Translations under genes and position numbers: made by a program
NCBI GenBank assembly: GCA_905178155.1
Contig: CAJINV010000015.1
Location: 581,309-645,308, forward strand
Source of the DNA: Amoebophrya sp. A120
Taxonomy: Eukaryota > Protista > Dinoflagellata
DNA length: 64,000 nucleotides
Direction: 5' to 3'
In this document: positions 1 to 64,000 of the stretch, in pieces
How the letters are laid out: every line of letters begins with the position of its first letter
Numbering within the stretch: the stretch's first letter is position 1
The notes under the pieces: generated by a model
Databases searched by the model: none
Seen by the model: only the letters and a program-made list of their open reading frames with translations
Told to the model about the DNA's origin: nothing

Positions 1-41
1 GTCATGCATTTTGTACACGTACGGAAAATTTGCATTGCATA

Positions 42-2586
42 ATTCTGTCCGCCATTTCCTTCAGTTCCTTGGTCCACTGCTGGTACATAGCGTCGCTGTT
101 GAGGATTTTCGAAACCAGCCACGCCCCGTGCAACGGAGGAGAGGAATACATCGGACGGATGATGAGCTTGAGCTGGGAGAGGACGACCTGGATGAAATAG
201 AGAGCAGAATGCTGAGCAACTCTTAATCATATCAAGTTTACTTCTTTCTTACCATGCTATTTTTTGCCTGTGCTGGGTGGGGCATTGGCAGAGTACGAGG
301 GATGCATCAACTCGCGGAAAGGAAAAGCAATATGGTCGTAAACGCAACAAGATGAAGTCCCCGAGTCACATTAGAACAAAATCTGCACCTTCGCTCTCTC
401 CGCACTGTTGCAAACTGCGTGCAGCATTCCAATCCGCTCGCCGTACAGCCCCAGGTTCTTCGCAAACGACTGACAGACAAAAAATTCCATCCCGGACGCC
501 GCAAACAGTTCGATCGCCTGGCGGTCCTTCTCCAGCGACCCTGAGGCGTACCCCTGGTAGGCACTGTCCAGAATCACTAAATGTTTTCTCCGCAGACACA
601 CCTCCACGATTTTTTTCCATTGCTCCAAGCTCGGGTCCACCCCGGTCGGGTTGTGCGCGCAGGGGTGCAGCAAGTACAGAGACTTTTCCGGCGACTTAGT
701 TTCCAAGTGATCCAAAAACTTGTCAAAGTCGCACGACTTCGTCGCTTTGTCGTAGTACGGGTACTTTTCCACCGCCATGCCGCTCTTCTGAAAAATCGCC
801 ACGTGGTTGCCCCAGGTCGGATCGGAGTAAAACAGGTGGTTGATTTGCAAATTGTGATTCAGAAACTCCCCCAAAACCCGCAGGGATCCCGTTCCCGACA
901 ACGTTTGCACGCTGGCGATCTTTTCGCCATTGTTCCCACCGGTAGTGTCCGTGAAAAATTTCTCGCCGAAAATCAGCTTCTGGCACGCGGCATGCTTTGC
1001 AAAAGTTGTATCGCAGTCGTTTTATTAGACTGCAGGTCTGCATGATATGGGAGTGTCAGGATTGAAATCGTCAAAGTTGAAATAGTTTGTGAGGCGTAAA
1101 ATGCTAGACGCAAAGTGCCTGTCTTGCAGAGCAGGCAACTGAGGCCGATTGTAAGCCTGTTTGGGGTGTGAGATAGAGCTGCTAAAATAGCATGACAAAA
1201 GCAGTCTTCTCTGCGCAAACAGCATGACAAATTGGATTTCCATGCTGGTAAAGTTTGTCATGCGCCACTTGCAATCTGGGCTCCAGCTGGTATCGCTTTT
1301 TTGCATTACAGATTATTTCAACTTTGACGATTTCGATCCTGACACTCCCATACATGACAGTTCTTCCTACACTTACGTGGATCAGCATTACAAATTCCAC
1401 TTTTCATCTTCTTGAGAAAGTTTGTAATGCAATTTGTACTTAGCACGATAATTTTGCATTGAATACGCGGGCTTCAGGGATTGCAGCCCGTCCACGGGGA
1501 GATATTCCTTGTTGATTTGGTTCAGTTTCGCGTCCCCACCCAGTTCCGCGAGCATTTTTTCCTCCGCAGAACGGACAACCGGCAGGATAAACGGGTTCCC
1601 CTTGGTATGGCGAAGAAAAAGTGTTAACGTTAAAAACGGAATCATGAGCAAATTGATTTCCAGCGAAGTTCCCTAATGCAACTCTTCACCCGATCGCTCT
1701 GGACTAGAGGTCGCCTGCAATTTATACTGCGTTGTCGGTCGGCAAGTGCCAATCGAGCACCGGGAGAAATGCGTTACGTGTCATGCAGTTGCCGATGAAA
1801 CCGACAAAGTAATCGTCGACGTCCGTAGTTTCTCGCAGAAAAATGTTAAAGCGATACTGCTTGGCATTATGCATTTTTGCAAATATCTTTATTTTAGTGC
1901 CAAGATAGAAAGATGCAACTTTGCGTGAAGGCTGCAAAAGCTGGACCTTTGGACGTCGCCGAACCCAGTGAGCATTCTATTTCTAATGAAAAACATCAAA
2001 AATATATTAAGTATTTTCGCACCACCACTTCGTTTTTTCGATCGTTGGGCAAAAGTATTCACAAATGAATGTCGCTGGCAAAGACTGCACAATTCTACAT
2101 TCATGCAACATACAACCTCCATGCGTTTTCATTAAAATTGTTGTCATGCATAAAGAGTGCAATCTAGTATGAACTACTCCCCGTTTTTTAAAGGTAAAAC
2201 TTTTTTCTTTCCTACTCGGTCGTTCGATACGCCCCAATCCCCAGGTTTACCTTCCGCGGGTCCGGGTCTTTTTGGTACAGCAGCGCCGTATTGAGAATCG
2301 GGTCGGGCGGCGCCAGTTGGAGGTCATTGAAAATGGAGGAGAAATGGCGGGGGTGATTCTTGTGGGTAGAATTTATTTTCGGTGTAGGCGTACTGATGAA
2401 AGCCTGAAGTTCTCGTCGAAGAGGTGTTGCAGCTGCTCTGGCTAGTACTGGGGCACAGCGATGAGAGGACGTCGTTGACGATGCAACGCTTCTGGTACAA
2501 CAGCTCCGCCCGCGCTCCGCCCGCAAAAACGGTTTGCAGGCCACACGACTGGGCGCGAGTTTCATTTGTTGACGCAGGCTCATCAT
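42..2586 (-). CDS. GOT: Aspartate aminotransferase (class I PLP-dependent), multi-exon, runs off the left edge; N-terminal extension may be an organellar transit peptide
   Basis: Motifs [52 protein letters not shown] (PLP lysine), [20 protein letters not shown]. Exons ~2586-2215, 1600-1466, 985-388, 187-42. One GT-AG intron (~188-387); the others are TIR introners. Confidence 0.95.
991..1465. mobile_element. Introner family C (degenerate) in GOT, with a nested family A element
   Basis: DR cgcgg (986-990 / 1466-1470). Ends catgctttgcaaaag...ttttgcattgaata. Removal with one DR gives in-frame [11 protein letters not shown]. Confidence 0.85.
1046..1352. mobile_element. Introner family A (nested)
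   Basis: TIR tatgggagtgtcaggattgaaatcgtcaaagttgaaata / tatttcaactttgacgatttcgatcctgacactcccata; DR catga. Confidence 0.92.
1606..2214. mobile_element. Introner family K (single copy here) in GOT
   Basis: Imperfect TIR tatggcgaagaaaaagtgttaacgttaaaaacgg / ccgttttttaaaggtaaaacttttttctttccta; DR cttgg/ctcgg. Removal joins GAYRTT to GNPFILPVV. Confidence 0.8.
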
Positions 2587-3769
2587 GATTTGAATACGTC
2601 TAAGTGCTATAATACCATTTGATCCACTGCTCCGCCGAGTTGTGTTGTCTAATCTTCGACGAGCCCAGCTAGAAGTTATTGTTATCCAGGAGAAAGAGAA
2701 ACCCACCGTTCACTCTTCTCTTCATCACATCTGTGTGTAGTACAGCAAGTACAACAAGGCACCACATCAACTCCTCTACGAATTTATTACTCGCGTCTTC
2801 AAAAAGAATGCTTGCTCATCTGACCCCGAAGAAGATGAACCACCGCACGACCACCTCCATGACTTTCGTTTTCTTTCCACGCTCGCATTCCACAAAAAAT
2901 ATTCAACTCTTTACAACAATACAGCGTTTTTATTTGTCGTTAGAACAGAAATAGATCCAAGTCCAACCCAATACAACTACCTTTATTCGAGAGGACACCG
3001 CGCCGAGAGCGGGCGCCCACTCGTCGCCGTTCGTTCCCGTCGGATAATGATCCGACACTTTTTTATCTTAGCTGATTTTTTTTTAGTATATTTTTATTTG
3101 TACAAAGTTGTGTACTACTAGTAGATACTCGGTCTGGATTATTTTATTTTGCCTTGTTGTAGTTGTACAGTCTTCCTGCTGGCCTGATACTGCCACTACG
3201 TTTCATCCCAACAACGCGGATTCTTGTTTCTCGAGTGGTTGTTAAACTAATTCTCACCTCTTGTAAGTAGTTGCGTTGCCACTTGATGTTACTTGTACAG
3301 GTTTGTCTGCTGGCAATAAAATCTTACTGGAACTACAACCTTGTTGGGAACTACAAGGGCGCAACGATTAATATCAATTAGGGTGGAACAAAGGGTGGAG
3401 GACATAATATCATACAAGATGGAATAATACAGAGTCCTCGGGAGTCAAATTAGAAACAATAGCTGTAAGATATTCTTCGAATAAAACCACGTAGATGCTG
3501 CATATATTCTATGACTAATCGTCGATACGAAGAAGTAGCTTCTGAAACTTCAACTTGTATACGTTGAGAAACAAGTTTACTACTTCGAATTTTGCAGTAC
3601 AGAGAGATTCGACACATTGAAATCTTCTTTCGTCCGTGGTAGATGCTTGTAAACGACACATTATGATTTTGTGAGACTTTTGTTTTTCTCGAATTTTCTT
3701 CGATTTGCGATGAAGTTGATATATAAAAGTAAAGCCGCGACAGCAAGAACACCAACTCAAACATCTTTT

Positions 3770-6700
3770 TTACTTAGTTGGTCTTGCATGCGCCTTTGCC
3801 TTGTGCTTCGCGTGCGCGACGTGTGCCTTCGCCCCCGCGCCCACCGCAGAAGTTCCGCCGGAGGTGCTATGCGCCTTGGCCTTGTGCTTCACACCTCCCA
3901 GTACCTTATTCGGGGAAGATGCGGATGTACTAGTTTTGGCTGCAGCTCCTGTTGCGCTATCACTTGCTCGACTCGCTGGCTGGGCGCTGTCTTGGTGATG
4001 ATCTGCATCCTCGTGGTGGTAGTCTTCATGCTCCTCCGCAGCGTCGCGTTCTATGCATCGCAAAATTTGTATCATCGCACAATAATACCAGCACAAAAAA
4101 TGGCATGACGAATCTTAATCTTTTCAAGAAGAAAAAAAGGCTGCGATCATGCAGGTGAAGTTCATGATTAAAGAAACAGGGTGACAAAGAAGAAGATCTC
4201 CAGCTGTCATCTAGTAATAGTATCACTGTCATGCTGGTGTATAATTGCTGTCGCATGTGAATGAGTACGATGGCGCGAGGACATCACTTTTGCACAGGAT
4301 AACTATCGATTTATTACTCCCCCTGCTCGCACTCGATTTCGGTTCCTCTGCCTTGCTTGCCGGAGCAGCGGAAGGAGTACTATCCTCCTTTTTCTTCCCC
4401 CCGTCCGCGGGCCTCAACCCGTGGGGTAAAACCCAGTAGGGTACGTAGGCTTTCTTCTTCTCGTTGACCCAGGAAACGCCGATCCACCCGTTTGTCGGGC
4501 CGTTCAGCAGCTTCAGCTCCTCCCCTTTTTTCAGGGTAATTTTGCCGTCCTTGGACTTGTAATCGTGGAAGGCGTGGAACTGAACGGGACCGTCTTCCTT
4601 CTTGGGTTTCACTTCCACCGCGTGGTCTGGGAGGTTCGCAAGCGGAACCCAATCCGCGTGTGTAGCATGGTTCGTCACGTTGCGGATCTGGATTTTTGAT
4701 TTAGAATTTTTTCGCTTTTGTTTTCATCTTCGCATCTTCGTCCGGCGCATGACAACTTCTTCGACGAGAGCATTGCTCCGAAGATTATGTCATCATGCAA
4801 GATCCAAGTCCAACATGAAGGTACAGGTAGGAATAAAACCACCTATGAAGTGAACCGCAAAACCTCTACTTGATCATCTGCAAGAGTTCATTTAGAGTTA
4901 GTTATCAGTACCAGCACCCAGCCATCCAGCGGTCCTTTCAAATATTCCACGAGGTCGTTCTCTTCGCAGACACCTTCATACGCCGCCAACGTGCGGAAGA
5001 ACCCCTTGGACACGACCCAACTCGGGGTCCAGTGCGAGATCCCGGTGGCGACGTCCTCCATCAAAATCCAGTTTTTCTCGTTCTTCGGCTTCAAAATCCG
5101 CGCGATGTGCCCGGGGGAGACTTTTTCCTCGAAGCCGTGCTATGCTGAGTAAAAACGTACCCACACCAGAGTCAGGATGGGGATTTTGCAACACAAACCT
5201 AGGAGTTTTGTGAGTCACGCATGACAAGTTTCAGTCCGTAAGGTAGTGCAAGTTAGCAAGGGAAGCCGCATCACAAATCGACCTGCTGATCCTGTTTACA
5301 GCATTACAAGTTCCCAAACACGATTGAAAATGCCTGTCATGGGGTTGCGCATCACAAATGTTCCTGTCATGGCAAATCTGCATGACAACTATGGTGTGGG
5401 GACGTTTTTACACTTGATACGTGCACGATCGTTCTGATGTTCACGTCGACCATATCTAAATCGTCGCCCAGGTACTGGTATGCATTGCAAAAGTATCGCG
5501 CCACTAGTATAAATCGCATGACAAATTAGCCCAGCATGAGAAATGAAATTCGTCATGCTGATTTGCCTTGGGATGGAGATTTGTAATGCATGACTGCGAT
5601 TCTTACTACGTGTACGATACTTTTGCAATGGATAACTGGTTAATGTTGTCTAATTCGCCCTCTTTCTTCTCATACTCTTCCTCCTCCATGTCGACCTGTT
5701 TTGTCATTGCATTCACACATGAAGACTACAACCTTAGACTTCTTACCAAAACCAGCTTTTTTACAGACACGATTTTTCATTTTCACCTTGGGGAAATTTA
5801 TCGATAGATACTAGGAAAGGAAGATCAGGATATTCATATTACTATTTGCGATGCATAAACTCATCAAGGCACCACTGCAAATGCAATCTTTCATACCTTA
5901 ACATCCTCCGGCGCTGCCACTTGTGACGCCCTTGTTGCTTCCGACTTCAAATCTTCTTTTTTCGCAGGCGTACTAGCTGCTCCACCTCGGCTCACCGCCT
6001 TTGGCGCTTTCTTTGGGTCGATCGTGTGCCCCACGTTGAAGGTCTCGTCTTCGTCCAGCATGCGCTCCTGGCACTTGGCGAGGATGGTTCTTGCGTCATT
6101 GAACGCGTGGGAGCCGCCGACGGATTCGTTTGCGTTGTCCGGGTCGTTTTCTGCGCACCAGTTCATGGTGTCTTGGAGTTCGTTATGGATTGTAAAAGTG
6201 TCTGGGTCTGGAAGAATGCGCGACTTGTCATGCTGCTTTCCATGACCCATGAGGTCTGCACCTGCAGAAATGCAAGACCTAGCATGACAGATTTTGCGCG
6301 ATGTCTCTCATGCCTATCCTGCATGAGAAACTCTCTCCCGACCTGGTCAAAACTGGACGACTTTTGGTAATCATGCAACACAGATTTTTGCGTGCTTCAG
6401 ATTTAGCATGACAAGTTGCAATCATCCACACCCAGACATTTTTGCATTTGATATTCGTCGTGCAGTTTCTGCAGGTCCTTCATCAACGCTTTTCGGCTAT
6501 CCCAGAGAAAAAAGCTGGCAGGGCATATTTGTAATGCAAAAATGAATACACAGAAAAATTTGTCATGGGCGGCCCCATAGCATGCTGCTCCGGATATGCA
6601 ATATAGGTTTTTTTGTGTATTTATTTTTGCATTACAAATATGACCTGCCAGCTTTTTTCTCTGGGATATCGCCCCATCAGAATGATGCCAATGGACTCGT

Positions 6701-8237
6701 CGACCTTTAATTATTGAAATTTTTTGATCAGTTCAGTACCATTAAAGCATTTCTCGCACTATGTTGTTTTTCACATGCAAAGCGGGAATGCTACTTCTAT
6801 ACAAGCGACACGTGGTATAGAAGTGCGGTTGTCCACCCAAGGATAAGGCGGCGCAGCTTATTCCCATGAATGTACTACATCGAATTGAAATAAGCAAAGT
6901 GCCACAATCAGAAGCAGAATGCACCGCCCAAGTGCGGTTCTCCTTCTCATGCTGCCGCATCGCGATCAATATTCTTTCTGCACAACAAAAATCATATTTA
7001 CGTTTATGTACTATACCTCGGTCGTTTTCTTTTTTTCCTTTTCCAACCCGGCTTTTCTCCCCAGAGCCGCTTTGTAATCCACCTTCATTGCTGAGTAGAC
7101 GTGCATCAGATCCGTCAACTCGGCCAGGATGTCCTCAACCGATCTGCCCTTGTACTCTGGCGTGGCGCCGTCCTCCTCGTCTTCTTGCTCCCCGTCCTGA
7201 TCGTCATTATCTTCATTCCCGTCCGGGAGCTCAGTTAACTCGATTGTTTGTGATTTCTCCGTAGAAATGGCGGCCTGGCCGGACTTTCGCTTGGGCTGCG
7301 GGGCCGGAATCTCGGGGGTGTCTGCCTCGTGGTGACCTGGTAAATACGTAGGTATTCTTTTCACATCAGCTTTTCAGTTTCAGTTTCAGACGGCGGAAGC
7401 TCTTTTTTCTTCCAACATATCTGCATGTCGTTCTAGATCATCATGATACAGAATATTTTTGTGCAGTCACAACGAATGCCTGCACGAAAAAACAGATTGG
7501 TATGAAGAATTGTATGCACGACGAGGACCTGCCTCCCATCTGCCTCTGTGCTTAATCAAGAACTACAACTGTTTGTTGTACACAAAACTGGTAATCGTCA
7601 CATCTTCATCAAACAATACTTGATTTTTTCTTTGCCGGTGCCGTGTCTTCTCCACTTTGCTGCGCCTTCAGAATTTCCGTTCCGAGAGACCGCGCCCGCT
7701 CCCCGAAGAGTTCGTAGGTGGCCCATTCGGTCGAGAAGCGAATGCTAATGCTATTGTGAGGAAAAATGCCCCCACCCCATAGTTGCCATGCAGAATTGCA
7801 GTCACAGGAAAACTTGTAATGCGAATCCCCATGAGAGGCTCTTTCAATCGCGCGATGCAATTTGTGATGCTGTAAACAGGATACCAGAATGGCTTTGTGA
7901 TGCGGCTGTGGCTGTCCTTGGTACTAACCCGCATTACATTTACAGTACAGAGAAAAACTTGTCATGTGTGACTCCCAAAACTTCTCGATCTGTGTTGCAG
8001 AGTTTCCATCTTGACTATGGGGTGGGGACGTTTTTACAAATGATACATGTTGGACTCCTCCATATACTTGCAATCCGTGACGCGCATTTGGTCATCTCCG
8101 ACCCACAACCGCGCCGGGCCGGAGTGCGAGGGGACCACGGAGCAGGTGACCGGGACCAGCCTCGCGCCACCACCGCAGCAGCCGCCGCTACCCTTACCCT
8201 GCTTCCGCTTGAGCACATACTGGGTGGGAGGTGCCAT
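3770..8237 (-). CDS. Multi-exon gene (possibly more than one) encoding an SH3-domain protein; exon boundaries approximate
   Basis: ORF 4229-4678 has FHAFHDYKSKDGKITLKKGEELKLLNGPTNGWIGV...AYVP (SH3 pattern). Further coding-like minus-strand segments at 4888-5140, 5891-6183, 7011-7340, 7609-7751 and 8046-8237 are separated by introners and AT-rich introns. Confidence 0.55.
5141..5419. mobile_element. Introner family F
   Basis: TIR tatgctgagtaaaaacgtacccacacca / tggtgtggggacgtttttacacttgata; DR cgtgc. Confidence 0.9.
5479..5634. mobile_element. Introner family C
   Basis: TIR tatgcattgcaaaagtatcg / cgatacttttgcaatggata; DR actgg. Confidence 0.92.
6184..6453. mobile_element. Introner family B
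   Basis: TIR tatggattgtaaaagtgtctgggt / acccagacatttttgcatttgata; DR ttcgt. Confidence 0.92.
6498..6668. mobile_element. Introner family E (long TIR)
   Basis: TIR tatcccagagaaaaaagctggcagggcatatttgtaatgcaaaaa / tttttgcattacaaatatgacctgccagcttttttctctgggata; DR tcggc/tcgcc. Confidence 0.92.
7752..8045. mobile_element. Introner family F (diverged)
   Basis: gaaaaatgcccccaccccatagt / actatggggtggggacgtttttacaaatgata; DR only 3/5 (aatgc/catgt). Confidence 0.75.
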
Positions 8238-8539
8238 TTTTTTATCAATTATTCCAACAGTGGGTCGCGGTAAGCCTTTTTATAAAAAACCGCCAATGCT
8301 AGAGAAAACTGTACTCCGATGAATTGCGACAAGCTAAGGATAGCTGTAGATAATGATGTACAGTCATTCTTTTTTGTGAATGCTTACTTTAGGATTTTCG
8401 GGGTAGAAGATGATGCTGGGGGTAACACTTTGTAATGGGAGCAGTTATGCGATTTCCGATTAGTGGTCTGCTGGTGGTAAGAAGTTATTTGTAAAATTAA
8501 ATCCGAGTCGTTGCGTTGTCAAGCACGAGCAATCGGTGA

Positions 8540-9055
8540 AACGACAGACGAAAAGGTAGAATTTGAACGACGAAATCGAATGTGATGTTGATCACGATGA
8601 AAACGATATTTTCATAGACATAGTACCAACCGAGCGAGGGCAGCCGCAGCCTGTCAGACAGAGCTGCAAGTGGATATAACGACCCTGACCGAGAAGACAG
8701 CAAACGCTCCACGACCGAGCAACCGTGTAGTCGGTAGAAGTTGTTCCTCGTCTGTTCATTTTGCGATGAAACAAGTGCGATAAAAATTTCGAGTGTAGCT
8801 AGTAGCGAAGGTGGGTTCGTCGTGCAGCTCTATGTGTCTCACATCACACTGCTCGACGTGGGTGTCCGATTCGTAATGTACGAAAAATACGTATCCCGAA
8901 CGTATGTTAAACGGTTTGCGAGCGCGATTCGATGGACGATGACGAATAGGTTGTAAGCCTGAGTACAAATACCGACTGATATTGCGCTTTTCAGCTCTAG
9001 CAAATAAACTTCTATGTGTTCATCATCGATCTTCACACGACCGATTTTTCCATTC
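8540..9055. repeat. Dispersed intergenic repeat, copy 1 (~500 bp; boundaries approximate)
   Basis: Shares collinear blocks with 11050-11540 (gtgatgttgatcacgatga; gttcctcgtctgttcat; gcgagcgcgattcgatggacgatgacgaata; tcgatcttcacacgaccgatt). Confidence 0.8.
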
Positions 9056-9854
9056 TTTTGCGTCCGGTATCACTTTGATGTAGTGCTGTCTTGGATTCAT
9101 GACCATGATATTAGATTGATGAAAGGAACATACCGACTGCATCTTCGTTCACGAACAAGCAAGCGGACCAACTATCTGTGCAGATCGAGCCACTGCTCTA
9201 CGCCAGGAAGAGAAGGAGACTTCACGGAAAAATCGACGGGAGGTCAGGATTTAGGACGCAGCTCTAGAAGCGCTAGCACTGCCTGAAGAAACGGATCGTC
9301 GCACTTTAATATGGACGACCAGATTGATCATGTCCTCCGTGTAAATAGTTCCTGGGTATATCTTTTGTCGTGCTGCTGTTGAAAACCGATTGGAACTTCT
9401 CGTGCTTGCTGCATAAAGTAACGAGCACAATGACCTAGGCTCGGCTAAGTAAAGTAAATTAGTACTGCATTCTAAAGTTTTCCTTCAGATTGGGTGTGAC
9501 TTGTTGGGGAAGAGATGGGATTTTAGGGTGGGGCAAGAATTTTATTTGTTGAGGGGTACTTCAACTTCTTACTCAGATTGATTTTGAAAACGCCACCAGC
9601 CCCGCGATGCGGGTGCCAGTGGTCCCCGCACGACAGTCAGAGTATGCTAGAAATACGATACTTTTGCAATGCGTAGACAGAGTCTTCAGCTTGACACATA
9701 CATTTTGATATAAATTAAGTAAGTTCATTTTGGAGACGACGGTACCTGAAGATGACCCCAATGCGTTCAACTCTTAGGAGCCTCAGTTCGATTCACATTG
9801 TAGGGCAGTTGCTTGGTGGTCGTGATTTTGCTCCGCTCTGTCGGTCTACTGCAA

Positions 9855-10540
9855 TTACTCGGGACAGTACTTTTTGACATTGTCGTTGGTGTGCTCTGGA
9901 CACTCACCACCATCTTCAAGGGTGAAGCAACGACCCAAGGTTGGCGCAGTGAGGCCCATTCCGCCGGAGGCGGCGGCACACTCAAACTTGCAACACGTCT
10001 GGCCACCCATGGCGCAAGAGGTCCCGGGCATACACGGAAAGTGCGGCGTCGGATCCGAAAGCTTGGCCTTCGCCGTCCCCGCACGCAGGAGCTTCTTCTT
10101 CATTCTAGCCTTGTTGGTCCCGGCCTTGTTGGCCTTCACGAAAGTTATATATGCGTTGCAAAAATGTCAACATGATCTGGGTCGGGATTTGTGATGCAAG
10201 TTGATTTCTTGACGGTGGACCAACACCAATCGCAATCCAAGATGGAGATCTGTTTCTGTGATAACGAATTATACACCTGCGCTAAGCCTCAAATGAAATA
10301 ACATCTTCAGATGGCGCTGCTGTTGGTGTCGATTATGTCGTGCAAGAAGCGGCTACTTACTCCGCGATCGCGATGCTCGTAGCAGCAACACAATTTGTCT
10401 GCTCCAGACCCAGGCAAAGGCATATAATTTGCAACGCATAAAAGCTTGCCCGTTCCACCCGTTCCCATCGATTCCCTCAACATCGGTGGGGGGCAGCTTG
10501 ATCGCGGTAGTCGGCGAGCAAGAGTAGACCGCAACGGAAA
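9855..10540 (-). CDS. Putative small Cys-rich protein (probably 2 or more exons), unknown function
   Basis: ORF 9855-10139 contains FPCMPGTSCAMGGQTCCKFECAAA...GRCFTLEDGGECPE...YCPE. An upstream Cys-containing segment lies at ~10310-10540. Confidence 0.4.
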
Positions 10541-10545
10541 CAAAA

Positions 10546-10863
10546 CATCCTGAGAAAAAACGTCCCCACCACAGACTTGTCATGCAGATTTGCACTTACT
10601 TTTACAAAAACATTTGCCAACGTGCATATCCCCGCGATCATGAGAGGCATTTCTAATAATCGCGGTTTGCCATAATTTGTAAAGCTGAGATCAAAAATAA
10701 GAGGAGATGACATTGTGATGCTAACCTGCACTTCTACGAACAATACAGAGAGATGAGAAGTTACTTGTTGTCATGCGTGACTCCCAAACAATCATTTGGA
10801 TCTACTGTGTTACGAAATTCCCTTCATCTTGACTCTCCGGTGGAGACGTTGTTACACAGGATA
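10546..10863. mobile_element. Introner-like element, family F (diverged)
   Basis: catcctgagaaaaaacgtccccacc / ggtggagacgttgttacacaggata; DR caaaa/caaat. Confidence 0.7.
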
Positions 10864-11049
10864 CAAATAAAAGCGCCGTCTTCATTTTGTGACACAAACG
10901 GAGGATAGCGCTTGGTAATTGTACGTTGGAACGAAAGGAGATGCCTTTACGTTCTTTCTGGCACTACTTAGAGTCGTGAAAGAGCTGCAGTACAGCTTCC
11001 GTTTAAAAAATGAGTTTTTCAGGCAAGAGGCTGTGGGCAATGCTACTCC

Positions 11050-11540
11050 GAACTGACGAAAAGTTCGAATTTGCACGAGGAAAACGAATTTGTGATGTTG
11101 ATCACGATGAGTACGATCATACCGACAAGAGCGGGCAGCCTGCCGGAGAAAGTGCAAACGACCCTGAAGTACACCGAAATAAGGGCAAGCGCTCCAAATA
11201 GACCGAGCAATCGTGTCGGTAGTTCCTCGTCTGTTCATCTTGCGAACATCAAACGATGTTGACTGTACTAGCTAGGAGCGAATAACGAGGTTCGTTCGTC
11301 GTGCAGCTCGTCTGCGTCAAATCTTCACACTCACCTGCTCGAGGACGTACGATTTGTACGAAAATAAATACGTTTCCCGAATGTATGTTAAACGGTCTGC
11401 GAGCGCGATTCGATGGACGATGACGAATAAGTTGTAAGTCTAAGTACAGATACCGACTGATAATATTGCGTTTTTCATCTCTAGCAAAGCTTCTATGTGC
11501 TGTTGAATCGATCTTCACACGACCGATTGATTTTTCCATT
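11050..11540. repeat. Dispersed intergenic repeat, copy 2 (boundaries approximate)
   Basis: Direct diverged copy of 8540-9055. Confidence 0.8.
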
Positions 11541-11707
11541 CGACCAGCAGGAGAGGACGTCCCGGGGGTCTCAACCAGTACAAGAAAGAGGCATGCTCTT
11601 ATTTTCCATTCAGAGATGTTGATGTTCTTCTTGAAACCGTGAAGTAGTAGTAATCAAAGCAGGCAGACATTCCAGAACTTCTGCCTGCGGAAACGCATAT
11701 AGTCAAA

Positions 11708-14341
11708 TCAAATTTCATCACCATCATGCAGCATATTATTTTTCAAACGGTCTCCATTTTCTTGCTTCGCACGCCCGAAAGTGCGTCGATCTCTTTGTTC
11801 GTTATCTCTTCCATCCAAAATATTGAAACGCACGTCGTCGTCCAAGACCTCTCGTGCGAGGACGGTATTATGCACTGGCAAAGAGCTGCTCCTTCTTGTT
11901 GCCCTGCTACTTCGACTCACACCATAAGACGAGAAAGGCTTTCCACCAGCATAAAAATCATGCTGGTCTTGCTCAGGAACGCTAGCAGCACTGCCACTGT
12001 TGTTCGGCGCGTTAGCATGACTCGACGAAAGCTCCTGCTGATGCTCTTGTGCAGCGGCCGTTGCGTAGACAGCATTTTCGTCGCCGAAATAAGCGCTCTT
12101 GGACGATGTTGAACCGCCTGTAGCAGAAGTATTTCGAGTAGTTCCCCTACTACTTCTTCTTCCCTCGTTACTTCGCATGCTGAGCAGCAGCGGTTCCAGT
12201 GTCGCCAGGTGGAAGACAACAATGAAGAACATCACCAGCATTAGGAGGTGAAAGAGCAGGTTCTTGATCCGAAATTTCTTAGATGAATAAAGTTGCAAAC
12301 TCGCGGCCACGTTCTTGTTGTCCGATGTCCTAATATCTTCATGTTCGTCAAACGGCATTTCGATTCCGCCGTGCTTTTCCAGGAGGTCCAGCATAGCAGG
12401 TTCGCCTGCTGCCTCGCGGAGGTCTTCTTGTTTCCCAGCGGCGCAAAAGTGGCTCCTCTTCACCGCCGTTGGCTCTCCTCGTAGCCGGTGCAGCGTGGTG
12501 TAGTTGTCATTCGAAATATCGCGTTTATTGCGAAGAGGAAGATTCTGTCTCGCGTAAAAATTATCCGGTAGCAGGCCTGTTTCTACTTCTTCAGAAAGTT
12601 CGGTAGTCTCGTAACTGCAAATGTCGGAAATTGTGCCGCTCATCGAGGATACTGCGCCGCAAAAGGAGGTGCTCAGTTTGTACAGGAGAAAGTAGTCCCA
12701 GGATGAAGAGGCTGCAGTAGAAGCTGGATATGACAACTCAGTTGTAGATGACGCGGAGGCGGAAAGCGAGTTCGTCATCGGTATTAAATACTTCGCGCGT
12801 ATCCACATGCACAGCAAACACGCTACTCCGTTGTTTAGTCCCCGGCCGAGAACCTCCCCGACTTGTTTGAGTTCCTTGTCTTCTAAGCTACTTGTACTTT
12901 CTTCATCGTGATGCCGATGATCTCCATGCAGAAATAATGACAGGAGTAGTTGTCCGGCTTTTCTTTTTGTCGACGTGCTCATCTTCGTGTAAAGTGATTT
13001 TTCATCGTCCGGCGCAGTGTGGTTCTCTATAATTCGACGCTTCCGCTTCATCCGGGCGAGAAACTGCAAAACGGCTGAAAACTTCTTGCACACCACCGTT
13101 CCGCTTATGGAACCGAAAGCGGAAAAGCCACAGGCTAGGAGAAGGCCGAGAAGTTTCGTTTCGACATCAAAGTGACGGTTATTGTCGTGGCGGGGGTCCT
13201 CCGAGTAGTTGTGCAGCACATTCGGCTCAGCTAGGTCGATTATGAAGTCGTGCTCGCTGCGTGTAGTAGTTCTTGTTCCTCGTGGTCCTTCAGTACTATC
13301 CATTTTCCACCAAAAAATTGAGGCGCCGGCGTGGACGAGCGTGAGAGTGAAGATGGCCAGTGTCGTTGCCACTACAAGTTTGTACAAGTAGTGCTGCACG
13401 ATATAGTTTCTTCTTTCCACGATGGGGGGAACTTGGTCGTGCTGGTCCTGATGCAGCATCCTCTGCGTAAAAACAGTAACTCTACTTCTCCCGTTGTTCG
13501 TATTCTCGTCAAGCAACCCGGCAACCACTCCCCCCACAAGCCGCCTGCCCAGGCAGAACGCCAAACACCCAATCGCCATGCTGGTGAAGCAGTAGCAGAG
13601 ACCCAGAACGCGGAACCCGAAGTGAAAAGTATAATTTGTTGTGGGTTCATCGGAAACTGATGAAAACGCTCCCTCTACTTCTTGATCATTGTCGCCGTTA
13701 TTTATTTCGCTATCCAGAAGCATGATGTCCTTTGCCGCGTCACCGATGTCGGGAAAACTTGTTATGACCGAGAGAAAGCCGCCTGAAAACGCCTCGAGGT
13801 GGAGACGGTGTAATGCTGTAGTTAGTGACGCGGTTGGAGGTGTGGTGGATCTGCGTCGCCCGGATGATATGTATGTGCTTCCTGCTTTTTCGTCCATCAT
13901 GTTTGAGCTGGCTAGCGGTTCTTGTTCCACAGCGCCGCACGATGTTCCAAGAATGATCGCGGAAACCACTACACCCTCGAGGAAACAGCCGAAGGTGTTG
14001 AGGAAGAACGAAACCCAGGCAAGCAGGGTGACGTTTACGGGAATTGGAGTTATTTCTTCATCTTCAAGAGACGGCACAGCCAGGGTTTGTGGCTGTGTTG
14101 GTACAGTTGTCTGTCTCGCTTCACCGCTGATGTTCCTGTACAATACCGCAGGTAGCAAAACGTTCACGAAACACTCGCCCGCGGCCGCATAGACAGCGAT
14201 GAGGAGATAAAAGGAGCAAGCCGACCATTTAGGTGAAGTGAAGAATGACGACGAGAAGCCTCCCAACATATTTGATTCTTTATCTTTTTGCAGAGTCTTT
14301 TCAGATGTTAAGAAACAGAAACCAGCCTCAGTCTCAGACAC
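11708..14341 (-). CDS. Intronless 877-aa membrane protein, likely a FEX-type fluoride exporter (two fused Fluc/CrcB domains, diverged)
   Basis: Two sets of Fluc-like motifs. Set 1: FFLNTFGCFLEG / AFSGGFLSVITSF / YCFTSMAIGCLAFCLGRRL. Set 2: FSAFGSISG / GLNNGVACLL / LSTSFCGAVSSMS (cf. TGFCGGFTTFSTF). Multiple hydrophobic helices. Confidence 0.6.
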   Translation of the reverse strand: MSETEAGFCFLTSEKTLQKDKESNMLGGFSSSFFTSPKWSACSFYLLIAVYAAAGECFVNVLLPAVLYRNISGEARQTTVPTQPQTLAVPSLEDEEITPIPVNVTLLAWVSFFLNTFGCFLEGVVVSAIILGTSCGAVEQEPLASSNMMDEKAGSTYISSGRRRSTTPPTASLTTALHRLHLEAFSGGFLSVITSFPDIGDAAKDIMLLDSEINNGDNDQEVEGAFSSVSDEPTTNYTFHFGFRVLGLCYCFTSMAIGCLAFCLGRRLVGGVVAGLLDENTNNGRSRVTVFTQRMLHQDQHDQVPPIVERRNYIVQHYLYKLVVATTLAIFTLTLVHAGASIFWWKMDSTEGPRGTRTTTRSEHDFIIDLAEPNVLHNYSEDPRHDNNRHFDVETKLLGLLLACGFSAFGSISGTVVCKKFSAVLQFLARMKRKRRIIENHTAPDDEKSLYTKMSTSTKRKAGQLLLSLFLHGDHRHHDEESTSSLEDKELKQVGEVLGRGLNNGVACLLCMWIRAKYLIPMTNSLSASASSTTELSYPASTAASSSWDYFLLYKLSTSFCGAVSSMSGTISDICSYETTELSEEVETGLLPDNFYARQNLPLRNKRDISNDNYTTLHRLRGEPTAVKRSHFCAAGKQEDLREAAGEPAMLDLLEKHGGIEMPFDEHEDIRTSDNKNVAASLQLYSSKKFRIKNLLFHLLMLVMFFIVVFHLATLEPLLLSMRSNEGRRSSRGTTRNTSATGGSTSSKSAYFGDENAVYATAAAQEHQQELSSSHANAPNNSGSAASVPEQDQHDFYAGGKPFSSYGVSRSSRATRRSSSLPVHNTVLAREVLDDDVRFNILDGRDNEQRDRRTFGRAKQENGDRLKNNMLHDGDEI

Positions 14342-14799
14342 ATGTTCTTAGAAGTGTTCTCCACTATGTATCAGGTAAGAAAGGGACCAATCCGGTTAAG
14401 TACATTTGCAACATCTTGATGTAGTCGGACTCGGATTCATCTTCGTGCTTTTTCTTGATGTTGTGCATAGAGACGATCTTGAAAGGAATGTTTTCATTCT
14501 TCGGAAGGGAAAAAGTAGATGTTCTTGCGTGAGCCAGTACTGTCAACTCAAGTTCAATTATTTTTACAGGCAGGAAGAGGAACACGAACAGTGAAAAAAG
14601 CCTCTGTGCTGCGACATCATCATGCGGCCCTGGCCCACAATGAAGCATTTTGCGAGCCGTGACTCGGTTGTCTTCGATTGAGATTGTGTCCCTGTCCTTA
14701 GCTAGTAGGTTTCATCTACTTCTTTTTTTGCAACACGATCGCCAAGGTAGAATGCATCTTCAAGCCATTGCCGTATCAAGGCGATTCTACCGGCTTAGT

Positions 14800-17700
14800 T
14801 CAGATGCCGTCCTCCTCTCGCATCGGACTTTTTACTTTTAGCGCGGTCCTCTGACTTTTGCTCGGTCCAGGTTGGACATCATTCGACGTGTTCACCCGAA
14901 GATCGTCCCCCCGGTTGTCCTGCACGGTCAACATGGCTTTTCCACTTCTACTCCCGCCAGGCGTCCCCGCATGTAGTCCTGCTCGTGACCCCTGCTCATC
15001 AACTTCTGTAGAAGTTGCTGAAGCTGCTGCCGTCACTCCAGCTATCGCAGTCACAACACGACTGCTCGGCCTTGTTCTCACCGTCATCAAATGCTGGAAG
15101 ATCACACTTAGCGGGTCTCGGATCGCCCTTTCTTCGCAGAGGATCAACTTTGGGAGCAACAGCTCCACTGCGGCCGACGACGTTCTTGGATTCATATTTC
15201 TACTCTCGTGGTCGCCAGGAGTTGAAGCACAACTTCTCGCGAATATCTCCTGCACTGCGTCGCCCGTCTATGGAACTGTCAGGATTGAAATTAACAAAGT
15301 TGAAATAATTTGTGATGCATAAAATCGACACCAGTTGGAAGCCCAATTCGCAAGCGGCGCATGACAAATTTCGGCGGTCCCTAAATCCAGTTTGTCCTGC
15401 TGTTTAGGCAAAGAAGGGCGACTTTCTCATGCTACTTTAGCAGCTCGAGCTGCAACCCCAAACAGGCTTGCAATCGGCCTCATTTGCCTGCTCTGCAACG
15501 CACGTACCTCGGGTCATGCATTTTATGCATTACAAACTATCTCAACTTTGACGATTTCAAACCTGACGCTTCCATACCGTCCGCGCGATCCGTTGTACCG
15601 TGTCCGCGAGCCGGGATGCCGTGATTTGTCTCCTTATGTAGTTTGCTGAGGGTGAGGCAGTAGTTGTCGCTGCCGCCGGCGCTGCGCCCTTGCCACTCTG
15701 GTGCTGGTGCTGCCCCCGCTTTGACGACGGCGTGCTGCTGTTGATTTCCAATCTTTTTGAAGTTGACGTCCCGGCGCGGCTCGCGGGGGAGAGCTCTTTT
15801 GACGATGGGGAAGCAGTTGTAGAAGAAGAGTCTACTTTCTGTTGTGCTGCGTCATCCGCAGAAGTCGACCACTTTCTGTACTGCTCATATTGCTCGCACA
15901 GCCGGTCCAGCAGCAACTTTTTCGCCAAGTCTTTGACTTTCGCGTTTATCTTCGGGTTAGTAGCAGGATATTCCTCTGTACCAGTAAAGCTGTGTTGCAG
16001 CCATGCGCCACCGCTAGCCGCCGCAGCACCGTGGTGGTGGTTCCCAGGGTCGTCGTCTGTAGCAGGGTCCTTATTGTAGGCCACTCGACCGAGTAGAAAA
16101 TTTTCGTATGCCATGCATGTCAGGCATGAAGATTTGTTGCCGTTGGACGAAGTGCTAGTCGACGTGGACGTCCCAAATGTTGACGTTACACCACGCGTCG
16201 CTAAATCAACCAACAGATTCGTGATGGCCTCGAAAGTTTTCCCGAAGGAGTTTGTACTTGACGTCCCGCTGGTACTCGCACTACTATGTGAGCCAGCAGA
16301 TGATAAAGCGAGCTGCTCCTCCTCCTCAATCATTTGCTCTTGTTCATTTTCGATCAGCATTTTCAGCAACTGCGATACCAAGCTGAAGCTTTCTTCACTT
16401 TGTTTCGCGCAGATTCTTATCCTGTGCAAAAGTATCGCACGCGTAGTAATCGCAGTCATGCATTACAAATCTCCATCCCAAGGTAAAACTGCATGACAAA
16501 TCCCATTTGTCATGCTGAGCTAATTTGTCATGCGATTTATGCTAGTACGATACTTTTGCAGTGCATAATTCTTGGAATCAATTGGTACCCGAGTAGGTGG
16601 ATTTTCGCGCATTCGAGAATGGAAGTGGATACTGGTGTACTGTTGGATGCAGTTGTCTTATTGCCCCCTCCGCCACTACCTCCAGCCTTGCTTGACATCG
16701 CAGGAGAATTGGAGGAAGAGGAGAACGCTGCAAGATGAAATTCGGTGAAATTGATCGCCACAATGAACTTAATCGCTGCATCGAGGAAGGGCTGGTGGTC
16801 GAAATGATTATTTTCAGCTCCTGCTGAAGGTGGCGTTGCAAGCTCGCCGGCGCCCCCAGCCCCCACGACCGTAGAAGGACAGTAAATCGTCTGCAGACAG
16901 TCCTCAATGAGGTAAAACCCCGCCTCAATTGCGACTTTGAACAATCCTGTTTCGATGCTCAGACTGTGCAGGAGTTCATGGTCGACAACATCCGTGCCCC
17001 CACCAACTAGATGACCGATCGCGGAGCCTATGAAAGTGCACAACTCCCCCTCCCCCTCATTTGTATAACTCCTATTGCTGAGCTGCGCAAGTTAAAACTT
17101 TGTGACGGGGAGGAAAATCGTCCACGCCGAAGCTTTTTTTGGCATTTTTCAAACTTTCCAAAGCTGTCGCGATTTGGGAAGTCGCCCAACGCCCAACGGC
17201 CATATTTGCTCGAAATATTTCGCGGCTCGAAATATTTTGGAGCTCGAAATATTTTGGAGCTCGAAATATTTTGAAGCTCGATATATTTTGGTGCTCGAAA
17301 TATTTTGGAGCTCGAAATATTTTGCAATATTTCCCAGCTCGAAATATTTCCCAGCTCGAAATATTTCCCAGCTCGAAATATTTCCCAGCTCGAAATATTT
17401 CCCAGCTCGAAATATTTCCCAGCTCGAAATATTTCCCAGCTCGAAATATTTCCCAGCTCGAAATATTTCCCAGCTCGAAATATTTCCCAGCTCGAAATAT
17501 TTCCCAGCTCGAAATATTTCCCAGCTCGAAATATTTCCCAGCTCGAAATATTTCCCAGCTCGAAATATTTCCCAGCTCGAAATATTTCCCAGCTCGAAAT
17601 ATTTCCCAGCTCGAAATATTTCCCAGCTCGAAATATTTCCCAGCTCGAAATATTTCCCAGCTCGAAATATTTCCCAGCTCGAAATATTTCCCAGCTCGAA

Positions 17701-20700
17701 ATATTTCCCAGCTCCAAATATTTCCCAGCTCGAAATATTTCCCAGCTCGAAATATTTCCCAGCTCCAAAGATTTCCCAGCTCCAAAGATTTCCCAGCTCC
17801 AAATATTTCCCAGCTCGAAATATTTTGCAACTCCAAAATATTTTACAGCTCCAAAATATTTTGCAGCTCCAGAATATTTTGCAACGCAAAATATTTCGCG
17901 GGCCCCGTCGAAAATATTTCGCAACAAACTCCCAAACAAACTCTTCTCCCCGTTTCACTTCCTTACTAAAATCCCTAAGGAAAAAAAAAACTCAGTTGGT
18001 CGCGCGTCCGAGGAGCGAGAGCAACGCGATCAGGCAGCCGAAGACCGAAGGCGGCGATCGCATTCCTGCGAACTCTACAGGGATGGCAGCGCATCCTACT
18101 GAGAAATCTTTCCCCTGGGTAGCCAGAATTGTTGCGCTAAACACAACAACTCGGGGAAAACAAGCAAAACGCTCCATCCTTTTGCCCGTTCCTTCCCACT
18201 ACCCCAATATCCCCTCACTATCCTGATACCCTCCCAGTGCCCTATTGGAAATCTTTTCCCTGGGTAGCCAGAATTGCTGCGCTAAGCAAAGCAACTCGGG
18301 CAAGAAAGTGAATCTTTTCAATCCCTGTCCAATGTCCTCCAAGTATCCTGAAGATACCCTCCCAACATCCTACTGGAAGCCTTTCCCCTGGGTAGCCAGC
18401 TTTGCTGTGTTAAACACAGCAACTCGGGCAAAAAATCCAATATCCTCCCACTATCCTGATACCCTACCAATATCCTATTGGGAACCCTTTCCCCAGGTAG
18501 TCAGAATTGCTATGCTAAACACAGCAACTCGGACAAAAAATCCAATATCCTCCCACGATCCTGATACCCTCCCAATATCTTCCTGAAAATAAACCCTTTC
18601 CCCGGGTAGCCAGAATTGCTGTGCTAAACACAGCAACTCTTGCAAAAAAACCCGAAAAGCCCCAAAGTCGCCCCTGGAAATACCCTCGGGCCATCTCCGC
18701 CCGGCCGACATTCCGCCTGGATATGCCTTGAGGCGTCTTGCTTCGCCTGAAATTGTAGCAGCGCCCGCGGTGCAGATGCCTTCTCAAAGTGTTTCTAGCT
18801 GGATTTCCAGATGGAAATGGAGCAGGCCTCTTCAGCTGGAAATCCAGCTGGAAACACTTTGAACAGGCCAGGTGGGAAATGCATTGAAAAGCAAAAGGCG
18901 TCTGCAGCTGCATTTCCAGGCGGAAACGCGCTGCAGATGCCTCTTCCAAATGTTTCTCCAGCTGGAAATGCATTGAAAAGGCGTCTGCCGCCGTCTGGGG
19001 AACACCGCCGGCGGCCAAGCACCAGGTGAGCAGCTGCCCACCACCCTCCCCCGGCGCCCTCCCTCTGTTCGCGAAGGGAAAATCGCGCCCCAGCGCCAGG
19101 CGTGCAGGCGAGCAGCTGCCCTCACCACCCTTCCCCGGCGCCCTCCCTCTGTTCACGAAGAGACCGGCAGAGGGCGCCACCGTCCGCCGTCTCTGTCTCG
19201 GAGGAAGGGCGCGCGCGAGGGAAGCAGGCGGGGGCGAAACAGATTGCATGCGAGGTAACGCGGGGGGCGCCGTTGTTGTCCGGGGGTGCTGGGGGAGACT
19301 GGTGGGCCCCTGCGCCTAGAGGGCAATGAATGAATGCCCCGCCCCGGCTCCCTTCCTCCATCCACGCGCGCGGCAGGGGCCCCAGCGCGCGAGCGTCCGT
19401 TCTGCAAGGCTGCGCGCAGAAGAAGGGCGCGGGGGGCACCAAGGCGCAGAGGGGCGGGGCACGCAGGCAGGCGGCACGAACGGGCCACACCGCAAACGCG
19501 CGGGTGGGGCGTCACGCGCCAGCGCCTCGCATGGCGCGGACTGTTCGCCTGCTTCCTTCCCCCGTCCACTGGCGCCCGCCCGCTGCCGCGCTTTGCGTTG
19601 TTGCTTGGGCCTAAGGCTTGCCGCCACGCAAACGCGCACCCAGTACGAGCGGGGTCCTCGCGCTCGCACAACAAAAGGGAACCACGGGCGCCATGGCGCT
19701 CCTCCTTCGTTCTTTCAGCAAGAAGCGGCGCAGATGCCTGGCCCCGCCCTGCATCAAAAATTTTCTCCCTTACCCACCCTCTGGCGTTTTTCTTTCCACC
19801 CCGTCCACTCGTTCACCCTCCCACTGCGCGACATAAGTTGCGGCCTTGTAGCATGAACAGCAATAGTACAACAGACACCACCCCACGTGGAGTCCATGCA
19901 TGACAAATTTGAGCGCCTAGCGTAGTAGTGTTTGAGCTTCCGGGATTTGTCATGCAAACAATGCCACAAGGAAGTGCCTCGATTTATTGGGGTTTTGCAT
20001 GACAAATGACGGTGACCACGGGGAGTTGTGCACTGCCATAAAGCCAGACACTGTATTTGCGGAGCTCCCGCTGGAGGAGAAAATCGGCTTCAAAACCTCG
20101 AGGAGGTATGAACTGCAAAAGTATCGCACTCGTATAAATGCATTACAAATTTCCGCAGCATGAGAAGTAAAATTTGTAATGCAGATTCGCCTTGGGAACC
20201 AGATTTGTAATGCAGGACTCGCATTTATACGAGTACGATACTTTTGCACAGGATAGGAGGAGGTAGGGCACAATTTCGTTTCGGATTTTCGTGCCGGAGC
20301 AGGTCTTCATGATTTGCATTGCAGGAGATGCTCCTGCAGAAGTCGTCGACGCGACTCCTTTCGACCCCCCTTCTGGTATATTATTCTCCTGCATCAACAA
20401 CAGAAGCCCTTGCCTCACGACGGAGACAAGCAAGTAGCAGACCCGCACGGCCAACATGGGCTTTTGCGAGTCCGCAAAAAGAATTTGCTTCCCGAGGTAG
20501 ACTTTGGAAAAAAGCTTCACGAACGTCTCCAGAAGGCTTGTGGATTTTTGATTTTGTGTTGCATCGTCCGCAATAAAGTTGTGAAACCATTTCTGCTGTT
20601 CCAGCAGGGAAAAAATCCCCGAGACCGGGTGTGGCAGCGCCTTCTTGTGCGTGAAAACCGCGAAATTCCTCACCATTTGCTGGTGCGGGGTGTTCGGTGG

Positions 20701-23700
20701 CGGCTGCCAGGTCTTCAGTGGAACATAATTGGTGGATGACGAGGAACTACTACCTCCAGCACTACTGCTTTGCGTCTGTGTCGTCTTTATGCAGTTCACT
20801 TCCGGAACAGCCTGTTTCTTCTTGTACAGTTGCAGACTGCCTCTGATACCCGGTTGCCAGAGCCACGCCGCGCCGGAAAAATTCGTGGAGTAAGAATTTT
20901 TTCGCATAGAAGCACTTAGCAGCTTCGAAGATGAGCCATTGGGCGTTTGCGACCTACTGACCGGGGCTGTGCCTCCTGCGGATCCGGCGACGGAAGAAGA
21001 TTGTAGTCCTGATCCACTGGTGGTACTACTAGAAGCAGTTCCTACACCTACAGCTGCGCTACTACCCCCGATGATATCGTTCAGCAAGTTGTCAATTTCG
21101 ACCTCCATCTGCTCATCCAATTCGCAAACATTGGACTCGGAATCTTTTATCTCGGGCGTGTTTTTCAAAAGGGATTGGCTGATCGGGTACCACGGCTCCG
21201 CGACATCTGTGTAAAGTGTAGGTACGGAGCCCATGGAAATCAGGAGCAGCCACTGGATTTCGGCCTCTTTAGAAGTCCCGGCGAGCGTGGTCGTTGATGT
21301 CGTTGTGGACGATATTACACCAGAAGTTGCGGTTGACGTCACATGCTGGTGCGGTTGGTTCAGCGTGGTTAAACAGGCCAAGACCCCGTCTGCTAGAGCC
21401 TCTGGCAACACTGGTTGGGTCAAGAACGCCTTGGTTAAGCGCCACAGTAGCGCGAAGCAGGACTTCCGGAGGGAAGAGAACGGTAAAACGAACTCTCCCA
21501 GACACTTGAGACAGGTGTTTGCCGTTATCAACTGTAAAAGTGTCTGGGTCTGGAAGAATCCAACTTGTCATGCTGATTGTGGGTTCTAAAAAAACCTGTA
21601 TTGCATGAACAGCAAACAGAGTCCAAGTTTAAGTTTTACTACACGGAAAGAGCATTTGTCATGCGGTATAGGCATCAGGAAGCCCTCACAAAATCTGTGA
21701 TGCTAGGGCATGCATCACAGACATCAGGAGTCATGCAAAATGTGCATGACAAACCTGGCAATCTTCGAGACCCAGACATTTTTACATTTGATAGCCGTGC
21801 GCGCGTGGCTCTGCATGCGGTCCTCATCGATTTGGGAAAAGAGGTCGAGGGAAGATGATTTGGATAAAGACGATGTTGGAACTGCTGCTGCTGCGGCCGG
21901 GGTGCTCTGTAATATTCTCGCGGCAGAAGAACTTGAGTCCTCGTTCTTGCCCGGTATGTTGAGCTGGCCGCCAATGCCGCTGTTGCTCCGAGATGATCCA
22001 GCATTCGAATGCAGTCCTGCCGGGTTAATATTACCGCCGCTCAAGTCAGTGTAGAAATAGGAGTCCGAATCCTTATCGACTGTGATGTTGAATCCGCCAC
22101 CGCCCCATGGGGGTTTCAGGCACTGCCAAATGGTGGAAATGTACTGCAGAGCGATTTCTGTCCAGCACTCCTGGAGGGGATTTAATATTTTGGTCTCACT
22201 TGCATTTGCAATGATTTTTTCCTGTCCGCCCCCGCCCTGCTGTTCGCCACTGTTGTATGAGCAGGACAACTATTGAGAGGAAAAATCCCCCCTCCCCATA
22301 TCAAAACAAAAAGGCATGCTTTCGAAAATTTGTCTTGCTGATTTGAGACCACAAATCACGTCTGTCTTGCAAGAAGGCAAACGCAGAGGCTTCCGCGCCA
22401 TTATGGAAGCGGTTTGGCATGCTGCTGGGCCTAGAGGACAGCCGTTTGCAACGCCAAGCACCTACACCCAAATGTCCCTCGTAGGCTGCGGATCTGGTTG
22501 CGATGCCGTGTTGCAAGACAGCGCGAATTTGTGTACGCAAATCCTGCATCACAGATTTCCCATTTGATATGGGGAGGGGGGATTTTTCACTTTGATAACA
22601 ACAACACCTTCTTCATGCTCTGCATCGCCAACCCGACCGACTGGCCCCATTGCTTGCGTTGCGTGTTGCTGCTGTGATGTAGATCATTCATGTTCATCCC
22701 CGTAGATGATGAAGACGAGGTGCTCATCGCTTTCATGTGGGCGTTGGATTCTGTCTCGCACCTCAAATAAACGTCAACCAATCTTTGCAGCGTACTGAGC
22801 ATCACGGTGAGTAGCTTCTTCAAAATTTTCAGTTCCTCCGCCTGTTCCTGCTTTTTGGTTTGGTTTTTCGTGATCATGCGGGCCAGAATGGGGTTCTTAT
22901 TTCTCACGGAGGTCGAGGACGTGGCAGTTGAAGTAGTGGTGGTCGTTGTAGACGAAGATACAAGAGTCGAGGCTGAGGAAGTCTGCGCACCAGCTTGTCC
23001 TATCACCTCCACATCCTGTTCTGTGCTCCCACACAACGCGCCCGCGAGGGACTTCAGCGCGCAATCTCTCACTTCCCTTCTTGGGTCCAGGCAAGATATC
23101 TGGAGTTGCCGAAAGAGCTGCAACCAAATCCACTGGGCGTTGTTGCTGCCAGCAGTATAGGAGTTAGAAGTGTGCTGCTCGTTGGAGTTGTCAGCTGCGG
23201 GGGCGGCTGGGGCAGCAGCTGCGCCATCTGGACCGCTCCCAAACGCAGCAGTATTTTGACGCGAATGTTGAGAGCCACCACGACCACCTGTCGCTGCACT
23301 AGTGCCGTCTTCCGGGCTGGCATCGTCATCTTCGTTGTCATTCAGGTCCATCAAGAGATTCCCCCGCTGGGCACTAGGCGAAGTGGTCGAAGATGATGGC
23401 TTTAGAAAACGCGTTGTCGGGATCTCTATCCCGGTACCGCTTGACAGATCCGATCTGTCTTGCTCGCCTCGCATGACAGATGTCGTAGTTCTCGTGTCAC
23501 TGCCTTGGCCTTCCTCCGAAATCTTCGCCAAAATGTCGGCACTTTCCCAGAGGTACTTAATCGCGGTGAAAGATACATTCACTGACAACTTCGTGCATCT
23601 CGCGAACGCGCCAACTGTCTGGATTAAGACCAACAGATCCACCTCTGCCCGGTCTCGGTCAGATGACTTTGATACAGCTGGTGTAGAAGTAGTTTTGGCG

Positions 23701-26700
23701 CCGGTCGCTGCAAAAGATGACGGGCCGGCAGGATTTATTTGTGCAGAGGTACTAGCGGAAGAAGGAAAGAAGATTTTTTCCCGAAAATCCTGCAAAATCA
23801 GCTCAATGATCCGGAACAACGTCGCAAATGTCGGGTCATTGGCATCAAAACTGGACTCACTGCTATTCATCCCGATGCCATCTCCTGTAATATGGCTGCC
23901 GGCTCCGCCAACCACGGAAAAAGTGGCAGGACTACTTGCAGCTGCGCCCATCATCATGTTACTATCCTGGCTGTGGATGCTTTGCATGTTCATGTTGAAG
24001 CAGTTATCAAGTGTAAAAATGTCTGGGTCTGGAAGATTTCTAGATTTGTCATGCATGTTTTGCATGACCCAGGATGCCTGTAATGCACGACCTAGCGTCA
24101 CAGATTTTTAGAGCGCTTCCTCATGCCTATTCCGCATGACAAATGCCATCTCCGTGGAGCACAAAGTCTACTCCTCTTACTGGTCACGCAACACAAATCT
24201 TTTTCGAATCCAGAGACAGCATCACAAGTCTAGATTCTTCCAGACCCAGATATTTTTGCATTTGATAGCAGTTCATTTTCCGCAACTCCATCTCGAGTTT
24301 CGTCGCGCTGGCCAGAAATATGGGAGTGTCAGAGTTGAAATCGACAAAGTTGAAATGATTTGTCATGCATAAAATGCATGGCCCGAGTTACGTGTGTTGC
24401 AGAGCAGGCAAGTGAGGTCGATTGTAAGCCTGTTTGGGGTTATAGCTCGAGCTGCTAAAGTAGCATGAGAAAATCGCTCTTCTTTGCCTAGACAGCATGA
24501 CACACTGGATTTAGGGACCGTCGAAATTTGTCATGCGCCACTTGAAAACTGGGTTCCAACTGGCATCCATTTTTATGCATAACAAATTACTTCAACTTTG
24601 ACGATTTCAAACCTGACGCTTCCATAAGAAACTCGATGACTTTACTCCACGCGACAATGGTTAGATCCTCCCCGGCCGACTGCAAAACCGTTTCCAACGC
24701 CTCGACGACATACTGCCGCATCTCTCGGTCCGGAGACCGGAGAAGTGATCGGAGCGGGCGGAGCCAGTCGGAATTCCGAAAATTTTTCTCGACGGAATGA
24801 ACCGTGGTTTTCGAAGCGGCTGGTGCAGTAGTAGAAGCTAGTCCACTACCTTTGTGGTTGTTCCCGAGGGATTCATCTTGGTTGGAAGATTGCTTTTGCT
24901 TTATTCCGGTCTTGTCTTGTCGACCGGGCGACTTGGCTTCATTGTCCAGGTCGAAATCGTATCAAATGTAAAAATGTCTGGGTCTGGAAGAATGCAAGAT
25001 TTGTGATGCAGGTTTTCCATGACCCATGAGGTCTGGAATGCGAGACCCAGCATGACAGATTTTTTGAGGTCTCTATCATCCCTTTCCCGCATGAGAAACT
25101 CCCCCTCAACTTGGTCAAAAGCGGACAGCTTTTGGCACTCACGCAACACAGATTTTTGCATCATTCAGATTTAGCATGACAAGTTCCAACCTTCCAGACC
25201 CAGACATTTTTACACTTGATAAATCCCCCGGCGAAGTGGATTCCAGATACGCTGCAACGTCGGATGTTTTCCTCGCCGGGCTGTTATTGACAGAAAAAAA
25301 ACCATCGATCCCCATCTTCCATTTTTCGCATGACAAACACAGGACATATATGCATGTTTCGCATGACAAATAACTCGATGGAAATTTGGGTGTTCGTGTT
25401 TTTTCCTGGAAGATAACTGTCCCGTGGTTTCGCTAAGCCACCGGCGATGATCAGGGCGAGGGAGTGGATGATCTGTTTCCGGAGAAGGTTTTTGTTCTGC
25501 TGGTTGGCCTTGGACCTGGAGGAAGTTGTGGTTGCGGTGTTGACAAGGGTTGAGTCTTCCACCACAGAAATATAGTCGAAAAACTTCTTCACCAACACAT
25601 CCATCAGAACGGCGTTTGGAGTCGGCGGTGCTTCCTGCTGCACAACTTGTTGCGTTTGATCTCCTTCTCCTCCTGTGTGAGAACCCATTCCTCGTCCCAT
25701 AGAATTCTGGACGATGCTGCACCTGTGGATGCGATGGACGTTCACGCCAATCAGGGTACTGAGCTGGGAGAGGAGAAACTGAAACATAGACGCATTGTTC
25801 TGTTGCTGTGGGTCTTTTGTCATACCGGATGTTGAACTGGTAGCTGAAGCGAGCTTTGCCTTGCTTTCCTCGAGAAACTCCGAAGCAACGCTAGCTGTAG
25901 TGCTGCTTCCCGGATGAAGATGAGCGCCAGTAGCACCAGACGCGCTGGTCAACACCGAAGAGGTAGATGACAAAGAAGACACACTCGGGCTTTCCGCAAG
26001 TAGGCTCGTCCCAGTATGGCGTTCTCAACTGTTACACCCTCAACTGCTACATGGCTTTGTGATGCAACAATGGCAACAGTCAAAGGGGCAAGGTTGCTGC
26101 TTTCGCATCACAGATTTGGCACAGATTTAGATGCTACTTAGCCTCTCGTCGGAGATTTGTCATGCGAAGCAGCTTGATCACGTGGCGGCTTAAGGTAGTC
26201 TCGCATGACAAATTCATGCAACAGTTGAGAATGTAACGTTTGAGAACTCCATACCCAGTCTCCAGCTTTATCACCTCTAAAAGGTACTCCAAGACCGCCA
26301 CGACCTATGAAAGCCGCAGGTTGGAAGTCCTCAAAGTGAAAATTGCTATCTATTATATTCATGCGAAAAAAGAGGTCTACAGAGGATAGAAGAGAGGTGG
26401 CCGAGAGGTCAAAAAGAGGTGAAAAGAGGTCAAAAAGAGGTCCACAGAGGTGGAGAGGTGGCGCGGGAGGTCATTCGCGAGGGTGGCCGAGAGGTGGCGC
26501 GAGTATAGCCAGCCGAACCGGTCGCCCTAAAGCCGCGCCTATGGGGCACGGAGGTGGCCGAGAGGGTCCAGAGAGGGTAAGCGAGAGGGGGACAGAGGTG
26601 CCGAGAGGTTGCGCGAATAAGCGCGAACGTCTCGCGCACCCTCTGGGCCACCTCTCGACCACCTCTGTAGACCTCTACCGGCGAGTATAGCCGGACTGTT

Positions 26701-29700
26701 AGGCGCGCCCCTCGGAAGAGGTGAGACAGAGGGTCTGCGAGAGGGTTAAAAAAACCCGAATCCGCCCGGCACAGGGTCGATTTTTTGGGCCTTTTTCGTC
26801 GTGTAGGTTCGCACCGTCTCGCGCCAACCTCTCGCGCACCATCTCGCGCCACCCTGTCGCGCCACCCTCTCTGGCCACCCTCTCGCGCGTGATCACAAAG
26901 GGGCTTCGCGGCCCCCGTTCTGCCTCGGCAGGCACCTACGCCGAGGCGGCTTCGCTTCGCCCCCAAGTTTCGCTGCAGCTGCTCCCTGCGCATAGCGCCA
27001 GAAGGCGCGGGAAGCGCGCAGGAGGCCCAGCGGGTTGAGATGGCGCAATCCGGCGCCAGTATTTCCTTCGACCTATCACGCCGGGCGCAAAGCTCTGGCG
27101 CTGTGGCCCGATCCGCAAATCGTCCTGCCCCACCACAACAGCCGCTCGCCCCGGCGTCGGCCGGGGCATGGCTGGTAGTTTGTAATGCAAAAAAACGACT
27201 CCAGTTGGAGCACCATTTATAACTCCTATTGCTGAGCTGCGCGAGTTAAAACTTTGCGACGGGGAGGAAAATCGCCCGCGCCGGAAATTTTTTGACAATT
27301 TTGAAACTTTCCAAAGCTGTCGCGATTTGCGAAATCGCCCACCGCCCAACGGCCAACGGCAACCGGCCAAATCGCAAACGGCCAACGGCCAAATCGCAAA
27401 CGGCCACCGGCCAACGGCCAAATCGCAAACGATCAACAGCCAACGGCCAACGTCCAGCGGCCAAATCGCAAACAGCCAACGGCCAAATCGCAAACGGCCA
27501 ACGGCCAAATCGCAAACGGCCAACGGCCAAATCGCCAACGAACGGCCAACGGCCAACGGCCAAATCGCAAACGNNNNNNNNNNNNNNNNNNNNNNNNNNN
27601 NNNNNNNNNNNNNNNNNNNNNNNNNNNNNNNNNNNNNNNNNNNNNNNNNNNNNNNNNNNNNNNNNNNNNNNNNNNNNNNNNNNNNNNNNNNNNNNNNNNN
27701 NNNNNNNNNNNNNNNNNNNNNNNNNNNNNNNNNNNNNNNNNNNNNNNNNNNNNNNNNNNNNNNNNNNNNNNNNNNNNNNNNNNNNNNNNNNNNNNNNNNN
27801 NNNNNNNNNNNNNNNNNNNNNNNNNNNNNNNNNNNNNNNNNNNNNNNNNNNNNNNNNNNNNNNNNNNNNNNNNNNNNNNNNNNNNNNNNNNNNNNNNNNN
27901 NNNNNNNNNNNNNNNNNNNNNNNNNNNNNNNNNNNNNNNNNNNNNNNNNNNNNNNNNNNNNNNNNNNNNNNNNNNNNNNNNNNNNNNNNNNNNNNNNNNN
28001 NNNNNNNNNNNNNNNNNNNNNNNNNNNNNNNNNNNNNNNNNNNNNNNNNNNNNNNNNNNNNNNNNNNNNNNNNNNNNNNNNNNNNNNNNNNNNNNNNNNN
28101 NNNNNNNNNNNNNNNNNNNNNNNNNNNNNNNNNNNNNNNNNNNNNNNNNNNNNNNNNNNNNNNNNNNNNNNNNNNNNNNNNNNNNNNNNNNNNNNNNNNN
28201 NNNNNNNNNNNNNNNNNNNNNNNNNNNNNNNNNNNNNNNNNNNNNNNNNNNNNNNNNNNNNNNNNNNNNNNNNNNGGGAAACGGCCAACGGGAAACGGCC
28301 ACCGGGAAACGGCCAACGGGAAACGGCCAACGGGAAACGGCCAACGGGGGACGTGTCGCAAAGCGAAATACTTTGCGACGCAAAAGATTTTGCAACTCGA
28401 AAAATTTTCCAACGAAAAATATTTTGCCAGCCAAAAAATTTCGCAAGCCGAAAAATTTTGCAAGTCGAAATTTTTCGCAAGCCCAAAAATTTTGCGCTTC
28501 GAAATATTTTGCAAGCCCAAATATTTTGCAAGCCCAAAAATTTCGCAAGTCGAAAAATTTTGCAGCCCTCGAAAAATATTCTGGCCAGGAAATATTTCGC
28601 GGCAACCTTCCAAACAAACCGCCTCCCCCATTTTTGCAGCTTTGGGAACGCACGGGGAAGGCGGGGCGCACGGGGAAAGCGGAAAGCAGGGGGAGGGTGG
28701 CTGGGAAGCACGAGGACAACGGGAAGCACGGGAAAAGCGGGAAGCACGGGGAAAGCGGGGAAAGCGGGAAGCACGGGGAAGGCGGGAAGCAAGGGGAAGG
28801 CGGAAAGCACGGGGAAAACGGGAAGCACGGGGAAAACGGGAAGCACGGGGAAAGCCGGAAGCACCCACGGGGAAAACGGGAAGCACGGGGAAAACGGGGA
28901 GCGCGGGGAAGACGGGAAGCACGGAGAAAACGGGAAGCGCGGGGAAAATGGGAAGCACCGGGAAGACGCGAAGCACGGNNNNNNNNNNNNNNNNNNNNNN
29001 NNNNNNNNNNNNNNNNNNNNNNNNNNNNNNNNNNNNNNNNNNNNNNNNNNNNNNNNNNNNNNNNNNNNNNNNNNNNNNGGAAGCACCCACGGGGAAAACG
29101 GGAAGCACGGGGAAAAGGGGGGGGGGGGGGGGGGCGGGGAGCACGGGGAAAGCGGGAAGCACGGGGGAAGCGGGAAGCACAGGGAAGGCGGGAAGCACGG
29201 GGAAGGCGGGAAGCACGGGGAACACGGGAAGCACGGGGAAAGCGGGGGCACGGGGAAGACGGGAGGCACGGGAAAAGCGGGAAGCACAGGGAAAGCGGGA
29301 AGCACGGGGAAAACGGGAAGCACGGGGAAAGCGGGAAGCACGCACGGGGGAAGCAAGTAAGCGGGAAGCAAGGGGGAAGCGGGCGCGAGGCACGGGGGGC
29401 GGGGCCGCGGAGCATCGGCCCACGGTCGGGGACAGCCGCGCCCGGCCCCCGCACCAGGCCCGCAGGCGAGCAGCTGCCCACCACCCTCCCCCGGGGCCCT
29501 CCCTCTGTTCGCGAGGGGGCTGGAAGAAGGCGCCACCATCCGCCTCTCTGCCTGCCCGCGTCTCTTGGATGGAGACTCGCTCGCTCGCTGCGCGCGAGCG
29601 AGGGAAGGGAGGCGGGGGCGGTACAGACTGCGCGCAAGGTAGCGCGTGGGGCGCCGTCGTTGCCCGGGGGTGCGGGGGGGGGGGGGGGGTGGTGGGCCCC

Positions 29701-32700
29701 TGCGCCTGGACAGCAATGACTGAATGCCCTGCCCCGGCGCCCGTCCTCGCTGACTCTGCCCAAGCGCGCAGCAGGGGCCCCAGCAAGCCCCTGCCCTGCA
29801 AGACCAAGCGCGGGAGAAGGGCGGGGGGGCACCAACGCGCACAGGAGCAGGGCGCACCGGCAGGCGTCACAGACGGGCCACAAAACAGACGCGCGGGCGG
29901 GGCGTGACGCGCCAGAGCCGCGCATGGCGCGGGCTGTTCTCCTGCTTCCTACCTTCCCCCGCCCACTGGCGCCCGCCCGCTGCCGCGCTTTGCGTCGTTG
30001 TGCCTAAGGCTTGCCGCCTCAGAAGCGCGGGCCCAATACGGGCGGGGTCCTCGCGCTCGCACAACGACGGGAACCACGGGCGCCATGGCGCTCCGCCTTC
30101 GTTCTTTCAACACGAAGCGGCGCAAAGGCTTGGCCCCGCCCTGCATCAGAATTTTTTTCCCTTGCCCCCCCTCTGGCGTTTTTCTTTCCCCCCTGTCAAC
30201 TCGTTAACCTTCCCACTGTGCGACATAAGCTGCGGCCTTGTATATACTATTTCCCGGGTACTGAAAACGTGTCTGTCATGCTAGTTAGGCAAAGGGGTGC
30301 CTTCTCTCATGCTAGTCAGCAACCCAATTCTGAACCCGTAGAAGCACAATGGTCGGCCTCCATTGCGTTCTCTGCAATGCAGTCGTTTTGGTGTCGCATT
30401 GCATGCATCACAAATTATTTCCACTTTGAGGATTTCCATTCTGAGGGTGTCATACGACCAGAGCCGAGAGATTCCGGTCGGACAACCTCACCGAAACTTC
30501 ATTGAACAGAGCGTTATGGATTGCAAAAGTGTCTGGGTCTGGAAGAGTGTGATAAACTTGTCATGCAGATTGTCCATGACCCATGAGGTCTGGAATGCGG
30601 GACTTAGCATGACAGACTCTGCGAGGTCTCTGCCATGCCTATCCTGCATGAGAAACTCCCTCGCAACTTGGTCGAAAGTGGACAGCTTTTGGTCATCATG
30701 CAACACAGATTTTTGCATGATTCTGATTTACCATGACAAGTTCCACTTTTCCAGACCCAGACATTTTTGCAGTTGATAGGCGTGAATCCCTTGCAACAGC
30801 TCCTGCTTCTGCTGCCGAAGTTCGAGCAGAAAGGTTTTTTTCTCCTGCTCGGAAAACGCCTTCTGCTGCGCGTCCTGCTGTGGATCCTTGTCTTTCGTTC
30901 GCGTAATATCCTTATCAAGTGTAAAAGTGTCTGGGTCTGGAAGATTCTGACACTTGTCATGCACGTTTTGCATGAGCCATGATGTCTGTGATGCATACCC
31001 TAGCAATACAGATTTCTTGAGGGCTTCTTGATGCCTATTCCGCATGACAGATGCCTTCTCAGCGTAGCAAAAATTGCATTCCCTTTCTTGGTACTCATGC
31101 AATACAGATTTTTTTGGAATCCAAATGCAGCATCACAAGTTGCATTCTTCCAGACCGAGACACTTTTACATTTGATAATCCTTGTTACCCGAGGAGGCAG
31201 AGGTCAACGACAGTGCGGAAACACCGTCGGCAGCGGCGGAGATGGCTGCGACCGCCGAAGAAGCTGCTGATGTCGCGGCTGCCGTACTACTTGTACTGTG
31301 GTCGCCGGGCTTCATGCTGTTTTTCCGTTTAACATTCCCACCGGCACCTACTGGGCCTGCACCTCCTGCAGCTCCAGATGCGCTTGCTCTTCCGACGAGA
31401 TGAGACAAAGCAAGCCCACCGCCGGACGAATTCGCGGAAAAGTTGCCGTGAACGATCTCGAAATACTGCGCAAACAGCTTGTTCTATCCAAGAATAAAAA
31501 AAATTGTAGGTGTAACCTTTTTGGAGGAACAGCATTACAAATTTGTCTGGCATGACAACAAAAACCTGTTATGCGCAGATAGTACGTGAAGACGCCCTGT
31601 AATGCACCCTACGACGCATGCCAAGCATGACAGACACAATCATCTTGCATGTTGCGCATCACAAATTTACACTAACAACGTTTTTTTCTTGGATATGTTC
31701 CCATCGTTTGCGGCGAAGGAGAGCTTCGTGAAAATCTCCAACGACGCGCGGAGCCAGACCAGCCAATATGCTGTGCAAGAGTATCGCACTCGTAGCAATC
31801 GCATGTATGCGCGACAAATCTCTTTTTCAAGGTAAATCAGCATGAGATATTCCACTTGTCATGCTGAGCAAATTTGTGATGCGATTACTACTAGTGCGAT
31901 GCTTTTGCAAGTCATAGCCAGTGGTCTCTGTTGAAGAGCGACCCAAAGCCGTGCGACAAGTCGATAAGCTTCTTCGTTTTTACCAGGTTTGCCTTGTCAA
32001 CAAAGTAGCAGTCCTGGAATAAAACCTGGGCCGACTGCTGGTAAAGCTCTTGGTGTTGACCACCTTGAAGATGGGATTCCAAAAAGGACCTCCCGGTGAG
32101 GCTCGTGCGATGAAAGAAGTCTTCATCTCGCACTAAGCAGCTGTCGGCGGTTTTTTGCAACAAAAGCGTCATCTCCTCCTCGAGATGAAAAGAACCGTTC
32201 AAAGCCAGCAGAAACTCCAGATGCTTCCACAACTTCTGCACAAACCTTAGCCTCTCCGCCTCCTCGTTGGTATGCTGCTGATGCTGCTGCGCGGCAGAGA
32301 TTTGTTGATGAGGCCCCGGCTTCGCTGTTCCACCTCCAGGATGATCTCCTGCTGCACTGGATACACTATTCAACATCGCTGGAATGACTTTCGGCTCGGA
32401 ATAGTACACTCCGTCTACTACACTGTTATTGCTCATGATCCCGATAGTCGCTGCACTTTGCGCCGCCTCTTCGTGTTCGATCCACAGCAGATTCTCATAC
32501 CCGACCACACGATGGCATGGCGTTCTCAACTGTTACACTCTCAGCTGTTACACGAATTTGTGACGCAAGAATGGTAACAATGAACGAGGCAAGCTTGCTG
32601 CTTTCGCATGACAGATTTGGCACAGATTTAGATGCTGTTTGGCCTCTCGTAGATTTGTCATGCGAAGCAGCTTAATGGTGGCAATCTTGGTGGTGAATTT

Positions 32701-35700
32701 GCATGACAAATTCATGTAACAGTTGAGAATGTAACACTTGAGAACGCCATAGATGGTCGTAGTTTTGTCGCCAGGAGAGGAGTTTCGAAACCGAGTAGAT
32801 CTATCCTGTGCAAAAGTATCGTACTCGTAGTAATTGCATTCATGCATTACAAATCTTTTTCTTAAGGCAAATCTGCATTACAAATTTCATTTCTCATGCT
32901 GAGAAAATTTGTAATGCAATTATACGAGTACGATACTTTTGCAGTTCATAAGATCAGGTTCGTCGCAACGCTGTCGAGACACTGCTTCACAGACAGTTGC
33001 TGGTCATTGTAATTTTGCTTCAGAAACCGGAAGGGGATCATCTTTCGCGCTTCCACGTCGGACACAGAATTCACCATGGCTTCGTACAAGCTAGATATGA
33101 TCGCGAAGAGGACCGAGACGTGAGAGTCGATGGTGGTAGAGGGCGCCGTGATTGTTGAGGACGGATGTTTAAAATTACTAGATGTTGAAAAAGGACAACT
33201 CGAAGAGGATGTTGGTCTACTGGATGTCACTCTCGAGAAGAACGACTGCTGCTTGCGCACGAAGTTTGGGAAGAAATCGTTGGTCATCTCCTGTTGAAAG
33301 CTGTCCCGGCCTAGAATGGGGTGAGTTCGAGTTGCCCCCGCTATCATGCGCTCGTCATGGGAGTTCGGACTTGCTTCATACCCCTCGTCCAGAAAATCTA
33401 CTTCGCCTTCACCTTCTGTCGTACTAGCATAGTACCGTAGAAACCCCACGTCTTTATGGGGTTCTCAAACGTTACATTCTCAAGTGTTACATGGATTTTT
33501 TGGCATGCAAAATTGCCATAAGCAACCGCACGACCAAGCGGCTGCGCATGACAAATCTCCGAAGGGCTAAACAGCATGGATGTCTGTGCCAAACTTGTGA
33601 TGCTCGAGTTGCAAGGTCCTCCCTTTCACTTTCGCTTTTCTTGCATCAGAAATCCACGCAACAGTTGAGAATGTAACATTTGAGAACGCCATAGTCTTCC
33701 AATAGGAATTTCGGGTCCCGGAATAGTTTCAGGAAAATGGAGTCTAGAAACGGGTTATCAAATGTAAAAGTGTCTGGGTCTGGAAGATTCTGAGACTTGT
33801 CATGCACGTTTTGCATGGGCCATGATGTCTGCGATGCATGCCCTAGCATTGCAGACTTTTTGAGGGCTTCGCGATGCCTATTCCGCATGACAAATGCCCT
33901 CTCCGCGTAGCCAAAATCGATTCCCTTTGCTGGTCATGCAATACACATTTTTTTGGAATCCAAATGCAGCATCACAAGTTCGGACTCTTCCAGACCCAGA
34001 CACTTTTGCTTTACATACGGGTAGCAGTAGTTTTCTGCTTCATCGTGTTTCAGTATATGAACGGACAAAATGCAAAACGGGACAGTAAAAAAACCAAGAA
34101 AAATCGTGATTTGTATCATTTAGTGTGTTTACAAACAACATCCGGAACGACCGACTGCTACTCCTCCGCGGATCGCAACACTCACGACTTGATCTCCTGC
34201 AAGACAAATTCGACGAAAGAACTTGGGAGCACAACCGACTGGTGTGGTTTCGGACCGCCTGCTGATCTTCGTGCTTCATCCTCCGTCAGAGCAAAGATCT
34301 CAGGCACTTTTTTGCCATGCACGAGCGGATACGACCAAAACTTGTGGTTTAATACAGAACCACAAGGATTCGCGCCAAGGGGAAACAGAGATACGAGGGA
34401 GAAAGTCGTGACTTGTTGGCGCACGCAACCATGCTGGGATTCGTTGCTACAGGTTCATTGAAAACGAAGACAAAAGGAAACAGGGTTTGCTAATAGTTTT
34501 GGTGACAACGTCCCTCGATTATTTTTGTTTGACTGTGTCTTATTTGCCTTTATCTGCAGAAGGTCTTGATGTTGAAGTTGCAACTAAAGTTCAAGTTGTG
34601 ATGTAGTGCTGCCAAAAAATAAAAATTACGACTTGCATAGGGTAACACACAACCGGGCGTCTGGGTCCTGTAAATGATGAAGCTACTTCTACTTCAACTA
34701 CATCTCGGTGTATCTTAATTTTTTTGCGAGCGAAATCGACAACGCAACACTGCTGAGAGCGAAGTGCTGACTTCCTACCTGGAAGTGAATGAAGCTGGTG
34801 CACGAGTAGACGGATCTACACTACGAACGACCGAAAAAGTTAGCTTATTGCTGTATAGAAATACGAGTGTAAAATATTATCATTAACATTCAGAATCTGA
34901 ATCAGAAATGTGCGAGAGTTTGAGTAAACTATTTCTGCAAATCATTCTACGGATTAGAAAAAGGCGCTACTGAAAATAAAACGTGGCGATGGAGTTTGCT
35001 TTTGCTAAATATAAACTGCTGATATTGATAAACTACACCTTCTGCTTCTTGCTCGGTGTGAGCTCCTCTTCATCCACTTTTTCATTTTCCTCATCATCAC
35101 CTTCCAACTGCAGCAAGTTGATCTTCTTCTCCTCCGCCTTCATCATGTTGGCCCGCATAGATGCGAACGGGTTCAGCAAGTCCACCTTGTTTTCCGCATG
35201 CGGATTGATCACCGGCGCGCTGGAGCTGGAAGAAGCGGAACTGCTGGAGGCCGCCGTGACCTCGGACACGACCTTCTTCGCCTCCTCCGTGAACTTCTGC
35301 ATGTTGGATGCCGCCGCGGCCTTGCTCCCGATGTGTTTCGAGATGTTCTGCATGTCGATGTCGGCCATGTCGCTCGAAATCATGCAGCTCCCCAGGTCGG
35401 CCATCGCCTTGAACGCTTCCTTCTCCTTCTGCAGGCTCTTGTCCCATTTCTCGCGGGCGGTCTTGCCGGTCGGCGGCTTCGTCGGGTCCTCCTCCATGTC
35501 GAAAAAAGCCGGCACCGGCTCTCTGGTTTTGAAGGGGATCTTGAACTTCACGCACAGCTGCTCGTCGCCCTCCAGGTCGAAGCGGTACGTGGCCGGCTTG
35601 AAAACGATGCTCTCCCCGTCGCCGATCGCCGCCGTGCACTTCCACACCATCTTCAACCCCTTCTGGTAAAAAGCGGCCTTGTCTTCCTCGAATTCCCCGG

Positions 35701-38700
35701 TCACGGTGATAGGGATTTCGACGCCCCGGACCTTGGTCTTCCGCGCCGCCGCAGTGTTCAGCCAGAACTCCGAGTTGACCCCCTCAATGTCCTTTTGTTC
35801 GTAAAACTCGCTGTCCAGACGAATGTTCTCCATGGACACCTTCGTCGTGATCTTGCTGCTCATCATGGAGTGCACCTCAAAAAAATCGAGGGTGGAGCAG
35901 GCCACCGCCTTCTCCTCCAGGTCGGTCAACAACTTCTTGTTCTCATCCCGCAACCGTTGCAACTCCGCCTTCTCATCGTTGTGCGCCTTCTCGATCTCCG
36001 TCGCCATTTCCATCTGCACGCTGTCGTCGTTGGAGTTGTTCCGCTTGATTTGTTTCTTCTTCGCCTCCTTGTTTTTCAGGATCGTCGCCCGCAGCTTCGA
36101 GTACTTGGATTCGCAGTCGTTAATCTGCCGGGTCAGCGCAGTTGTCGCCAACTTCCCCTGCTTGGTGTAGTACTTCTCCTCCACGTTCTCACACTTGCCC
36201 ACGATCGCGCACTGCTTGTTGTCCAACATCTGAAACGCGCCGGCATTGGCGTAATCCAGCCGCACCACCGTCTTCGCCACCAAGTTACCGCAGGCAATGA
36301 CCGGCGCGTTGAGCAGCTTGATCTGGGTCATGCCCTTGAAGGCCTGGGGGGTAATTTCCATCAACTTCGAAATCGGCGCGAGGATGAGACTGAGCCAGCC
36401 ACCCTGCTTGTTCTGCTCCTGTGCCCGGGCCTTCGACAACTTCCACGTTTCGGGGTAGGCCAGGCCACAGTCCTCCGGGGTTAGCCCCACGACGGTTTTG
36501 GTCTGCAGGTCGGTCAACTTCAGGTTGTCGCGGTCCTGTGGTCGATGAAGTGGGTTGTTGTGAGAAGGGCGACATCAGATGGCTCTACCTCTACGCATGA
36601 CAAATTCTAAATCTTCTCCTTCAAAATCAAAATTGCAAAAATATTTTAACGATGAGATTCCACGAGTCCAAAAAAAAGCAAGCAGCTATACCGTCCACAC
36701 CAACGCCTCCCGGTCCTCGTCCCACTGCTTTCCGGTCTTCGCGTTTCTGATCATCTCGGCGATGATGTGTACGAGAATTAAGTTCTTTTGTATCCAGAAG
36801 AAATAAAAAAAGAGATCAAGGTTGGGCGGGAAGTGTGCATGACAGATTTTTTTTTGGATACAAACAGACTTATTCTGCATGACAAACTTTAACTTTTACT
36901 GTGCATGATCATGATTTTGCATGACAGACTGCGACTGGAGTTGGAACATCTTCACGCGATCGCGATAAAAATTTTGCATGACAGATTTGCTGAACATATA
37001 TTCTATCTTCCCCTGCGTCGACCTTGTTCTCATTATACTCACTGCCATACGCTCCTGGACTCGCTCCGACATTCGGGTGCCCGCAGCTTCGTCTGGCCGC
37101 AGGTAGTTGTTCCGCACCAGCTTGACGATCGCTGTCATTTCCTCCACCCCGATTTTAATTCCCTTCACCCCCGCGTACAACTCCGTCTTCACAAACCCGT
37201 CCTGGCCGCACCACAGCTGCAACCACGCAGACGCCGAGTAATCCTTCACCGGGGGCGTTTGGTACTGGAGCTTGACAGCGTATTCATGAGCAAAGCAGGC
37301 GAATTGGTTCACGCTGGTTGGTGCGGTTCGAATTTGACAAGACCAACTGCAGAGCACACAGTGATCTGCAGGTGGTAAGCACCATCTTGCACAAAAATTA
37401 ATACAGACAAATTCCGGACCAACTCTGTTGAAGCAAAACACCAACGTCTGCGCCATACAACGCGGATGACGGAGCTGTGGCGAGATGTAATGTGGGGTGG
37501 GGAGTGCGTCGTGCTTTTTGTGATGCATTACGGCACTATGCAAAGCAAATCTGTCATGCGTAGAAAGCAGCACACTACCTGATGAACTGGGCATACTTGG
37601 ACTCGTCGTTCCTCGTGGAATACCGCCGCATAAAATGCGGCCAATTGGTCGACAGCCTGGTCAACAGCTTACCCAGGTACAAGAGCTCGGTAATTTCGTA
37701 GTGATTGCGCGTGGCAATGCAATAGGTCTGTTTTCGGAACGTAAATAGAAATAGGATCAGAATTTCTCATGCAGTTTTCGAAATTAATAGGATCAGAATT
37801 TCTCATGCAATTTCCTCAGGCGAATTAAACAACAACCAGAAGCGATCACAAAGACCATCGATACCCGATAAAAATCCAGCTCCTCCTGGGGGGTGGGTTT
37901 GTGCTTCAGCGTTGCCTTGTGCTTGTTCCAAGCTTTCTCGATCTGGAATGTGAAAGAAGTGCTTTGCTATTTTGCTAACTTCCAAAAACAAAACCCAAAA
38001 ACAGCTCGCATTAGTCACGTCATCATCTTCGCACTAGTCACGTAAAGCAATTTTTTTTCCTAAGTCTTGATTGCCACCGCGCTGATCGACATCCGCGATT
38101 TTGCAAAACCAGCAATAAGGACTAGCACCTGCAGAACAACAACAAAGGCCAAACGATGGCGCGCAAGAGCAGTAAAAGCCAAACCAAGAAGAGCGGGGCA
38201 AAGGCTGCGCAGAAGGCAGCGGCGGGCAAAAAACTGCAGGCGAGGCCGACAGGGCATGGCAAAGAAAACGCAGCGGATGGGGAAGAGCGCAGCGGTTCCC
38301 TGAGTATGTGCGACGCCCGTCGATTTGCAGACCAACTCGCAAAATCAGCAGGGCGGAAAAAGAAGGCCGGCGAGGCCTACAAGCTTTGCTGGCTCCTGCA
38401 ATGTTTCACGGGGCGGAGGGGCATCGACGTTCGCTCCCTCACCCTCGCGGACGTCGAGCCGGGGCGGGTGCGCATCGGAAACAGTAAGCTGGCAAAGCAA
38501 CCAAACGGCCGCGGCCACCTGAAATGGGTGCCCATCGATCCGGCGAAAGCAACGGCCACCTTCATAAGAAACCAGCTCGCGCAGATGCGCGAGGACGGAA
38601 AAAAGGCGGGCGATAAGATTTTCAATTTTGGATATGAGGCGTTCGAGCTGAAGGTGAGGCAGGTTCGCCAAACCTTCAAAACCCGGAACGCCCTCTCCTG

Positions 38701-41700
38701 CCCCGCGACGCTGATTACGTCCCACACGCCAAGGCGATCCCTGGCGTCCCACCTGTTTCGCAACAGTGTCGCGCTATCAACGATTCAACAGATTACTGGC
38801 CACGCATCTGTTGCGACCCTGATGAGATACATCAACGCGGACTACAGTTTTCAGCTGCAGGCCGCTTCGCTCGTCAAAATTTGATAAGAAACAAAACGCA
38901 AAAAGGATTTAATTTACCATGGGAAAAAGTACGAGCACTTTCTCAGCCGTAGTGGCTTCCATCCCGGTAACACCCTCGTTTTTACAATTAATGTAAGTGT
39001 CGAGAAGTCGACTGAACTCTGGCTGGTCGAGTCGTTCATCCAAGATGTTGCACCTTGGTTGTTTTTTATTTTTGTCATGCGGATCATAGGCATCTCCCTG
39101 TGAACCACCATGATACTGCGCAACTACCATGGGGAAACCGTTAACCCTATTAATCTTACAGTAAGACCGTGTCTGGGAATTTGAATGTAAAAAAATTTCA
39201 AAAACAGATGCAATACACGAGCCCGATTTTGAACGCACGGTCCCCATACTTCGCATGGAAACGGAGGAGCGCCTGAATGCTGTGATTACCGGACACCGGG
39301 CGGAGCTTGCCCTTCGACCGGAGCAGGAAGATTTCTGGAAGGTGTTATTTTTTCAAATCTGTAATGCTGTTCATTTCGAATAGAAGAGTGGCTGCATGAT
39401 GCTTTTCAACTTTTATCTGCTATGAGAATTTGTCATGCGGAAACGATTTGAAAACAGGTAAAGTACTGGCGGTGTTGTAAAAATTCCCCTTCACCATGTG
39501 GCCGAACAACTCGATCATCCACGATAACTTCCGCAACAGGTTCTTCGCGTGCATCGCGATCATGGTGAGAATCGTAGCGGTGATGAGGATATCACCGGGC
39601 TGCGTGCGGTCGTAGCACCGGTCCTCGACGAAGTCGATAAGCTGCTGCTGATTTTCCAACTCCCCGGCGTCCTTCTTCCGGAGCAGCTCGTCCGCTTCTT
39701 CTTTCGTTGGAAAGGTAGTAGGGGTTATTTCTACTTTTTCCTTGTTGGCTTCTTGCTCGTCGGACTCCAATTTGGGCCCGCCCGGAAGGAGCATATCCTT
39801 CAAAGCCTCACCGGCGTGCATGATTTTTGCAGTTTTTTTCTAGTGTGTGCAACGCCTGAAAAATTACAAAACACTCATAAAATGCTACTACTCTATCTGC
39901 TGAAGGCGTCTTTCGAAGCATGCAATCTCGCAAATCATCAACAGGTAAGAGCACATCAAAGACGGAAAATTCAAGGCCCGAAACAGTTCTTCAAGTGGTC
40001 ACGACAGGTCCCAGAGAGAGGTATTTGCATTGGAATGAATGCTGTCCAACATAGATTTTTCTGTGAATTTCACATGTTTTTCCAAGTCGCAAAAAATAGG
40101 CGAATCAAGAATCTTGGTTTTTTCCTAGATTTTTTTTCCGCGAATGGACAATTCTTGGCCAGAACCTGGCTTTTTGGCGAAGAATTGGCCAAACGGAGGA
40201 AAAAAATCAAGGAAAAAACCAAGATTCTTGATTTGGTGATTTTTGGAGGTCGTGAAAACTCATCAACTTCTCGCTAAAAAAAGGCTACCCGCGCCTCGAT
40301 CTCATCATTAATTTAGTGGTGGAGAGTTACATTCTACGACCCAACGAACGCGGAACACACGACGAAAAAACGCAAAACGAAGCCGATTTCATGGCGAGCG
40401 CAACAACGTAGGAGGCTGGTACTAGCTGTTTTATAGAAGCACTCCACGCAGTCCACTCTACATTTTTACTACTATGAAACGCCTCAAACGTTATGTCTCG
40501 GAGCAGTCGAACCGCCACTGCTACGTTCCAAAACCGAATAAACAAGCGGAGCCAAAGTTGTACTAAAATTATACAAGAAAATGCTTTGAGCCAGAGCCGG
40601 CTAAGAAACAAACTAAAAGATCACGCACCTGTGCACAAACATCAGTTGTCTTCATCACTTGACTCCTCACTGTCACTACCATCCTCCACCATCTTGCTGT
40701 ACTTCGCGGTGCTTTGAATGTACTGCTGTATCACCTGCCAGGATGCTTGCTCCTCAGCATCAGTGACATCCGGAAGGGGTTCGTTTTTGNNNNNNNNNNN
40801 NNNNNNNNNNNNNNNNNNNNNNNNNNNNNNNNNNNNNNNNNNNNNNNNNNNNNNNNNNNNNNNNNNNNNNNNNNNNNNNNNNNNNNNNNCGCAAAAAATA
40901 GGCGAATCAAGAATCTTGGTTTTTTCCTAGATTTTTTTTCCGCGAATGGACAATTCTTGGCCAGAACCTGGCTTTTTGGCGAAGAATTGGCCAAACGGAG
41001 GAAAAAAATCAAGGAAAAAACCAAGATTCTTGATTTGGTGATTTTTGGAGGTCGTGAAAACTCATCAACTTCTCGCTAAAAAAAGGCTACCCGCGCCTCG
41101 ATCTCATCATTAATTTAGTGGTGGAGAGTTACATTCTACGACCCAACGAACGCGGAACACACGACGAAAAAACGCAAAACGAAGCCGATTTCATGGCGAG
41201 CGCAACAACGTAGGAGGCTGGTACTAGCTGTTTTATAGAAGCACTCCACGCAGTCCACTCTACATTTTTACTACTATGAAACGCCTCAAACGTTATGTCT
41301 CGGAGCAGTCGAACCGCCACTGCTACGTTCCAAAACCGAATAAACAAGCGGAGCCAAAGTTGTACTAAAATTATACAAGAAAATGCTTTGAGCCAGAGCC
41401 GGCTAAGAAACAAACTAAAAGATCACGCACCTGTGCACAAACATCAGTTGTCTTCATCACTTGACTCCTCACTGTCACTACCATCCTCCACCATCTTGCT
41501 GTACTTCGCGGTGCTTTGAATGTACTGCTGTATCACCTGCCAGGATGCTTGCTCCTCAGCATCAGTGACATCCGGAAGGGGTTCGTTTTTGTATTCGCAC
41601 ATCTGTCCGCAGAGCTCCCTGCGGGCCCGCGCGATTGATTCCCGGTCCAACATCCTCCCCGTAGTTACCCTGGAAAAATTCACATCCTCCAAACTAGTCA

Positions 41701-44700
41701 AACCGCCACCACGAACCTTGCGGCGAAACCGGATCGGAATTTTTCCCGACCAGTTGCTGTTCTCCGGTCGGAAGATGATGTACAAATTTTCCAGCAGGGA
41801 GGAGTGCTTTTTTTCTGGCACTGCGTCAAACATGTTGTAGTTCTTCCAAGGGTCCTCGCGCTCGGTGCGCGACGATGCGGCTTTAGAAAAGGAGGCCCCC
41901 TTGACATCCTTGTTCTTCGCCGATTCCGCATTCCGCACAACAACATCGGCCCGGAGGTACTCTTTTGCCTGCCAGCGGTTTTTGTCGACGACGACATACA
42001 GCTGCTTGTCGTCCATCGTCCAGGAAAAATGCGCCGTGGGGTTTGAGTGCCATTTGAACATCTTCGTGAGCGTGGTCGGGGCGGGACGGGATGTCCAGTG
42101 GGCGACCGTTTTCACCGAAGGCTGCGCAAGCTGCACCGGGTATCGCTCGCACTCTCTTCCTGCGATGGTAAAAACATCCTTGAGCGGGCCGCATGCTAAC
42201 AACCATCCCCGCTGCTTCTTTGTCCTGAAGCACAAGTAGGGAAACTCCGGGTCTGGGTTGCGGCCCGTCGGAACGCGCACGACGAGATCACCAGTCTTCA
42301 CGTAGGTCATTATGTTGACCTTCGACCCGATGTGCCACTTCAACGTGGCGGGAACGTCGAAGAAGTTCTTCACAAGCTCCGGAACGACTGTAGCACCATG
42401 CTGACCAAGGGGACCACCGACACGGCCGGGCTGCTTCACCGCTGTGTTCTCGCTGTAGTCGGCCTGCGCATGCAGTGCGTGCTCGAGTGTTGGGTGGACG
42501 TACTCCCGGTCGTTCACCTTTTCCAAATCCACGAGCACCTGGTTCTCAACCACCATCTCCTCCTCCATCCCGAAAAGGTCATCTTCCTCCGCCTCGTTGC
42601 CACCCGGCGCCGCAAGTCCGCGCACCTGCCGCGCACGCTTAGCAGCCTGCTTCCCCTTTTCGTCTTTCGCGGTCGCAAATCTGTTGTCGCACAACTTCCG
42701 CACAAGTTCTCTGTTTTCCTTGTACTCGCTGAAGGACATGCTGAGCTCGTCGCCGATTTGTGCGCGAATCCCTGCGCGCGTGCACCCGAGATTTGGCGCG
42801 ACCCGTTTGTTGTTGGTGGTAGTACTGTGTCGCGCTTCTGTGACCTGCGACGACGAAACCATGAGGGGCACCAAGGGGCCGACGATCTCCTGTAGCCGGG
42901 CCGACATCGCTCCGCCGTTTGCGACCTGTTCAAGATCGGTCTTGTGCGGGATCTGGATCCAATTGAGAAAACAATCGCAGTCATCTTTGGGCAGGAGGAG
43001 CAACAACTGTGCTGATTTTTTCGCCGTATCGTCCACCGTGTCCTGCAGCCCTCGCAACAAATTCGGATACGTCCAGAGCGTCTTCTCCCGCGTCGGCAGC
43101 CGGATGAAAACATTCAACAGCAACAGCATCCCCGTGGTATCTCCCGGCCTTGTCAGCATGTGGTTCTCGATGGCCCGGAGCAGCTCGGTCTTTGTTTTGG
43201 GTTTGTGGCAGTGGTGCGCCATCTCCGCCAGTCGGACATTGGTGTAGACCTGTTTCAAGTCGGCCTTCAGCCGGTTGCTCTGCGACGAGACGATGGTTAA
43301 AGCGGCGCGAGCAGATTCACACGTTGACCAAAACGCCGGGTCCGCTGCGGACTTTTTCGCCGCTTTAGCCGTTGCGCGGTTTTCTTCTTTTTTGTTTTTT
43401 GGTTCCAGGTTCCGCAGGAGCTGCTGTATCTGGGTGCGGTTTTTCAACAAATCCTCAACACAGTCCGAGAACGTCTGCCACCGGTGGGACTGATACTCCC
43501 GGATCGCCATGTGCTGCGGATCCCCGGTCTCCGGCCCCCAAAAGTGAATCGCTTTTTGCAATTTCCCGACCTCCCCAACAAACCCGTCCCGCATGGAGTT
43601 CAAAACCTGGAGATGCTCGCCGTCCAAAAGCGAGTACTGGTGGTGCAAGCATACGAGCTGGACCACGAATGTTTGGATCAGGAGGCCGCTTTTTTGCCCC
43701 CGCGCCTTTTGCTCCTTGCGTTTGACGTTCAGCGCCCTGCTGCACGTGCGCAAAACGTTCATCGCCTTGACGACATCGCTGCCGCAGTCTGTGCAGCTGA
43801 TTATCACCAGCAAGGGGTCCGACGGGAAGTCATCCACCGTCGATCCCGGCATGGGGATCAGATCCGCGAGCAAGTGGTACAACTCGCATAGGTACGAAAG
43901 ATAACCACGCGCAACGGAGCCGTGCTTCGTCGGTGGCGGCACAAATGTTTTCACAACCGGAACCCCGTCCACCATTCGCACCAACGTGACGTCGACCGCC
44001 AGAAGCTCGGCAGAGCGGAAATCGGTCGCGTCGGGAGCTATGCGGACCACAACGAGCGGTCGCAACAACTTCGGAACCTGATCAAGCTTCGCCTCCTTTT
44101 TCGCAAGGTGTTCTGCCAACTTCGAATCCGCCTCCAGACGCATCTCACCCAGGAATCGCCCGTTGAAAACAAAAGGCTGCCAGTACTTCTGCCCCTTCGG
44201 GTTAATGTCCGTGTCGAAGATGCAGTGAAGGTCGCGCTTGGTCCGCATGTCGTAACACTTCCCGGCCAGGACCTCACTCCGCTCTGCCATCTTCCGATAC
44301 GTGTCGAGCAGCTGCTTCATGTAATCGTCCGCGCGCTGCTTCTCCGCCTTCGCTTCGTCGTGTGATTTGTTGTTTCCCAGGATGTTGAGTTTCTGCCGCT
44401 TCGCGGCTCCACCAGCTAAAGCCAACTCGCCACCACTCTCACCGCACCCCAACTCAAAAACCCTGCTTCCCGTCGGCGCTAGCATCTCCATGGTGCCGAG
44501 CACGTTGAACCTCGTCTTCTGCGTGACAATTTCGGAAAAGCCCCAAAGCTTCTGCAGTAGCGCGATCTTCTTTGTTGATGTTCCAGTACTTGTCCCGACC
44601 ACGTACTGCAAGTACTCATTTCTTTCCTTCCTGGTTTCCAATTTTTCAAATTCGGTTTGGGAGTAGTGGGCCTCGAATTCAGCCCAGACGGAGCGACGCT

Positions 44701-47700
44701 GCGCCTGTCGAAGCCGGTTTGAGTTTCATTGATTAGTAGCTCTAGCTGGAAACGGAATTATGCAGACGAGATGGATGGGAACTAGTACTAGATGTAGAGA
44801 CGCGAGCTGCATGACAAATTCAAAAAGCAGACTTGATTTTGAAAATCTAATGACGAATAGATCTAACTGTAACTGTAACCCTAAACCACAACCAGGCACC
44901 TCTCCCGTCCCATCTTCGTCATCCACTTTGCTGTTGGGGCCTCGCTTCGGCCGCTTGCGACCTGTGGAACCAAGGTCGCAGTTGGGAATCTTCAAGCCGT
45001 GCCGCTCCTCCATTTGGGACAGAACGAACGAGCGGATGGAGGAAACGCTGGCCCATCTCGCCGTTACCGCGCCGCCCGCGGTTTTTGCCCGGCGGTTGTA
45101 TGTCCGCTGGAGACTTCTCTCGCACGGCGGAGCAGTTGTTCCCTCGCCCGTGGCGGCGATCTCCTCGAGCCTGGTAATGACCTCTACTACATCGCCCCAC
45201 CCATCGATGGATTCCACCAGTTCGCGCGCCTCGCCATAATCGCTTAGCACCTGGACCGTTTTCGAAGATGCGCCAAAAACTCCTTCGTCGCTACTGGATC
45301 CGCCGGCGTTCTGGTTTTCGTCGAGGCCAACATCGACGTCGATGTCGTCGATGCCTGGTATAAAAAGATTCGCGACGTCGTCCATCTCTATGCCGGGAGG
45401 AAAGCGGCGGTATAGCACGATAGGACGGAAGACACAATGCGCACGCAGGTAAGAGGACACGACTACGCCATTTTTTTTTTTCGGTCTTCGTCTTTTAATA
45501 TCGTGGTCGAAGTCGAAGCGATTGCATGTTTGTATTGCGTAAGAAATCAAAAGCAAGACCAAATATAAAAACAATAGGAAAAGTTGTTATGGGTTTCCAC
45601 ATAATCAAAGTCAGTTTTAATTTACAATAAAGGCAAGGCAGTGTCAATGTCAAATCTATCAATAATGAAGGGCGGCTCTCTTATTTTCGTTTATCGTTAT
45701 CGCATCAGAATCAAAATGAAAAAAAAAAACTACAGGTGCGAGGCTCGGGTGCATTTCGTGACAGCAGGATGGGGAATACTACTTACGCAATCAGCTTTAC
45801 ATTCATTAGCGACAACTATGTGCGACGACAACAACTCCCAGACAGACACTAGCGACGACCATGATGCTCCAGCTCCTGTACGAAAATTGTAACGACTTGA
45901 ACTCCAACCCCCCGAAAGAGAACAACCGAAGAAAACACGAGCCCCCCTTCATGATAACGAGGTCGATTTGCAGTCGAGACCGATGTGAGCTCTGCACGTG
46001 CACGAGCACTTCCCGAGGAAAAAACACAAGTGCGCCACATAGACCAACAACTACGCCACGACACACCTGTGGTCGCTGTCGGGCTACTACTGAAGATCAA
46101 GATTGTACGCACACAGCAGCAGCCGTGAATTGTCAGGGCGCGGTGGGATCACAATCACCAAAAAATGAAGACCTACGCACATGATACGACGGACTCGGGT
46201 AAACGTCGCGCTCGTGAACGAGATGAAAACTATTTTTGGTTCCATGAAACAAAGTCAAAGCGCAAGTGCTAGCGCACTTATCACTGCGCCACCTCAGATC
46301 TCAACCTCGTACGCCCTTCGCACCAGGGGAGAACGGAAGATCTTCCCGCACGGCCACAACCTGCTCTTCCAGTTCACCACATCCACAGCAGCGTCGCATT
46401 ACAAACCTCCCCGACCGGTCGCGATACCTGATGTTGTTAGTAGTGGCTGTTGCTGGCGAAGGAGATGGAAACTCAAAAACTTATGATGAACATTTGAACT
46501 GTTGGCATTACGCATGAGATTTGAAAAAATTACGAACGTGAAGAGCAAGGCGCTCCAACTTGTTTCTTCAACATGCATGCTCATTCGGTGCTTTATGCAA
46601 ACCATTTCCAGCAACAGACACTACCAACATCATCGGCATCTGTAATGCTAATTCCAATGCGGAGCAACAGCAATAAATCTTCCCTGAGCTGCCCGGCCAT
46701 GATGTGATCCGCTCCCGGTTTCTCATTATCAACAGGCCGGCCATGTTCCTGGTCCACTTCCAACTTCTTCGGACTTTCCCTATAGGCGAATCCTTGTGGT
46801 TCTGTATTAAACCACAAGTTTTGGTCGTATCCGCTCGTGCATGGCAAAAAAGTGCCTGAGATCTTTCAATGTGGTTGCTGATCTTCGCGGGCCGAGCAGA
46901 ATGATCGCGTTCAGAAATCCGAAAAGACCATCGTCTGCACTTCCGCGTCGCAGCTTCGTTGTTGTCGATTCCAGTCGTTGTCGGTCGGCCAAGCGGTATC
47001 GTCGCGTCGCCTCACACATCGGTTTCGAACAAAGCAAAAGCTACAAATCACGATTTTTCTTGGTTTTTTTGCTGTCCCGTTTTGCATTTTGTCCGTTCAT
47101 ATTTCAGTACCACGCAGGAACTGTCCAGGGCGTAGGAGAGCAGGTGGGACAGTTCCTCGTGGAGACAAGTGAAGAAGGTGAGTGGAGCGACTTCTGTGAG
47201 TAGACCGCTATCATTTGCTGTACTGTAGTCCTCTTCTCCGTTCTTGCCGTGATCTTTTTGCGCACCTGCTGTACTAGTACCGCCACCTTCATCCACCCTA
47301 GTAGAAGCGGCGGGGGCCCCGTGCTGGTGTAGCTGCCCGGCAGAATTACGTCCGCCAGATTGATGTTCCCGCAAGCACAGGCCGGCGACGATGTCCGAAA
47401 CTTTTGCCACAACCCGCTTAGAAGTACCAGACGATGATCCACCAGCTGCACGAGAAAAGGCGCTGGAAACTGTACAGCGTCCCTCACATATCATCAGGTT
47501 CTTGAGTAAAACCGGCGTGACAAACAATTTCAGCAAAAAGCACAAATCTTCGCTGTCCATCGTGAACAGTTCCATTGCTTTTCTGTTCAGCACCACAGTC
47601 TCAATCAGCTCCAGACAAAGCAACCGGGGCCACCGGACGGAGCACAGCCAAAATCCCGGCTTGGTTTGGAGAAAGTCCTGGTTTATTTCCTGAAACTGGG

Positions 47701-50119
47701 AGGACGCGGATCGCTGCAGCAGATGGCCACTTCCGGTTGATGCTCCACTGGGGTTCGTAGAAGACGAGGACCCGCCCGTGATAAAATTCATTCCTGCGCC
47801 GAGAATGCTGGTCACTGGATTGAGCTTAGAAGCTGCTGCTGCTGCTGTAACCGCACTGGAAGTAGGTCCTTGTTGGCCAATGTTTATTCCCAAATTGAGA
47901 TTAGACCCAGCTGCGCTGCCCCCACTTCCGACTGGTGTGCCGGGGATCGAAGATGAATCTCCAGTAGTGCTTTGTTCAAGAGCAGCGGCTCTCCTACACT
48001 CCGCTATCTCCTCATCGCTGCAATCCAGCATGACACACAAATCCTGCAGGAATAAATAAAGCAGTCGGACAGCGACGTCGGTGCTGTTCGTGGGTTGTCG
48101 TGGCTTCGTGTTGCGGAATTGCGAAGTTTGAATCGACGCGGAAGCGGAAGCCAGCATGTTGGACATCTTGTTCCGGGCTGTGGGATTGAAGGGGGGCTTG
48201 CTGTAGTTTCCAGAACCTGCATTGGCTTTACCTCCTGGTACAGACGAGGTAGGTCCTCGTCCTAGCAAGCCGAATTTCGGCAAAATCCCCGAGTCCAAAT
48301 CCTGCAGCCATGGAGGTGGCGGGTGCGATATTACCGGCTTCTTGTGTCGGCCTTTTTTGCTTTTCTGGTGGCGAGAACCAGCTCCCGCCGACTCGTGATG
48401 GTTATCATTATCTGCAATACCTGGCGGGAGAGAAGAAGACTCCCCGGTGCTTCCGGAGATCGGTAGTTGCCTCCTCTGACCAGTAGAGGACGAAGTTGCA
48501 CCCGCCCCCCCTCCGTCCGTTTCAGAGCAGGTGGACTTTTCGTTATCGCTGTGTTGTGCGGTGTATGCATTGCAAAAGTATCGTACTAGTATAAATCGCA
48601 ATACAAATTTTTCCAGAAGGAAAAATGGAGCTTGTGATGCTGATTTCGCTAAGAAACAAGATTTGTCATGCATAATTTCAATTAGTACGAGTACGATACT
48701 TTTGCACAGGATACGGTGGTACCTCCGGATTCGCCCGTGGCACTAATTGGAATGTTGGTGCTGCTGGCATGAAGATTTATTTGCCGCGAAGAAGATGATC
48801 CACCAGCGTTTTGATGTTCCACCGCCTGACATGCCGTTTCTGTCAACTGCTCTGCCAGTTGCAACAGGCTCCCCCGGGCGACGCTCTGGACGACTGGGGA
48901 GGGAAGTTGAAGCAGGATGGAGAAAACCTACGTTGATAACAAGTTCAGAATTTTGGATGCAGCTGCTTGTCGCGCAAGCCTACGCTATGCGAGACATCAC
49001 ATGCACAGCATGCGGATCTACTGTGCATGCCAAATCACGGTCACTTCTCACTGAAACAGCCGAGGTAAAAAAATGTAGAGTACGTCACGCTGGCGCCATA
49101 TCAAATGCAAAAATGTAAATGTCTGGGTCTGGAATGAAGCAACTTGCCATGCCAAATCTGAATCATGTAAAAATCTGTGTTGCATGATTACCAAAAGCTG
49201 TCCACTTTTCACCTAATCGAGAGACTGTTTCTCATGCAGGATAGGCATGATAGAACTCTCACAGAATCTGTCATGCTATGTCCTACATGCCAGACCTCAT
49301 GGGTCATGGAAAACCTGCATGACAAGTCTAGCACTCTTCCGGACGCAGACATTTTTGCATTTGATACGCCAGCCTTACCTGCAAAAGCTGCTCCACCACA
49401 ACTTCCCTGCTTGAGTGGTCACCAGGCGCCTGTAGTCCGCCCCCGGGGGAAATGGAACCAGCTCCAATTGTTCCTGGTGATCTGCCTCCCCTATCGCCAA
49501 CGCCAACCGTTCCCACCATTGCCAACTCTCTCGACCCCGCGATGCGTTGCAAAATTTGCAAAATCTGCGTTGCAATGGACTCATTGCTGCCAAAAGCGAT
49601 GGCCTGCTCGCGGAGGAGGTTAATGAGTGTGATCAACTGCTCCGCGTTGCTCGCGTCGTTTTGAATTTGTGTTGCGGTGACAATATGAGAAGCTGGATTT
49701 GTCATGCTGGAAGGAGATGTTGAAACAACTGCTGGTGATGAGACCAACCCAAAGTTTTCGACCACCCGTAGCGCGATCTTGAGACACACCGGTATCATTT
49801 TCACATTCCCGGTTTCGCAGCATTTTCGCAGGCACGTCACGTAAGTTTTCAGAGCGGTTGGTGCAGTAGAACTATCGCCCTTGGTGCTCGTCGTTGTGCT
49901 TCCAGTGTCGGTCGTGAGATTCCCTATCTGCTGACAGGCGGCAATGGCTTGCTTGACCTGCTGGCTTCGACCAAAAGTCGAGCATTCCGCAAGCAACGCT
50001 TGAAAATCCTTCTCCAGCTCGTGGGCGAAGATTTGCAGGGTTTTCTCGAAAGGAGGTGCTCCGGGCCCGCCAACCCTTCCTCGGGAGGAGGAAGACGAAG
50101 AGGAGTTCGTGGCTTTCAT
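14800..50119 (-). CDS. MON2: MON2-like (Sec7/BIG-related Golgi-endosome trafficking scaffold), ~35-kb gene split by ~22 introners, canonical introns and a 13-kb transposon; 3' end approximate
   Basis: N-terminal DCB-like LEKDFQALLAEC...CLRKCCETGNVKMIPVCL...IATQILQIL; HUS-like RLLCLELIETVVLN; VNVSFTAIKYLWESAD; WLQLFRQLQISCLDPRREVRDCALKSL; KQWGQSV; C-terminal LILCEERAIRDPL. The exon joins I tested are in frame after removing the element plus one DR. Confidence 0.85.
15269..15576. mobile_element. Introner family A
   Basis: tatggaactgtcaggattgaaat / atttcaaacctgacgcttccata; DR ccgtc; join ART-GDAVQEIF in frame. Confidence 0.93.
16418..16567. mobile_element. Introner family C
   Basis: tatcctgtgcaaaagtatcg / cgatacttttgcagtgcata; DR attct. 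Confidence 0.92.
17205..17920. repeat. 17-bp tandem minisatellite (GCTCGAAATATTTCCCA)n with degenerate flanks
   Basis: Near-perfect array ~17326-17820, no spacers. Confidence 0.97.
18100..18650. repeat. Degenerate ~105-150-bp tandem repeat, about 5 units
   Basis: Recurrent core ttcccctgggtagccagaattgctgYgctaaacacagcaactcgg. Confidence 0.85.
20107..20255. mobile_element. Introner family C
   Basis: tatgaactgcaaaagtatcgcactcgtataaatgc / gcatttatacgagtacgatacttttgcacaggata; DR ggagg. Confidence 0.93.
21526..21793. mobile_element. Introner family B
   Basis: tatcaactgtaaaagtgtctgggtct / agacccagacatttttacatttgata; DR gccgt. Confidence 0.93.
22271..22597. mobile_element. Introner family H (single copy here)
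   Basis: tattgagaggaaaaatcccccctccccatatcaaa / tttgatatggggaggggggatttttcactttgata; DR acaac. Confidence 0.92.
24005..24267. mobile_element. Introner family B
   Basis: Family B TIRs; DR gcagt. Confidence 0.93.
24319..24626. mobile_element. Introner family A
   Basis: Family A TIRs; DR agaaa. Confidence 0.93.
24960..25221. mobile_element. Introner family B
   Basis: Family B TIRs; DR aatcg/aatcc. Confidence 0.9.
25285..25415. mobile_element. Introner family I (diverged)
   Basis: tattgacagaaaaaaaacc / gttttttcctggaagata; DR gctgt/actgt; related to 57364-57481. Confidence 0.75.
26015..26253. mobile_element. Introner family D
   Basis: tatggcgttctcaactgttacaccctcaactg / cagttgagaatgtaacgtttgagaactccata; DR cccag. 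Confidence 0.93.
26349..27178 (+). mobile_element. Non-autonomous Helitron-like element
   Basis: 5' TCTATTATA; 3' GTAG; GC hairpin gccccggc-gtcg-gccggggc (27148-27167) 11 nt before the end; sits between host A and T with no TSD. Confidence 0.65.
27340..28350. repeat. (CGGCCAA / CGGCCAAATCGCAAA / GGGAAACGGCCAAC)n minisatellite spanning an N gap
   Basis: Direct inspection either side of the gap 27574-28275. Confidence 0.9.
28640..29390. repeat. ~18-bp purine-rich minisatellite (GGGAAGCACGGGGAAAAC)n
   Basis: Direct inspection; N gap 28979-29078. Confidence 0.9.
30515..30778. mobile_element. Introner family B
   Basis: Family B TIRs; DR agcgt/ggcgt. Confidence 0.9.
30913..31177. mobile_element. 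Introner family B
   Basis: Family B TIRs; DR atcct. Confidence 0.93.
31485..31695. mobile_element. Introner family J (single copy here)
   Basis: tatccaagaataaaaa...gtgtaa / ttacac...ttttttcttggata; DR tgttc. Confidence 0.88.
31767..31916. mobile_element. Introner family C
   Basis: Family C TIRs (diverged); DR gccaa/gccag. Confidence 0.85.
32516..32751. mobile_element. Introner family D
   Basis: catggcgttctcaa / ttgagaacgccata; DR gatgg. Confidence 0.92.
32802..32950. mobile_element. Introner family C
   Basis: Family C TIRs; DR agatc. Confidence 0.93.
33455..33693. mobile_element. Introner family D
   Basis: Family D TIRs; DR gtctt; join LLED-VGFLRYY in frame. Confidence 0.93.
33756..34017. 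mobile_element. Introner family B
   Basis: Family B TIRs; DR cgggt; join YCYP-FLDSIF in frame. Confidence 0.92.
34056..34115 (+). repeat. Left TIR of the 13-kb element
   Basis: tatgaacggacaaaatgcaaaacgggacagtaaaaaaaccaagaaaaatcgtgatttgta. Confidence 0.96.
34293..34373 (+). repeat. Left 81-bp internal inverted repeat containing a 13-8-13 palindromic site (34337-34370)
   Basis: Exact reverse complement of 46786-46866; core aaaacttgtggtt-taatacag-aaccacaaggatt. Confidence 0.95.
35033..36517 (-). CDS. Transposon cargo ORF, at least 494 aa, unknown function (coiled-coil middle, acidic tail, C-terminal PSKKQKV NLS-like motif); probably has upstream exons at ~36690-36790 and ~37050-37340
   Basis: Long open frame with strong GC3 bias; no family recognised. 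Confidence 0.7.
   Translation of the reverse strand: MTDLQTKTVVGLTPEDCGLAYPETWKLSKARAQEQNKQGGWLSLILAPISKLMEITPQAFKGMTQIKLLNAPVIACGNLVAKTVVRLDYANAGAFQMLDNKQCAIVGKCENVEEKYYTKQGKLATTALTRQINDCESKYSKLRATILKNKEAKKKQIKRNNSNDDSVQMEMATEIEKAHNDEKAELQRLRDENKKLLTDLEEKAVACSTLDFFEVHSMMSSKITTKVSMENIRLDSEFYEQKDIEGVNSEFWLNTAAARKTKVRGVEIPITVTGEFEEDKAAFYQKGLKMVWKCTAAIGDGESIVFKPATYRFDLEGDEQLCVKFKIPFKTREPVPAFFDMEEDPTKPPTGKTAREKWDKSLQKEKEAFKAMADLGSCMISSDMADIDMQNISKHIGSKAAAASNMQKFTEEAKKVVSEVTAASSSSASSSSSAPVINPHAENKVDLLNPFASMRANMMKAEEKKINLLQLEGDDEENEKVDEEELTPSKKQKV
38156..38884 (+). CDS. Tyrosine recombinase (phage integrase/Xer/Fim-like catalytic domain), 242 aa
   Basis: Complete R-K-H-R-H-Y set: FTGRRGIDVRSL (R), GNSKLAK (K), SHTPRRSLASHL (HxxR), TGHASVATLMRY (H...Y). 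Lys/Ala-rich N-terminus. The only clear plus-strand gene in the window. Confidence 0.93.
   Translation: MARKSSKSQTKKSGAKAAQKAAAGKKLQARPTGHGKENAADGEERSGSLSMCDARRFADQLAKSAGRKKKAGEAYKLCWLLQCFTGRRGIDVRSLTLADVEPGRVRIGNSKLAKQPNGRGHLKWVPIDPAKATATFIRNQLAQMREDGKKAGDKIFNFGYEAFELKVRQVRQTFKTRNALSCPATLITSHTPRRSLASHLFRNSVALSTIQQITGHASVATLMRYINADYSFQLQAASLVKI
38909..39821 (-). CDS. Putative multi-exon cargo gene of unknown function, convergent with the recombinase
   Basis: Coding-like segments 39460-39821 (MHAGEALKDMLL...) and 38909-39150, separated by AT-rich intron-like stretches. Confidence 0.4.
40089..41590. other. Apparently identical ~700-bp duplication on both sides of a 100-N gap; probable assembly artefact
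   Basis: 40089-40789 matches 40890-41590; ORF translations are identical. Confidence 0.8.
40103..40233. repeat. Long imperfect palindrome downstream of the transposase (also at 40905-41035 in the duplicated block)
   Basis: aatcaagaatcttggttttttcct...aggaaaaaaccaagattcttgatt arms. Confidence 0.85.
41444..45385 (-). CDS. hAT-family DDE transposase, predicted 2 exons (45385-44900 + 44704-41444, ~1248 aa)
   Basis: hAT motif order: VRIAPDATD (D1), SCTDCGSDVVKAM (D2, cf. TDNASNMVKA), VCLHHQYSLL (CxxH), HRWQTF (cf. TRWNS), SSSQVTEARHS (E, cf. SSAxSERxFS). Phase-0 GT-AG intron 44899-44705 with a CTACTAAT branch-like motif. Confidence 0.85.
46786..46866 (-). repeat. Right 81-bp internal inverted repeat containing the 13-8-13 site (46789-46822)
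   Basis: Exact reverse complement of 34293-34373. Confidence 0.95.
47042..47101 (-). repeat. Right TIR of the 13-kb element
   Basis: tacaaatcacgatttttcttggtttttttgctgtcccgttttgcattttgtccgttcata. Confidence 0.96.
48564..48713. mobile_element. Introner family C
   Basis: Family C TIRs; DR cggtg. Confidence 0.93.
49099..49366. mobile_element. Introner family B, apparently inside a canonical GT-AG intron
   Basis: Family B TIRs; DR cgcca; minus-strand CAG|GTAAG donor just outside at ~49378. Confidence 0.88.
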
Positions 50120-51772
50120 CCTTTAAATGATGTTTGTGCGTGTTTCTGTGATCTGGTAGAAAATTATGTTTCAGATGCACGACAGGACCACAGCTTCTTC
50201 GACGCAGTCACGACGACAACAGGTAGGTCCTCACACTCATCAAGTTGGTCATCTTCGCTTGGACATCTTCAACATCCTACACCGGTCCTTCCTTAACGAA
50301 GAAGACTACAAGCTGTTTGCAAGAACCTTTTTGGCATCTACTTCATCGTAGATGTTGTATTAGCGTTGTAGCGTCACGATCTAGGTAGGTGTACTCGATC
50401 GATTCGTGTGTAGTTATGATCACCAGTAGAAGATCGCCCGACCACGACCATAGGGTGGAACACATATGGAGAAGAAATTTAAGTACCCACAGGCGCAAAA
50501 CTACCGGGCGTGAACACCAGCATACCTGCATGCTGCTGGAATAGTCAAGTCACTCTTCATGGTCTGTCGTATTCTGATTCATTTTTTCCAAAAAAGTGTA
50601 AAAGAGTTGTAAAACCGCCGAGAAGTTGTCTGCGCACCGTTGAATAAATCCACCCCTCACGACGACTGTGGAAACCAAATAGATACAAGGCATTCTGCTC
50701 CTCTTTGGGTCAGTCGTATTCATTTTGGTTTCTCAGAAGTAAATGAAGATGCTGTTAGCCTTAGCTGTAGAGATCATGTGAATCAATGATAGCTAGTGAA
50801 ACTGTGTGAAAGCAATTGAAAATTTTCTGACACCGTTTTCTTCCTCTTCCCTTGGGGAAACTAGCATAGAAAGCCCTTTCCTGACAAGATGTTGAGATAA
50901 CTTTGATGTTGTTCCTAAAAATAACGCGGAAGTGTTGACGGCACGACACCTCGCTCCGTTCATAAGGATGCATCTATGCAGACACGAATAACTCAAAAAA
51001 GTCAAAACTTTTCAGATTCATCAATGTTTTTAGTAATGTGCATCTTCTAGGGAATAATTCAAGCGGAAGCGTCGATAGTCGTGCTGCTGGTATCTGTTCA
51101 TTGAAAAACTCTTGTGCTGTCTGCAGGAGAGAGTCGTGCATTTTTGCTTCATACACCAGGCATGCGCATGTTTGAAAAACGAAATTATTTTTGGCTCCGG
51201 TTTCAACTTCTAAATCGTGCGATGTCGTAAGTATGTCTCCCGCGCAAATAAAATCTTTGCAACGAGGTAGCTGCGAGGTTCCGGAATCGTCGGCGTCTTG
51301 ACGATGAGACGACAATTTTTTATTTGGCGTTCATCGCAAAGTTTCTGAACCATAAAAATGATGTAAAACAACATGCTGACCCGATCGTCATGAAGATGAC
51401 GGTGGGACGAACCACTTGCAGGAACCTACAAAGTAGCCACTGCCTCACTATGCTGGACATAAGGTGGAAGAAGATATTTCTGTAGTGGTTGTACAAAATT
51501 CATTTTTGTTGAGCGATGATAATTATAAATCCCCAAACGAAATTTTTCGTATTCAACATCGTTGCAGCTCCTGCAACTTTCAGTTTTACTTTGTCTTCTT
51601 AATCGTTATCGACATTCCGTGGTATCGACGCATCGATATTTTATTAGCTGCTGCAACTACAGCGCCTGCACCTGCTCGTACTGCAAGTTCAGTGATAATT
51701 GATTTATTTTTTGTATACACAACATATTTCCGCTTACCCTCCACAACCTCATCCTGCTTCCAGTCCTCTCTA

Positions 51773-54700
51773 TCACTGCGAAAACGTGACTCCCTGGTTC
51801 GTGATCCGCAAATCGAGAAAAACCTTCTTCTCCGCAGCTGCTGCGCTAGCGAACTTCTCGTTTTCTGCTGCTGGACGACCCCCTTCTCCGCCACTGCAGC
51901 TCAAAGTGTCCTTCACCAACTCCATCTTCCGAAAGGTTGTAGCGCTGAAAGAGCCGGCGCTGGTTGTGGAGGCGCCAAACTGGTTCATTGTTGTAGAAGG
52001 GAAAACATGTTGGCCAACACTTCCCTCAACTTTCCTCAACTGCAATCTGGTGTGCACCCGGCTGGCCACCTGCTGTCCGCCGACCGAGTCGAGGGTGACG
52101 TTGGTGTCGTGCTGGTTGAAGCTTGACATTGTGGAAGCAGCAACTGAAGAAGTTGTTGCACCAGCAGTGTAAGAAGTATTGCTAGAAGAAGAAAACTTGT
52201 TGCGCACCTGATTTGACAAAACCACCGTTAATTTTCCCTCGTCCGCCAGTTTCTGCAGCAGCGAAAACACTTGCTGTACGTTTTGCTTCTGTTTGGAAAC
52301 CAAATCCATGAAGTTTTCCAAGATCAGAAGCTGGTGCGGCTGGTGGACCTGTGATTTTTTTACGTGTTTGATCTTGGCATCGAGAACAAAGTCGCCGCAT
52401 GTTCTTGTTCTTGATTTGATATGCATCGAGAACAAATTTTTATTTTTCGCAGATATAGTACCTCCTTCCCAGCATGACCCACTTCCACCGGCTTGACAAC
52501 CTGCAACAACGATTGCAGGATTGTGACCACATTCCCTGCGCCAGCAGCTCCTGAGCCGGTCGCGTTATTCGCGTCCTTTACTTCCGTATAGTTGATGTAT
52601 TTCAGCAGGTGATTTCCGGACAAACTCACCCGTTTCAAAAACGCTCCGTTTGAAGAACTGGACTCCAAGACGAACACCTGGCTCAAATTGTTGTTGTTCA
52701 TCATACCGTTGGTTTGGTGCTGTGCCGCTGGACCGCTTGTTGAAGCTGCACTTCCGACGTTCTTCTCAATTATCGGAGCAGGACTACTGCTGCCATTCAC
52801 ACCGAGAACCTGCTTTCTCGGCGCCGGACTGGGCATCCCCGGCGGCGACAGGCGGACTGCGACGACGAAGGAAACCGCGAGCTGCGCGAGGAAAGAGGTC
52901 TTCCCCGAACCGGATTCCCCGAAAACCTCCACGATCTGTCCGGGTTTGAAAAAGCCATTGGTCAGGAGTTGGTCGTTAAAGATGGTGGAAGCAGTGACAA
53001 CTGTACTTGCGGAGGCAGGAGCAGCAACGTGACCGCAGCTAGAAGTGGTTTTACTTTTGGTATGCTCGTCGTCCTGCAGTTCTAATTCGTCCGACGCCTG
53101 GCTCCACTGCTTCTGCTTCAGCGCTGCATCGGTTTTGCTCTCGACGACAACTGTCAAAACCGGTTGATGGGCGGTTTCTGCTGCTAGATCCTGCTCTCCT
53201 TTCATCTCATTGTGTGCAACAGCAACTAAAACAGAAGAAGAAGCAGAGCTGGTATCTTTGTTCGCCACAGCATCAGCACTTTTCTTGCTCAGCACCGGCG
53301 ACGAGACTGGTTTGAAGGGAGTAGTTTTCACATCGGGTTGTTTTCCCGAGGCGGTGATGAAAGTCGGGTTGGAAATGGGGGAAGTTTTTTTCGGATTCTG
53401 CAACAGCGCGCTGGACAATACATCTTCGGAGTGTAGTACTGGTAAGGACTCATCGTTTGTTTGATCCAGTTGTTCCCCAACAAACTTCTGCTTTTTCGCC
53501 GGTGGTTTGATCGATTCCGCCGGGGAGACGACGTTGGATTTGTTGATTCCATCCTCAATGCTGCAACTGCTCTGCGACAACTTCTCCACGTCCATTTTAT
53601 CACTGGCCGGTGGGGATTGCGACAGCATTCCCTTCTTCTCAAAATTCAGCGGTTCGATGCTGTTCAACAGATCGCTCTTCAAAGTAGACGAACCGGACGA
53701 GGGTTTTTTGTTAAGGAGGCCGGACAAAGCGTTCTCCTTAGCAGAGTCAAGATCCGTTCTTACTCCGACGTCCGTGCCCTCGGGAAACAGCTTCGCCCCA
53801 CCTAACATCGAATCCGGCGCCGCCAAACCGGTGGAATTCGCGTAGTTGGAGAGCATCGTCGCGGAGGTGTTCGGCGTGGAGGTGGGCATTTTCGTGTTTT
53901 TCATGGCACTTCTGCCTGCGTTGATGTTGAAACCAGCATGAGAAACTTCTTGTTCATCTTCCTCACCTTCGACTTCCATCATGTTCTTTACAAATAATTT
54001 GGACGACATCGGGCTGACATTGTCGTTGTGACTCGTGGTCTCCATCGGATCCTCGTTGCTGCCCGCCACACTGCTGCTCTTCACACTTCCCCCGGCCGAC
54101 AGCTTCGACGCCAGAATGCTCCCCAGCCGGGAGACGGACGGTTGGTGCCCGAGTTTGATCCGCACCCGCTCTTTATGAATTGCAAAAGTATCCTCGTAGT
54201 CGCACTTGTTGTATGAATCGCATAAGAAATTTGCTCAACGTGACAAGTGGAATTTGTCATGCTGAATCACCTAAGAAACCAGATTTGTCATGCAAGTCTG
54301 GCACTTATACGAGTGCGATAGTACTTTTGCGATGCATACTCCTCCTCATCAGACAGCTCTTCCAACGCTTCCTCGAGCACATCGTCGGTTATTTCCTTCT
54401 CCTATCCTGAGTAAAAACGTACCCACACCATAGTCAAGATGGGGAATCGGCTAGACAAATCCACAAGTTTTGGCTGTTTTGCATGACAAATTTGGATTCG
54501 TAGTGTAGTGCTGTTTGAGCTAGCTCAGCAGCATCACAGATCTAGCATACCATGCTGATTGGAGCATGACAAATTGCAAAAAACGACTAGAAAATGCTTC
54601 TCATGGGGCTCCGCATGAGAAACATTTTCAGCATGCAGATTTGCATTACAACTCTGGTGTGGGTACGTTTTTACTGAGGATATCTCCAGAACGTTGTTCT

Positions 54701-55896
54701 CGACAAAAAACTCCGGCTTCAAGGAGTTCCGGATCACCGCGGCGGTGTACGGGGATTTCTGGTTGTTCTCGGATTTGTATGAGAGTGCAAGGCTCCCCCT
54801 CCCCCTCATTTGTATAGCATTGTGCACGGCAATACACACACCCACACACGTGGAGCCCATGCATGACAAATTTCGGGGGCCCAAACAGTACTACAGTGAG
54901 TTGTACTGTTAGTTTGGGCTTCCGAAATTTGTCATGCAAGCAATGCCACAAGGCACCGACCGGATTTGGTATTTTGCATGACAAATGAGGGGGAGGGGGA
55001 GTTGTGCACTGTCGTAATTTGCTCGAGAAAAGCGACGCGTGGGAGGAGGGAGAAAACTGGGGGTCTAACTCATCAAGCTCGGACAGGTATGCATTGCAAA
55101 AGTATCGTACTCGTACTAATTATCGCAGTAATGCATCACAAATGTCTCATCTCTCAAGTCAGAAGATCCCCATTACAAATTTTATTTCTCATGCTGAGAA
55201 AATTTGTCATGCGCTTTCTACTCGTACGATACTTTTGCATTTCGTAACAGCTTGAGTTCGCCAATGTTGGGGAAGGATGTTAGGTCGATCTGGTCGCGTT
55301 GTTCTGAAGAGGACGTAGTAGTTTTGAAGATCAATGTAGCATCGTTGTTTCTGTCCTTCACACCGACGTCCAACATGTTCTGGTCGGGCAATTTGGAGAG
55401 GTGCTCGGCGTCGAAAGCGTTGAAGTGGTGGTATCCCAGAGAAAAAAAAGCTGGCAGGGCATATTTGTAATGCAAAAACACATAGATACACGCTAAAATT
55501 TGTCATGGGTGGCCCCATAGCATGCTACTTCGGATTTGCAGTGCAGTTTTTTTTTGTGTATTGATTTTTGCATGACAAATATGCCCTGCCAGTTTTTTTC
55601 TGTGTGATAGGTGGTTCGGGTTCGCGGCGGTTGCGGACATGTCGGTCTTCATCTTCTGATGTGCTGCTTTAATATTCGGCTGAAGAAGAAGCTGTTGCTC
55701 CACCTCCTCCTCGCGCTGCAACACCACGCCAGCACCGTGCCCTTGCCCTTGTTGGGCCGCGTCCTCATCTCCACCTTCGATCACCATCTGCGTCCCCACG
55801 GTCCGGCGCGGGATGACAGAAATCGGAGTTTTGTCCTTCAAGACATTCCCCGCGCCGCCGCCGCCGGCGAGTTCGCAATCTAAGGCGTCGGCCATG
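51773..55896 (-). CDS. RAD51/RecA-family paralogue with a long low-complexity N-terminal region; multi-exon, boundaries approximate
   Basis: GFFKPGQIVEVFGESGSGKTSFLAQLAV (Walker A in RAD51-paralogue context), QLLILENF (Walker B-like), TVVLSNQV. Confidence 0.7.
54174..54338. mobile_element. Introner family C
   Basis: Family C TIRs; DR ctctt/ctcct. Confidence 0.85.
54403..54682. mobile_element. Introner family F
   Basis: tatcctgagtaaaaacgtacccacacca / tggtgtgggtacgtttttactgaggata; DR tctcc. Confidence 0.93.
54778..55016. mobile_element. Introner family G (empty form)
   Basis: tatgagagtgca...tccccctccccctcatttgt / acaaatgagggggaggggga...tgcactgtcgta; DR atttg. Confidence 0.92.
55088..55246. 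mobile_element. Introner family C
   Basis: Family C TIRs; DR acagg/acagc. Confidence 0.88.
55432..55609. mobile_element. Introner family E
   Basis: Family E long TIRs; DR ggtgg. Confidence 0.92.
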
Positions 55897-56862
55897 GTGA
55901 TAGATTTATTGGTGTGCGGCTGGTGGATCGCGGAGTCGGAGTGTAGCAAGCTTGCTGCGTCGAGGAAACGAAGGAACACTGACTAGGTTTAAGTAGTGGA
56001 GGGCTTGAAGGAAGGTTCCTAACTCTACTAGGTTGAACAGGAATGCATGCACAAGAAAAAAAAGAAAACAGGTCATCGTACGCACATTTTTGAAGCAGGT
56101 ACCACTTTTAGTTTTTTCTCTCACTACTTGTACTTTTAAAGGTCGCTCAGGAAGACGTTGCTCGTGTTTTTTGGTGAGACCAGCCTTCTGCAGTACAACC
56201 ACAATGAAGAACACGGAAGATGATTCCTTTCCGAAAGTGCTATAATTTTCATACTACCTGAAGCTGCCTCGTCTCTACTCGTACAGAGTATGGCAAGAGA
56301 GTGTACCTCCATACAAAATTTAGCAATCGGGGGCGATTGCAAAAATGTACATTCTTCTGTCGCGGCAGCCTGAATTCACAAAATTTGTCTTCGTTCTTGC
56401 AGATCAATCTGCTCGTTGCTTCCATCGCAACTGTAGTATCAAAAAAGCTTTCTTGTTCTTCTTGTTGCTATAGGCTTTTGTAAACGACAATTGGGTTAAA
56501 TTTCTTGATATCTTACCGTGACGCGGATTGTAATGTTAAATTCAAAAGGTGTGTAGTCCGAGTTCTCTGCGATCAATCTTTATAATTTTTCGCTATTTAA
56601 TTGTACTAAATCGACATAAAAGCTGTAGTTCGTTGAGTTGCAGGTGCCCAAGCACAGTGCCCATGCAAGGCGTATTCTCGTGTAGTAGGGAGTAAAAAAT
56701 ACAGGCAGATTGTAGTAGAGAAGACATTTTTGCGCCGTTCCTCTTCCAGCACCGCTCTTCTACGGGAACTGGTCAACAAAGTGACCCGCCCCCTGGAGAA
56801 GTCCTCTACTACTGCTCGGGCAGTCCCGCCACGACAACTACGTGCGACGTTGTAGTTCTCCC

Positions 56863-58141
56863 CTACTTCTTTCCCTTTTTGCCCTTCTTTCCCTTTCTCG
56901 CCGCTTTTCGCTCTTCGTACTCGGTCATGAGGTCTTCCAACAAATCCTCGAGCTGTTTCTCCTCCTCCTGTGACTGCACATTCCACTTTACCAACCGCTC
57001 CCGCAGCCTGGCTAACCTCCTCTCCTGGACAGCCTCCATCTCCAGACGCATGGCTTCGACCTGAGGGAAGATGAGAAATTTGCATTGCATAAACCGCTGG
57101 TGAAACAAAAAACTGTCATGCAAGAGCAAGAAAGCACAATAAGATTAAGAATAAATCGAGAATCGTCATCTTCTCATCTTCTAGTGCCACTCCGTACCTG
57201 CATCATGAACTGCCTGCTCTGGAACTCCTCGGCATACATGTGGAACTTCTCTCGCCTTTCCTGCCGTCTCAAAGCCGAGGCTCGTTCCCTATTTTTCTCC
57301 ATTTTTGCCTCGATTTTTTGCTGCGTGAACGGTGGTATGTCGTTGTGGGAGAGGTCTAACTGGTATGCACAGAAAAAAACCCATCAACATCCAATTTGTC
57401 ATGCAAAAGAACATCCATAACCATAAAGTTCTGTGTTTGTCATGCAAAAAATGGATGTGGATGGGTTTTTTTCTGTGGATAACTGGGTTAACACGTTGTT
57501 GAAGTCCAGGGCGTCGTCTGTTGAGATCATTGATTCGTCGATTTATGTCGGCGATTTTGATTTGAAACAAATGATTAGTGGATAGCATATTTTTGATTTG
57601 GATTACGTAAAACACCAATAAATCAGCATGTGATGTGAAAATCAAAATCTCGACCTCCAGTAAAAAAAGATTATACTAAACGCATCCGCCGCGGCAGGTC
57701 CCAGGCCGTTTTTCGCTAGAGCTAAGATCTGTACGTCCTGGTTTTTCCTCAATCCCTTAGCCAATTCCACTATTCCGCTGCTGTCCTGCCCACCGACTAC
57801 TAGATTGTTGGCTTCGAGGTTGAGGCAGCTGTTATGGAAATTTTCAAAACCGTTCAGATTCAGATAATTATCGAGAGTTCATCGCATGTTGACAATGAGA
57901 AAAAATGCCAACCACTCGTTCGCGCATGATAAAAAAGAAGTCAATTATACAAGACGCGCTCGTTCTTCGTGAGTGCCTCCCCGAAGGCAGCTGCTGCTTT
58001 CACGCCTAAATTGTTCCCTTCCAGATCCATTTTTCGTAGCGAGTCGTTCTTGTGTAGCATCTTTGCAAGCGTGACGCCGTCTGTGATAGTTAGGTCGGTA
58101 AAGTTCAATTGTTGTTGTCCCTTTTTTAAGTTCCCTGCCAT
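56863..58141 (-). CDS. RNI-like leucine-rich repeat protein with a coiled-coil/Lys-rich C-terminus, multi-exon
   Basis: LHKNDSLRKMDLEGNNLGVKAAAAFGEALTKN and LNLEANNL...LAKGLRKNQDVQILALAKNGLG repeats; ends KGKKGKKGKK. Confidence 0.75.
57364..57481. mobile_element. Introner family I
   Basis: tatgcacagaaaaaaacccatcaacatcca / tggatgtggatgggttttttttctgtggata; DR actgg. Confidence 0.92.
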
Positions 58142-58575
58142 GATGATCTTCAGTGTTCACGTTTTGTCAGCAGCAGCACCGCCAACTTCAACACTCATCA
58201 TTCATGCATAGAGAGCATCACTATCACAGCACCAGAAAAATCCATCAAAAATTATACCTTCGTCGTTTAGTCCTTTCCTCGACAAATCTATTGAAACACA
58301 ACTTGTGTTCTTCTCCAAGGCTTGTGCTAGCAATCGCAATCGGACGCTCCCCAGCTCGATACCTTGATGATTTTTGTCGGTTTTGGTTTGATGCAGGTTT
58401 CACGCATAATAAAAGAAACAAACTCAACTTTAGTACAACTGTACCCAGGGCTCATCGAGGGGGAAATCTAAATATTACATTGCAAGTCACACGGAATTAT
58501 ATCGCGTCTCAGCTAATTCTAAGTTTACCTGCACAGCTGACATTTTCCACACTTGTATTCGCCACTAAGTGCCCC

Positions 58576-59536
58576 ATTAGCTGATCCAGACCACCCTCCA
58601 TTTTTGCCCGCTGCTCCTCTTCTTCCCTCTTTCTCCTCTCCTCTTCCTTCCGTCTTCTCTCCTGTTCTGCCTTGAGTTTTTTCGCCTCCTGCTCCTTGAG
58701 CCGCCTCTGTGCCTCCTCCTGCTCTTTGCGTTTTTTCTCATCCCCTATGCATTGCAAATGTGTCTGGGTTGGAAGGATGCTGCAAGGTCTGTCATGCTTG
58801 TCTGGCATGACTGAAGAGTTTGTGATGCGTGTCCACGAAGAGACCCTTTTACTCGTCACCACGCAAAAACGCAGTTTGTCATGCGGAAAGCGCAACACTA
58901 ATCAGCGCAGATATTTCTCAACATGCTTGGCTGTGCATTACAGAGCATCAGCATTCACTATTCGTCCCAACCCAACATTACAAGTTTCCAGACCCTCCAG
59001 ACATGTTTGCAGTTGATATCCTCGGCCTCTTGTCTTCTTCGCTTGATCAAATCTATCTTTTTCTGCTTCAAGTCCGCGGAGCGTTGCGTGTTCGGGAGCG
59101 CAGAAGTTGCAGGCTTGAAGACGAGATCTGAAAGAGGATTTTAATGTAGTTTAATATCTGCATTGCATCAACTGAAAACCAAAGCGTGTCAATTACTGCG
59201 CATCAGTATAAATATGCATCATGACAAGAAGTTCAAGCATGTTGCAATCAGTACTTCCTTTCACTGTATCATCTTCTCCAAATTGCATCAACTGGTCCTC
59301 TATCGACTGCAAAAATATCGTACTAGAAGTCGGAATTGCAAATATTAACGTGCGTCACTGTGACTTCCATTTGCTTCCCAATGTAAACCAGCATTACAAG
59401 AAACTCCACAATTCAAGCTGAGCGAGCAATTTGTACATGCAATTACCACTAGTACGATTCTTTTGCACTGGATAGCCTCCGTCATCGAGGCTATGAGAGC
59501 ATTTGTCTCAGCCTCGATTTGTGCTTGCGTCGCCAT
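58576..59536 (-). CDS. Putative small coiled-coil (E/K/R-rich) protein, multi-exon
   Basis: MATQAQIEAETNALIASMTEA...; EKKRKEQEEAQRRLKEQEAKK...; pieces separated by introners C and B. Confidence 0.5.
58746..59018. mobile_element. Introner family B (diverged)
   Basis: tatgcattgcaaatgtgtctgg / ccagacatgtttgcagttgata; DR tcccc/tcctc. Confidence 0.82.
59301..59474. mobile_element. Introner family C (diverged)
   Basis: tatcgactgcaaaaatatcgtactag / ctagtacgattcttttgcactggata; DR tcctc/gcctc. Confidence 0.85.
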
Positions 59537-61617
59537 CTTCGCTGTGTGTTGTGGGGTAGTAGACCACGTGGGGATATTACTACAACACAGTAGAGCAAGC
59601 GGGTGCTTGTACTTGCTTTATTCTCCTCGCTGTCCTTCTACACAACGGAGATGTTGTTCTTCTTTCCGCTGGCTTACCTTCGACCTGCTACGTACTCGTC
59701 TGCAACGACGCGGCTTGCTACTTAAAAATTCTTCAGCAAGTCCGCGAAGTAGTAGTGCACTTCTTTGTTCCGCTACTTACAAGAATTATCGTGAAAATCT
59801 GTTTCTTGATGCGACTACTTGTAACAACGGCCACGGCGACTTCGACAGATTTAGGAGAAATCGACGTGCCATCGGTGCTGGTTGTTCGAACGCCGGGTCT
59901 TCGTGGTTGTTTTTCCTACTTCTCCTTTCACGTGGAACAACCTGGCCGTGCTTGTTCTCGTTTTAATCTACTCGGACCTCCCAGTCCCAGTGCTCGACGC
60001 CTCTGCACTCGGTCTCGGTGGAGGTTACTGCAAGAAACTACCGCGGTGACGGATTTCTACAGTGTAGTACTGGAAACGTCGCAGCGCCGGTCGGTGGATC
60101 TTAAGAAATCAATGGATGTCTACAGCCAGCACTATGGCTGCAAGAACTGGGCGTCTCTGTCGTCGTGTAGTTGTGACTGCCGTAATGTGCTGGTAGGACG
60201 AAGTAGGAGTGGTTCGCGGGAATGATAGAAGCAGACGACAAGAACGTGCGCCAGAATCTCGAAGAGACCAGAGCCCAGCGGAGATGATGCTGCAAATTGC
60301 AAGTCTGCTGCTCCGCGACGTCAAGGGTGCGCCACACACCTTTGTCTCTCGCTGTTGTTTTTCGGTGGTCCTACAGGTCGATAAATTACCGCCCGGTTAG
60401 AAGTTTTGTCGTCTTTTCACGAGCCGAATGCAGGAGTCCTGCGCCTCTGAAGACGCTCGATGTTGAAGGAAGTAAGAGCGGTAGCCGTAGATCTTTACAC
60501 CGCGTACTAGGACCTCCTGTGGTGATGTTTTTCTGTCGGTGGTTGAGCAGGCGGTCCACTCCACCAGTCGATTTCTGCGTGGCGATGAGACGAAGTAGGC
60601 GGACTTATTTGCGAGACTGGCGCAGCTCGTTGTCGTGTACGCCGTGTACAGAGTGTGCCTACAAGAGCGTCGTACCTGCAAGCGAGTCGGTTTCTCGCTT
60701 CGGCTTACGCCGGCATTTTTGTTTCAATCTTTTTGTTGCGTCTCCTGCTATATAGTGGCTATGTATTCTTCTAGTTAGAGTTACTGTTGTAGTTGTACTC
60801 GTTGCGCACTTATCATTTTTGTTGTGAGTTGATATGTGGCGACTCACCATTTAGAGCTTTCGTCAAAAATGTTTCGAAAAAGCCATGCTCAACAACTCGA
60901 GAAATTCGTTGCGCATGTGCATGGTCCTCCACCACGACAACAACTCTCAATGTTTTGCGTAAGCCACTCCTTTCCTGCCGATTCCGCCTCTCCAACCATA
61001 CTTCACCCCTAAAAATTTCACCTCGGCCGCAGCTTCTGCAAGTCGCAAGAACGTCGAGAGTACCTCTATCAGTCAATACGATACAACACTTGCGAGCGCG
61101 ATGAATCATAATTCAAGCAGCGGTCTTGCTCTCACTCATCTTCTGCTCTTCCTTTACGTCTTTTTCCAGGGCGATTGTTGTACGTCGATCCCGAGAAAAG
61201 CACGCACGATAATTGCGAGCTGCAACTTCAACGAGCTGACTTATGCGCCAGTACCCCTAACAAAAGTCCGCGGCTCCAGGATAGCAACATAGGGACTACT
61301 CTTACATCCGCCTCGGTCGTATTTCTTTTTCAAGTTCAGGTACAAGGGTGTTCGATCGATTTTTGCAAAAAGTGGTGCTTTCTGCGTAGTAACAAGCGTA
61401 TTCAAAAACAAGCACGAGCTGCGGAGTTCTTGCAGAGCACGATGAGTGGGAAGGAATACAGTGTGACTTTTTATGTAATATTCTGGGACTTTGAGTTTGA
61501 CTTTGAATATATCTTCGAGTTGTTTGAGTTTGATCACATGATCACGTATAGTAACTGCTAGCTAATCTAGTGTCTGATTGTTTTTGTTTTCGAGACGTCT
61601 TTTCACGACAACCACCC

Positions 61618-62772
61618 TTATCTCAGCAGCGCTCCCGAAACCGGTACAAAATCGTAGTAGATGATGCACTATCCTGTGCAAAAGTATCGTACTCGTAGCA
61701 ATCGCAATTATGCATCCCAAATCTTTATTTTCCTAAGGTAAATCCGCAATACAAATTTAATTTCTCATGCTGAGGAAACTTGTATATGCTTATGCATTTA
61801 TACGAGTACGAGTACGACAGTTTTGCAATTCATATGCACTCACCCCCCGTTACGCCGCATTCCTCGAGACTTGCGTCTGCCGAGACGATTTCTGGTTTTT
61901 GTGTCATGTTGGGGATTTTGCATCACAAGAACCATTTTTACCAATACCATTGCAAAATGGTTTTCATGCATAAAAAGCAACAAGGGAGGGACCGAGGCAC
62001 AACATATACCACTGTACTACCTTCTGGATGAAATCGATTCACACAAATCGACAGCTTGTCGATTGACCCACCGTGTCTGTGGATAATTAAGTCCTCGATG
62101 TAACTTATTTTCGTTGTTGGCTTCACCTTTATTGTAAACTCCAGCAGCGTGCAAACTGGGGCGGCCTGATAGGATGTGTTTTTCCACCGTGATATGATCG
62201 TCAAGAAGAGGCAGAAGCAGATCGGGGTTATTTCCCAAATCAATTCAGGGATAGCATGACAACTACGAGTTTGCTCTGCATAGAGGAGAAACAAATTAGT
62301 ACGCATGAGAGGTGGATCAAACACAACAACAAATACGAGTTTTATCGTTGCTTGGACTTCCCGGTTGTCTATTATGGGTGTGTCAGGATTGAGATCGGCA
62401 GACTGTTGAAATAGTTTGTCATGCATAAAACCGATACCAGTTAGTAGGAGGCCCAGTTATCAAGCGGCGCATGACAAATTTTCCGAGCACCGGAATCCAA
62501 TTTGTCATGCTGTTTGGGCACAGAAGACTGCTTTTGTCATGCTACTTTAGCAGCTCTAGTTCAAGCCCTACACAGGCTCACAATCGGCCTCACTTGCCAT
62601 TCCGGCAAGACAGGCACTTCATCCCTGGCATTTTATGCATGACAAATCATTTCAACTTTGTCGATGTCAAACCTGACGCTTCCATATCTATTCTTGATGG
62701 CGTTATTACTGGGTGGTCGTACTTGGCAGCCTCCTCTACCTTCTCCTTTGCCTTCTTCGATTTTTTACCCAT
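61618..62772 (-). CDS. Small multi-exon protein, possibly a ubiquitin-like fold, unknown function
   Basis: MGKKSKKAKEK...TPSRI-DNREVQATIKL...FTIKVKPTTKISYIEDLIIHRHGGSI...SLEECGVTGGE-CIIYYDFVPVSGALLR*; joins through introners A and C. Confidence 0.55.
61670..61834. mobile_element. Introner family C
   Basis: Family C TIRs; DR tgcac. Confidence 0.9.
62373..62686. mobile_element. Introner family A
   Basis: tatgggtgtgtcaggattga / tcaaacctgacgcttccata; DR tctat. Confidence 0.92.
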
Positions 62773-64000
62773 CTTGCAGCTTGTGGTGTTTTTTGCTGTC
62801 TACTTACTTCTAGCGTAGTAAGTTGTGCCAGACTTCGTGTTGTAGTGGTGGCCCCTAAGAAAAGAGTGGAGAAACAGTATCGAACGCATTATCCCACGAC
62901 TCCGACTACGACCTTTTCTATATTAATGTGCGAGGCGACAATAACGATTTTGTCGACGAAAAATCTGAAACTTAAACGAATTTCTCTTCCATCTCATCTC
63001 GCACGACGGACCATCATGCTACCTCTCGACGCACTCAATCTCGTCGCAAATCTCGCGTACCTTCTAGCGCTCTCCGGTAGTTGTGATTCGAATCGCGGTG
63101 ATGCCGATGAATATGGTCACATCAATGTTGCGACGAGTGCGTGTTACCGCTACCTTTGATATTCTGCGACTACAAATTAGCACCGGGTGGAGCAACGAAG
63201 CGACGAGAGCATCAACAAACACACCAAGGGTAGTAGACCAGCACGACTGCCTCGCGGAAGCCGCGGCATTGCCCTTGCGTGTCGTCGCATTTCAAATAGT
63301 ACAGTTTGGACATTTATTCCAGTTTATTATTTTGCTCAGTAAAGGTCATTTGCTCTGTAAAAGTTCTAACCCGTAGTTGGAAGAGTAGTTCGTTGAGTGA
63401 AATTCTGTTACTCTGAAGTCGTCTGCTAAATTGCTAAATCTTTCCTGCTATTAAACCTGGTTTGTTACTCGAAATATTTCCTGCTACTCTGCTGCTGGTG
63501 CTGCAGCTAAAACGTTGTCTGATTTACTTTCCAAAAGTTGTTGTTCCCTCGTCTGCTAGAAGACGAGTCTGCTATAAGCTGTTTCTGATACTGTTAATCT
63601 AAGATATCTGTGAGGTGACTGATTCGGGTAATAAAGTTGTCTGTCACATAGGAGAAGTGTCTGATTTCTCTCTCTCGATAAAGAATCTGATACTGGTTAA
63701 GAACAAAACTGCTGATAAGTCTGTAAAGTGTAAGCTATTCTGAAAATAAGGTAATCTGTGCTCTCACGCGGCGAATGTGTAGTAAACTGGTTTCTGGCAT
63801 GATGTCTGGTGACCACGCCATTCTGATTCTATCCACAAACCACAAAACGTTTTTCTAGTTATAACTGTGTCACATAATTCAACACGCTAAGATTAAAGTT
63901 TAGAATTGTTGTTTTTGTTTCTCTGCCTGTGCATCGGACGATGTGTCTCTGTCTGAAGATTTTTTCGGCGTCTAAATCTGATTAATCACGCATACTGTTC

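Follow-up and report, generated by a model that had tools for sequence, protein, structure and literature searches.

In this marine parasite, with a genome of the Amoebophrya type, most introns are small transposons that lack the usual splice signals, and their families share one 11-base motif at a fixed spacing. We consider it an even call that this motif is a selected site of 11 to 12 bp, likely bound by a protein as duplex, that would serve all TAT…ATA introner families and would mark introns in addition. One shared, spaced motif offers a concrete bait for a protein as well as a genome-wide prediction. The window, by which we mean the whole 64-kb stretch of DNA analysed, contains about 40 small TAT…ATA introners with a 5-bp TSD (Table 1).

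Three variants of the motif account for 62 exact copies in the window, namely GCATGACAAAT (21 on the plus and 18 on the minus strand), GCATTACAAAT (7 and 6) and GCATCACAAAT (5 and 5), and GCATAACAAAT was found just once on the plus strand and not at all on the minus strand. The first-pass annotation had described a motif, GCAT(G/T/C)ACAAAT, that recurs in both orientations within introner families, appears in intron-like parts of a 13-kb element and is rare in exons. All of this was borne out: 58 of the 62 exact copies were in the TIR elements, i.e., the small introners, against a shuffled mean of 0.05 over these 9.3 kb. Three more fell within 1.2 kb of introns inferred for the 13-kb element and one within 28 kb of exon, with none in the host GT-AG introns, the intergenic DNA or the nested 2.8- to 3-kb elements of the window. 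The choice at position 5 also held, but the motif had been drawn too narrowly, since positions 7, 9, 10 and 11 are degenerate; the full site after widening is (H)GCAT[G/T/C]A[C/G]A[A/G][A/G][T/C]. Its relaxed core, GCAT[GTC]A[CG]A, had 166 matches in the window, with densities of 14.3/kb in the elements (35 times the shuffle), 10.8/kb in the introns of the 13-kb element (31 times) and 1.9/kb in host GT-AG introns (5.7 times), against background level in the exons and intergenic DNA of the window. Each of the 40 window elements scored had one to seven sites. The background for enrichment comprised the window together with 308 kb of JACKZZ01 contigs, a single assembly that supplied 86 of 123 metagenome loci; 37 loci from other assemblies, which had no element-family match, were left out.

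Table 1. Elements and inferred introns of the window with their motif sites
Feature	Position	Strand	Remarks
150-bp-family introner with nested 308-family copy	991..1465		within aspartate aminotransferase gene
308-bp-family introner	1046..1352		6 sites score ≥8; landed in motif copy of host element, TSD CATGA
old TIR element	4052..4301		ends intact, no TSD, weak sites only; alternative GT-AG register
280-bp-family introner	5141..5419		sites nearly all one orientation; spacings 31, 49, 33, 48, 31
150-bp-family introner	5479..5634		
265-bp-family introner	6184..6453		
175-bp-family introner	6498..6668		
280-bp-family introner	7752..8047		orientation opposite to element at 5141
short single introner	10150..10263		one site
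280-bp-family introner	10546..10863		
308-bp-family introner	15269..15576		
150-bp-family introner	16418..16567		sites + + - -
235-bp-family introner	17029..20040		interrupted by 2.8-kb insertion without motif (17064-19848)
150-bp-family introner	20107..20255		
265-bp-family introner	21526..21793		
321-bp-family introner	22271..22597		
265-bp-family introner	24005..24267		
308-bp-family introner	24319..24626		
265-bp-family introner	24960..25221		
120-bp-family introner	25285..25415		one direct pair, 33 bp
239-bp-family introner	26015..26253		
308-bp-family introner	26306..30454		grown to 4.1 kb through nested insertions without motif
265-bp-family introner	30515..30778		
265-bp-family introner	30913..31177		
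210-bp-family introner	31485..31695		
150-bp-family introner	31767..31916		
239-bp-family introner	32516..32751		
150-bp-family introner	32802..32950		
239-bp-family introner	33455..33693		
265-bp-family introner	33756..34017		
13-kb hAT-like transposon	34056..47101		TAT...ATA ends, 60-bp outer and 79-bp inner inverted repeats, 8-bp TSD
inferred GT-AG intron, 13-kb element	36536..36650	-	one perfect site, no TIR trace
inferred intron, 13-kb element	36780..37012	-	decayed TIR relics; four high-scoring direct sites, 40/42/57 bp apart
inferred GT-AG intron, 13-kb element	37425..37578	-	direct pair, 33 bp
inferred intron, 13-kb element	37745..37860 (approximate bounds)	-	direct pair, 36 bp
inferred intron, 13-kb element	39070..39250 (approximate bounds)	-	one site
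inferred intron, 13-kb element	39350..39460 (approximate bounds)	-	two sites
main exon, hAT/Hermes-like DDE transposase ORF (P0001)	41447..44725	-	
inferred GT-AG intron, transposase gene	44705..44899	-	one perfect site
150-bp-family introner	48564..48713		
265-bp-family introner	49099..49366		inside GT-AG intron 48928-49378
150-bp-family introner	54174..54338		missing from RNA contigs (by length)
280-bp-family introner	54403..54682		only antisense sites (score ≥10) on transcript; missing from RNA contigs (by length)
235-bp-family introner	54778..55016		missing from RNA contigs (by length)
150-bp-family introner	55088..55246		missing from RNA contigs (by length)
175-bp-family introner	55432..55609		missing from RNA contigs (by length)
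120-bp-family introner	57364..57481		only sense sites on transcript; missing from RNA contigs (by length)
265-bp-family introner	58746..59018		TIR begins TAT + motif-like word; missing from RNA contigs (by length)
decayed 150-bp-family introner	59301..59474		one site; missing from RNA contigs (by length)
150-bp-family introner	61670..61834		
inferred non-GT-AG intron without TIR	62222..62345 (approximate bounds)	-	direct pair, 49 bp
308-bp-family introner	62373..62686		

T was the first base in 77 and A the second in 79 of 80 element ends, the end consensus of most elements was TAT-S-NNN-TG-Y-AAAA, and a 5-bp TSD flanked all 36 elements checked (26 perfect, 10 with one mismatch). Any GT/GC-AG register was available in 4 of 36 elements; the splice borders are thus non-canonical. 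These properties are those of the Amoebophrya introner elements, non-canonical repeated introns of many families with inverted repeats of TAT, seven variable bases and AAA and with short direct repeats (Farhat et al. 2021, PMC7789003), which are likewise lost from the transcript. The portion of that paper available to us describes no internal motif (GCATG is absent), proposes an RNA hairpin and mentions no transposase in the TAT-type genome; in our data, by contrast, there are a spaced internal motif, ends mostly without covariation and a hAT-like ORF with TAT...ATA ends. Calling the families unrelated was correct for their interiors (164 of 171 pairs of masked family consensuses) but an overstatement, because ends and TSD length are common to all.

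RNA contigs (runs X1 and X2) were short by exactly 1,046 and 1,468 nt, which equals eight elements, each with one TSD, plus six GT-AG introns. RNA support here means agreement in length and not read junctions; introns in 1-17050 were called from reading-frame continuity. Removal of an element with one TSD restores the exact empty site. All eight RNA-supported elements had sites, and six of seven RNA-supported GT-AG introns had none. Some GT-AG introns do have perfect pairs, one of them conserved between gene copies; such pairs speak against the model that we favour, which has no need of them.

The sites follow a spacing grammar. Pairs of like orientation stand 31 to 33 bp apart in the window, and 187 metagenome copies from 14 lineages replicate this. 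Among same-orientation pairs no more than 70 bp apart in 189 metagenome copies without the search pattern, 172 of 398 were spaced by 31 to 33 bp, in a single peak with no 10.5-bp ladder. Counted per lineage, this spacing scored 8.1 of 14 against a null of 1.1, a value reached by 0 of 1,000 permutations, and the pair was missing in 4 of the 14 lineages. In the window, the outermost outward site began roughly 40 or 50 bp inside the element end, and this was replicated in the metagenome copies (40 to 41 bp in 51 and 48 to 52 bp in 91 of 195 ends; per lineage, 10.9 of 28 ends versus a null of 2.2, reached by 0 of 1,000 permutations); in the 150-bp family, the distance ranged from 39 to 58 bp.

If the motif were an RNA-level splicing signal, branch-point-like or protein-bound and present in both orientations so that an element splices either way, several observations would fit. 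The consensus of branch points is yUnAy, and the T-N-A of the core matches it on both strands, position -1 being the free base; many families have a sense copy about 35 to 45 nt before the 3′ end, provided by the outward sites; and 85 of 100 elements with a called strand have both orientations. Moreover, BLAST detected no genes for U1, U2 or U5 in the genomes, according to the part of PMC7789003 at hand. Nevertheless, sites were sense in 189 and antisense in 204 cases (P = 0.48), i.e., without strand bias, and their distance from the 3′ end of the elements was not constant, which led us to reject a branch point. Seven of the 100 elements were sense-only and six antisense-only, and spliced elements include both kinds. 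Motif copies as RNA stem partners were rejected as well, since only 64 of 169 sites paired in register in folds and symmetric opposite sites showed no base-pair covariation; and one GT-AG intron with a motif pair (L057) has its own, separate TACTAAC ahead of the AG. An RNA-level reading is therefore improbable, and the absence of strand bias, fixed 3′ distance and covariation indicates that the site is probably recognised as double-stranded DNA. Of the orientation-independent splicing signal once proposed, a role in intron removal fits the conservation after insertion described below, but the reading as RNA is disfavoured.

With a matrix trained on other families and sites called in a third copy, the core proved to be conserved to the same degree as the TIRs, and position 5 diverged by 47% yet avoided A; in the 150-bp family the third-copy test was weak (0.22 versus 0.28). 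Stop-codon avoidance was discarded as the cause of the position-5 rule, stops being present in GCATGA and in the reverse of GCATTA as well. Ten families (6 to 60 copies) showed the pattern too, with core identities of 0.79 to 0.97 versus 0.58 to 0.77 elsewhere in the interior. That the motif reflects common descent or gene conversion without function is next to negligible as an explanation. Seven of the 171 masked family pairs are related and the ends are common to all families, but descent alone fails because conservation of the core matches that of the termini, whereas position 5 is free to vary except that A is avoided, and the excess conservation within families, the non-homology of most masked families and the common spacing largely refute it.

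Conservation after insertion was followed at two locus pairs, whose homologous gene copies have five insertions in common, leaving out shared 150-bp elements with the search pattern (L016/L047, L049/L057). The core had changed at 3 of 84 positions versus 12.3% in a neutral simulation (2 of 250 runs as low) and the ends at 9 of 118 versus 17.8% (1 of 250 as low), whereas four GT-AG introns of the same gene pair had 7 of 44 changed and behaved neutrally (80 of 250). One of the five had a single weak site only, though its ends were conserved. Since motif and ends were kept in these five insertions, the result points to a role of the motif for the host after insertion.

This bears on the view that the sites serve transposition only, as subterminal repeats for a shared transposase that decay after fixation while splicing uses the element ends alone. 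Terminal phasing and direct pairs, common ends and TSD, motif-like words in some TIRs (directly after TAT in 81 of 580 element ends), the relic-like degenerate sites of host GT-AG introns and the precedent of Hermes and Ac (PMC10368747, as far as available) speak for it. So may the changes that build up in older copies: with age judged by TSD, these had gained 1.5 points in the core versus 2.2 elsewhere, which is compatible with relaxed selection. It is an unlikely view, though one to be taken seriously: shared elements keep core and ends after insertion while GT-AG introns do not, and strong sites occur in TIR-less introns of the 13-kb element, at least 2.5 kb from its ends (10/kb versus 12.8/kb in the elements, the intron bounds being inferred and four of the eight introns partly placed by eye using the motif).

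The 13-kb element is located in an exon, and its removal preserves the reading frame. It encodes a second large protein (P0002) and P0001, a transposase whose predicted fold is that of a Hermes-like hAT enzyme. The catalytic residues D, D and E and the CxxH and RW motifs of hAT transposases are conserved over 13 homologues. The model of P0001 (pLDDT 72.5) matched Hermes in all top 10 PDB hits (best E, 1.7e-4; TM just 0.24 to 0.30), and an atlas search gave hAT leads, with values below 0.9. A word-based protein search, a PDB sequence search and a single-sequence fold gave nothing usable for P0001, and the ORF, the upstream exon and the 13 homologues had no Pfam match, whether to an N-terminal BED finger or otherwise. 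Viral contigs contained no copy of the motif pair and no protein related to the transposase. The element shares the TAT...ATA ends with the small introners but not the TSD length, and it counts against our favoured model that the sole transposase found goes with a TSD of 8 bp (6 bp on another reading) instead of 5 bp and with ends that have no sites at 40 or 50 bp.

In hAT elements (Hermes, Ac, Tol2), short subterminal repeats in both orientations inside the ends are read as DNA by a transposase domain (PMC10368747, in the part available). Introners resemble non-autonomous hAT elements in having TIRs, a TSD and a motif that recurs in either orientation at defined distances from the element ends. 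The Hermes site, as given there, is however 4 bp long and clustered near the tips, whereas the introner site has 11 to 12 bp, occurs element-wide in 31- to 33-bp pairs and is kept after insertion. The TSD of the small introners is 5 bp and that of a typical hAT 8 bp; since a hAT5 with 5 bp exists (PMC12730594, from a partial text), the small introners may work like hAT, yet we do not class them as hAT. The subterminal repeats of CACTA/En-Spm are DNA sites of a transposon protein proposed to alter host transcript splicing (PMC4219821, as excerpted); there, binding is proposed to block splicing, whereas in introners it would enable removal of GT-AG-less introns, and CACTA/En-Spm ends in CACTA with a 3-bp TSD rather than TAT...ATA with 5 bp. 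Euglenid nonconventional introns also have non-canonical borders and a removal mechanism that is not established, but they are described as held by terminal RNA pairing, and the accessible parts of PMC11170887 and PMC6221363 describe no spaced internal motif.

In the model that we favour, one trans-acting protein, probably with a transposase-type DNA-binding domain or a partner of one, would bind the sites. Recognition would take place on DNA, as suggested by the independence of orientation and a spacing of three B-DNA turns, and the sites would derive from binding sites of a transposase, subterminal or internal, of the kind known from hAT and CACTA elements; these two steps are fairly well supported, and we regard them as quite probable. 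The shared protein-binding code of the first-pass annotation is in this sense retained as a putative transposase-type DNA site, which suits the spacing and the terminal phasing, and disfavoured as an RNA-level signal. In a third step, which rests on the five shared insertions, the intron would be defined, while transcription is under way, by the element in its bound state, the cuts being set by the two end sequences; this would be the host's reason for retaining the sites. The bound protein would thereby also mark GT-AG-less introns for removal from messenger RNA.

Two other DNA-level readings were weighed. A host DNA-binding protein that positions nucleosomes or silences repeats, unconnected with RNA removal, would agree with the DNA-type grammar and the conservation after insertion but is very improbable: the sites are absent from intergenic DNA and the nested 2.8- to 3-kb repeats and are phased to element ends, and a nucleosome-length ladder was rejected from the element lengths (109 to 330 bp). 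Extremely improbable is precise excision at some life stage, in the manner of the internal eliminated sequences of ciliates, by a domesticated transposase acting on those DNA copies that are transcribed. It would account for the restored empty site, the signals that appear to be read from DNA and ends conserved each on its own (they can pair in folds, but left-right covariation exceeded expectation in only two of seven families and was absent in five). We know of no germline-soma split in this parasite, however, and DNA-run contigs span the elements, with no precise skips among 15 of 770 joints listed (contigs drop rare forms).

The available part of PMC7789003 leaves open how tens of thousands of GT-AG-less introns are removed, apparently without U1, and what moves the introner families. 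A hAT-like transposase with TAT...ATA ends weakens the argument published there against transposase-driven mobilisation, and if the motif does mark introns at the DNA level, transposons would here have become introns in an unusual way. Tentatively, and with the chances rather against it, most introns may be DNA-defined, a transposon-derived protein on paired 11-bp sites marking non-GT-AG introns, recruiting their removal during transcription and replacing U1-type 5′ splice-site recognition; any insertion with TAT...ATA ends and these sites would then become a harmless intron in either orientation. The best named single-domain match of the aspartate aminotransferase gene was from Amoebophrya sp. 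A25 (69%).

The window is eukaryotic and contains long minus-strand genes interrupted by short repeats; its aspartate aminotransferase (371-1021) had its best named single-domain match in Amoebophrya sp. A25 (69%). About 40 elements of 114 to 327 bp have TAT...ATA ends and a 5-bp TSD, and these ends fit the pattern TAT + 7 nt + AAA described for Amoebophrya introners in the text of PMC7789003. The introners themselves are already known. Long frames open once each element and one TSD are deleted, and in a Sec7/BIG-like gene this gave a 3,158-codon frame across 22 insertions. Removal was supported by contigs of two sequencing runs (X1 and X2, presumed to be RNA) that skip sequence: exactly 1,046 nt were missing in one gene and 1,468 nt in another, lengths equal to five elements with their TSDs and to three elements with their TSDs plus six GT-AG introns, respectively. 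One GT-AG intron, of 113 nt, was also skipped directly. A GT/GC-AG register is possible in only 4 of 36 elements. The host GT-AG introns inferred in the window start with GTA in 14 of 14 cases and with GTAT in six, the latter being G plus the TAT end of an element.

The motif GCAT(G/T/C)ACAAAT is real and selected. The first-pass annotation had claimed that it recurs across introner families and appears rare in exons, and indeed, of the 62 exact words in the window, elements hold 58, inferred introns of the 13-kb hAT-like transposon another 3 and an exon the remaining one. With the refined consensus, (H)GCAT[G>T,C]A[C>G]A[A>G][A>G][T>C], strong sites (score of 14 or more) occurred at 12.8 per kb in elements versus 10.0 in the inferred introns of the 13-kb element; values were 0.2 in exons, 0.1 in intergenic DNA, 0 in nested 2.8-3 kb repeats and 0.8 in 14 host GT-AG introns, a set that included intron 4051, later found to have TIR ends (2 strong sites in 13 introns, 2.3 kb, without it).

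In the window, matches between families fall mainly on motif pairs or termini. When sites were called in a third copy with a matrix trained on other families, divergence in five window families was 0.11 to 0.22 in motif columns versus 0.21 to 0.32 in other interior columns, the 150-bp family being the weakest case; pooled, it was 0.47 at motif position 5 and 0.09 to 0.17 at core positions. A pattern scan gave 123 loci, 86 of them from one metagenome assembly, which carry the window's families at about 73 to 94% identity and yielded 250 elements. The core equals the termini in conservation in ten families with at least six copies, and with sites and ends masked, homology was found in only 7 of 171 family pairs, leaving about 14 lineages. 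Descent alone is therefore not the explanation.

The spacing of sites from the termini, singled out earlier for checking, proved regular. Within the window, same-orientation sites 31 to 33 bp apart were found in a mean of 7.6 of 13 families versus 1.4 in the null (best-window null: mean 4.0, maximum 8 families), and the first outward site begins 40 to 42 or 49 to 52 bp from the end at 12.9 of 26 ends versus 2.5. Distance windows were set on these data and then fixed for the metagenome copies, of which the 61 of 250 holding the search pattern were left out. There, 172 of 398 same-orientation pairs were spaced 31 to 33 bp, and the first outward site lay at 40-41 bp in 51 of 195 ends, at 48-52 bp in 91 and between these in 20. 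Counted by lineage over 187 elements, after removal of two calls that lack sites, 8.1 of 14 had the pair versus 1.1 expected and 10.9 of 28 the end distances versus 2.2, with 0 of 1000 permutations as high in either case. Since most metagenome lineages overlap with those of the window, the spacing is replicated in copies more than in families; all 4 copies of the two new pair-bearing lineages had it, and two new lineages of one copy each were without it. Of 44 copies of the 150-bp family, 37 have the pair at 31 bp, while the site-to-end distance varies. B-DNA has 10.5 bp per turn; 31.5 bp is three turns, and the two site-to-end distances are one turn apart.

A coding strand was called for 100 of the 212 elements; as transcribed, 189 of their sites were sense and 204 antisense, and asymmetric families were found inserted in both directions. 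Two of the eight RNA-supported elements have antisense sites only and one sense only, with no fixed site-to-3' distance among the eight; 6 of 7 RNA-supported GT-AG introns have no site. In folds, sites paired in register in only 64 of 169 cases. Symmetric opposite sites did not covary (48/111 versus 44.1 expected, 13/56 versus 23.8 and 0/14 versus 4.6), and TIR positions 4 to 14 covaried in only two of seven families, so each end and each site appears to be held to its sequence rather than to its partner. Judged from sequence, the motif is most likely read as DNA rather than RNA.

Transposition is indicated by the terminal phasing, the shared ends and the motif-like words that directly follow TAT at 81 of 580 ends. 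Once a copy is fixed, however, it is beyond the reach of selection for transposition, so conservation after insertion indicates a host requirement. Two pairs of homologous loci have insertions in common, whose differences therefore postdate insertion; in one pair, L016 and L047 (paralogues or strains), exons differ by 4.7%. In a small sample of five unselected shared elements from both pairs, 3 of 84 core positions had changed versus 12.3% in neutral simulation (2 of 250 simulations as low) and 9 of 118 end positions versus 17.8% (1 of 250), whereas change in four GT-AG introns was at the neutral level (7 of 44; 80 of 250). A comparison of copies with perfect versus mismatched TSDs leaned to relaxed selection. 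Most simply, the host requirement for core and ends would be intron removal. Strong sites were also present in 7 of 8 TIR-less introns of the 13-kb element, just one of which has TIR relics. The metagenome loci hold 78 strong sites outside elements; 38 make 19 two-site clusters, of which five are search matches and several lie in apparent GT-AG introns. Some host GT-AG introns may be old introners turned canonical.

From this grammar, one protein most likely recognises the site in duplex DNA, where paired sites are separated by three turns. That protein probably originated in the transposition machinery and still belongs to it, which would be why unrelated interiors converge on the motif. The host has then likely come to rely on the bound element for recognising introns without GT-AG, as the five insertions and the TIR-less introns suggest. 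Of the shared protein-binding code proposed at first, a transposase-type DNA site is favoured by phasing and pairs and a role in intron removal by post-insertion conservation, and reading in RNA is disfavoured by the missing strand bias. hAT transposases bind subterminal repeats (PMC10368747), and CACTA sites were proposed to alter splicing (PMC4219821); there, however, binding is proposed to block splicing, whereas here the bound element would mark the intron for removal. Motif, spacing and post-insertion conservation were absent from the literature searched, including passages of PMC7789003 and PMC12130899, and are to that extent what is new about these introners; Roy et al. 2023 (Curr Biol) may bear on this, as may the figures in the supplement of PMC7789003.

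In the passages of PMC7789003 searched, no transposase is reported for the TAT-type genome. The 1,093-codon ORF of the 13-kb element has 15 homologues, with D, D, CxxH, RW and E kept, and a structure model from 14 sequences (pLDDT 72.5) had Hermes as its top ten PDB matches (best E 1.7e-4, low TM-scores); the ORF is a predicted Hermes-like transposase. X1/X2 contigs did not cover the examined part of the element, which sits in an exon of a Sec7/BIG-like gene. The multi-exon gene of the element had no convincing Pfam match, and a DNA-binding partner is a possible product. The tyrosine recombinase ORF apparently falls within an intron, at about 37946-38920, that belongs to another of the element's minus-strand genes. 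Both 2.8-3 kb copies are nested in introners and have a relative in locus L003. The 700-bp direct repeat is probably an assembly artefact.

Large and nested features of the window
Feature	Position	Strand	Remarks
13-kb hAT-like transposon	34056-47101		TAT...ATA ends, two-part inverted repeats, 8-bp TSD
Tyrosine recombinase ORF	38126-38884	+	Pfam PF00589, E 3e-13; inside 13-kb element
Multi-exon gene of 13-kb element	35036-37960 and 38925-39955		Last exon is P0002, the second large protein
2.8-3 kb element, two copies	17064-19848, 27219-30242		Without TIRs; internal tandem repeats; motif-free
Further nested insertion in 4.1-kb introner	26365-27175		Related to locus L051
Near-identical 700-bp direct repeat	40070-40790, 40890-41590		Flanks 100-N gap
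Duplicated ~450-bp stretch	8600-9070, 11080-11530		Apparently non-coding; seen by eye

The two gene copies L016:1-2962 and L047:1-2802, which we take to be glutamine-synthetase-like from a sequence motif, have nine introns in common and several differing insertions and are a natural record of intron gain. In the other pair, the element at L049:4146-4404 is missing from the homologue L057, which has a clean empty site, and the reverse case is found nearby.

Follow-up and report, generated by a model that had tools for sequence, protein, structure and literature searches.

What a tyrosine recombinase does in a eukaryotic DDE transposon has been a standing question since the Tec elements, for which resolution is the sole role proposed, with no target named, in the portions of the literature drawn on here. 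The locus described below raises this question in compact form. Within the 64,000-nucleotide window (the whole stretch of Amoebophrya sp. A120 DNA that was analysed), a single short element brings together an enzyme and its candidate sites, from which a clear prediction follows, inversion in cis; the question can therefore be reduced to a one-plasmid experiment. The initial annotation had proposed a single hAT element with both an intact recombinase and two inverted, site-shaped sequences, and this outline holds: terminal inverted repeats (TIRs), a target-site duplication, a Hermes-like fold and 13-8-13 palindromes were all recovered (Table 1). Because an intact recombinase and two inverted, target-shaped sites occur on the same element, the enzyme probably recombines these sites and flips the 11.6-kb core in cis, as far as can be judged from sequence.

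Table 1. Features of the element and its borders (window coordinates; a dot marks features without strand).
Feature	Position	Strand	Remarks
Left target-site duplication, 8 bp	34048..34055	.	
Left TIR, 60 bp	34056..34115	+	59/60 vs. right TIR
Left arm, 177 bp	34116..34292	+	decayed homologue of right arm; 5 CGAC motifs, one orientation
Left inner inverted repeat, 81 bp	34293..34373	+	100% identical to right repeat
Predicted recombinase site, 13-8-13	34337..34370	+	asymmetric 8-bp spacer 34350-34357
ParB/Srx-like gene, multi-exon	35033..39820	-	exon order same as AT5.2 g14887
ParB-like gene exons (approximate), part 1	39820-39430, 39335-39213, 39052-38918, 37942-37860	-	
ParB-like gene exons (approximate), part 2	37730-37578, 37372-37051, 36784-36692, ~36535-35033	-	
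Predicted ParB-like gene intron, 975 nt	37943..38917	-	GT-AG, phase 0; encloses whole recombinase gene on opposite strand
Tyrosine recombinase, 242 aa	38156..38884	+	catalytic domain only; basic low-complexity N-terminus
Assembly artefact	40088..40889	.	702-bp exact duplicate + 100 N; one copy spurious
Centre palindrome, 153 bp	40092..40244	.	73-bp arms, 82%; arms bear TIR-like 12-mer
hAT transposase	41444..45385	-	main exon 44725-41444; upstream exon from ATG 45385 inferred
Right inner inverted repeat, 81 bp	46786..46866	-	
Predicted recombinase site, right copy, 13-8-13	46789..46822	-	inverted vs. left copy
Right arm, 175 bp	46867..47041	-	7 CGAC motifs, one orientation
Right TIR	47042..47101	-	
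Right target-site duplication, 8 bp	47102..47109	.	

The outer limits of the element agree with those first reported: the TIRs match at all but one position, and the 8-bp direct repeat bordering them has a chance probability of about 1.5e-5 per given boundary. The earlier size estimates of 13 kb for the element and 12.4 kb for the core have to be revised; positions 40088-40789 are identical to 40890-41591, a 100-N gap lies alongside, and one 11,664-nt contig in run X1 and one in run X2 both skip the 702-bp duplicate. With this assembly duplicate removed, the element is 12,238-12,244 bp long and its core about 11.6 kb. The element is inserted into a host reading frame that is open and stays so over the reconstructed empty site. 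Depth in X1 and X2 (80 and 42 over the core, 42-50 and 25-30 over the flanks) would fit approximately two copies, depth not being equivalent to copy number; a contig of run X4 extends 628 letters beyond the right end into sequence unlike the local flank, and no second full copy was seen. Upstream of the element the host frame carries weak Mon2/Sec7-like Pfam hints, and a PDB search gave no confirmation of a Mon2 identity.

The assignment of the minus-strand gene to the hAT transposases is upheld by motifs and fold, though no Pfam family, including the hAT C-terminal dimerisation domain and the BED finger, scored above cut-off for this protein or for 16 relatives. The main frame (1093 aa) carries D232, D313 and E630 in its own numbering, with a spacing of 398 residues from the second D to E, and also C359xxH362 and R415-W416, which we take to be the CxxH and RW motifs that follow the second Asp in hAT enzymes. 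Among 13 aligned relatives, D232 and D313 were each found in 10 and E630 in 11, the misses being mostly gaps or misaligned rows; C359xxH362 recurred in 11, R415 in 12, and W416 in 11. With the structural model (pLDDT 70.8; 35 for a single-sequence fold), Foldseek ranks 1-10 were all Hermes (best E 5.9e-4), and in a VIA structure comparison Hermes (Z 11.1, rmsd 6.1 over 279 residues) was the sole chain with Z of at least 8 among 48,161. By motifs and fold together, the protein is a divergent hAT transposase with Hermes as its top fold match. Common to this transposon, Hermes and other hAT elements are a DDE core of RNase H fold that is interrupted by a large helical insertion, the CxxH and RW motifs, the 8-bp duplication, TIRs, and asymmetric subterminal arms; the transposase differs from Hermes in sequence (9-12% identity) and in belonging to a 12-kb element with a recombinase, a ParB-like gene and a centre palindrome. 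The relatives come from a full HMMER scan (word-index searches scored 0/8000 and 1/8000), and PDB sequence searches with the transposase returned chance matches only. Its Atlas neighbours fall into hAT/DUF659 clusters (0.85-0.88), which is taken as a lead only.

The plus-strand gene encodes, as initially proposed, a tyrosine recombinase (lambda-Int/Xer type) with a full catalytic set (R88, K111, H190, R193, H216, and Y225) and a score of 50.4 bits against Pfam PF00589 (cut-off 27.1); HMM and structure searches placed both proteins, the recombinase by family and the transposase by the Hermes fold. All six residues are kept in each of seven aligned recombinases at 51-62% identity, and all seven match PHROG integrase families; sequence matches of the enzyme include the HP1 integrase, XerA and IntI4, Flp not being among them, and no core-binding domain was recognisable. 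A further recombinase-like match at 63673-63786 contains in-frame stops and represents noise. A protelomerase reading was dropped, the catalytic set being ordinary and the spacer asymmetric; a Crypton identity of the whole element, which would entail mobilisation by the recombinase, terminal direct repeats of 4-6 bp and no TIRs, fails on the TIRs and the 8-bp duplication.

The remaining reading frames, at first listed as cargo ORFs of unknown nature, all belong as exons to one ParB-like gene, whose predicted 975-nt intron houses the recombinase on the opposite strand; the exons on either side keep the reading frame and correspond to consecutive residues in both g14887 and g18063, and the splice joint 36786-37051 is present in run X5. 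The order of transposase, ParB-like part and C-terminal part is conserved in g14887 of Amoebophrya AT5.2. Pfam detected no ParB domain in the exon or in three relatives; Atlas places ParB_N on a relative, again as a lead only. The axis of the centre palindrome lies 7-11 bp off the midpoint of the two predicted recombinase sites (post-hoc P 0.001-0.002). Rfam gave only sub-threshold hairpin matches at the palindrome. An origin as a nested MITE was rejected, as there is no flanking duplication of at least 7 bp and its depth is that of the core; since the depths are equal, the palindrome is also not a high-copy host repeat.

The predicted sites lie within the 81-bp inner repeats, which are exact reverse complements of each other, as had been stated. 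The sequences between TIR and inner repeat, previously regarded as unrelated, are decayed homologues: in inverted orientation the two arms align better than 1000/1000 and 999/1000 shuffles under two scoring schemes, and without gaps they match at 61 of 175 positions. The CGAC motifs of the left arm may possibly serve as subterminal transposase sites. Tyrosine recombinase sites are characterised, in the sections consulted, by inverted arms of 11-13 bp that flank a spacer of 6-8 bp (PMC3212892; PMC6594588), and the element has two such sequences, head-to-head and with an asymmetric spacer. Their arms match at 11 of 13 positions, the inner nine perfectly, and among 5000 shuffled versions of the 81-mer only one does as well; the half-sites do not recur at any other place in the window. 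By itself the 11/13 palindrome score is not unique, because the core contains two others. Both repeats carry the site unchanged next to arms that have drifted apart, a contrast that suggests selection or conversion acting there.

The combination of the two enzymes recurs in Amoebophrya AT5.2, where two of four relatives of the recombinase are two gene numbers away from a relative of the transposase (g1758/g1760 and g2071/g2073); the linkage has P ~2e-5 for four recombinases and ten transposase relatives, on an assumed gene count. The neighbourhood check covered 10 of the 22 transposase matches; the other two recombinases were without a listed transposase nearby. Since half of these recombinases lie this close to a transposase relative, the pairing is old, and its recurrence in the gene numbers supports the recombinase as an old and integral part of the element and not a recent stray insert. 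A rapidly built tree of 14 transposases placed the three that are linked to a recombinase in one weakly supported group (81) together with three others, without a clean clade. Scans for related DNA yielded none: of 240 candidate metagenome stretches found with the recombinase alignment none was confirmed, a metagenome scan with a TIR 30-mer had no hits, and prokaryote genomes gave 0 of 17; viral contigs gave 1 of 7, a generic 31% integrase match, and no hit to the site pattern.

Evidence on core orientation comes from three RNA-type contig sets of one sample (X3, X4, and X5), the DNA runs X1 and X2 being uninformative in this respect as they collapse the 81-bp repeat. A 408-nt contig of X5 (depth 21) represents the flipped junction, leading from 90 unique bases of the left core end through the full 81 bp into 236 bases of the right arm; a 966-nt contig of X3 has the reference junction, and a contig of repeat plus right arm in X4 is bordered by both core ends. 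The contigs were assembled from 31-letter words, shorter than the repeat, with weak branches dropped, so that the flipped path in X5 can arise with a fixed core; no read was seen to cross the whole repeat. For the same loss of weak branches, no weight is given to the missing cover of the left arm, the transposase and the local right flank in these sets. Such a graph artefact is what one would assume if the sites were used only between copies, for resolving dimers, cointegrates or sister-chromatid products, or for core swapping, while the core stays fixed within each copy. This reading, which we consider unlikely, accounts equally well for an intact enzyme and conserved sites; it makes no use of the second, inverted site, as one per copy suffices for resolution, it has to invoke a topological filter to keep two identical cis sites from being a ready inversion substrate, and it is at odds with the flipped junction in one of the three sets.

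The position of the recombinase gene, wholly within an intron and surrounded by a 9-bp A-rich direct repeat, would also suit a passenger, for example a Crypton-like one that landed there long ago; the 81-bp repeats would then be the inner remnant of longer TIRs, preserved by gene conversion or because the transposase binds them, and never recombined. The decayed homology of the arms implies that the ends were formerly TIRs of approximately 320 bp, eight of the ten AT5.2 transposase relatives checked have no listed recombinase nearby, and MarCry-1_FO is a precedent for such a fusion. A passenger would not, however, be expected to stay intact at 51-62% identity or to keep an equal gene distance in two AT5.2 loci; the direct repeat is of low complexity, and the intron lacks a terminal inverted repeat of at least 8 bp; GC3 is alike in recombinase (0.70) and transposase (0.72); and the inner repeat holds a 13-8-13 site and bears no resemblance to the centre palindrome's TIR-like motif. 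Taken together, these observations render a passenger quite improbable. Least probable is that the host inverts the core, through homologous recombination or template switching at the two 81-bp repeats, with the recombinase serving otherwise: repeats of 81 bp offer little length for frequent homologous crossover, and neither the 13-8-13 site nor the conservation of the enzyme would be accounted for. Under certain modes of replication, inverted repeats can nevertheless flip the DNA between them with no site-specific enzyme involved, according to the portion of the source used (PMC3147054), and this would likewise yield the X5 junction.

If the recombinase flips the core, as we favour, the transposase would move the whole unit by cut-and-paste, and the recombinase would cut at the 8-bp spacers and invert the core in cis; with sites about 280 bp inside the ends, the ends would stay put, and the centre palindrome would be left in place. 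A further 44 identical bases beyond each site, together with the palindrome, may act as accessory elements that bring the two sites of one copy into contact. The purpose of inversion is the weakest step of this reasoning. By analogy with Flp and the 2-micron plasmid, handling of replicating or excised copies is the leading candidate, held tentatively; an expression switch, in which the transposase 5' end would be turned to face the right arm or point away from it, is only slightly less likely, and a by-product of sites used between copies appears less likely again. It is possible, if somewhat doubtful, that a family of hAT transposons of dinoflagellate parasites took on a complete 2-micron-like module, consisting of a compact recombinase, two head-to-head 13-8-13 sites, a ParB-like protein and a palindromic organiser, with programmed core flipping for amplification or transposase switching.

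The initial annotation knew of no such eukaryotic system; elements that combine a transposase with a recombinase have been described, namely Tec1/Tec2 of Euplotes, Sardine/Thon of Paramecium and MarCry-1_FO of Fusarium oxysporum (PMC3212892; PMC3464196); in the passages available, the known cases (Tec, Sardine, MarCry) are all Tc1/mariner elements, and a hAT version with transposase, recombinase and defined sites was not found in the literature searched. As far as the cited sections extend, Tec1/Tec2 and Sardine/Thon resemble the present element in having TIRs, a DDE transposase, a tyrosine recombinase and further ORFs, complex long ends and alveolate hosts (PMC3212892; PMC3464196; PMC5405496). 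Their transposases are of the IS630-Tc1-mariner type with TA targets, in contrast to the Hermes fold and 8-bp duplication found here, and their TIRs measure 425-700 bp instead of 60 bp plus a separate 81-bp repeat. These sections propose resolution and describe no target site or core inversion. MarCry-1_FO, in the excerpts at hand, is a mariner with TA duplication and 16-bp TIRs, its recombinase is a fused Crypton, and inner inverted sites are not described. The closest counterpart of the site arrangement is the 2-micron plasmid, which likewise encodes its own tyrosine recombinase and has two head-to-head 13-8-13 sites within inverted repeats, giving rise to two isomers (PMC3147054; PMC6594588, in the parts consulted); it is a circular plasmid with 599-bp repeats, a partition function and no transposase, whereas the Amoebophrya element is a transposon known from its sequence, with partition only hinted at by the ParB-like gene.

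If the core does flip, the element would represent a naturally occurring invertible switch on a eukaryotic chromosome, outside the yeast 2-micron plasmid, and a second, independent origin of the two-enzyme design, in a hAT family; a 242-aa recombinase that functions in the nucleus, together with its site, could become an engineering tool. Should the 2-micron-like module also be real, it would bring native site-specific DNA inversion to eukaryotic chromosomes, with a new small enzyme-site pair of the Cre/Flp kind. For the centre palindrome, the strong gyrase site of phage Mu offers an analogy only: according to the extract consulted (PMC10052514), it is a cis element, placed precisely in the middle of its transposable unit, that helps the ends meet, and it is bacterial and gyrase-dependent, whereas the present palindrome carries TIR-like motifs.

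The initial annotation described the ends of the element correctly: the terminal inverted repeats (TIRs), an 8-bp direct repeat on both sides of them as target-site duplication, and a perfect inner repeat, whose right copy when reverse-complemented equals the left exactly; no further copy of the ends lies elsewhere in the 64-kb window. The size of 13 kb was too large and is corrected to 12,238-12,244 bp, because a 702-bp duplicate and a 100-N gap are skipped in two DNA-type contig sets, X1 and X2, which stem from one sample that may also be the source of the window; each of them spans the core in one 11,664-nt contig without 808 bases at the duplicate. The absence from both contigs of one 6-bp tandem unit of the window, and single-base differences from the window or from each other (34883, 36219, 41465, 42911, 43614, 43878), hint at slightly different copies. 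Once the element and one duplication copy are removed, the host minus-strand frame runs through the site uninterrupted and resumes past the next intron repeat, so the element is inserted in a host coding exon; upstream, the host gene has weak Pfam matches below cut-off (Mon2/Sec7 DCB, E 9e-4; HUS, E 0.02).

No Pfam family was found for the 1093-aa transposase frame, and a HMMER scan of 1.84 billion representatives yielded 22 relatives at E <=0.001 (identity 25-38%). In an alignment with 13 of these, D232, D313, C359xxH362, R415-W416 and E630, the hallmarks of hAT transposases, are conserved in 10-12 of 13 rows. With a model of the 521-residue core (16-row alignment, mean pLDDT 70.8), Hermes filled Foldseek ranks 1-10 (best E 5.9e-4, TM ~0.3) and was the sole one of 48,161 chains with Z of at least 8 (Z 11.1, rmsd 6.1, 279 aligned; next 7.1). 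The retained motifs and the Hermes fold match sustain the annotated hAT transposase, which is a very divergent one. The 1.4-kb stretch upstream of it, partly covered by RNA-type contigs, contains a second, weaker inverted repeat.

The full catalytic set claimed for the recombinase (R88, K111, H190, R193, H216, Y225) is present in 7/7 proteins; its relatives, six out of 615 candidates, share 51-62% identity, and its nearest solved structures are HP1 integrase and XerA. Residues 1-45 are low-complexity and basic, and no separate core-binding domain is evident in the 242 aa. A near-direct repeat ~130 bp upstream of its start possibly represents promoter elements; an integrase on viral contig L001 (2870-3022), a generic match of 31% to the recombinase C-terminus, is probably not a close relative.

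The arms of the candidate recombination site match at 11/13 positions, with the inner 9 perfect (either score reached in 1/5000 shuffles of the 81-mer); the 11.6-kb core holds two further 11/13 palindromes. Tyrosine recombinase targets have 11-13-bp arms and a 6-8-bp spacer (PMC3212892) and FRT is 13-8-13 (PMC6594588), a geometry shared by the sites of the element, which lie 281 and 279 bp from its ends. The arms between TIR and inner repeat are not "unrelated", as had been stated: their inverted alignment score was reached by 0 and 1/1000 shuffles, although part of it may be owed to common CGAC words (74 and 39/2000 shuffles). Because the arms align in inverted orientation, each end is an old ~320-bp repeat with a decayed middle, its outer 60 bases nearly and its inner 81 fully identical; identity kept while the middle decayed argues for selection on the inner block or for its homogenisation. 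An identical 12-mer lies in both arms at 10-20 bp from the inner repeats, in direct rather than inverted orientation, and may serve as an accessory site or have arisen by chance.

Coordinates of features within and around the element
Feature	Position	Strand	Remarks
TIRs	34056-34115; 47042-47101		59/60 bases identical
Inner inverted repeat	34293-34373; 46786-46866		81 bp
Candidate recombination site, one end of each 81-bp repeat	34337-34370; 46789-46822		34 bp; 13-bp arms, asymmetric 8-bp spacer
Arms	34116-34292; 46867-47041
Direct 12-mer	34260-34271; 46876-46887
Tyrosine recombinase	38156-38884	+	242 aa; PF00589 50.4 bits (cut-off 27.1)
Near-direct repeat	37990-38030		14 bp
Predicted hAT transposase, main exon	44725-41444	-
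Weaker inverted repeat	46430-46634		27-bp arms, 89%, 151 bp apart; near right core end
Matches to g14887	39332-39213, 39046-38921, 37730-37578, 37276-37091, 36775-36728, 36526-35534	-
Match to g18063	39713-39474	-	E 5e-9
Intron	38917-37943	-	GT-AG, phase 0
Splice joint	36786-37051		run X5
Palindrome	40092-40244		73-bp arms
Duplicate	40088-40789; 40890-41591		identical, 702 bp; adjoins 100-N gap
6-bp tandem unit	40588-40593 (equivalent 41390-41395)
Host-like motifs in element introns	36590-37560, 39390-39440, 44810-44830
Introner-like repeats	33455-34019; e.g. 24004-24266, 24959-25221, 30558-31177, 49117-49368		many others
Long tandem arrays	17207-18000; 27330-29350		17-bp unit; 14/22-bp and 9/18-bp units around N gaps
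Rad51/RecA-like ATPase matches	51773-54234	-	PF08423, E 9e-5

The minus-strand "unknown cargo ORFs" are parts of one gene, as seen from ordered matches to g14887, a gene model of Amoebophrya sp. AT5.2; individually these stretches have E-values of 1e-6 to 0.3, and the weight rests on their order. The exons on either side of its phase-0 intron correspond to contiguous residues in AT5.2 relatives, and the recombinase gene lies entirely inside this intron, on the opposite strand. The splice joint in X5, one of three RNA-type contig sets from one sample, indicates that the gene is transcribed and that X5 is RNA. The N-terminal part presumably carries a ParB/Srx-like motif; no Pfam domain was found for the gene, and the Atlas neighbours of a relative are giant-virus hypothetical proteins (0.94) as well as a 48% ParB_N cluster (0.93), so that "ParB-like" is a lead only.

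The core contains a sole long hairpin (z -11.4, 0/200 shuffles), whose axis, duplicate-corrected, lies 7.5-10.5 bp from the point midway between the two spacers (P 0.0013-0.0018, post hoc). One 12-mer is confined in the window to the TIRs and the arms of this palindrome, which, of 1250 tiles, resembles the TIR most closely outside the ends, if only by 2 score points (6/1000 shuffles). Symmetric and central, it would be the one internal feature left in place by inversion; by analogy only, it may be likened to the central site of phage Mu, which assists the meeting of the ends (PMC10052514). The palindrome borders an assembly gap and may be its cause.

Head-to-head sites give rise to two isomers (PMC3147054), and RNA-type contigs bear on both. 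A 408-nt contig of X5 (depth 21.2) runs from 34463 downward through the full 81-bp repeat into 46867-47102, the flipped junction; a 966-nt contig of X3 (46137-47102) has the reference junction. In X4, repeat and right arm share one contig that continues for 628 letters into a different flank, and the two core ends (34344-34873, 46144-46815) terminate precisely where they overlap it by 30 bases. This picture is expected from mixed orientations and equally from a single orientation with the left-arm branch lost; it is a weak hint, because contig ends reveal words of 31 letters, less than the length of the repeat, and because branches with weak support were dropped. The DNA contigs of X1 and X2 merge the repeat copies. 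Recombination between copies only is a rather improbable reading of these sites, and inversion driven by the host a very improbable one; inversion of the core in cis by the recombinase is the reading considered probable, with the transposase moving the whole unit. The additional identity beyond the sites, together with the central palindrome, would promote synapsis in cis, which would matter because a crossover of unlike sites on sister chromatids would break the chromosome. The benefit, the weakest step, might lie in handling replicating or excised copies, or amplifying them, in the manner of the 2-micron plasmid (cf. PMC6594588) or, as a second guess, in an expression switch.

That the recombinase is a passenger is unlikely. 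In AT5.2, the gene numbers of recombinase g1758 and transposase g1760 differ by two, as do those of g2071 and g2073, which is what the order recombinase, ParB-like part, transposase in the present element would predict; 2/4 recombinases have such a neighbour among 10 transposase numbers (P ~2e-5, assuming 19,925 genes). With gene numbers as a proxy for position, the pairing appears to be old. As counter-evidence, g1514 and g19144 are without a partner among the 10 transposases, and 8/10 AT5.2 transposases are without a listed recombinase, with 10 of 22 matches covered; antisense nested genes are often overlooked by gene finders.

With inversion in cis, the element would function as an inversion module of the Flp/FRT or Cre/lox type built on a hAT transposon. 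[quoted passage not shown] All of them are Tc1/mariner, and the passages available name no target site or inversion (for Tec, in secondary accounts). The present element belongs to hAT, not to Tec or Crypton. No hAT or Amoebophrya version was found in the available parts of the literature, including text passages of PMC6431247, PMC12130899 and PMC11962162. The Amoebophrya genome paper reports just two putative transposases and lacks the word "recombinase".

Named relatives of both enzymes all come from AT5.2 (EukProt), with 4/6 recombinase matches (the other two from ENA and JGI/MMETSP) and 9 of the 10 transposase representatives examined, together with one member of a cluster. The flanks hold very high-copy intron repeats (summed contig depth <=317,000 vs ~50 for unique sequence) bordered by short direct repeats; they resemble the introners reported for Amoebophrya in PMC7789003, whose supplementary text file gave no match. 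On these two grounds the host is assigned to an Amoebophrya-type parasite, no more finely than the genus. Short motifs in the element's own introns resemble these host repeats, suggesting that it has long resided in the lineage. Long tandem arrays lie elsewhere in the window, and a host gene with Rad51/RecA-like matches lies 5 kb from the element.

What the first reader, a model, noticed from the sequence alone, without database searches (positions are those of the whole stretch)
34337..34370. 34-bp 13-8-13 palindromic site with loxP/FRT geometry, present twice in inverted orientation
Seen: aaaacttgtggtt-TAATACAG-aaccacaaggatt, with 9-bp perfect inner arms (11/13 overall) around an asymmetric 8-bp spacer. 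The second copy at 46789-46822 has the spacer reversed. The 81-bp repeats are perfectly identical, whereas the TIRs carry a mismatch. Established: loxP and the FRT core are 13-8-13 with an asymmetric spacer that sets direction. Inference: this is the target of the 38156-38884 recombinase, and potentially a new orthogonal recombinase/site pair.
Basis: partly seen in the sequence, partly recalled or inferred. Interest (0 to 1): 0.88.

Follow-up and report, generated by a model that had tools for sequence, protein, structure and literature searches.

The report
Transposon with a flippable core
In a marine parasite's genome, a cut-and-paste-type transposon has the same palindromic site near both ends, in opposite directions, and carries its own tyrosine recombinase gene; the enzyme likely uses these sites to flip the transposon's middle, which would give a testable DNA target for a recombinase whose job in such eukaryotic transposons is unknown.

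Summary
Confirmed. The 34-bp site and its exact reverse complement lie in perfect 81-bp inverted repeats. Symmetry is 9-8-9 perfect and 11/13 overall, so '13-8-13' is partly imposed, and the 0-versus-1 mismatch contrast with the TIRs means nothing (p=0.43). The sites sit 281 and 279 bp inside a ~12.2-kb hAT-like transposon (60-bp TIRs, 8-bp TSD) of Amoebophrya sp. A120. They mark the inner edge of an old ~318-bp terminal repeat whose middle has decayed. The element encodes a hAT-like transposase, a ParB-like multi-exon gene and, antisense in one of its predicted introns, a tyrosine recombinase with all six catalytic residues intact and no recognisable core-binding domain. In strain AT5.2, 2 of 4 recombinase homologues lie two gene numbers from a transposase homologue (p~4e-5), so the pairing looks old. 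Best reading (0.62): the site is the recombinase target and recombination flips the ~11.6-kb core. No flipped isomer was seen, and covariation could not be tested. DDE-plus-recombinase transposons are known (Tec, Sardine, MarCry). My searches found no hAT version and no defined site pair. New variant; interest 0.7.

The parts
34048..34055 (.). 8-bp target-site duplication, left copy (right copy 47102-47109)
   Evidence: a 6-bp duplication with a 61-bp TIR is an alternative register
34056..34115 (+). Left terminal inverted repeat, 60 bp (1 mismatch to the right one)
34116..34292 (+). Decayed middle part of an old long terminal repeat (177 bp), homologous in inverted sense to 46867-47041
   Evidence: score 68 vs 28.2+-9.2, 0 of 1000 shuffles; direct sense 219 of 1000
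34293..34373 (+). Left 81-bp perfect inverted repeat (44 bp outer flank + site + 3 bp)
34337..34370 (+). Left palindromic site, spacer 34350-34357; inferred recombinase target
   Evidence: function inferred
35033..39821 (-). Predicted multi-exon gene with an N-terminal ParB-like domain and a coiled-coil C-terminal part; the 3' part is A120 gene model GSA120T00026165001
   Evidence: pieces match in order to AT5.2 proteins P0011/P0012; ParB lead from Atlas; exon structure inferred
37943..38917 (-). Predicted 975-bp GT-AG intron of the ParB-like gene that holds the recombinase gene on the opposite strand
   Evidence: splice signals, same frame on both sides; homology on both sides; not shown by RNA
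38156..38884 (+). Tyrosine recombinase, 242 aa; R88 K111 H190 R193 H216 Y225; about 50-aa Ala/Lys/Ser-rich N-terminus, no recognisable core-binding domain
40088..41591 (.). 702-bp perfect duplication around a 100-N gap: likely an assembly artefact (true element about 12.2 kb)
   Evidence: one 11,664-bp contig; 12,472 minus 802 = 11,670
41444..44641 (-). hAT-like DDE transposase, main exon (D204, D285, C331xxH334, R387-W388, E602, numbered from 44641); upstream exon(s) likely in 44726-45574
46786..46866 (-). Right 81-bp perfect inverted repeat
46789..46822 (-). Right palindromic site, spacer 46802-46809, reversed relative to the left site
46867..47041 (-). Decayed middle part of the right long terminal repeat (175 bp)
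47042..47101 (-). Right terminal inverted repeat
47102..47109 (.). 8-bp target-site duplication, right copy

Best explanation
The 34-bp palindrome is likely the crossover site of the transposon's own tyrosine recombinase, and because the two copies face each other, recombination between them would flip the ~11.6-kb core relative to the element's two ends. Shown: a ~12.2-kb element with 60-bp TIRs and an 8-bp TSD; two identical sites with opposite spacers 281 and 279 bp from the ends, at the inner edge of an old ~318-bp terminal repeat; an intact recombinase gene; a transposase with hAT motifs. Inferred: the hAT-like transposase moves the element by cut-and-paste. Recombinase subunits would bind the 9-13-bp arms, and the conserved 44-bp outer flank would act as an accessory site, perhaps for a cofactor, since the enzyme has only a catalytic domain. 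Exchange would occur in the identical spacers, and repeated recombination or joint selection would keep the 81 bp identical while the rest of the repeat decays. The purpose is least certain. The one I favour (about one in three, given the site role) is orientation control: A120 genes lie in long one-strand blocks, and flipping would let an element that lands either way round align its two large genes with the local block. The main alternative purpose is resolving joined or circular copies, with flipping as a side effect.
For: The site geometry and reversed spacer. An island of 81-bp identity in a decayed repeat: the middles are homologous but diverged, the inner flanks are unrelated (361 of 1000 shuffles), and identity ends 3 bp inside the inner arm. 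The recombinase scores 50.4 bits on PF00589 (cut-off 27.1), with catalytic residues invariant in 8 of 8 aligned sequences, and is 54-62% identical to five homologues, more conserved than the transposase at 24-38%. In AT5.2, recombinase g1758 is two ids from transposase g1760, and g2071 two from g2073: 2 of 4 recombinases, against 13 transposase ids, p about 4e-5 if ids follow the scaffolds. Two further AT5.2 gene models run from the transposase into the ParB-like gene in the same order as here. Precedent that DDE transposons keep a recombinase, proposed to resolve intermediates (PMC3212892 passages). 98.5% of A120 genes lie in co-oriented blocks (PMC7789003 passage). Here most long host ORFs and both large element genes are on the minus strand; the recombinase is antisense.
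Against: No flipped isomer was seen. In run X3 (RNA status is a guess), one contig of depth 17.2 runs from the right TIR through the whole 81-bp repeat and stops matching at 34373, and no X3 contig covers the adjoining left-inner or left-middle DNA; this fits the reference orientation only. Contigs drop rare variants, so this is weak. Similar palindromes occur elsewhere in the window. The enzyme lacks the core-binding domain that bacterial tyrosine recombinases generally have (PMC8138268 passage). 2 of 4 AT5.2 recombinases have no transposase id nearby. A ParB-like protein in the same element is another candidate binder. The orientation purpose rests on one copy (a 50% coincidence), and the paper found no evidence of polycistronic co-regulation.
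Confidence: 0.62

Rival explanations
1. The palindrome is a binding site for the element's ParB-like protein (parS-like) or another element-encoded DNA-binding protein, not a crossover site; the recombinase acts elsewhere.
For: The element encodes a protein whose N-terminal domain resembles ParB_N (Atlas 0.94-0.95; one cluster 48% PF02195; GxHR-type motif in homologues). It travels with the transposase in AT5.2. Identity extends 44 bp beyond the palindrome.
Against: The ParB assignment is a lead only: no Pfam hit in the homologues. An 8-bp asymmetric spacer kept identical in both copies is what strand exchange needs and what pure binding does not (established knowledge, recalled). It leaves an intact, conserved recombinase without a target.
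Confidence: 0.12
2. The 81-bp repeats are subterminal binding sites for the hAT-like transposase and the recombinase is a passenger.
For: hAT ends carry subterminal repeats that modify transposase activity (PMC4763223 passages). The repeats are symmetric about the two ends.
Against: The subterminal repeats described are short and multiple (a hexamer six times in Kat1), not one 81-bp block with a spaced palindrome. The 5-mer repeated twice in each TIR does not recur in the rest of either end, including the 81 bp. A passenger would not be expected to be more conserved than the transposase and linked to it in two strains.
Confidence: 0.12
3. The 81-bp identity reflects recent gene conversion or a template switch in a decaying long TIR, and the palindrome has no current function.
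For: Palindromes of this size occur elsewhere in the window. No inverted isomer was seen.
Against: Only 8 of 20,000 shuffles of the 81-mer contain such a palindrome, and the block ends almost exactly at its inner arm. The recombinase is intact.
Confidence: 0.1
4. The 81-bp repeats are the ends of a separate element nested inside a small TIR element.
For: They are perfect inverted repeats that bound all of the genes.
Against: There is no target duplication beside them (GTCAGAGC vs CAATGTGG). The 8-bp TSD lies at the outer TIRs, and the middles on both sides are homologous in inverted sense.
Confidence: 0.04

Closest known systems
Ciliate Tec1/Tec2 (Euplotes) and Sardine/Thon (Paramecium) transposons
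   Same: A TIR DNA transposon with several ORFs, a DDE transposase plus a tyrosine recombinase, and long structured TIRs. The recombinase is proposed to resolve transposition intermediates (PMC3212892, PMC3464196, PMC5405496 passages).
   Different: Those are Tc1/mariner elements (TA-bounded). This one has hAT motifs, an 8-bp TSD, a ParB-like gene, a recombinase nested antisense in a predicted intron, and a discrete candidate site pair. I saw no defined recombinase site in the passages read; the primary Tec papers were not held.
MarCry-1_FO (Fusarium)
   Same: Composite element: a DDE transposase does the moving and a recombinase gene rides along (PMC3212892 passage).
   Different: Mariner transposase, Crypton recombinase, 16-bp TIRs, TA duplication; no internal site pair described in the passage.
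Flp/FRT of the yeast 2-micron plasmid; Cre/loxP of phage P1
   Same: Palindromic arms around an asymmetric 8-bp spacer, and two inverted sites inside longer identical repeats as in 2-micron (geometry recalled). Flp amplifies the plasmid (PMC7710549 passage); Cre resolves dimers (PMC8138268 passage).
   Different: This is a chromosomal transposon, not a plasmid. Only 9 bp per arm are perfect. The enzyme has only a catalytic domain and matches phage and plasmid integrases at 26-33% identity in 18 of 19 listed records. In a circle the sites would be only ~560 bp apart across the joined ends, a poor fit to the 2-micron amplification model (inference).
Bacterial invertases FimB/FimE and the Tn3-family resolvase TnpI
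   Same: Recalled, not tested: FimB/FimE are short tyrosine recombinases that flip a segment between 9-bp inverted repeats with host cofactors; TnpI is a recombinase carried by a DDE transposon with accessory sites.
   Different: Bacterial; no sequence link found here (searches give generic integrase/Xer models only).
hAT superfamily (Hermes, Ac, Kat1)
   Same: 8-bp TSD, TIRs, DDE triad with a long insertion, CxxH and RW motifs (PMC4763223).
   Different: Far larger and with several genes; no Pfam hAT domain is detected; it carries a recombinase and internal sites.

Membership tests
Tyrosine recombinase | Catalytic R-K-H-R-H/W-Y set | tested here: met
   R88 K111 H190 R193 H216 Y225 invariant in 8 of 8 rows of A1
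Tyrosine recombinase | PF00589 above the curated cut-off | tested here: met
   50.4 bits vs 27.1, residues 69-230
Cre/Flp/Xer-type simple recombinase | N-terminal core-binding domain | tested here: not met
   Family matches start at residue 58-69; residues 1-50 are Ala/Lys/Ser-rich, and homologue P0010 begins about where the conserved part does. No structure was predicted for it.
loxP/FRT-type site | Inverted arms around an asymmetric 6-8-bp spacer | tested here: met
   9 bp perfect, 8-bp spacer
loxP/FRT-type site | Full 13-bp symmetric arms | tested here: inconclusive
   11 of 13; two adjacent mismatches
loxP/FRT-type site | Bound and cleaved by the cognate recombinase; recombination products exist | not testable with these tools
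   No raw reads of this strain cover the element (X7, X8: none inside it); X3 contigs fit the reference orientation only
loxP/FRT-type site | Arms conserved or covarying in related elements | not testable with these tools
   No DNA of a related element was found; the relatives are protein records only
hAT transposon | 8-bp TSD and TIRs | tested here: met
   one insertion only
hAT transposon | DDE triad with a long insertion, CxxH, RW | tested here: met
   D204 10/13, D285 12/13, C331 12/13, H334 12/13, R387 13/13, W388 12/13, E602 11/13. The second D to E distance is 317 aa, against 136 in the MULE Muta1. The triad is assigned by motif, not by structure.
hAT transposon | C-terminal hAT dimerisation domain or other hAT Pfam model | tested here: not met
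   No hAT family in Pfam for the ORF or 14 of 14 homologues; Atlas hAT clusters only at 0.86-0.88, a lead. So 'hAT-like', not a filed member.
hAT transposon | Hermes-like fold | tested here: inconclusive
   Single-sequence model has mean pLDDT 37; the alignment-based job had not finished; no PDB sequence hit
Tec/Sardine/MarCry (Tc1-mariner plus recombinase) | DDE transposase and tyrosine recombinase in one TIR element | tested here: met
Tec/Sardine/MarCry (Tc1-mariner plus recombinase) | Tc1/mariner transposase and TA duplication | tested here: not met
   8-bp TSD, hAT-type motifs
Crypton | No TIRs, short terminal direct repeats, recombinase as the only mobilising enzyme | tested here: not met
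   TIRs and a DDE transposase are present (definition from PMC3212892)
2-micron-type plasmid | Extrachromosomal circle with a partition system and copy-number amplification | not tested
   The copy here is chromosomal with a TSD; a core depth 1.66 times that of the flank contig fits a second copy or a circle alike

The most novel reading that the evidence does not exclude
A family of self-orienting eukaryotic transposons: a hAT-like element inserts either way round, then uses a compact, catalytic-domain-only recombinase at its own paired sites to flip its core until the transposase and ParB-like genes run with the host's one-strand gene block. The recombinase gene, nested antisense, acts as the built-in sensor and off switch. 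It would be a natural DNA-inversion switch inside a eukaryotic transposon and a new small recombinase/site pair.
Probability: 0.2. Interest if true: 0.92.

Novelty: new variant of a known kind. Interest (0 to 1): 0.7.

Why it matters
[quoted passage not shown] This element offers a candidate enzyme and a sharply bounded candidate site pair, so the question can be tested in vitro and in existing Amoebophrya assemblies. It also extends the DDE-plus-recombinase design to a hAT-like transposase with a ParB-like partner, in a genome where the reference paper found putative transposases only in A25 and not in A120 (PMC7789003). An intact-looking 8-bp-TSD transposase in A120 bears on what moves that genome's introners, though no link is shown. 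A ~190-aa recombinase core with its own site could be a compact tool, but it may need the 44-bp flank and a cofactor.

Tried and rejected
No whole genome is held for the window. No DNA of related elements: recombinase queries found none in viral contigs or prokaryote genomes. The metagenome scan gave 2 loci from 49 pattern hits, both one unrelated AT-rich circular element with a 413-aa integrase, and were dropped. Site patterns had 0 matches in prokaryote genomes and viral contigs. The transposase alignment was too divergent for a locus scan, and the word-indexed search found no transposase homologue, while the full HMMER search found 14. Sequencing runs: no holder is on record as RNA; raw RNA run X7 had reads only on a flanking repeat and X8 had none, so they test nothing. 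The right half of the element was not examined with reads, which leaves its splice junctions and other insertion flanks open. The single-sequence transposase model was unusable and the alignment-based job never finished, so no fold search was run. One search (transposase profile vs recombinase profile) showed no similarity, as expected. No earlier findings came up. Doak 2003, Jacobs 2003 and a DDE-superfamily paper were not held. Rejected: nested element (no TSD at the 81-bp ends); Crypton; the TIR-mismatch argument; 2-micron-style amplification (geometry); a real tandem duplication at 40088-41591 (artefact). Single-strand folding of the 81-mer shows only the expected hairpin (z -2.55) and does not separate the rivals.

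Full report
OBSERVATION. The site is at 34337-34370 and its exact reverse complement at 46789-46822. The inner 9 bp of the arms are perfectly symmetric around an 8-bp asymmetric spacer; 11 of 13 positions match, and symmetry ends at position 14. Both copies lie in an 81-bp perfect inverted repeat (34293-34373 / 46786-46866) that reaches 44 bp outward and only 3 bp inward of the site. The pattern occurs nowhere else in the window with up to 3 mismatches. Only 8 of 20,000 shuffles of the 81-mer contain a comparable palindrome, but 32 of 2326 tiles of this repeat-rich window do, mostly from one tandem array. The contrast with the TIR mismatch is not significant (p=0.43).

THE ELEMENT. The sites lie 281 and 279 bp inside an element at 34056-47101 with 60-bp TIRs (one mismatch) and an 8-bp target duplication. 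The 177- and 175-bp stretches between TIR and 81-bp repeat are homologous in inverted sense but diverged (score 68 vs 28.2+-9.2; 0 of 1000 shuffles), whereas the DNA just inside the sites is unrelated (361 of 1000). So each end is an old ~318-bp repeat with two conserved islands: the tip, and the block ending at the palindrome. A 702-bp duplication around the N gap is likely an assembly artefact: run X1 has one 11,664-bp contig starting inside the left repeat, against 11,670 expected without the duplicate. The element is therefore about 12.2 kb. The host is Amoebophrya sp. A120: an ORF of the element matches gene model GSA120T00026165001 at 100% over 67% of its length. Removing the element and one TSD copy restores an open frame in a host exon with weak MON2/BIG-type Pfam hits nearby. 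The core contig has depth 79.8 against 48 for the left-flank contig (ratio 1.66). That fits a second near-identical copy, but the tool warns that depth is no copy number.

THE GENES. (1) 41444-44641 (-) has 14 homologues, almost all from Amoebophrya AT5.2 or unnamed marine records. In 13 aligned sequences D204, D285, CxxH 331-334, RW 387-388 and E602 are conserved in 10-13 of 13. With the 8-bp TSD and the 317-aa D-to-E distance, this points to hAT rather than MULE (PMC4763223 and PMC5225508 passages). No Pfam or PDB hit supports it, the Atlas lists hAT clusters only as leads, and the structure models failed or did not finish, so I call it hAT-like. (2) 38156-38884 (+) is a tyrosine recombinase (PF00589) with all six catalytic residues invariant in 8 of 8 sequences. 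It has 7 homologues at 31-62%, four of them AT5.2 paralogues, and one cluster includes a transcriptome record. It has no recognisable core-binding domain, unlike the general architecture described in PMC8138268. (3) ORF pieces from 39821 down to 35033 (-) match, in order, the C-terminal extensions of two AT5.2 gene models that fuse transposase and downstream gene. The first domain resembles ParB_N and unnamed giant-virus proteins (Atlas 0.94-0.95; a lead). The recombinase sits antisense inside a predicted 975-bp GT-AG intron of this gene.

CO-OCCURRENCE. AT5.2 recombinase ids are g1514, g1758, g2071 and g19144. Thirteen transposase ids include g1760 and g2073. So 2 of 4 recombinases lie two ids from a transposase, as here, where one gene piece separates them; chance is about 4e-5 if ids follow the scaffolds (that assumption was not checked). 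The other two have no transposase id within two. A recombinase nested antisense in an intron could be missed by gene callers, so the link may be under-counted (inference).

MECHANISM. Shown: geometry, position, conservation, an intact enzyme, and linkage in two strains. Inferred: the enzyme binds the arms, exchanges strands in the identical spacers and, as the spacers are opposed, inverts about 11.6 kb. The 44-bp outer flank would be an accessory site. I give this 0.62. For purpose I favour orientation control, because 98.5% of A120 genes lie in co-oriented blocks (PMC7789003 passage) and both large element genes run with the minus-strand block here while the recombinase is antisense. That is one copy, and the same paper saw no sign of polycistronic co-regulation. 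Resolution of joined or circular copies, the role proposed for Tec, is about as likely; 2-micron-style amplification fits the geometry poorly.

AGAINST. No inverted isomer was seen. In X3 a contig covers the right TIR and the full 81 bp and leaves the reference at 34373, with no cover of the adjoining left-hand DNA, which fits the reference orientation only; contigs drop rare forms and X3 may be DNA. X1 contigs break at the repeat and cannot show linkage. Covariation was untestable because no related DNA was found. The ParB-like protein and the transposase are alternative binders (0.12 each); chance homogenisation 0.10; nested element 0.04.

WHAT IS KNOWN. Tec1/Tec2, Sardine/Thon and MarCry pair a Tc1/mariner transposase with a tyrosine recombinase (passages of PMC3212892, PMC3464196, PMC5405496, PMC13465315). 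I read keyword passages only, and for other listed papers only the search listing. A search for all of hAT, transposon, tyrosine recombinase, internal inverted repeat and eukaryot- gave 0 papers. Searches listed nothing whose title or abstract start describes this element. PMC7789003 has 0 occurrences of 'recombinase' and reports putative transposases only in A25; the passages of PMC12130899 read describe a different A120 element. Subscription journals, Repbase and the supplements were not seen. FimB/FimE, TnpI and loxP/FRT details are recalled, not tested.

VERDICT. A real feature; most likely the recombinase target; a new variant of the DDE-plus-recombinase transposons. Interest 0.7, chiefly because it makes the role of such recombinases directly testable.

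Noticed in passing
window 34055 / 47110: The element interrupts what looks like a host exon (frame restored without it; weak MON2/BIG-type DCB and HUS hits upstream), and the left-flank contig runs into the TIR without a branch, so the insertion may be fixed. The gene is either dead or the 12-kb element is spliced out like the genome's introners.
   Followed up: partly
window 37943-38917: The recombinase gene is nested antisense in a predicted canonical intron of a ParB-like gene; gene callers would tend to miss such recombinases in related elements.
   Followed up: partly
window 38909-39821 (-): The ParB-like domain's nearest Atlas clusters are unnamed giant-virus (Nucleocytoviricota) proteins (searched with homologue P0012), a possible viral link of the cargo.
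   Followed up: no
window 34243-34271 and 46870-46887: A 7-bp half-site core followed by a shared 12-mer occurs in the same (+) orientation in both decayed middles, near each 81-bp repeat: possible extra binding sites or relics.
   Followed up: no
window 36219 and 34009-34055: The X1 core contig differs from the window at 36219, and one contig of depth 47.5 joins other sequence to the TIR start; both fit a second copy at another locus.
   Followed up: partly
window 38020-38050: A 9-bp motif occurs twice just upstream of the recombinase gene, a possible promoter or operator element.
   Followed up: no
window 17207-17954 and 27330-29350: Tandem arrays: a palindromic 17-bp unit array, and 7/14- and 9/18-bp arrays around two gaps.
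   Followed up: no
whole window: Many 150-250-bp inverted-repeat introner families, as described for Amoebophrya; very high summed contig depth on the one at 33755-34020.
   Followed up: no
L001 / L002: An unrelated 6.8-kb circular AT-rich element with an integrase, an excisionase-like ORF and replication-like ORFs came up through a shared motif; labels for the smaller ORFs are my guess.
   Followed up: no

Follow-up and report, generated by a model that had tools for sequence, protein, structure and literature searches.

A MON2-like exon in Amoebophrya sp. A120 is interrupted by a roughly 12-kb transposon, encoding a tyrosine recombinase and a predicted hAT-type transposase, that may well be spliced out and whose core may well invert

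We analyzed a 64,000-nucleotide stretch of the Amoebophrya sp. A120 genome (contig CAJINV010000015.1), called the window here. It contains a minus-strand gene. With one GT-AG intron and 10 TAT..ATA elements (plus a single direct-repeat copy for each) taken out, its frame reads through from 48558 to 25400, a length of ~1,300 codons. Pfam matches to DCB (E 9e-4), HUS (E 0.002), and HDS (E 0.018), all below curated cut-offs, occur in the same order as in MON2; Sec7 had no Pfam match in the ORFs scanned, and a search for full-length or longer MON2 homologues found none. The matches weakly suggest the name MON2, and we refer to the gene as MON2-like. A sequence-only reading of the window had claimed that a transposon interrupts one of its exons, and the 8-bp target-site duplication and terminal inverted repeats (Table 1) bear this out. 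Identical 8-mers, TACTGAAA on the minus strand, border the element, which starts with TATG and ends with CATA; its 62-bp terminal inverted repeats differ at no more than 2 positions, and the duplication length is known from this one insertion site only. At the left junction, one unbroken DNA contig extends from the exon to 29 nt inside the element; the right junction is crossed by a contig of noisy reads. Deleting the element and one duplication copy yields the peptide given in that reading, with the frame open beyond. Its long open exons on both sides were found only upstream; the downstream exon is just 30 nt long and is followed by one of 57 nt. A canonical GT at 47110 was considered as a donor and rejected, the two nearest AG dinucleotides (34038 and 34035) being out of frame by inspection.

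The assembled length agrees with the 13 kb proposed earlier, but the true size is about 12.2 kb, because one 11,664-nt DNA contig matches the interior only when an exact 702-bp duplicate and the adjoining N gap are taken out; a genuine internal duplication was rejected on the same grounds. DNA contigs reach a depth of 41.6 in the interior versus 25-27 on the flanks, an excess that hints at a second copy and gives no copy number. Locus scans of metagenomes gave no match among 240 candidate stretches and one among a further 88 (L001, a 41-residue match); viral contigs gave 0 of 10. Assignment to the DIRS/Ngaro retroelements was rejected, as a Pfam scan of the ORFs gave no reverse transcriptase match.

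Table 1. Features of the element and its host gene (window coordinates)
Feature	Position	Strand	Remarks
Transposon	34056..47101	-	13,046 bp in the assembly; about 12,240 bp minus overlap artefact
MON2-like exon upstream of insertion, HUS-like region	47102..48558	-	RNA-like pieces present
Upstream 8-bp target-site duplication copy, end of MON2-like exon	47102..47109	-	sequence TACTGAAA
Downstream 8-bp target-site duplication copy	34048..34055	-	sequence TACTGAAA
MON2-like exon of 30 nt directly downstream of insertion	34018..34047	-	
Left terminal inverted repeat, 62 bp	47040..47101	-	TATG first
Right terminal inverted repeat	34056..34117	+	
Exact 81-bp inner inverted repeat, left copy	46786..46866	-	
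Exact 81-bp inner inverted repeat, right copy	34293..34373	+	
Putative lox/FRT-like site	46793..46818	.	9-bp perfect arms, 8-bp asymmetric spacer; predicted recombinase site
Second putative lox/FRT-like site	34341..34366	.	inverted relative to first; predicted function
Predicted hAT-type DDE transposase, main open frame	41444..44725	-	1093 codons; D232, D313, C359xxH, W416, E630
Exact 702-bp duplicate flanking 100-N gap	40088..41591	.	assembly overlap, not biology
Two short open frames between recombinase and transposase	38909..39839	-	no family match
Tyrosine recombinase	38126..38884	+	Phage_integrase E 3e-13; R, HxxR, H, Y motifs all present
Cargo gene, function not assigned	36680..37660	-	lower end approximate; 264-nt non-canonical intron
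Cargo ORF	35033..36574	-	513 codons
Small introner, same gene	30913..31177	-	removed with one 5-bp repeat copy in X3, joint 30907 to 31178
4.15-kb TAT..ATA introner, same gene	26306..30454	-	5-bp direct repeat; enlarged by nested GC-rich repeat element

The element encodes a predicted transposase, with a first exon that probably starts near 45385. A representative search found 22 homologues, an earlier homologue search having given none, and the D, D, CxxH, W, and E positions are conserved over 13 aligned sequences, with 317 residues between the second D and the E; we take CxxH and W to have the meaning they carry in hAT transposases, around the helical insertion domain. A fold model built from 14 sequences was of moderate quality (mean pLDDT 65), a single-sequence fold being unusable (pLDDT 35). 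All 11 Foldseek matches to it at E<=0.001 were Hermes, which also gave the best structural alignment (Z 10.8, 359 residues aligned, rmsd 8.1, TM about 0.33). Language-model neighbors belonged to hAT/DUF659 clusters at 0.85-0.87, a lead only; a PDB sequence search returned no significant match, and the hAT Pfam domains (Dimer_Tnp_hAT and the BED finger) matched neither the transposase nor 13 relatives. The model points to a predicted hAT-type enzyme, which would have cut and pasted the element and generated the 8-bp duplication.

Eleven sequencing runs were found, none on record as RNA; seven were examined (X1, X3, X4, X5, X7, X8, and X9, leaving X2, X6, X10, and X11 aside), and "RNA-like" here denotes a guess as to run type, applied to low-depth contigs. 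From X9, a raw-RNA run, 0 reads aligned, an uninformative outcome. In the cargo gene, an RNA-like contig skips the 264-nt non-canonical intron (37050-36787). The 513-codon ORF weakly matches the C-terminal part of a transposase-containing AT5.2 gene model (E 5e-6), and an Atlas search with it gave no match. The two short frames next to the recombinase possibly form one intron-split gene.

The 81-bp inner inverted repeat, the recombinase, and the paired lox-like sites were absent from the sequence-only reading. On the left, the ~175 bp separating the inner repeat from the terminal repeat no longer match the corresponding spacer on the right, the two having diverged, and the two lox-like sites are the sole palindromes with 9-bp arms and a 6-8-bp spacer within the element. 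The recombinase would bind both inverted 9+8+9 sites and invert the core of ~11.5 kb, which would spare the element ends and leave the splicing signal untouched. The left end, the shared repeat, and the right interior are connected in a 363-nt contig of X3 and a 408-nt contig of X8, as expected of a flipped core. Cre/Flp-type recombinases acting on two identical inverted sites in one element favor inversion over resolution, and by that behavior the arrangement here argues for inversion, as does the presence of the flipped path in two samples. We lean slightly toward an interior flipped by its own recombinase. There is a lesser but substantial chance that the recombinase does not flip the chromosomal core, serving instead to resolve transposition intermediates or riding as passive cargo, and that the flipped contigs are assembly chimeras. 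An 81-bp repeat can link unrelated branches in an assembly graph, X5 has a contig with the left end collinear over 966 nt, and resolution of intermediates has been suggested for the recombinase of Tec1/Tec2 (PMC3212892). Such a role would be compatible with splicing of the element. The two genes are also neighbors in Amoebophrya AT5.2, where 2 of 4 cases have a recombinase homologue numbered two genes away from a transposase homologue (g1758/g1760 and g2071/g2073).

Splicing of the element out of the pre-mRNA by the host's non-canonical machinery is, in our judgment, the probable outcome. The 62-nt ends would pair in the pre-mRNA and form a stem joining the exons whatever the intervening length; the predicted end duplex (-93 kcal/mol over 60 nt) exceeds that of all 15 small introners compared (-37 to -68). 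The machinery that removes small TAT..ATA introners would then cut within the duplications. Removal of 8 nt of repeat would restore the exact exon, and removal of 5 nt, as for small introners, would leave one extra codon, in frame; none of the 15 ways to excise 5 or 8 bases of repeat disrupts the frame. Frame restoration is expected after any clean insertion. Indirect support comes from X3, in which pieces with zero mismatches cover 1263 of 2379 modeled exon bases upstream and 564 of 1807 downstream, at a depth of 3-5 on both sides, and a 270-nt joint shows a downstream introner removed with its repeat copy; it also comes from the 4.15-kb introner within the same gene. The X3 exon piece at the insertion ends at 47111, and the 30-nt exon is uncovered; cover is patchy, with other holes of ~400 nt, so this is uninformative. 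The flanks (41600-50300 and 30400-40080) were compared separately, so that a joint across the element could appear solely as a loose end, and none was among those listed, beyond which lay 260 and 105 further loose ends and 75 joints. Several uncovered stretches are likewise uninformative alone: the interior in X3 bar one trace bin, 41600-46136 in X5, the right outer segment (34116-34292) in X3 and X8, and the MON2 exons in X5 and X8.

The main competitor of splicing is a gene-breaking insertion, which we regard as rather unlikely; here MON2 transcripts would terminate some hundreds of bases into the left end, with the downstream half transcribed on its own. RNA-like contigs do lie over the left outer segment, at depths of 5 (X3), 17 (X5), and 21 (X8), and could be MON2 transcripts that enter the element and end early; the frame, if unspliced, stops 15 codons into the element. 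This account has the downstream half arise from a right-end promoter or by read-through, in a cultured line that tolerates loss or splitting of the gene. Against it, a single run contains both halves of the gene copy at comparable depth, with processing seen in the downstream one. The 8-bp duplication and the weak likeness of the ends also separate the element from the introners, but A120 introner fam65, which is Mutator-like, has an 8-9-bp duplication and GG/CC ends (PMC12130899 file 8); because it counts as an A120 introner, TAT ends and 5-bp repeats seem dispensable. It is quite improbable that the mRNA stems instead from an allele lacking the element, from a paralogue, or from cells that have lost the element by excision from their DNA. 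The transposase frame is intact, and contigs lose rare variants, so a minority empty allele could be missed; however, a DNA contig crosses the left junction in one piece, a single contig explains the exon depth at 92% likeness, and the RNA-like pieces match this gene copy without mismatches.

How far the element resembles the small introners bears on its removal by splicing. The sequence-only reading took both to be of the same kind, which was partly right. Removing one repeat copy restores the frame in each, but the element has an 8-bp repeat where the small introners in the window have 5-bp direct repeats, and its 8-bp duplication and predicted hAT-type transposase point to another superfamily. 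The TAT...ATA likeness it described extends to a common TAT[G/C] start; beyond that, the resemblance is weak by profile score: the element's ends score 0.0-2.7, 38 ends of small introners have a median of 10.4 (minimum -1.6), and 2-4% of 154 internal TAT sites reach the element's score. That the element's hAT is the autonomous partner mobilizing the small TAT..ATA introners is very unlikely: both begin with TAT[G/C] and have a run of As around position 11-15, and mobilizer candidates are lacking, given that no transposase was found in A120 (PMC7789003), but self-comparison of the window gave no match between the element and any small introner, a 5-bp, TA/TA family has been classed as Ginger-like (PMC12130899), and small introners generate 5-bp duplications, for which reason the element's hAT is probably not their mobilizer.

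Taken together, and tentatively, the locus may represent an Amoebophrya-specific giant hAT family in which a Cre/Flp-like module flips the core while fixed ends allow hairpin-guided splicing of a 12-kb element. If so, splicing in the Amoebophrya lineage would work through pairing of the ends regardless of length, and a transposon that is active and carries several genes could pass for an intron. How Amoebophrya non-canonical introns are removed is an open question (PMC7789003). A 12-kb substrate with an 8-bp repeat bears on whether end-pairing alone suffices at any length, and it would separate a whole-repeat cut (exact restoration) from a fixed 5-nt rule (an additional codon). No transposase was reported from A120 in the 2021 study, whose intron calls had an aligner limit of 10 kb and were kept at 40-1000 bp (PMC7789003), so elements this large would have escaped it. 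A literature search returned no matching report of a hAT and recombinase family with paired lox-like sites; such a family would add a eukaryotic site-specific recombination system.

Among known systems, the hAT superfamily (Hermes, Ac, Tam3) shares with the element an 8-bp duplication, terminal inverted repeats, and a DDE core with helical insertion, CxxH, and W motif, the best fold match being Hermes. The element differs in its 62-bp terminal repeat, longer than usual for hAT, in a long extra C-terminal region of the transposase, and in being about 12 kb long and bearing a recombinase and cargo; named relatives occur only in Amoebophrya. Yeast 2-micron Flp/FRT and Cre/lox pair a tyrosine recombinase with arm-8-bp-spacer-arm sites, and, as in the element, two such sites are inverted with the recombinase gene between them. 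Here the context is a chromosomal transposon rather than a plasmid or phage, the arms have 9 perfect bases, and the sites are predicted.

Flp is also named in work on the ciliate elements Tec1/Tec2 (PMC3212892), which with Sardine and Thon (PMC3464196, PMC3212892) combine a DDE transposase, a tyrosine recombinase, and unassigned ORFs in an alveolate element bounded by terminal inverted repeats, with complex ends and nested repeats. Tec copies are tolerated via host removal. Those elements have Tc1/mariner transposases and are removed at the DNA level during macronuclear development, whereas here the transposase is predicted to be hAT-type and removal would be at the RNA level; the spacing of 317 residues and the Hermes-like fold place the enzyme outside Tc1/mariner (DD35E). 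Euglenid nonconventional introns, in the accessible part of one account (PMC11282704), likewise show RNA-level end pairing, junction repeats resembling target-site duplications, and lengths to several thousand nt; they belong to an unrelated lineage with an unrelated end motif, and that part describes no gene-carrying autonomous case.

The closest comparison is with Amoebophrya introners. Their definition specifies a direct repeat of 3-5 nt and an inverted repeat of 8-20 nt (PMC7789003); with repeats of 8 nt and 62 nt, the element is not filed as an introner in the strict sense. It is about 12 kb long versus 150-310 bp for most neighboring introners and, unlike them, bears cargo along with a recombinase and a full transposase; in the 2025 dataset, 0 of 58 A120 family rows were finally classed as hAT, and the ORF-carrying A120 family 38 is about 0.8 kb (PMC12130899). 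With TAT, 8 bases, and AAAA, the element comes close to the motif published for A120 ends, which is TAT, 7 free bases, and As. The element nonetheless shares with introners an insertion in coding sequence, paired TAT..ATA ends with inverted and direct repeats, the lack of GT-AG ends, and a frame restored by removing the element with one repeat copy (PMC7789003; PMC12130899).

Two identical 8-mers flank the element, which interrupts an exon of the MON2-like gene and ends in a 62-bp inverted repeat beginning TATG. Deleting the element with one 8-mer reproduced the peptide proposed in the sequence-only reading, and the underlying insertion holds. The host frame is open for ~1,300 codons once 10 TAT..ATA elements and one GT-AG intron are taken out; weak DCB, HUS and HDS matches, in order and all below Pfam cut-offs, suggest that it is MON2-like. 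The assembled element contains an exact 702-bp duplicate around a 100-N gap; a single 11,664-nt DNA contig matches the interior within 6 nt only with these 802 bases removed, so the element is ~12.2 kb long. A 399-nt contig from sequencing run X5 follows the terminal repeat for 57 nt, apart from 3 differences, and diverges beyond that point; it probably derives from a related element at another genomic site. An imperfect palindrome (155 bp, 80%) inside the element has motifs resembling those of the terminal repeat, and is possibly a transposase-binding array or a nested small element.

The element's 1093-codon frame gave no Pfam match. It has 22 relatives at ~30% identity, and D, D, CxxH, W and E, kept in hAT-like contexts across 13 aligned sequences, are all present in it. 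With the modelled core (pLDDT 65) as query, Foldseek returned 11 matches at E<=0.001, every one a Hermes transposase, and a wide structural search placed Hermes first (Z 10.8, 359 aligned, rmsd 8.1). Together with the 8-bp duplication, the conserved residues and Hermes-like predicted fold would make the enzyme a divergent hAT transposase. Two positions in this frame differ between the window and a DNA contig from run X1, reflecting either a second copy or assembly errors.

The element also encodes a tyrosine recombinase (E 3e-13) with intact catalytic motifs and 6 homologues at 51-62%. The named homologues of both enzymes come from another Amoebophrya strain, AT5.2, where two of four recombinase homologues lie two gene numbers away from a transposase homologue; the element's 513-codon cargo frame has a match in one of the transposase gene models as well. 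This proximity and the shared cargo match argue for a lineage-wide hAT-plus-recombinase family, rather than chance nesting. A cargo gene of the element has a 264-nt non-canonical intron that is absent from a contig of run X8, and skipping it extends that gene's frame; judging by this intron, the element's own genes use host non-canonical splicing.

An 81-bp repeat, overlooked in the sequence-only reading together with its recombination-site layout, sits about 175 bp inward of each terminal repeat; its two copies are identical, and their outer spacers have diverged. Within each, perfect 9-bp arms enclose an asymmetric 8-bp spacer, as in lox and FRT sites, and no other palindrome of the element is so arranged. 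A 363-nt contig from X3, a run guessed to be RNA, matches the left outer end and then runs into the right interior; a 408-nt X8 contig has the identical joint, and its length agrees with the same path. We interpret this joint as the product of inverting the core. The left end in X5 is collinear with the assembly over 966 nt. An assembly-graph chimera at the shared 81-bp repeat is possible and would give the same picture, so a real inversion is only slightly favored. Among the new findings, the hAT-plus-recombinase family carrying paired lox-like sites has the strongest support.

Removal of the element from the MON2-like transcript by non-canonical splicing, as had been suggested, is plausible but unproven, and we lean toward it. 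At the left junction a DNA contig covers the exon and the first 29 nt of the element without a break (short of the 31-nt bridging rule), and the right junction is spanned by a noisy-read contig. In this gene X3 lacks a 270-nt introner plus repeat, the behavior expected of RNA; upstream and downstream of the element it has mismatch-free exon pieces at depth 3-5, those listed covering at least 1263 of 2379 and at least 564 of 1807 modelled exon bases. Mechanistically, the element fits splicing: pairing between its ends is stronger than in any of the 15 small introners compared, a 4.15-kb introner occupies the same gene, and the frame survives whichever 5 or 8 repeat bases are removed (15 of 15 ways), because 8 minus 5 is 3. 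That introner is enlarged by a GC-rich insertion containing tandem repeats and two N gaps; taking it out preserves the frame, and must happen if the gene is functional. The alternative, that the element has broken or split the gene, appears less likely. Three points speak against splicing: RNA-like contigs include the left outer segment, as they would if transcripts read in and terminated early; any young insertion would be expected to leave the frame intact; and the claimed likeness of the ends to those of small introners held for the TAT start and is weak beyond it. If spliced, the element works like an introner, but it fails the published size limits for repeats; it is probably not the mobilizer of the small introners.

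Most small elements checked have TAT..ATA ends and 5-bp direct repeats (perfect in 9 of 14 segments, with one mismatch in 3 more), resembling published Amoebophrya introners; for A120, the accessible portion of PMC7789003 gives an end motif of TAT followed by seven free bases and then As.

Positions of the features in the window
Feature	Position	Remarks
Element	47101-34056	minus strand
X5 399-nt contig match	47046-47102	
X1 differences	42911; 43614	codon 605, third position; codon 371, second position
Palindrome	40092-40244	
Cargo intron	36787-37050	GT..AA ends, minus strand; without matching direct repeat
Second large intron of MON2-like gene	26306-30454	4.15 kb; TAT..ATA introner, 5-bp repeat
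GC-rich pair	19023-20041; 29445-30242	match each other; with the tandem array beside the first, this suggests that the first is a second copy of the nested element at the other
17-nt tandem array	17029-17951	beside 19023-20041
Introner	49099-49366	11 nt inside a GT-starting intron, not in exon
Gene upstream of MON2-like gene	52360-54234	same strand as MON2; weak P-loop ATPase matches
~500-bp stretches	8544-9055; 11052-11541	match each other

Neither this family nor any hAT combining a recombinase with an invertible core turned up in our literature search, which had most subscription papers outside its coverage. The accessible part of PMC12130899 documents transposons turned introns, among them autonomous elements and an A120 family that carries an ORF. 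None of all 58 A120 rows in its family table is finally classed as hAT; fam135 has hAT-terminus matches, yet is classed as non-LTR. Long annotated members do exist, since several A120 alignments there reach 14-24 kb. In the available text of PMC7789003, the introns of gene models reach 35 and 90 kb; the analysis was restricted to introns of 40-1000 bp, and no transposase was found in A120. As far as the available portions of the sources go, transposase-plus-recombinase elements are known in ciliates, with Tc1/mariner enzymes (PMC3464196, PMC3212892), and end-paired introns several kb long in euglenids (PMC11282704).

Follow-up and report, generated by a model that had tools for sequence, protein, structure and literature searches.

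When a mobile element lands inside a block of genes that all point one way, does the orientation of its own enzyme genes matter? In Amoebophrya sp. A120, where co-oriented blocks contain 98.5% of genes (PMC7789003), we describe an element from a 64,000-nucleotide stretch of contig CAJINV010000015.1 (the window) in which a tyrosine recombinase (YR) and a DDE transposase lie on opposite strands. A preliminary description of the locus proposed that inversion of the element's core acts as a toggle, with host transcription of one strand deciding which enzyme is sense and which antisense. On balance, we favor a composite transposon likely moved by cut-and-paste by a hAT/MULE-clan transposase, with a YR that likely flips the 11.65-kb core and with genes that likely use their own promoters. 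Intact likely target sites can be seen, transposition was recent and a second strain has relatives of the element, making the question directly testable; if true, the toggle would be a first case of a mobile element that senses and corrects its own orientation relative to a host gene block.

The element and its insertion site

The 12.24-kb transposon (34056-47101) holds the YR, the transposase and two cargo genes, and interrupts an exon of a Mon2/Sec7/BIG1-like gene (Table 1). Weak Pfam matches to DCB, HUS and HDS occur in the host gene in the expected order, all below curated cut-offs. The host frame (793 aa) is open only after removal of the element and one copy of the target duplication, together with four introners, which we count as support for the element ends, the 8-bp duplication and the exon insertion. 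The left and right ends can be aligned over ~330 nt at 73%, and the element has recently transposed. Positions 40088-40789 and 40890-41591 are the same 702-nt stretch, doubled around an N gap; this is an assembly artefact, since a single 11,664-nt contig spans the core. With the duplication removed, an A+T-rich hairpin falls 7-11 nt from the element midpoint. An Rfam scan returned just 11 sub-gathering hairpin matches, and viral contigs gave no match to the YR, the transposase or the lox-like site.

Table 1. Features of the element and the interrupted host gene, in window positions
Feature	Position	Strand	Remarks
Left target-site duplication, 8 bp	34048..34055		TTTCAGTA; right copy at 47102-47109
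Left outer terminal inverted repeat	34056..34129		begins TAT; 92% complementary to 47028-47101
Left inner repeat, 81 nt	34293..34373		identical to right inner repeat
Lox-like site, putative YR crossover site	34341..34366	+	9-bp arms, asymmetric 8-bp spacer
Cargo A, spliced gene, no assigned function	35033..37594	-	upstream extension possible, to ~37992
Candidate divergent promoter region, cargo A/YR	37993..38155		two GTCACGT motifs (38014, 38037)
Tyrosine recombinase	38156..38884	+	catalytic domain after basic low-complexity tail; PF00589, E 2.9e-13
Cargo B, likely two exons, no assigned function	38909..39821	-	tail-to-tail with YR, 24 nt apart
A+T-rich hairpin at element midpoint	40092..40244		73-nt arms; z -9.4
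Assembly artefact, N gap and 702-nt duplicate	40790..41591		
DDE transposase, likely hAT/MULE clan, likely two exons	41444..45385	-	
Right inner repeat, 81 nt	46786..46866		carries the inverted lox-like site (46793-46818)
Right outer terminal inverted repeat	47028..47101		
Right target-site duplication, 8 bp	47102..47109		
Mon2/Sec7/BIG1-like interrupted host gene, upstream exons	47110..50122	-	gene resumes left of 34048

The main frame of the transposase (41444-44725, minus strand, 1093 aa) likely follows a first exon that starts at 45385. Its core has the order D-D-CxxH-RW-E, and 22 homologs keep D204, D285, C331xxH334, R387-W388 and an E near 604, with ~320 residues between the second D and the E. 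The columns of the DDE triad, the CxxH and the W are conserved in a 12-sequence alignment in which some rows are gapped or divergent, a pattern that fits both hAT and MULE transposases. Pfam gave no match, including none to a hAT or MULE domain, a word-based homolog search was empty, and PDB sequence searches yielded no useful match. The single-sequence fold (pLDDT 36.6) had no Foldseek match at E<=0.001; for this low-confidence model VIA gave just helical-bundle rows with Z below 8, and the only RNase H-fold rows were weak. The motifs, the 8-bp duplication and an Atlas lead of 0.82-0.83, below 0.9, make a hAT/MULE-clan assignment likely. The 8-bp duplication is that of hAT elements, and together with the ~330 nt of imperfect terminal symmetry it also fits MULEs, although no MULE profile matched. 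The enzyme likely moves the element by cut-and-paste, and it gives A120 an apparently autonomous transposase; the genome paper had described none.

The recombinase and its candidate sites

The YR is compact (242 aa) and keeps all catalytic residues (R88, K111, H190, R193, H216 and Y225), which are invariant in 8/8 aligned sequences. Its structure model (pLDDT 79) finds HP1 integrase, XerA, XerH and Cre as best fold matches and contains no core-binding domain; the protein thus has both the R-K-H-R-H/W-Y residues and the integrase catalytic fold of the tyrosine recombinase superfamily. It best resembles Xer/phage integrases, with no GCR1_C or DUF3504 domain match in Pfam and no FimB/FimE model among its NCBIfam matches. 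Homologs are 31-62% identical (6/7 at 51-62%) compared with 21-30% for homologs of the transposase, and this higher identity indicates that the YR is under constraint. A metagenome scan with the YR alignment found two loci, one of which (L001) is a distant bacterial-type integrase locus.

Two identical 81-nt repeats, ~240 nt inside each element end, enclose the 11.65-kb core, and the repeat node in X1 has twice the core depth. Each repeat carries a lox-like site with a 9+8+9 layout, and the two sites are inverted with an identical asymmetric 8-nt spacer, which is the arrangement of a YR inversion system. Such a palindrome arises in 12/20,000 shuffles of the 81-nt repeat. The arms of dif, lox and FRT are 11-13 bp, and the 9-bp arms found here are shorter. 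These sites offer a new 26-bp candidate site for a compact recombinase. The core is likely invertible: the YR would recombine the two inverted sites and, in a single copy, invert the core, while copies linked in tandem or within a dimeric circle would be resolved, a function that has been suggested for the YR of Tec elements in ciliates. The outer arms have their own target duplication outside the inverted sites.

The inner repeats might instead be the termini of a second transposon, nested inside the palindromic center of a 480-nt fold-back element, in which case the palindrome would be a transposase-binding site and the YR would not invert the core. The identical repeat does open with a 6-bp palindrome and then CAGG, which could be read as a target duplication, and the inner repeats are 100% identical where the outer ones are at 92%. 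We consider this reading unlikely, as the repeat node in X1 spans all 81 nt and has no additional flank listed on its outer side, the arms and core share a similar raised depth, so that the whole unit moved together, and the conserved YR and directional 8-nt spacer would be left unexplained.

Copies, relatives and expression

A120 carries at least two insertions. In X4, one contig leads out of the right arm into flanking sequence that the window does not contain, and X1 holds a second loose end; the second insertion is compatible with another 8-bp duplication, inferred from the mixed loose end. Core depth is 79.8 compared with 43-50 for host contigs (~1.6-fold), and the second insertion accounts for the difference. 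The preliminary description had offered, as an alternative, amplification of an excised circle in the style of Flp and the 2-micron plasmid. In such a scheme the element would excise and circularize, and YR inversion during replication would yield many copies per initiation. A YR with two inverted sites does match the layout of that plasmid, in which the origin lies next to one site, the 1.6-fold depth is not a whole number, and the strong A+T-rich hairpin might serve as an origin. We nonetheless hold amplification to be unlikely and find no need for it, given that the second insertion explains the raised depth, that the hairpin, if an origin, would be equidistant from both sites rather than adjoining one, and that no Rep or partition gene was recognized among the element genes, whose cargo has no assigned function. 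No end-to-end circle joint occurs among the joints listed, which we do not count against circles.

The YR-cargo-transposase module is a family, with linkage conserved in strain AT5.2. For two of the four YR genes of AT5.2, a transposase homolog has a gene number two away (g1758/g1760 and g2071/g2073), as in the window. Fused AT5.2 models place transposase, cargo B and cargo A in the same orientation, with cargo B-homologous stretches after the transposase in P0012, P0014 and P0035 and cargo A homology in P0012 and P0014. Neither cargo gene has a PHROG match or a significant Pfam match, and cargo A has no usable Atlas match.

The preliminary description's account of the strands is borne out by ORF, Pfam and codon scans: the minus strand carries the host genes, the transposase and both cargo genes, and the plus strand the YR alone. 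Pfam matches at E<=0.01 were found for 7/109 minus-strand ORFs, one of them strong (8 further minus-strand ORFs, outside the 109, went through a separate scan), and for 1/119 plus-strand ORFs with the YR excluded from the count, this being a sub-threshold Claudin_3 match over an introner. A codon model, with tandem-repeat zones excluded, placed 38 of the 41 best non-overlapping ORFs on the minus strand, 7 of the 41 having been training exons; the three on the plus strand are the YR and two weak ORFs (11014-11259 and 45810-46181). One-strand clustering is normal in A120, and a lone opposed gene within a transposon is not unusual by itself.

The YR is head-to-head with cargo A, a spliced gene (published model GSA120T00026165001) whose 5' end faces the YR. 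At the 36536 acceptor of cargo A, a contig of X3 breaks off, leaving 15 letters unaligned; only this break was counted as splice evidence, and a contig end at 37820 was dropped because it falls 5 nt short of the predicted donor. The head-to-head layout fits an internal divergent promoter in the candidate region between the two genes, and the YR may lie on the plus strand because it shares this region with cargo A. A sigma-70 scan was empty and has no bearing on a eukaryote.

Worked out in full, the toggle would have host transcription cross the element and trans-splicing release sense genes; a sense YR would flip the core, whereupon its own gene becomes antisense and those of the transposase and cargo become sense, and every insertion ends host-aligned. 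Sitting in a host exon, the element would be crossed by host pre-mRNA, three of its four genes are on the host strand with the AT5.2 fused models likewise co-oriented, an AG stands shortly upstream of the start codons of the YR, transposase and cargo B, and the spliced leader is present on at least 37.8% of A120 transcripts (PMC7789003). Against this, genes within one block differ in expression and the available text of the same paper gives no evidence of polycistronic co-regulation (PMC7789003), the head-to-head YR and cargo A suggest internal promoters, co-orientation with the host comes from one insertion and would arise by chance in 50% of cases, and both models lead one to expect such AGs. 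We therefore judge the host-driven toggle unlikely. A somewhat more doubtful variant is a self-orienting transposon that is also spliced out as a giant introner, in which a wrong-way insertion has its YR sense and one flip aligns the transposase and cargo and switches the YR off.

Contigs of probable RNA tie each end of the core to the right arm, as would fit an inverted core; the left core end is joined to it in X5 record 18 and X4 records 12-14. X4 also reaches the foreign flank, and these links would suit the toggle too. In simulation, a graph artefact gives the same contigs as inversion, cargo RNA ending inside the repeat being sufficient, and the contigs cannot separate the orientations because the identical 81-nt repeat exceeds their 31-letter words. 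Probable RNA does cross the right end of the second copy, so transcription across an element boundary occurs. Host direction at the second insertion, scored from 30 letters, was rejected as evidence (score difference 1.06, ~1.7 to 1 for plus, with the wrong sign for the control flank). Raw RNA reads in X7 and X8 align to introner repeats only (99 and 1 reads, respectively) and are probably from another strain; stretches that lack contig cover, namely the YR (X3) and the transposase and host exons (X3-X5), were not counted as evidence.

The proposal of a core inversion that toggles the enzymes thus keeps its structural half, namely an intact YR, inverted sites and separate outer arms, while its dependence on host one-strand transcription is unsupported by PMC7789003, the YR/cargo A layout or the single insertion. 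Under the favored composite transposon, inversion would be a side effect, or a means of regulating read-through at the arms, rather than a host-driven sense/antisense switch between enzymes.

Comparison with known systems

The closest known elements, ciliate Tec, Sardine and Thon and fungal MarCry, all combine a DDE transposase with a YR. Tec1/Tec2 of Euplotes and Sardine/Thon of Paramecium are likewise alveolate multi-ORF transposons with a DDE transposase and YR in one element with terminal inverted repeats (TIRs), and they share with the A120 element long TIRs with internal palindromic structure and hypothetical cargo ORFs. Their YR is described, in the portions of these papers available, as a proposed resolver of intermediates alongside an ITm DDE transposase (PMC3212892, PMC3464196, PMC5405496). 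Whereas their transposases are IS630-Tc1 enzymes with TA duplications, that of A120 is likely of the hAT/MULE clan, contains a long insertion and goes with an 8-bp duplication, and the element does not show the short D-E spacing and TA duplication of IS630-Tc1-mariner. The A120 element also differs in its 12-kb size, in the discrete 9+8+9 site visible in both ends, and in a host without known germline/soma elimination. MarCry-1_FO of Fusarium oxysporum, a Crypton fused to Mariner, likewise has TIRs, a DDE-made duplication and an internal YR (PMC3212892), but the A120 YR is Xer/phage integrase-like and its transposase is of a different class. Cryptons lack TIRs, have short direct repeats and are mobilized by their YR, whereas TIRs and an 8-bp duplication are present here.

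Compared with hAT/MULE transposons, the A120 element additionally carries a YR and inner recombination-like sites, a combination for which our literature searches found no report in such transposons; a hAT-like partner for a YR and explicit inverted sites appear to be new. The element shares TAT...ATA ends, a nearby A run and exon insertion with A120 introners (PMC7789003). In the window, 19/27 introner candidates have a 5-bp duplication and none has 8 bp, so the transposase is unlikely to mobilize introners directly.

Flp/FRT of the yeast 2-micron plasmid and bacterial invertases such as FimB/FimE each pair one YR with two inverted sites around an invertible segment, FimB and FimE being small, catalytic-domain-only proteins. 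Unlike the 2-micron plasmid with its Flp/FRT, the A120 element is an integrated transposon, and in contrast to FimB/FimE-type invertases, its segment holds all genes including the YR rather than a promoter alone.

Structure and transposition of the element

The element is a composite transposon with 75-nt outer arms (92% complementarity) and, approximately 240 nt inward of these, two identical, inverted 81-nt repeats that enclose the core. Each 81-nt repeat contains a lox-like dyad, with CTTGTGGTT and AACCACAAG on either side of an asymmetric 8-nt spacer; shuffling the repeat yields a comparable dyad in 12 of 20,000 shuffles. Of the sequencing-run contig sets compared with the window (X1, X3, X4 and X5), X1 contains a single 11,664-nt contig that covers the whole core, so that the N gap and a 702-nt duplication are assembly artefacts and the element measures 12,238-12,244 nt. 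This contig and the window show five single-base differences and a 6-nt indel (36219, 40588-40663, 42911, 43614, 43878), reflecting either divergence between two copies or assembly errors. A unique hairpin with 73-bp arms (z -9.4) lies 7-11 nt off the midpoint of both the corrected element and the two lox-like sites, a position spotted post hoc; it may be an origin, a terminator or a recombination enhancer.

Features of the element and its surroundings, in plus-strand order (window positions)
Feature	Position	Strand	Description
Class I/II aminotransferase	374-1021	-	host gene
17-nt tandem array	17200-17950		contains an internal dyad
9-, 14- and 18-nt repeat arrays	27300-29900		long, flanking two N gaps; apparently within the Mon2/Sec7/BIG1-like host gene
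Element	34056-47101		bounded by two TTTCAGTA copies
Cargo A	35033-37594	-	
28-nt direct repeats (n=2)	37750-37813		upstream of cargo A, in a possible GA-AG intron
Tyrosine recombinase (YR)	38156-38884	+	
Cargo B	38909-39821	-	
Hairpin	40092-40244		
Transposase	41444-45385	-	
Rad51-like P-loop protein	51776-54234	-	host gene

X1 depth is 79.8 for the core, 78.1 and 100.1 for the arms, 164.4 for the inner repeat and 43-50 for host contigs, contig depths here not being equal to copy number. The raised core depth is explicable without copying of the element as circles by 2-micron-type amplification, to which the hairpin, were it an origin, would be poorly suited by its central position between the two sites. 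In X4, a contig leaves the right arm and continues for 628 letters in flanking sequence absent from the window, and the X1 loose end at 47102 is a mixture of two contigs, compatible (presuming alphabetical tie-breaking) with the window left flank plus a flank bearing the 8-bp duplication predicted for a second site. There are therefore at least two near-identical insertions, the unit having moved whole, and transposition was recent. Variant terminal-repeat copies, with 2-4 differences from 47042-47101, occur in several X1 contigs and one X3 contig, one of them followed by sequence resembling 34824-34837; these represent related elements, perhaps non-autonomous ones.

Encoded proteins and related elements

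YR matches PF00589, with below-cut-off matches to XerA, XerC, XerD and integron integrase models, and its R88, K111, H190, R193, H216 and Y225 are invariant in 8/8 aligned sequences. Its predicted model (pLDDT 79) resembles the catalytic domains of HP1 integrase, XerA, XerH and Cre, preceded N-terminally by a disordered basic tail only. The transposase has no match in Pfam or PDB. HMMER found 22 homologs; when 11 of these are aligned to the query, D204, D285, C331xxH334, R387-W388 and an E at about position 604 are conserved, with a few rows gapped or divergent. We call it a putative hAT/MULE-clan enzyme, closest to hAT. Conservation is 51-62% for YR homologs (6/7) versus 21-30% for transposase homologs. 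Cargo A is a 100% match to the named A120 protein P0011 across the shared part, which, with the AT5.2 YR homologs and the introner-type ends of the short repeats, assigns the window to Amoebophrya sp. A120.

YR homologs include genes of a second Amoebophrya strain, AT5.2; of 10 transposase homologs looked up, nine representatives and one cluster member also belong to AT5.2. The numbering of transposase homologs g1760 and g2073 is offset by two from that of YR genes g1758 and g2071, respectively, a pairing with a chance of ~0.002 per YR by our own arithmetic; the remaining two of four AT5.2 YR genes have no transposase neighbour among the homologs looked up. Transposase and cargo B are fused in three AT5.2 gene models, two of which also take in cargo A, on a single strand and in window order. 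YR sequence is absent from all three, consistent with a YR that is opposed or missing. The YR-cargo-transposase module is a family, not an accident.

Among known elements, Tec1/Tec2 pair a DDE transposase with a YR whose proposed role is the resolution of intermediates, and MarCry-1_FO is a Crypton joined with a Mariner (both PMC3212892). Sardine and Thon combine a YR with an IS630-Tc1 transposase and have palindromic TIRs in which the inner region is oriented (PMC3464196, PMC5405496). The A120 element is similar to these in working, but its transposase class and duplication place it outside them. A literature search that covered few subscription journals and not Repbase found no report of a YR partnering a transposase of hAT/MULE type, or of the A120 element itself. 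PMC7789003 places putative transposases in A25 only, and one of its supplements gave no match; in the PMC12130899 family table, integrase terms match Polarella rows only (12/14 supplements searched).

Beyond the established structure, intact motifs and conserved linkage of the element, we lean slightly towards a joint model of a transposase-moved unit, a YR recombining the dyads, and internal promoters. The transposase would move the unit via the outer arms, and YR would bind both dyads with crossover in the spacer, flipping the core in a single copy. Wherever tandem or circular multimers place the sites in direct repeat, the same crossover would resolve them. The element genes would be transcribed from internal promoters.

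Putative core inversion, and expression

Contig sets X3-X5 are from one sample and were guessed to be RNA; in support, one X3 contig stops precisely at the cargo A acceptor (36536), leaving 15 letters unaligned. X3 joins the right core end to the right arm, the reference path; in X4 the repeat is entered by both core ends and exited by the right arm only; and a single X5 contig links 90 letters from the left end of the core, via the repeat, to the right arm. These joins match the prediction of inversion but are suggestive only, since in simulation a cargo A RNA ending within the repeat reproduces the same contigs (tip clipping could extend the range over which this holds). The contigs accommodate both readings equally, and the core is probably invertible, chiefly on its anatomy. 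Probable RNA contigs also start near 46137-46144 and cross the right arm (46137-47102), with no convincing ORF.

The preliminary description had proposed that core inversion and host one-strand transcription decide which enzyme is sense. The layout it described, a single-strand host with YR opposed, is borne out: among ORFs of at least 90 aa outside tandem-repeat zones, 7/109 on the minus strand and 1/119 on the plus strand have Pfam matches at E<=0.01 (the single plus-strand match being sub-threshold), and a codon model places 38/41 best ORFs on the minus strand, with YR the sole strong plus-strand ORF. Co-oriented blocks contain 98.5% of A120 genes (PMC7789003), so the host strand pattern is ordinary. 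The interpretation is borne out in part: the anatomy fits inversion, and the proposed dependence of expression on the host cluster found no support. In favour of the switch, the element is located in a host exon, three of its four genes run with the host, and probable RNA extends across the right boundary of the second copy; against it, PMC7789003 reports differing profiles for genes within blocks and no evidence of polycistronic co-regulation, co-orientation with the host is established at one insertion, and YR is head-to-head with cargo A, its start lying 562 nt from the published cargo A start and ~165 nt from the final (unstranded) X3 piece, with two GTCACGT motifs in between. MMETSP transcripts include homologs of both YR and the transposase, which does not discriminate. 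Such a switch requires both invertibility and host-driven expression, and is unlikely.

Host gene and introners

Removal of the element with one duplication copy, and of four introners (intron-like short elements) with theirs, opens a reading frame of 793 aa belonging to a Mon2/Sec7/BIG1-like gene with weak Pfam matches; with both duplication copies retained, the frame is broken at 34053. Short repeats in the window have TAT...AAA ends, as PMC7789003 describes for A120 introners. Introners with TAT...ATA ends show exact 5-bp target duplications in 19/27 candidates window-wide (e.g. 33756-34017, 48564-48713), a sharper rule than the 3-5 nt flanking repeats of that description.

Follow-up and report, generated by a model that had tools for sequence, protein, structure and literature searches.

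The 64-kb window (the whole stretch of Amoebophrya sp. A120 DNA that was analysed) carries a 12.2-kb terminal inverted repeat (TIR) transposon that is bordered by an 8-bp target site duplication (TSD), is inserted into a host coding exon and is probably young and low in copy number. We think it fairly probable that this young, low-copy element encodes a DDE transposase likely related to hAT, together with a tyrosine recombinase predicted to invert its interior, and that a common ancestry or end code likely connects it with the introners of this genome, which it likely does not move itself. Our verdict is that the element represents a new hAT-like, recombinase-bearing family; no prior description of such an element was found in the literature searched.

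The element spans 34056-47101, holds the transposase ORF and ends in 60-bp TIRs (34056..34115 on the + strand, starting with TAT, and 47042..47101 on the - strand) that are identical at 59 of 60 positions, with the two copies of the 8-bp TSD at 34048..34055 and 47102..47109. Its true length is ~12.2 kb, with 802 bp of the assembled interval (40088..40889) representing an assembly artefact, namely an exact 702-bp copy of 40890-41591 plus 100 N; a single 11,664-bp DNA contig crosses the interior, and its length is precisely that predicted once the 802 bp are left out. The two bases adjoining the tips are complementary to each other, so the sequence can equally well be read as a 6-bp TSD around 61-bp TIRs, a 5-bp TSD being impossible, and the TSD length is that of a single insertion. 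DNA contig depth was 41.6 within the element vs. 25-27 outside, and the DNA contigs differed at 4 positions over 5.7 kb within the element vs. 0 across three flank pieces, in keeping with a young element of low copy number. A contig break at 47101 is no sign of further insertions, since both element ends have 31 letters in common. Two other sites, at 50964 and 51153, look TIR-like and are without a partner end.

The host exon upstream of the insertion (47102..48563, - strand) is weakly MON2/Sec7/BIG1-like, with Pfam matches to PF16213 (E 9e-4) and PF12783 (E 0.02) that are both below the cut-off, and taking out four introners, together with the element and one of its TSD copies, opens a 793-codon host frame. 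We surmise that the TAT-N7/8-AAA tip may let the non-canonical splicing of the host handle the insertion as an intron. In the sequence, no GT-AG pair would remove the 12-kb element precisely, and the reads obtained from the raw RNA runs (0 from X9, 1 from X10) are too few to bear on splicing of the element.

What defines this element better than its link with the introners is a tyrosine recombinase with its putative sites, both missed in the first-pass annotation. The recombinase ORF (38156..38884, + strand; 242 aa, mainly catalytic domain) is intact, matches PF00589 at E 2.9e-13 (50.4 bits vs. a cut-off of 27.1) and retains all of the R-K-HxxR-H-Y positions. It has seven homologues, six at 51-62% identity and one at 31%; a profile scan returned two further weak generic loci, which were set aside as unrelated, and no relatives in viral contigs. 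Just inside the element ends and flanking the recombinase gene are two identical 81-bp blocks in inverted orientation (34293..34373, + strand, core 34337-34370; 46786..46866, - strand, core 46789-46822), each core being a predicted recombinase site in which two 13-bp arms, perfect over their inner 9 positions, bracket an asymmetric 8-bp spacer. Such a 13-8-13 site arose in 11 of 20,000 block shuffles and at 0.07 per shuffled element. The same arrangement of palindromic arms and asymmetric 8-bp spacer, served by a tyrosine recombinase, is found in Flp/FRT, Cre/lox and FimB/FimE, where inverted sites lead to inversion. As with the Fim invertases, the recombinase comprises the catalytic domain only, but here it resides in a eukaryotic cut-and-paste transposon and its sites are predicted. 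We speculate that the recombinase would act on the two inner sites and, as these are inverted, would flip the 11.6-kb gene block, with the 240-bp outer arms staying put; such a flip may serve as a promoter-context switch or as a resolvase step of the kind proposed for ciliate Tec elements.

One contig (record 9 of run X3, a run whose type was guessed as RNA and which had zero depth on the transposase) matches 46786-47097 with zero differences and then continues with 51 unlike letters, departing exactly at 46786, the inner edge of the right 81-bp block. This is what a flipped interior would give, although the same pattern would arise from a library chimera or from another copy whose interior differs. 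In the related strain AT5.2, two of four recombinase homologues are two gene numbers away from a transposase homologue (g1758/g1760 and g2071/g2073), and one gene likewise stands between recombinase and transposase in the window; the chance of this pairing is ~4e-5, with the reservation that gene-number adjacency is not a map.

Cargo genes of the element match fused gene models. The remaining genes and ORFs comprise: 1) a cargo gene at 35033..36574 (- strand; 442 aa from the ATG, frame open for 513), which is conserved in the element of a relative and whose product aligns with the C-terminal part of P0011 at 24% identity across 343 aa (E 2e-7); 2) a Cys-rich 232-aa ORF at 36896..37594 (- strand), taken from the ORF list, which may be partly non-coding and found no match in Pfam or PHROGs; 3) a middle gene at 38912..39839 (- strand), likely spliced, in three pieces (39423-39839, 39201-39344 and 38912-39352) that match P0011, P0012 and P0026 at E 3e-9 to 2e-3. 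By eye alone the middle gene appears ParB-like, and Pfam gives no support for this.

The main exon of the transposase (41444..44725, - strand) harbors D154, D235, C281xxH284, R337W338 and E552, numbered from the ATG at 44491, with 317 residues between the second D and E. The long extension (~450 aa) after the catalytic Glu, which had been remarked upon earlier, is borne out as a 463-residue tail beyond E552 that matches 9 of 12 homologues at E below 1e-9. A likely 5' exon lies at 44900..45385 (- strand; start of a 219-aa ORF), the 219-aa and 1015-aa ORFs forming one reading frame interrupted by one stop (44726-44728) which in-frame GT-AG intron candidates, computed from the sequence, would take out. 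A profile of the homologues matches both ORFs (E 3e-6 and 1e-86, respectively), and therefore a single gene of ~1,250 aa with both as exons is likely. Among 1.84 billion proteins there were 14 homologues (E 2e-83 to 5e-5; 19-31% identity, with motifs and tail kept), 13 of them Amoebophrya AT5.2 gene models or cluster-mates of one and the other an unnamed fragment; word-based protein searches, a metagenome scan and a viral contig scan found none. The motif residues are retained in most of the 12 homologues compared (D154 in 9, D235, C281, H284 and W338 in 11 each, R337 in all 12, E552 in 10). Judged by these matches, the transposase is a member of an unnamed Amoebophrya family with 13 paralogues in strain AT5.2 and, by its residues, a conserved DDE enzyme with the hAT motif order.

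The window was scanned for TAT...ATA elements. There were 25 with an exact 5-bp TSD and none with 3, 4, 7, 9 or 10 bp, and no 8-bp TSD was seen among the 25 exact ones, in contrast to 0-1 such elements with an exact TSD in each of five shuffled windows. Five further introner-like elements have a 5-bp flank with one mismatch, and one element ends in CAA...TTG (2746-3165). These counts agree with the first-pass annotation that nearly all small elements end TAT...ATA and that the element TSD of 8 bp differs from the 5 bp of the introners. No target preference was evident across the 25 sites. The recombinase was also considered as mover of the introners and ruled out, given that the 25 sites carry 24 distinct perfect 5-bp repeats, as expected of a staggered cut. 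Beyond TSD length, the introners differ from the element in being short and non-coding, whereas both insert into exons, are flanked by short direct repeats and have TAT...ATA ends that include an A run, going by the excerpted descriptions of Amoebophrya introners (PMC7789003, PMC12130899).

The claimed resemblance between the element terminus and introner termini also held up. The terminal 15-mer (at 34056 on the + strand and 47087-47101 on the - strand) resembles the start of a family C introner (20107..20255; 149 bp, 5-bp TSD) and that of a 3.0-kb family G element with internal tandem repeats (17029..20040; 5-bp flank with one mismatch). On a matrix built from 50 introner tips, element positions 4-16 outscored 785 of 790 other TAT sites, scoring 3.9 bits vs. 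an introner median of 9.8; the best pairwise tip match was beaten or tied by 9 of 790 sites at 15 bases and by 58-120 of 790 at 20-30 bases. The tip common to the element and the introners thus exceeds chance, although it matches no introner family beyond ~15 bases and blastn of introners against the element gave no match.

In our view, the element and the introners likely have ancestry or an end code in common. The TSD, 8 bp here vs. 5 bp in introners, indicates that this copy is probably not their mover and that the likely candidate is a relative instead of this enzyme; with their strict 5-bp TSD, the introners would be MITEs of another enzyme. The leading named candidate, to which we would give slightly less than an even chance, is a transposase paralogue with a 5-bp stagger, the element being a sister lineage that keeps the tip. 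In its favor, TAT-N7-AAA is the end code given for A120 introners in the excerpted account (PMC7789003), AT5.2 has 13 divergent paralogues, and hAT includes lineages whose TSDs measure 5, 6 and 7 bp (PMC12730594); moreover, an element of this kind would escape the earlier searches, which either looked for known domains or capped length at 10 kb. The first-pass annotation, which had proposed that introners may be MITEs of related hAT transposases, is upheld in so far as the window encodes a DDE enzyme with the hAT motif order, the shared tip is beyond chance, and the multigene paralogue family in the relative makes a related transposase a real possibility. Against a 5-bp paralogue, none with TAT ends and a 5-bp TSD was seen within the 64-kb window, the element and introners have no internal homology, and the similarity fades past 15 bases.

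Somewhat less probable, in our estimation, is that the shared tip reflects convergence imposed by host splicing, where survivors in exons need a TAT...A-rich end, and that an unrelated enzyme, such as an integrase-like (Ginger-like) transposase, serves as mover of the introners. Integrases commonly generate TSDs of 4-6 bp. Many unrelated introner families have just the short code in common, and the element is itself located in an exon. Family 38 of A120 carries TIRs along with ORFs that show homology to Copia/Gypsy, and several more families are said to be similar (PMC12130899). However, the first 15 bases are the transposase contact region in the excerpted Hermes work (PMC10368747), so common ancestry would explain the tip as simply, and an integrase-like enzyme was not seen in the window.

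A bolder version of our preferred reading, which we regard as doubtful, is that an Amoebophrya-specific giant hAT-like clade with a recombinase switch is the engine of introner invasion, whereby a 5-bp paralogue would move the TAT...ATA families and the 12-kb elements would be spliced out as giant introners with a flipping interior.

With respect to family membership, the transposase is likely hAT-related and very divergent on the strength of its motifs. The RW between CxxH and E, along with the contexts of both D residues and of E, is hAT-like; a DDE + CxxH + RW pattern, written after the protein was seen, matched one shuffle out of 20,000 and a single ORF among 17 long ones. Language-model neighbours having a Pfam family are mostly hAT (PF05699, PF04937 and PF27041, at 0.82-0.83), which is a lead only; the recognition value of 2185 is below the 2300 guide and neighbour scores are below 0.9. 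The predicted topology comprises five strands, an all-helical insertion and the E helix, in low-confidence models built from single sequences (mean pLDDT 35; ~35-36 for the topology model). We consider it improbable that the element belongs to another DDE lineage with CxxH and an insertion domain (Mutator-, P- or Kolobok-like, or a superfamily of its own), even though CxxH and 8-bp TSDs occur outside hAT as well. For such a placement speak the lack of any match to the hAT Pfam families (PF05699, PF04937, PF14372) by the transposase or any of its 14 homologues, the long TIRs, the unique 460-aa tail, and the absence of a BED zinc finger (CxxC...H...H/C) from the window ORFs and 9 homologues. Family profiles at E up to 10 found no transposase in the PDB, and Foldseek with the low-confidence model no match at E 0.001; structure comparison of that model gave weak RNase H-fold rows (Piwi, Z 6.1, rmsd 3.7, 124 aligned, residues 112-285), with no hAT chain among the matches listed. 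For the tail, Foldseek and the language-model neighbours gave no match, which says nothing on its fold. Compared with Hermes, as far as its excerpted description goes (PMC10368747), the element shares TIRs, an 8-bp TSD, the D-D-CxxH-RW-E order and a helical insertion before E (predicted here), and we envision that the transposase would bind the 60-bp TIRs, excise the element and insert it with an 8-bp stagger as Hermes does. It differs in the absence of a profile match, in size (~1,250 aa vs. 612 for Hermes), in TIR length (60 bp vs. 17), in being without the BED finger, and in having the conserved 460-aa tail, the recombinase, cargo genes and TAT tips. The earlier argument from hAT5 stands only in that TSD length changes within hAT (hAT5, hAT6, hAT7); a tie to hAT5 is not supported, the element TSD being 8 bp (or 6) and hAT5 and hAT6 being placed in an animal Blackjack lineage (PMC12730594, which also records cargo carriage by hAT7).

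That this very transposase moves the introners in trans, with TSDs of 5 bp at the introners but of 8 bp at the element that encodes it, is highly improbable. It is the sole transposase found in the window by tblastn and the tip is shared; nevertheless, all 25 introners with an exact TSD have one of 5 bp and none has 8 bp, stagger is a property of the enzyme, the TIRs diverge after 7 bases, and there are about two element copies vs. very many introner contigs. It is very unlikely that the element is an endogenous virus, whether Polinton-like or a virophage, that owes its integration to the recombinase: TIRs, a 12-kb length, a tyrosine recombinase and several unassigned ORFs would fit, but no capsid, packaging ATPase or polymerase was found with Pfam or PHROGs, viral contigs have no relatives of the recombinase, transposase or TIR (0 matches for the TIR), and the 8-bp TSD and DDE ORF account for the insertion.

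Close parallels in design to our hAT-like, recombinase-bearing element are the ciliate Tec1/Tec2, Sardine and Thon elements (PMC3464196, PMC3212892). These eukaryotic TIR transposons likewise combine a DDE transposase with a tyrosine recombinase and additional ORFs, occur within genes and are tied to short excised derivatives. Those elements are, however, Tc1/mariner with TA targets and removal from DNA, whereas here the transposase is hAT-like, with 317 residues between D and E in place of DD35E and an 8-bp TSD in place of a TA target, and the short elements are removed from RNA; discrete 13-8-13 sites are also visible in this element. With lox-like sites and a tyrosine recombinase that is conserved, a hAT-like transposon would extend the DDE-plus-recombinase design past ciliate Tc1/mariner, the role of the recombinase, only guessed for Tec elements, becomes directly testable, and the recombinase with its inner sites may be a new eukaryotic recombinase-site pair. 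Having found no transposase in A120, the authors who first described Amoebophrya introners argued that these had not spread by way of a transposase. The available parts of PMC7789003 and PMC12130899 report no transposase for A120 and, among the supplement rows listed, no introner family finally classed as hAT, most A120 families in the 2025 survey being "TIR DNA, unknown" among those rows. A transposase family missed by Pfam and PDB profiles, in an element with the introner end code, reopens this question, and 5-bp-TSD paralogues should be looked for.

The motif GCATGACA had been put forward as a further link between element and introners. Its recurrence in the element was confirmed (9 copies vs. 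0.45 expected), but the link was not: it also recurs in host DNA outside introner-like sequence (15 copies vs. 1.6 expected), and the copy nearest an element end is 2,292 bp away (range 2.3-5.4 kb), compared with 32-144 bp from introner ends for the relaxed motif. Being host-wide, >2 kb from the element ends and hence not subterminal, GCATGACA was rejected as a transposase site or introner link. A tentative reading of GCATGACA as a sense-strand splice signal would fit 6 of the 9 copies by eye.

Two minus-strand ORFs were found by ORF scan in the interval 41444..45385, both within a larger transposon whose 60-bp terminal inverted repeats (TIRs; 59/60 identical) end at 34056 and 47101 and which is flanked, at this one insertion in the window, by an 8-bp direct repeat (TSD). 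The same insertion can also be read as a 61-bp TIR with a 6-bp TSD; a 5-bp TSD is impossible. The assembly contains an artefact at 40088-40889, a 702-bp exact duplicate plus 100 N representing an unmerged contig overlap, which yields a false second copy of the transposase 3' end. Since a single 11,664-bp DNA contig covers the element interior at exactly the length computed without these 802 bp, the element is really ~12.2 kb long. A 155-bp imperfect palindrome (80%) lies at 40092-40244 (= 40894-41046), inside the element and downstream of the transposase stop. Once the element with one TSD copy, and four adjacent introners (small TAT...ATA elements with 5-bp TSDs) with their TSDs, are taken out, a 793-codon frame opens, indicating that the element sits in a coding exon, where it may be tolerated via non-canonical splicing; the host gene is weakly MON2/Sec7-like (Pfam matches below cut-offs). 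Host ORF 52360-54045 has a weak RecA/Rad51-type P-loop match and is a candidate Rad51 paralogue. In DNA run X1, depth was 41.6 for the interior contig vs. 25-27 for flank contigs of similar GC, with 4 differences from the window inside the element vs. 0 in three flank pieces; this depth ratio and the few differences suggest about two near-identical copies. From the same run, hundreds of contigs with different flanks matched introner positions.

The transposase protein had zero matches in Pfam, PHROGs, PDB and word-based searches; a full HMMER scan yielded 14 homologues, 13 being gene models of the related strain AT5.2 or clustered with one. Among the 12 homologues aligned (two short fragments left out), R337 is kept in 12, D235, C281, H284 and W338 in 11 each, E552 in 10 and D154 in 9 (counted from the ATG at 44491), a D-D-CxxH-RW-E pattern, which is the hAT signature. 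The predicted fold (pLDDT 36) would comprise a five-strand core with a helical insertion, and atlas neighbours having a family are mostly hAT (0.82-0.83), which serves as a lead only. Speaking against hAT, none of the homologues matched a hAT profile, PDB searched with the family profiles returned no transposase, and no BED finger was found. The unusually long tail after the catalytic Glu, remarked on in the first-pass annotation, measures 463 aa and is matched in 9/12 homologues; judging from the alignment, it is a trait of the family. As a 219-aa ORF in the same frame matches the N-termini of homologues (E 3e-6), the gene likely consists of two exons encoding ~1,250 aa, with intron candidates present.

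Missing from that annotation were a tyrosine recombinase (38156-38884; PF00589, E 2.9e-13; catalytic residues present) and inner inverted blocks. Four of seven recombinase homologues are AT5.2 genes, and for two of these four the gene number differs by two from that of a transposase homologue (g1758/g1760 and g2071/g2073), the same spacing as in the element (chance ~4e-5); the element's middle gene and 442-aa gene correspond to portions of fused gene models in AT5.2. The middle gene (38912-39839), conserved beside transposase homologues, appears ParB/Srx-like by eye, with no Pfam support for this reading. An identical 81-bp block lies inverted ~240 bp inside each element end, its core of 13-bp arms flanking an asymmetric 8-bp spacer occurring in 11/20,000 block shuffles; this 13-8-13 core has the layout of lox/FRT-type sites. 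We surmise that the recombinase inverts the gene block between them. A 363-letter contig of run X3 (RNA by guess) follows 46786-47097 without difference and continues with 51 letters that do not match there, departing exactly at the inner edge of the block, as would be expected if the interior were flipped. In the portions of PMC3464196 and PMC3212892 considered, ciliates have elements that combine a DDE transposase with a recombinase, and all those known belong to Tc1/mariner, whereas the present element pairs the hAT signature with a recombinase. The literature search returned nothing relevant describing this recombinase-bearing family, and further studies may bear on this claim.

Scanning for TAT...ATA ends turned up 25 elements whose 5-bp TSD is exact and 0 at 3, 4, 7, 9 or 10 bp, the four 8-bp rows being three tandem-repeat artefacts and the element itself; five shuffles gave 0-1 elements each. 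When every start trimer was scanned without bias, TAT + 5 bp likewise ranked first (23 rows; next class 8). TAT...ATA ends prevail, as first annotated, and the contrast drawn between the 8-bp TSD of the element and the 5 bp of introners holds, a 6-bp reading of the element being possible. A 420-bp TIR element at 2746-3165, ending CAA...TTG and flanked by a 5-bp TSD, represents a second end type with the introner stagger. TAT...ATA elements of 3-4 kb with 5-bp flanks (17029-20040 and 26306-30454) have interiors packed with tandem repeats (units of 17 bp at 17.2-17.9 kb), and tblastn found no transposase homology in them.

Introner tips (n=50) have TAT followed by G or C and carry an A run at 11-15, the end code also published for A120 introners in section 11 of PMC7789003. 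On the introner-tip matrix (positions 4-16), the element tip scored 3.9 bits, reached by 5/790 other TAT sites, vs. an introner median of 9.8 bits. Its best pairwise match was tied or beaten by 9/790 controls at 15 bases and by 58-120/790 over 20-30 bases, and blastn matched zero introners within the element. The proposed resemblance to introner termini therefore survives as a shared end code, which the tip, on sequence grounds, obeys, yet it fits no introner family. Two minus-strand TAT sites resembling the element TIR occur at 50964 and 51153 (10-base identity; gapped match), with no partner ends found.

Anatomy, motifs and the conserved gene set were observed directly; mobility would proceed by cut-and-paste with an 8-bp stagger, as modelled on Hermes (PMC10368747, in part). 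The observation that led to regarding introners as MITEs of related hAT transposases is confirmed and its interpretation partly supported. We consider it possible, if tentative, that a paralogue of this transposase makes the 5-bp introners, hAT lineages with TSDs of 5, 6 and 7 bp being on record in the portion of PMC12730594 consulted. Somewhat unlikely, as the main rival, is that the tips converged on a form compatible with splicing while something else moves the introners, e.g. integrase-like family 38 (PMC12130899, in part). That this very copy is the mover is very improbable, because the stagger is set by the enzyme and is 8 bp on its own element. In the parts of the literature covered, PMC7789003 reported no transposase for A120, and the 21 of 58 A120 rows covered in supplement file 8 of PMC12130899 are mostly 'TIR DNA, Unknown'. 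Among 60 of the 63 'hAT' places in that file, one falls in an A120 row, with hAT5/hAT6 terminus matches but classed otherwise; the remaining places lie beyond the A120 rows. PMC9860276, in the sections covered, sought introner movers by BLASTP within 10 kb, which would miss this element.

The recurrence of GCATGACA inside the element, annotated earlier, was borne out as enrichment (9 copies vs. 0.45 expected) but not as a link to introners: the motif is equally enriched in the host DNA that does not resemble introners (15 vs. 1.6 expected) and lies at least 2,292 bp from the nearest element end, compared with 32-144 bp in introners, which rules it out as a subterminal transposase site. The supplement text of the founding introner paper (PMC7789003), as far as covered, has no mention of GCAT(G/C/T)ACA, which is very abundant with 141 copies in the whole window, occurs in both orientations in 18/24 short introners, and is enriched in host non-coding DNA; it may be a motif that serves host splicing or chromatin.
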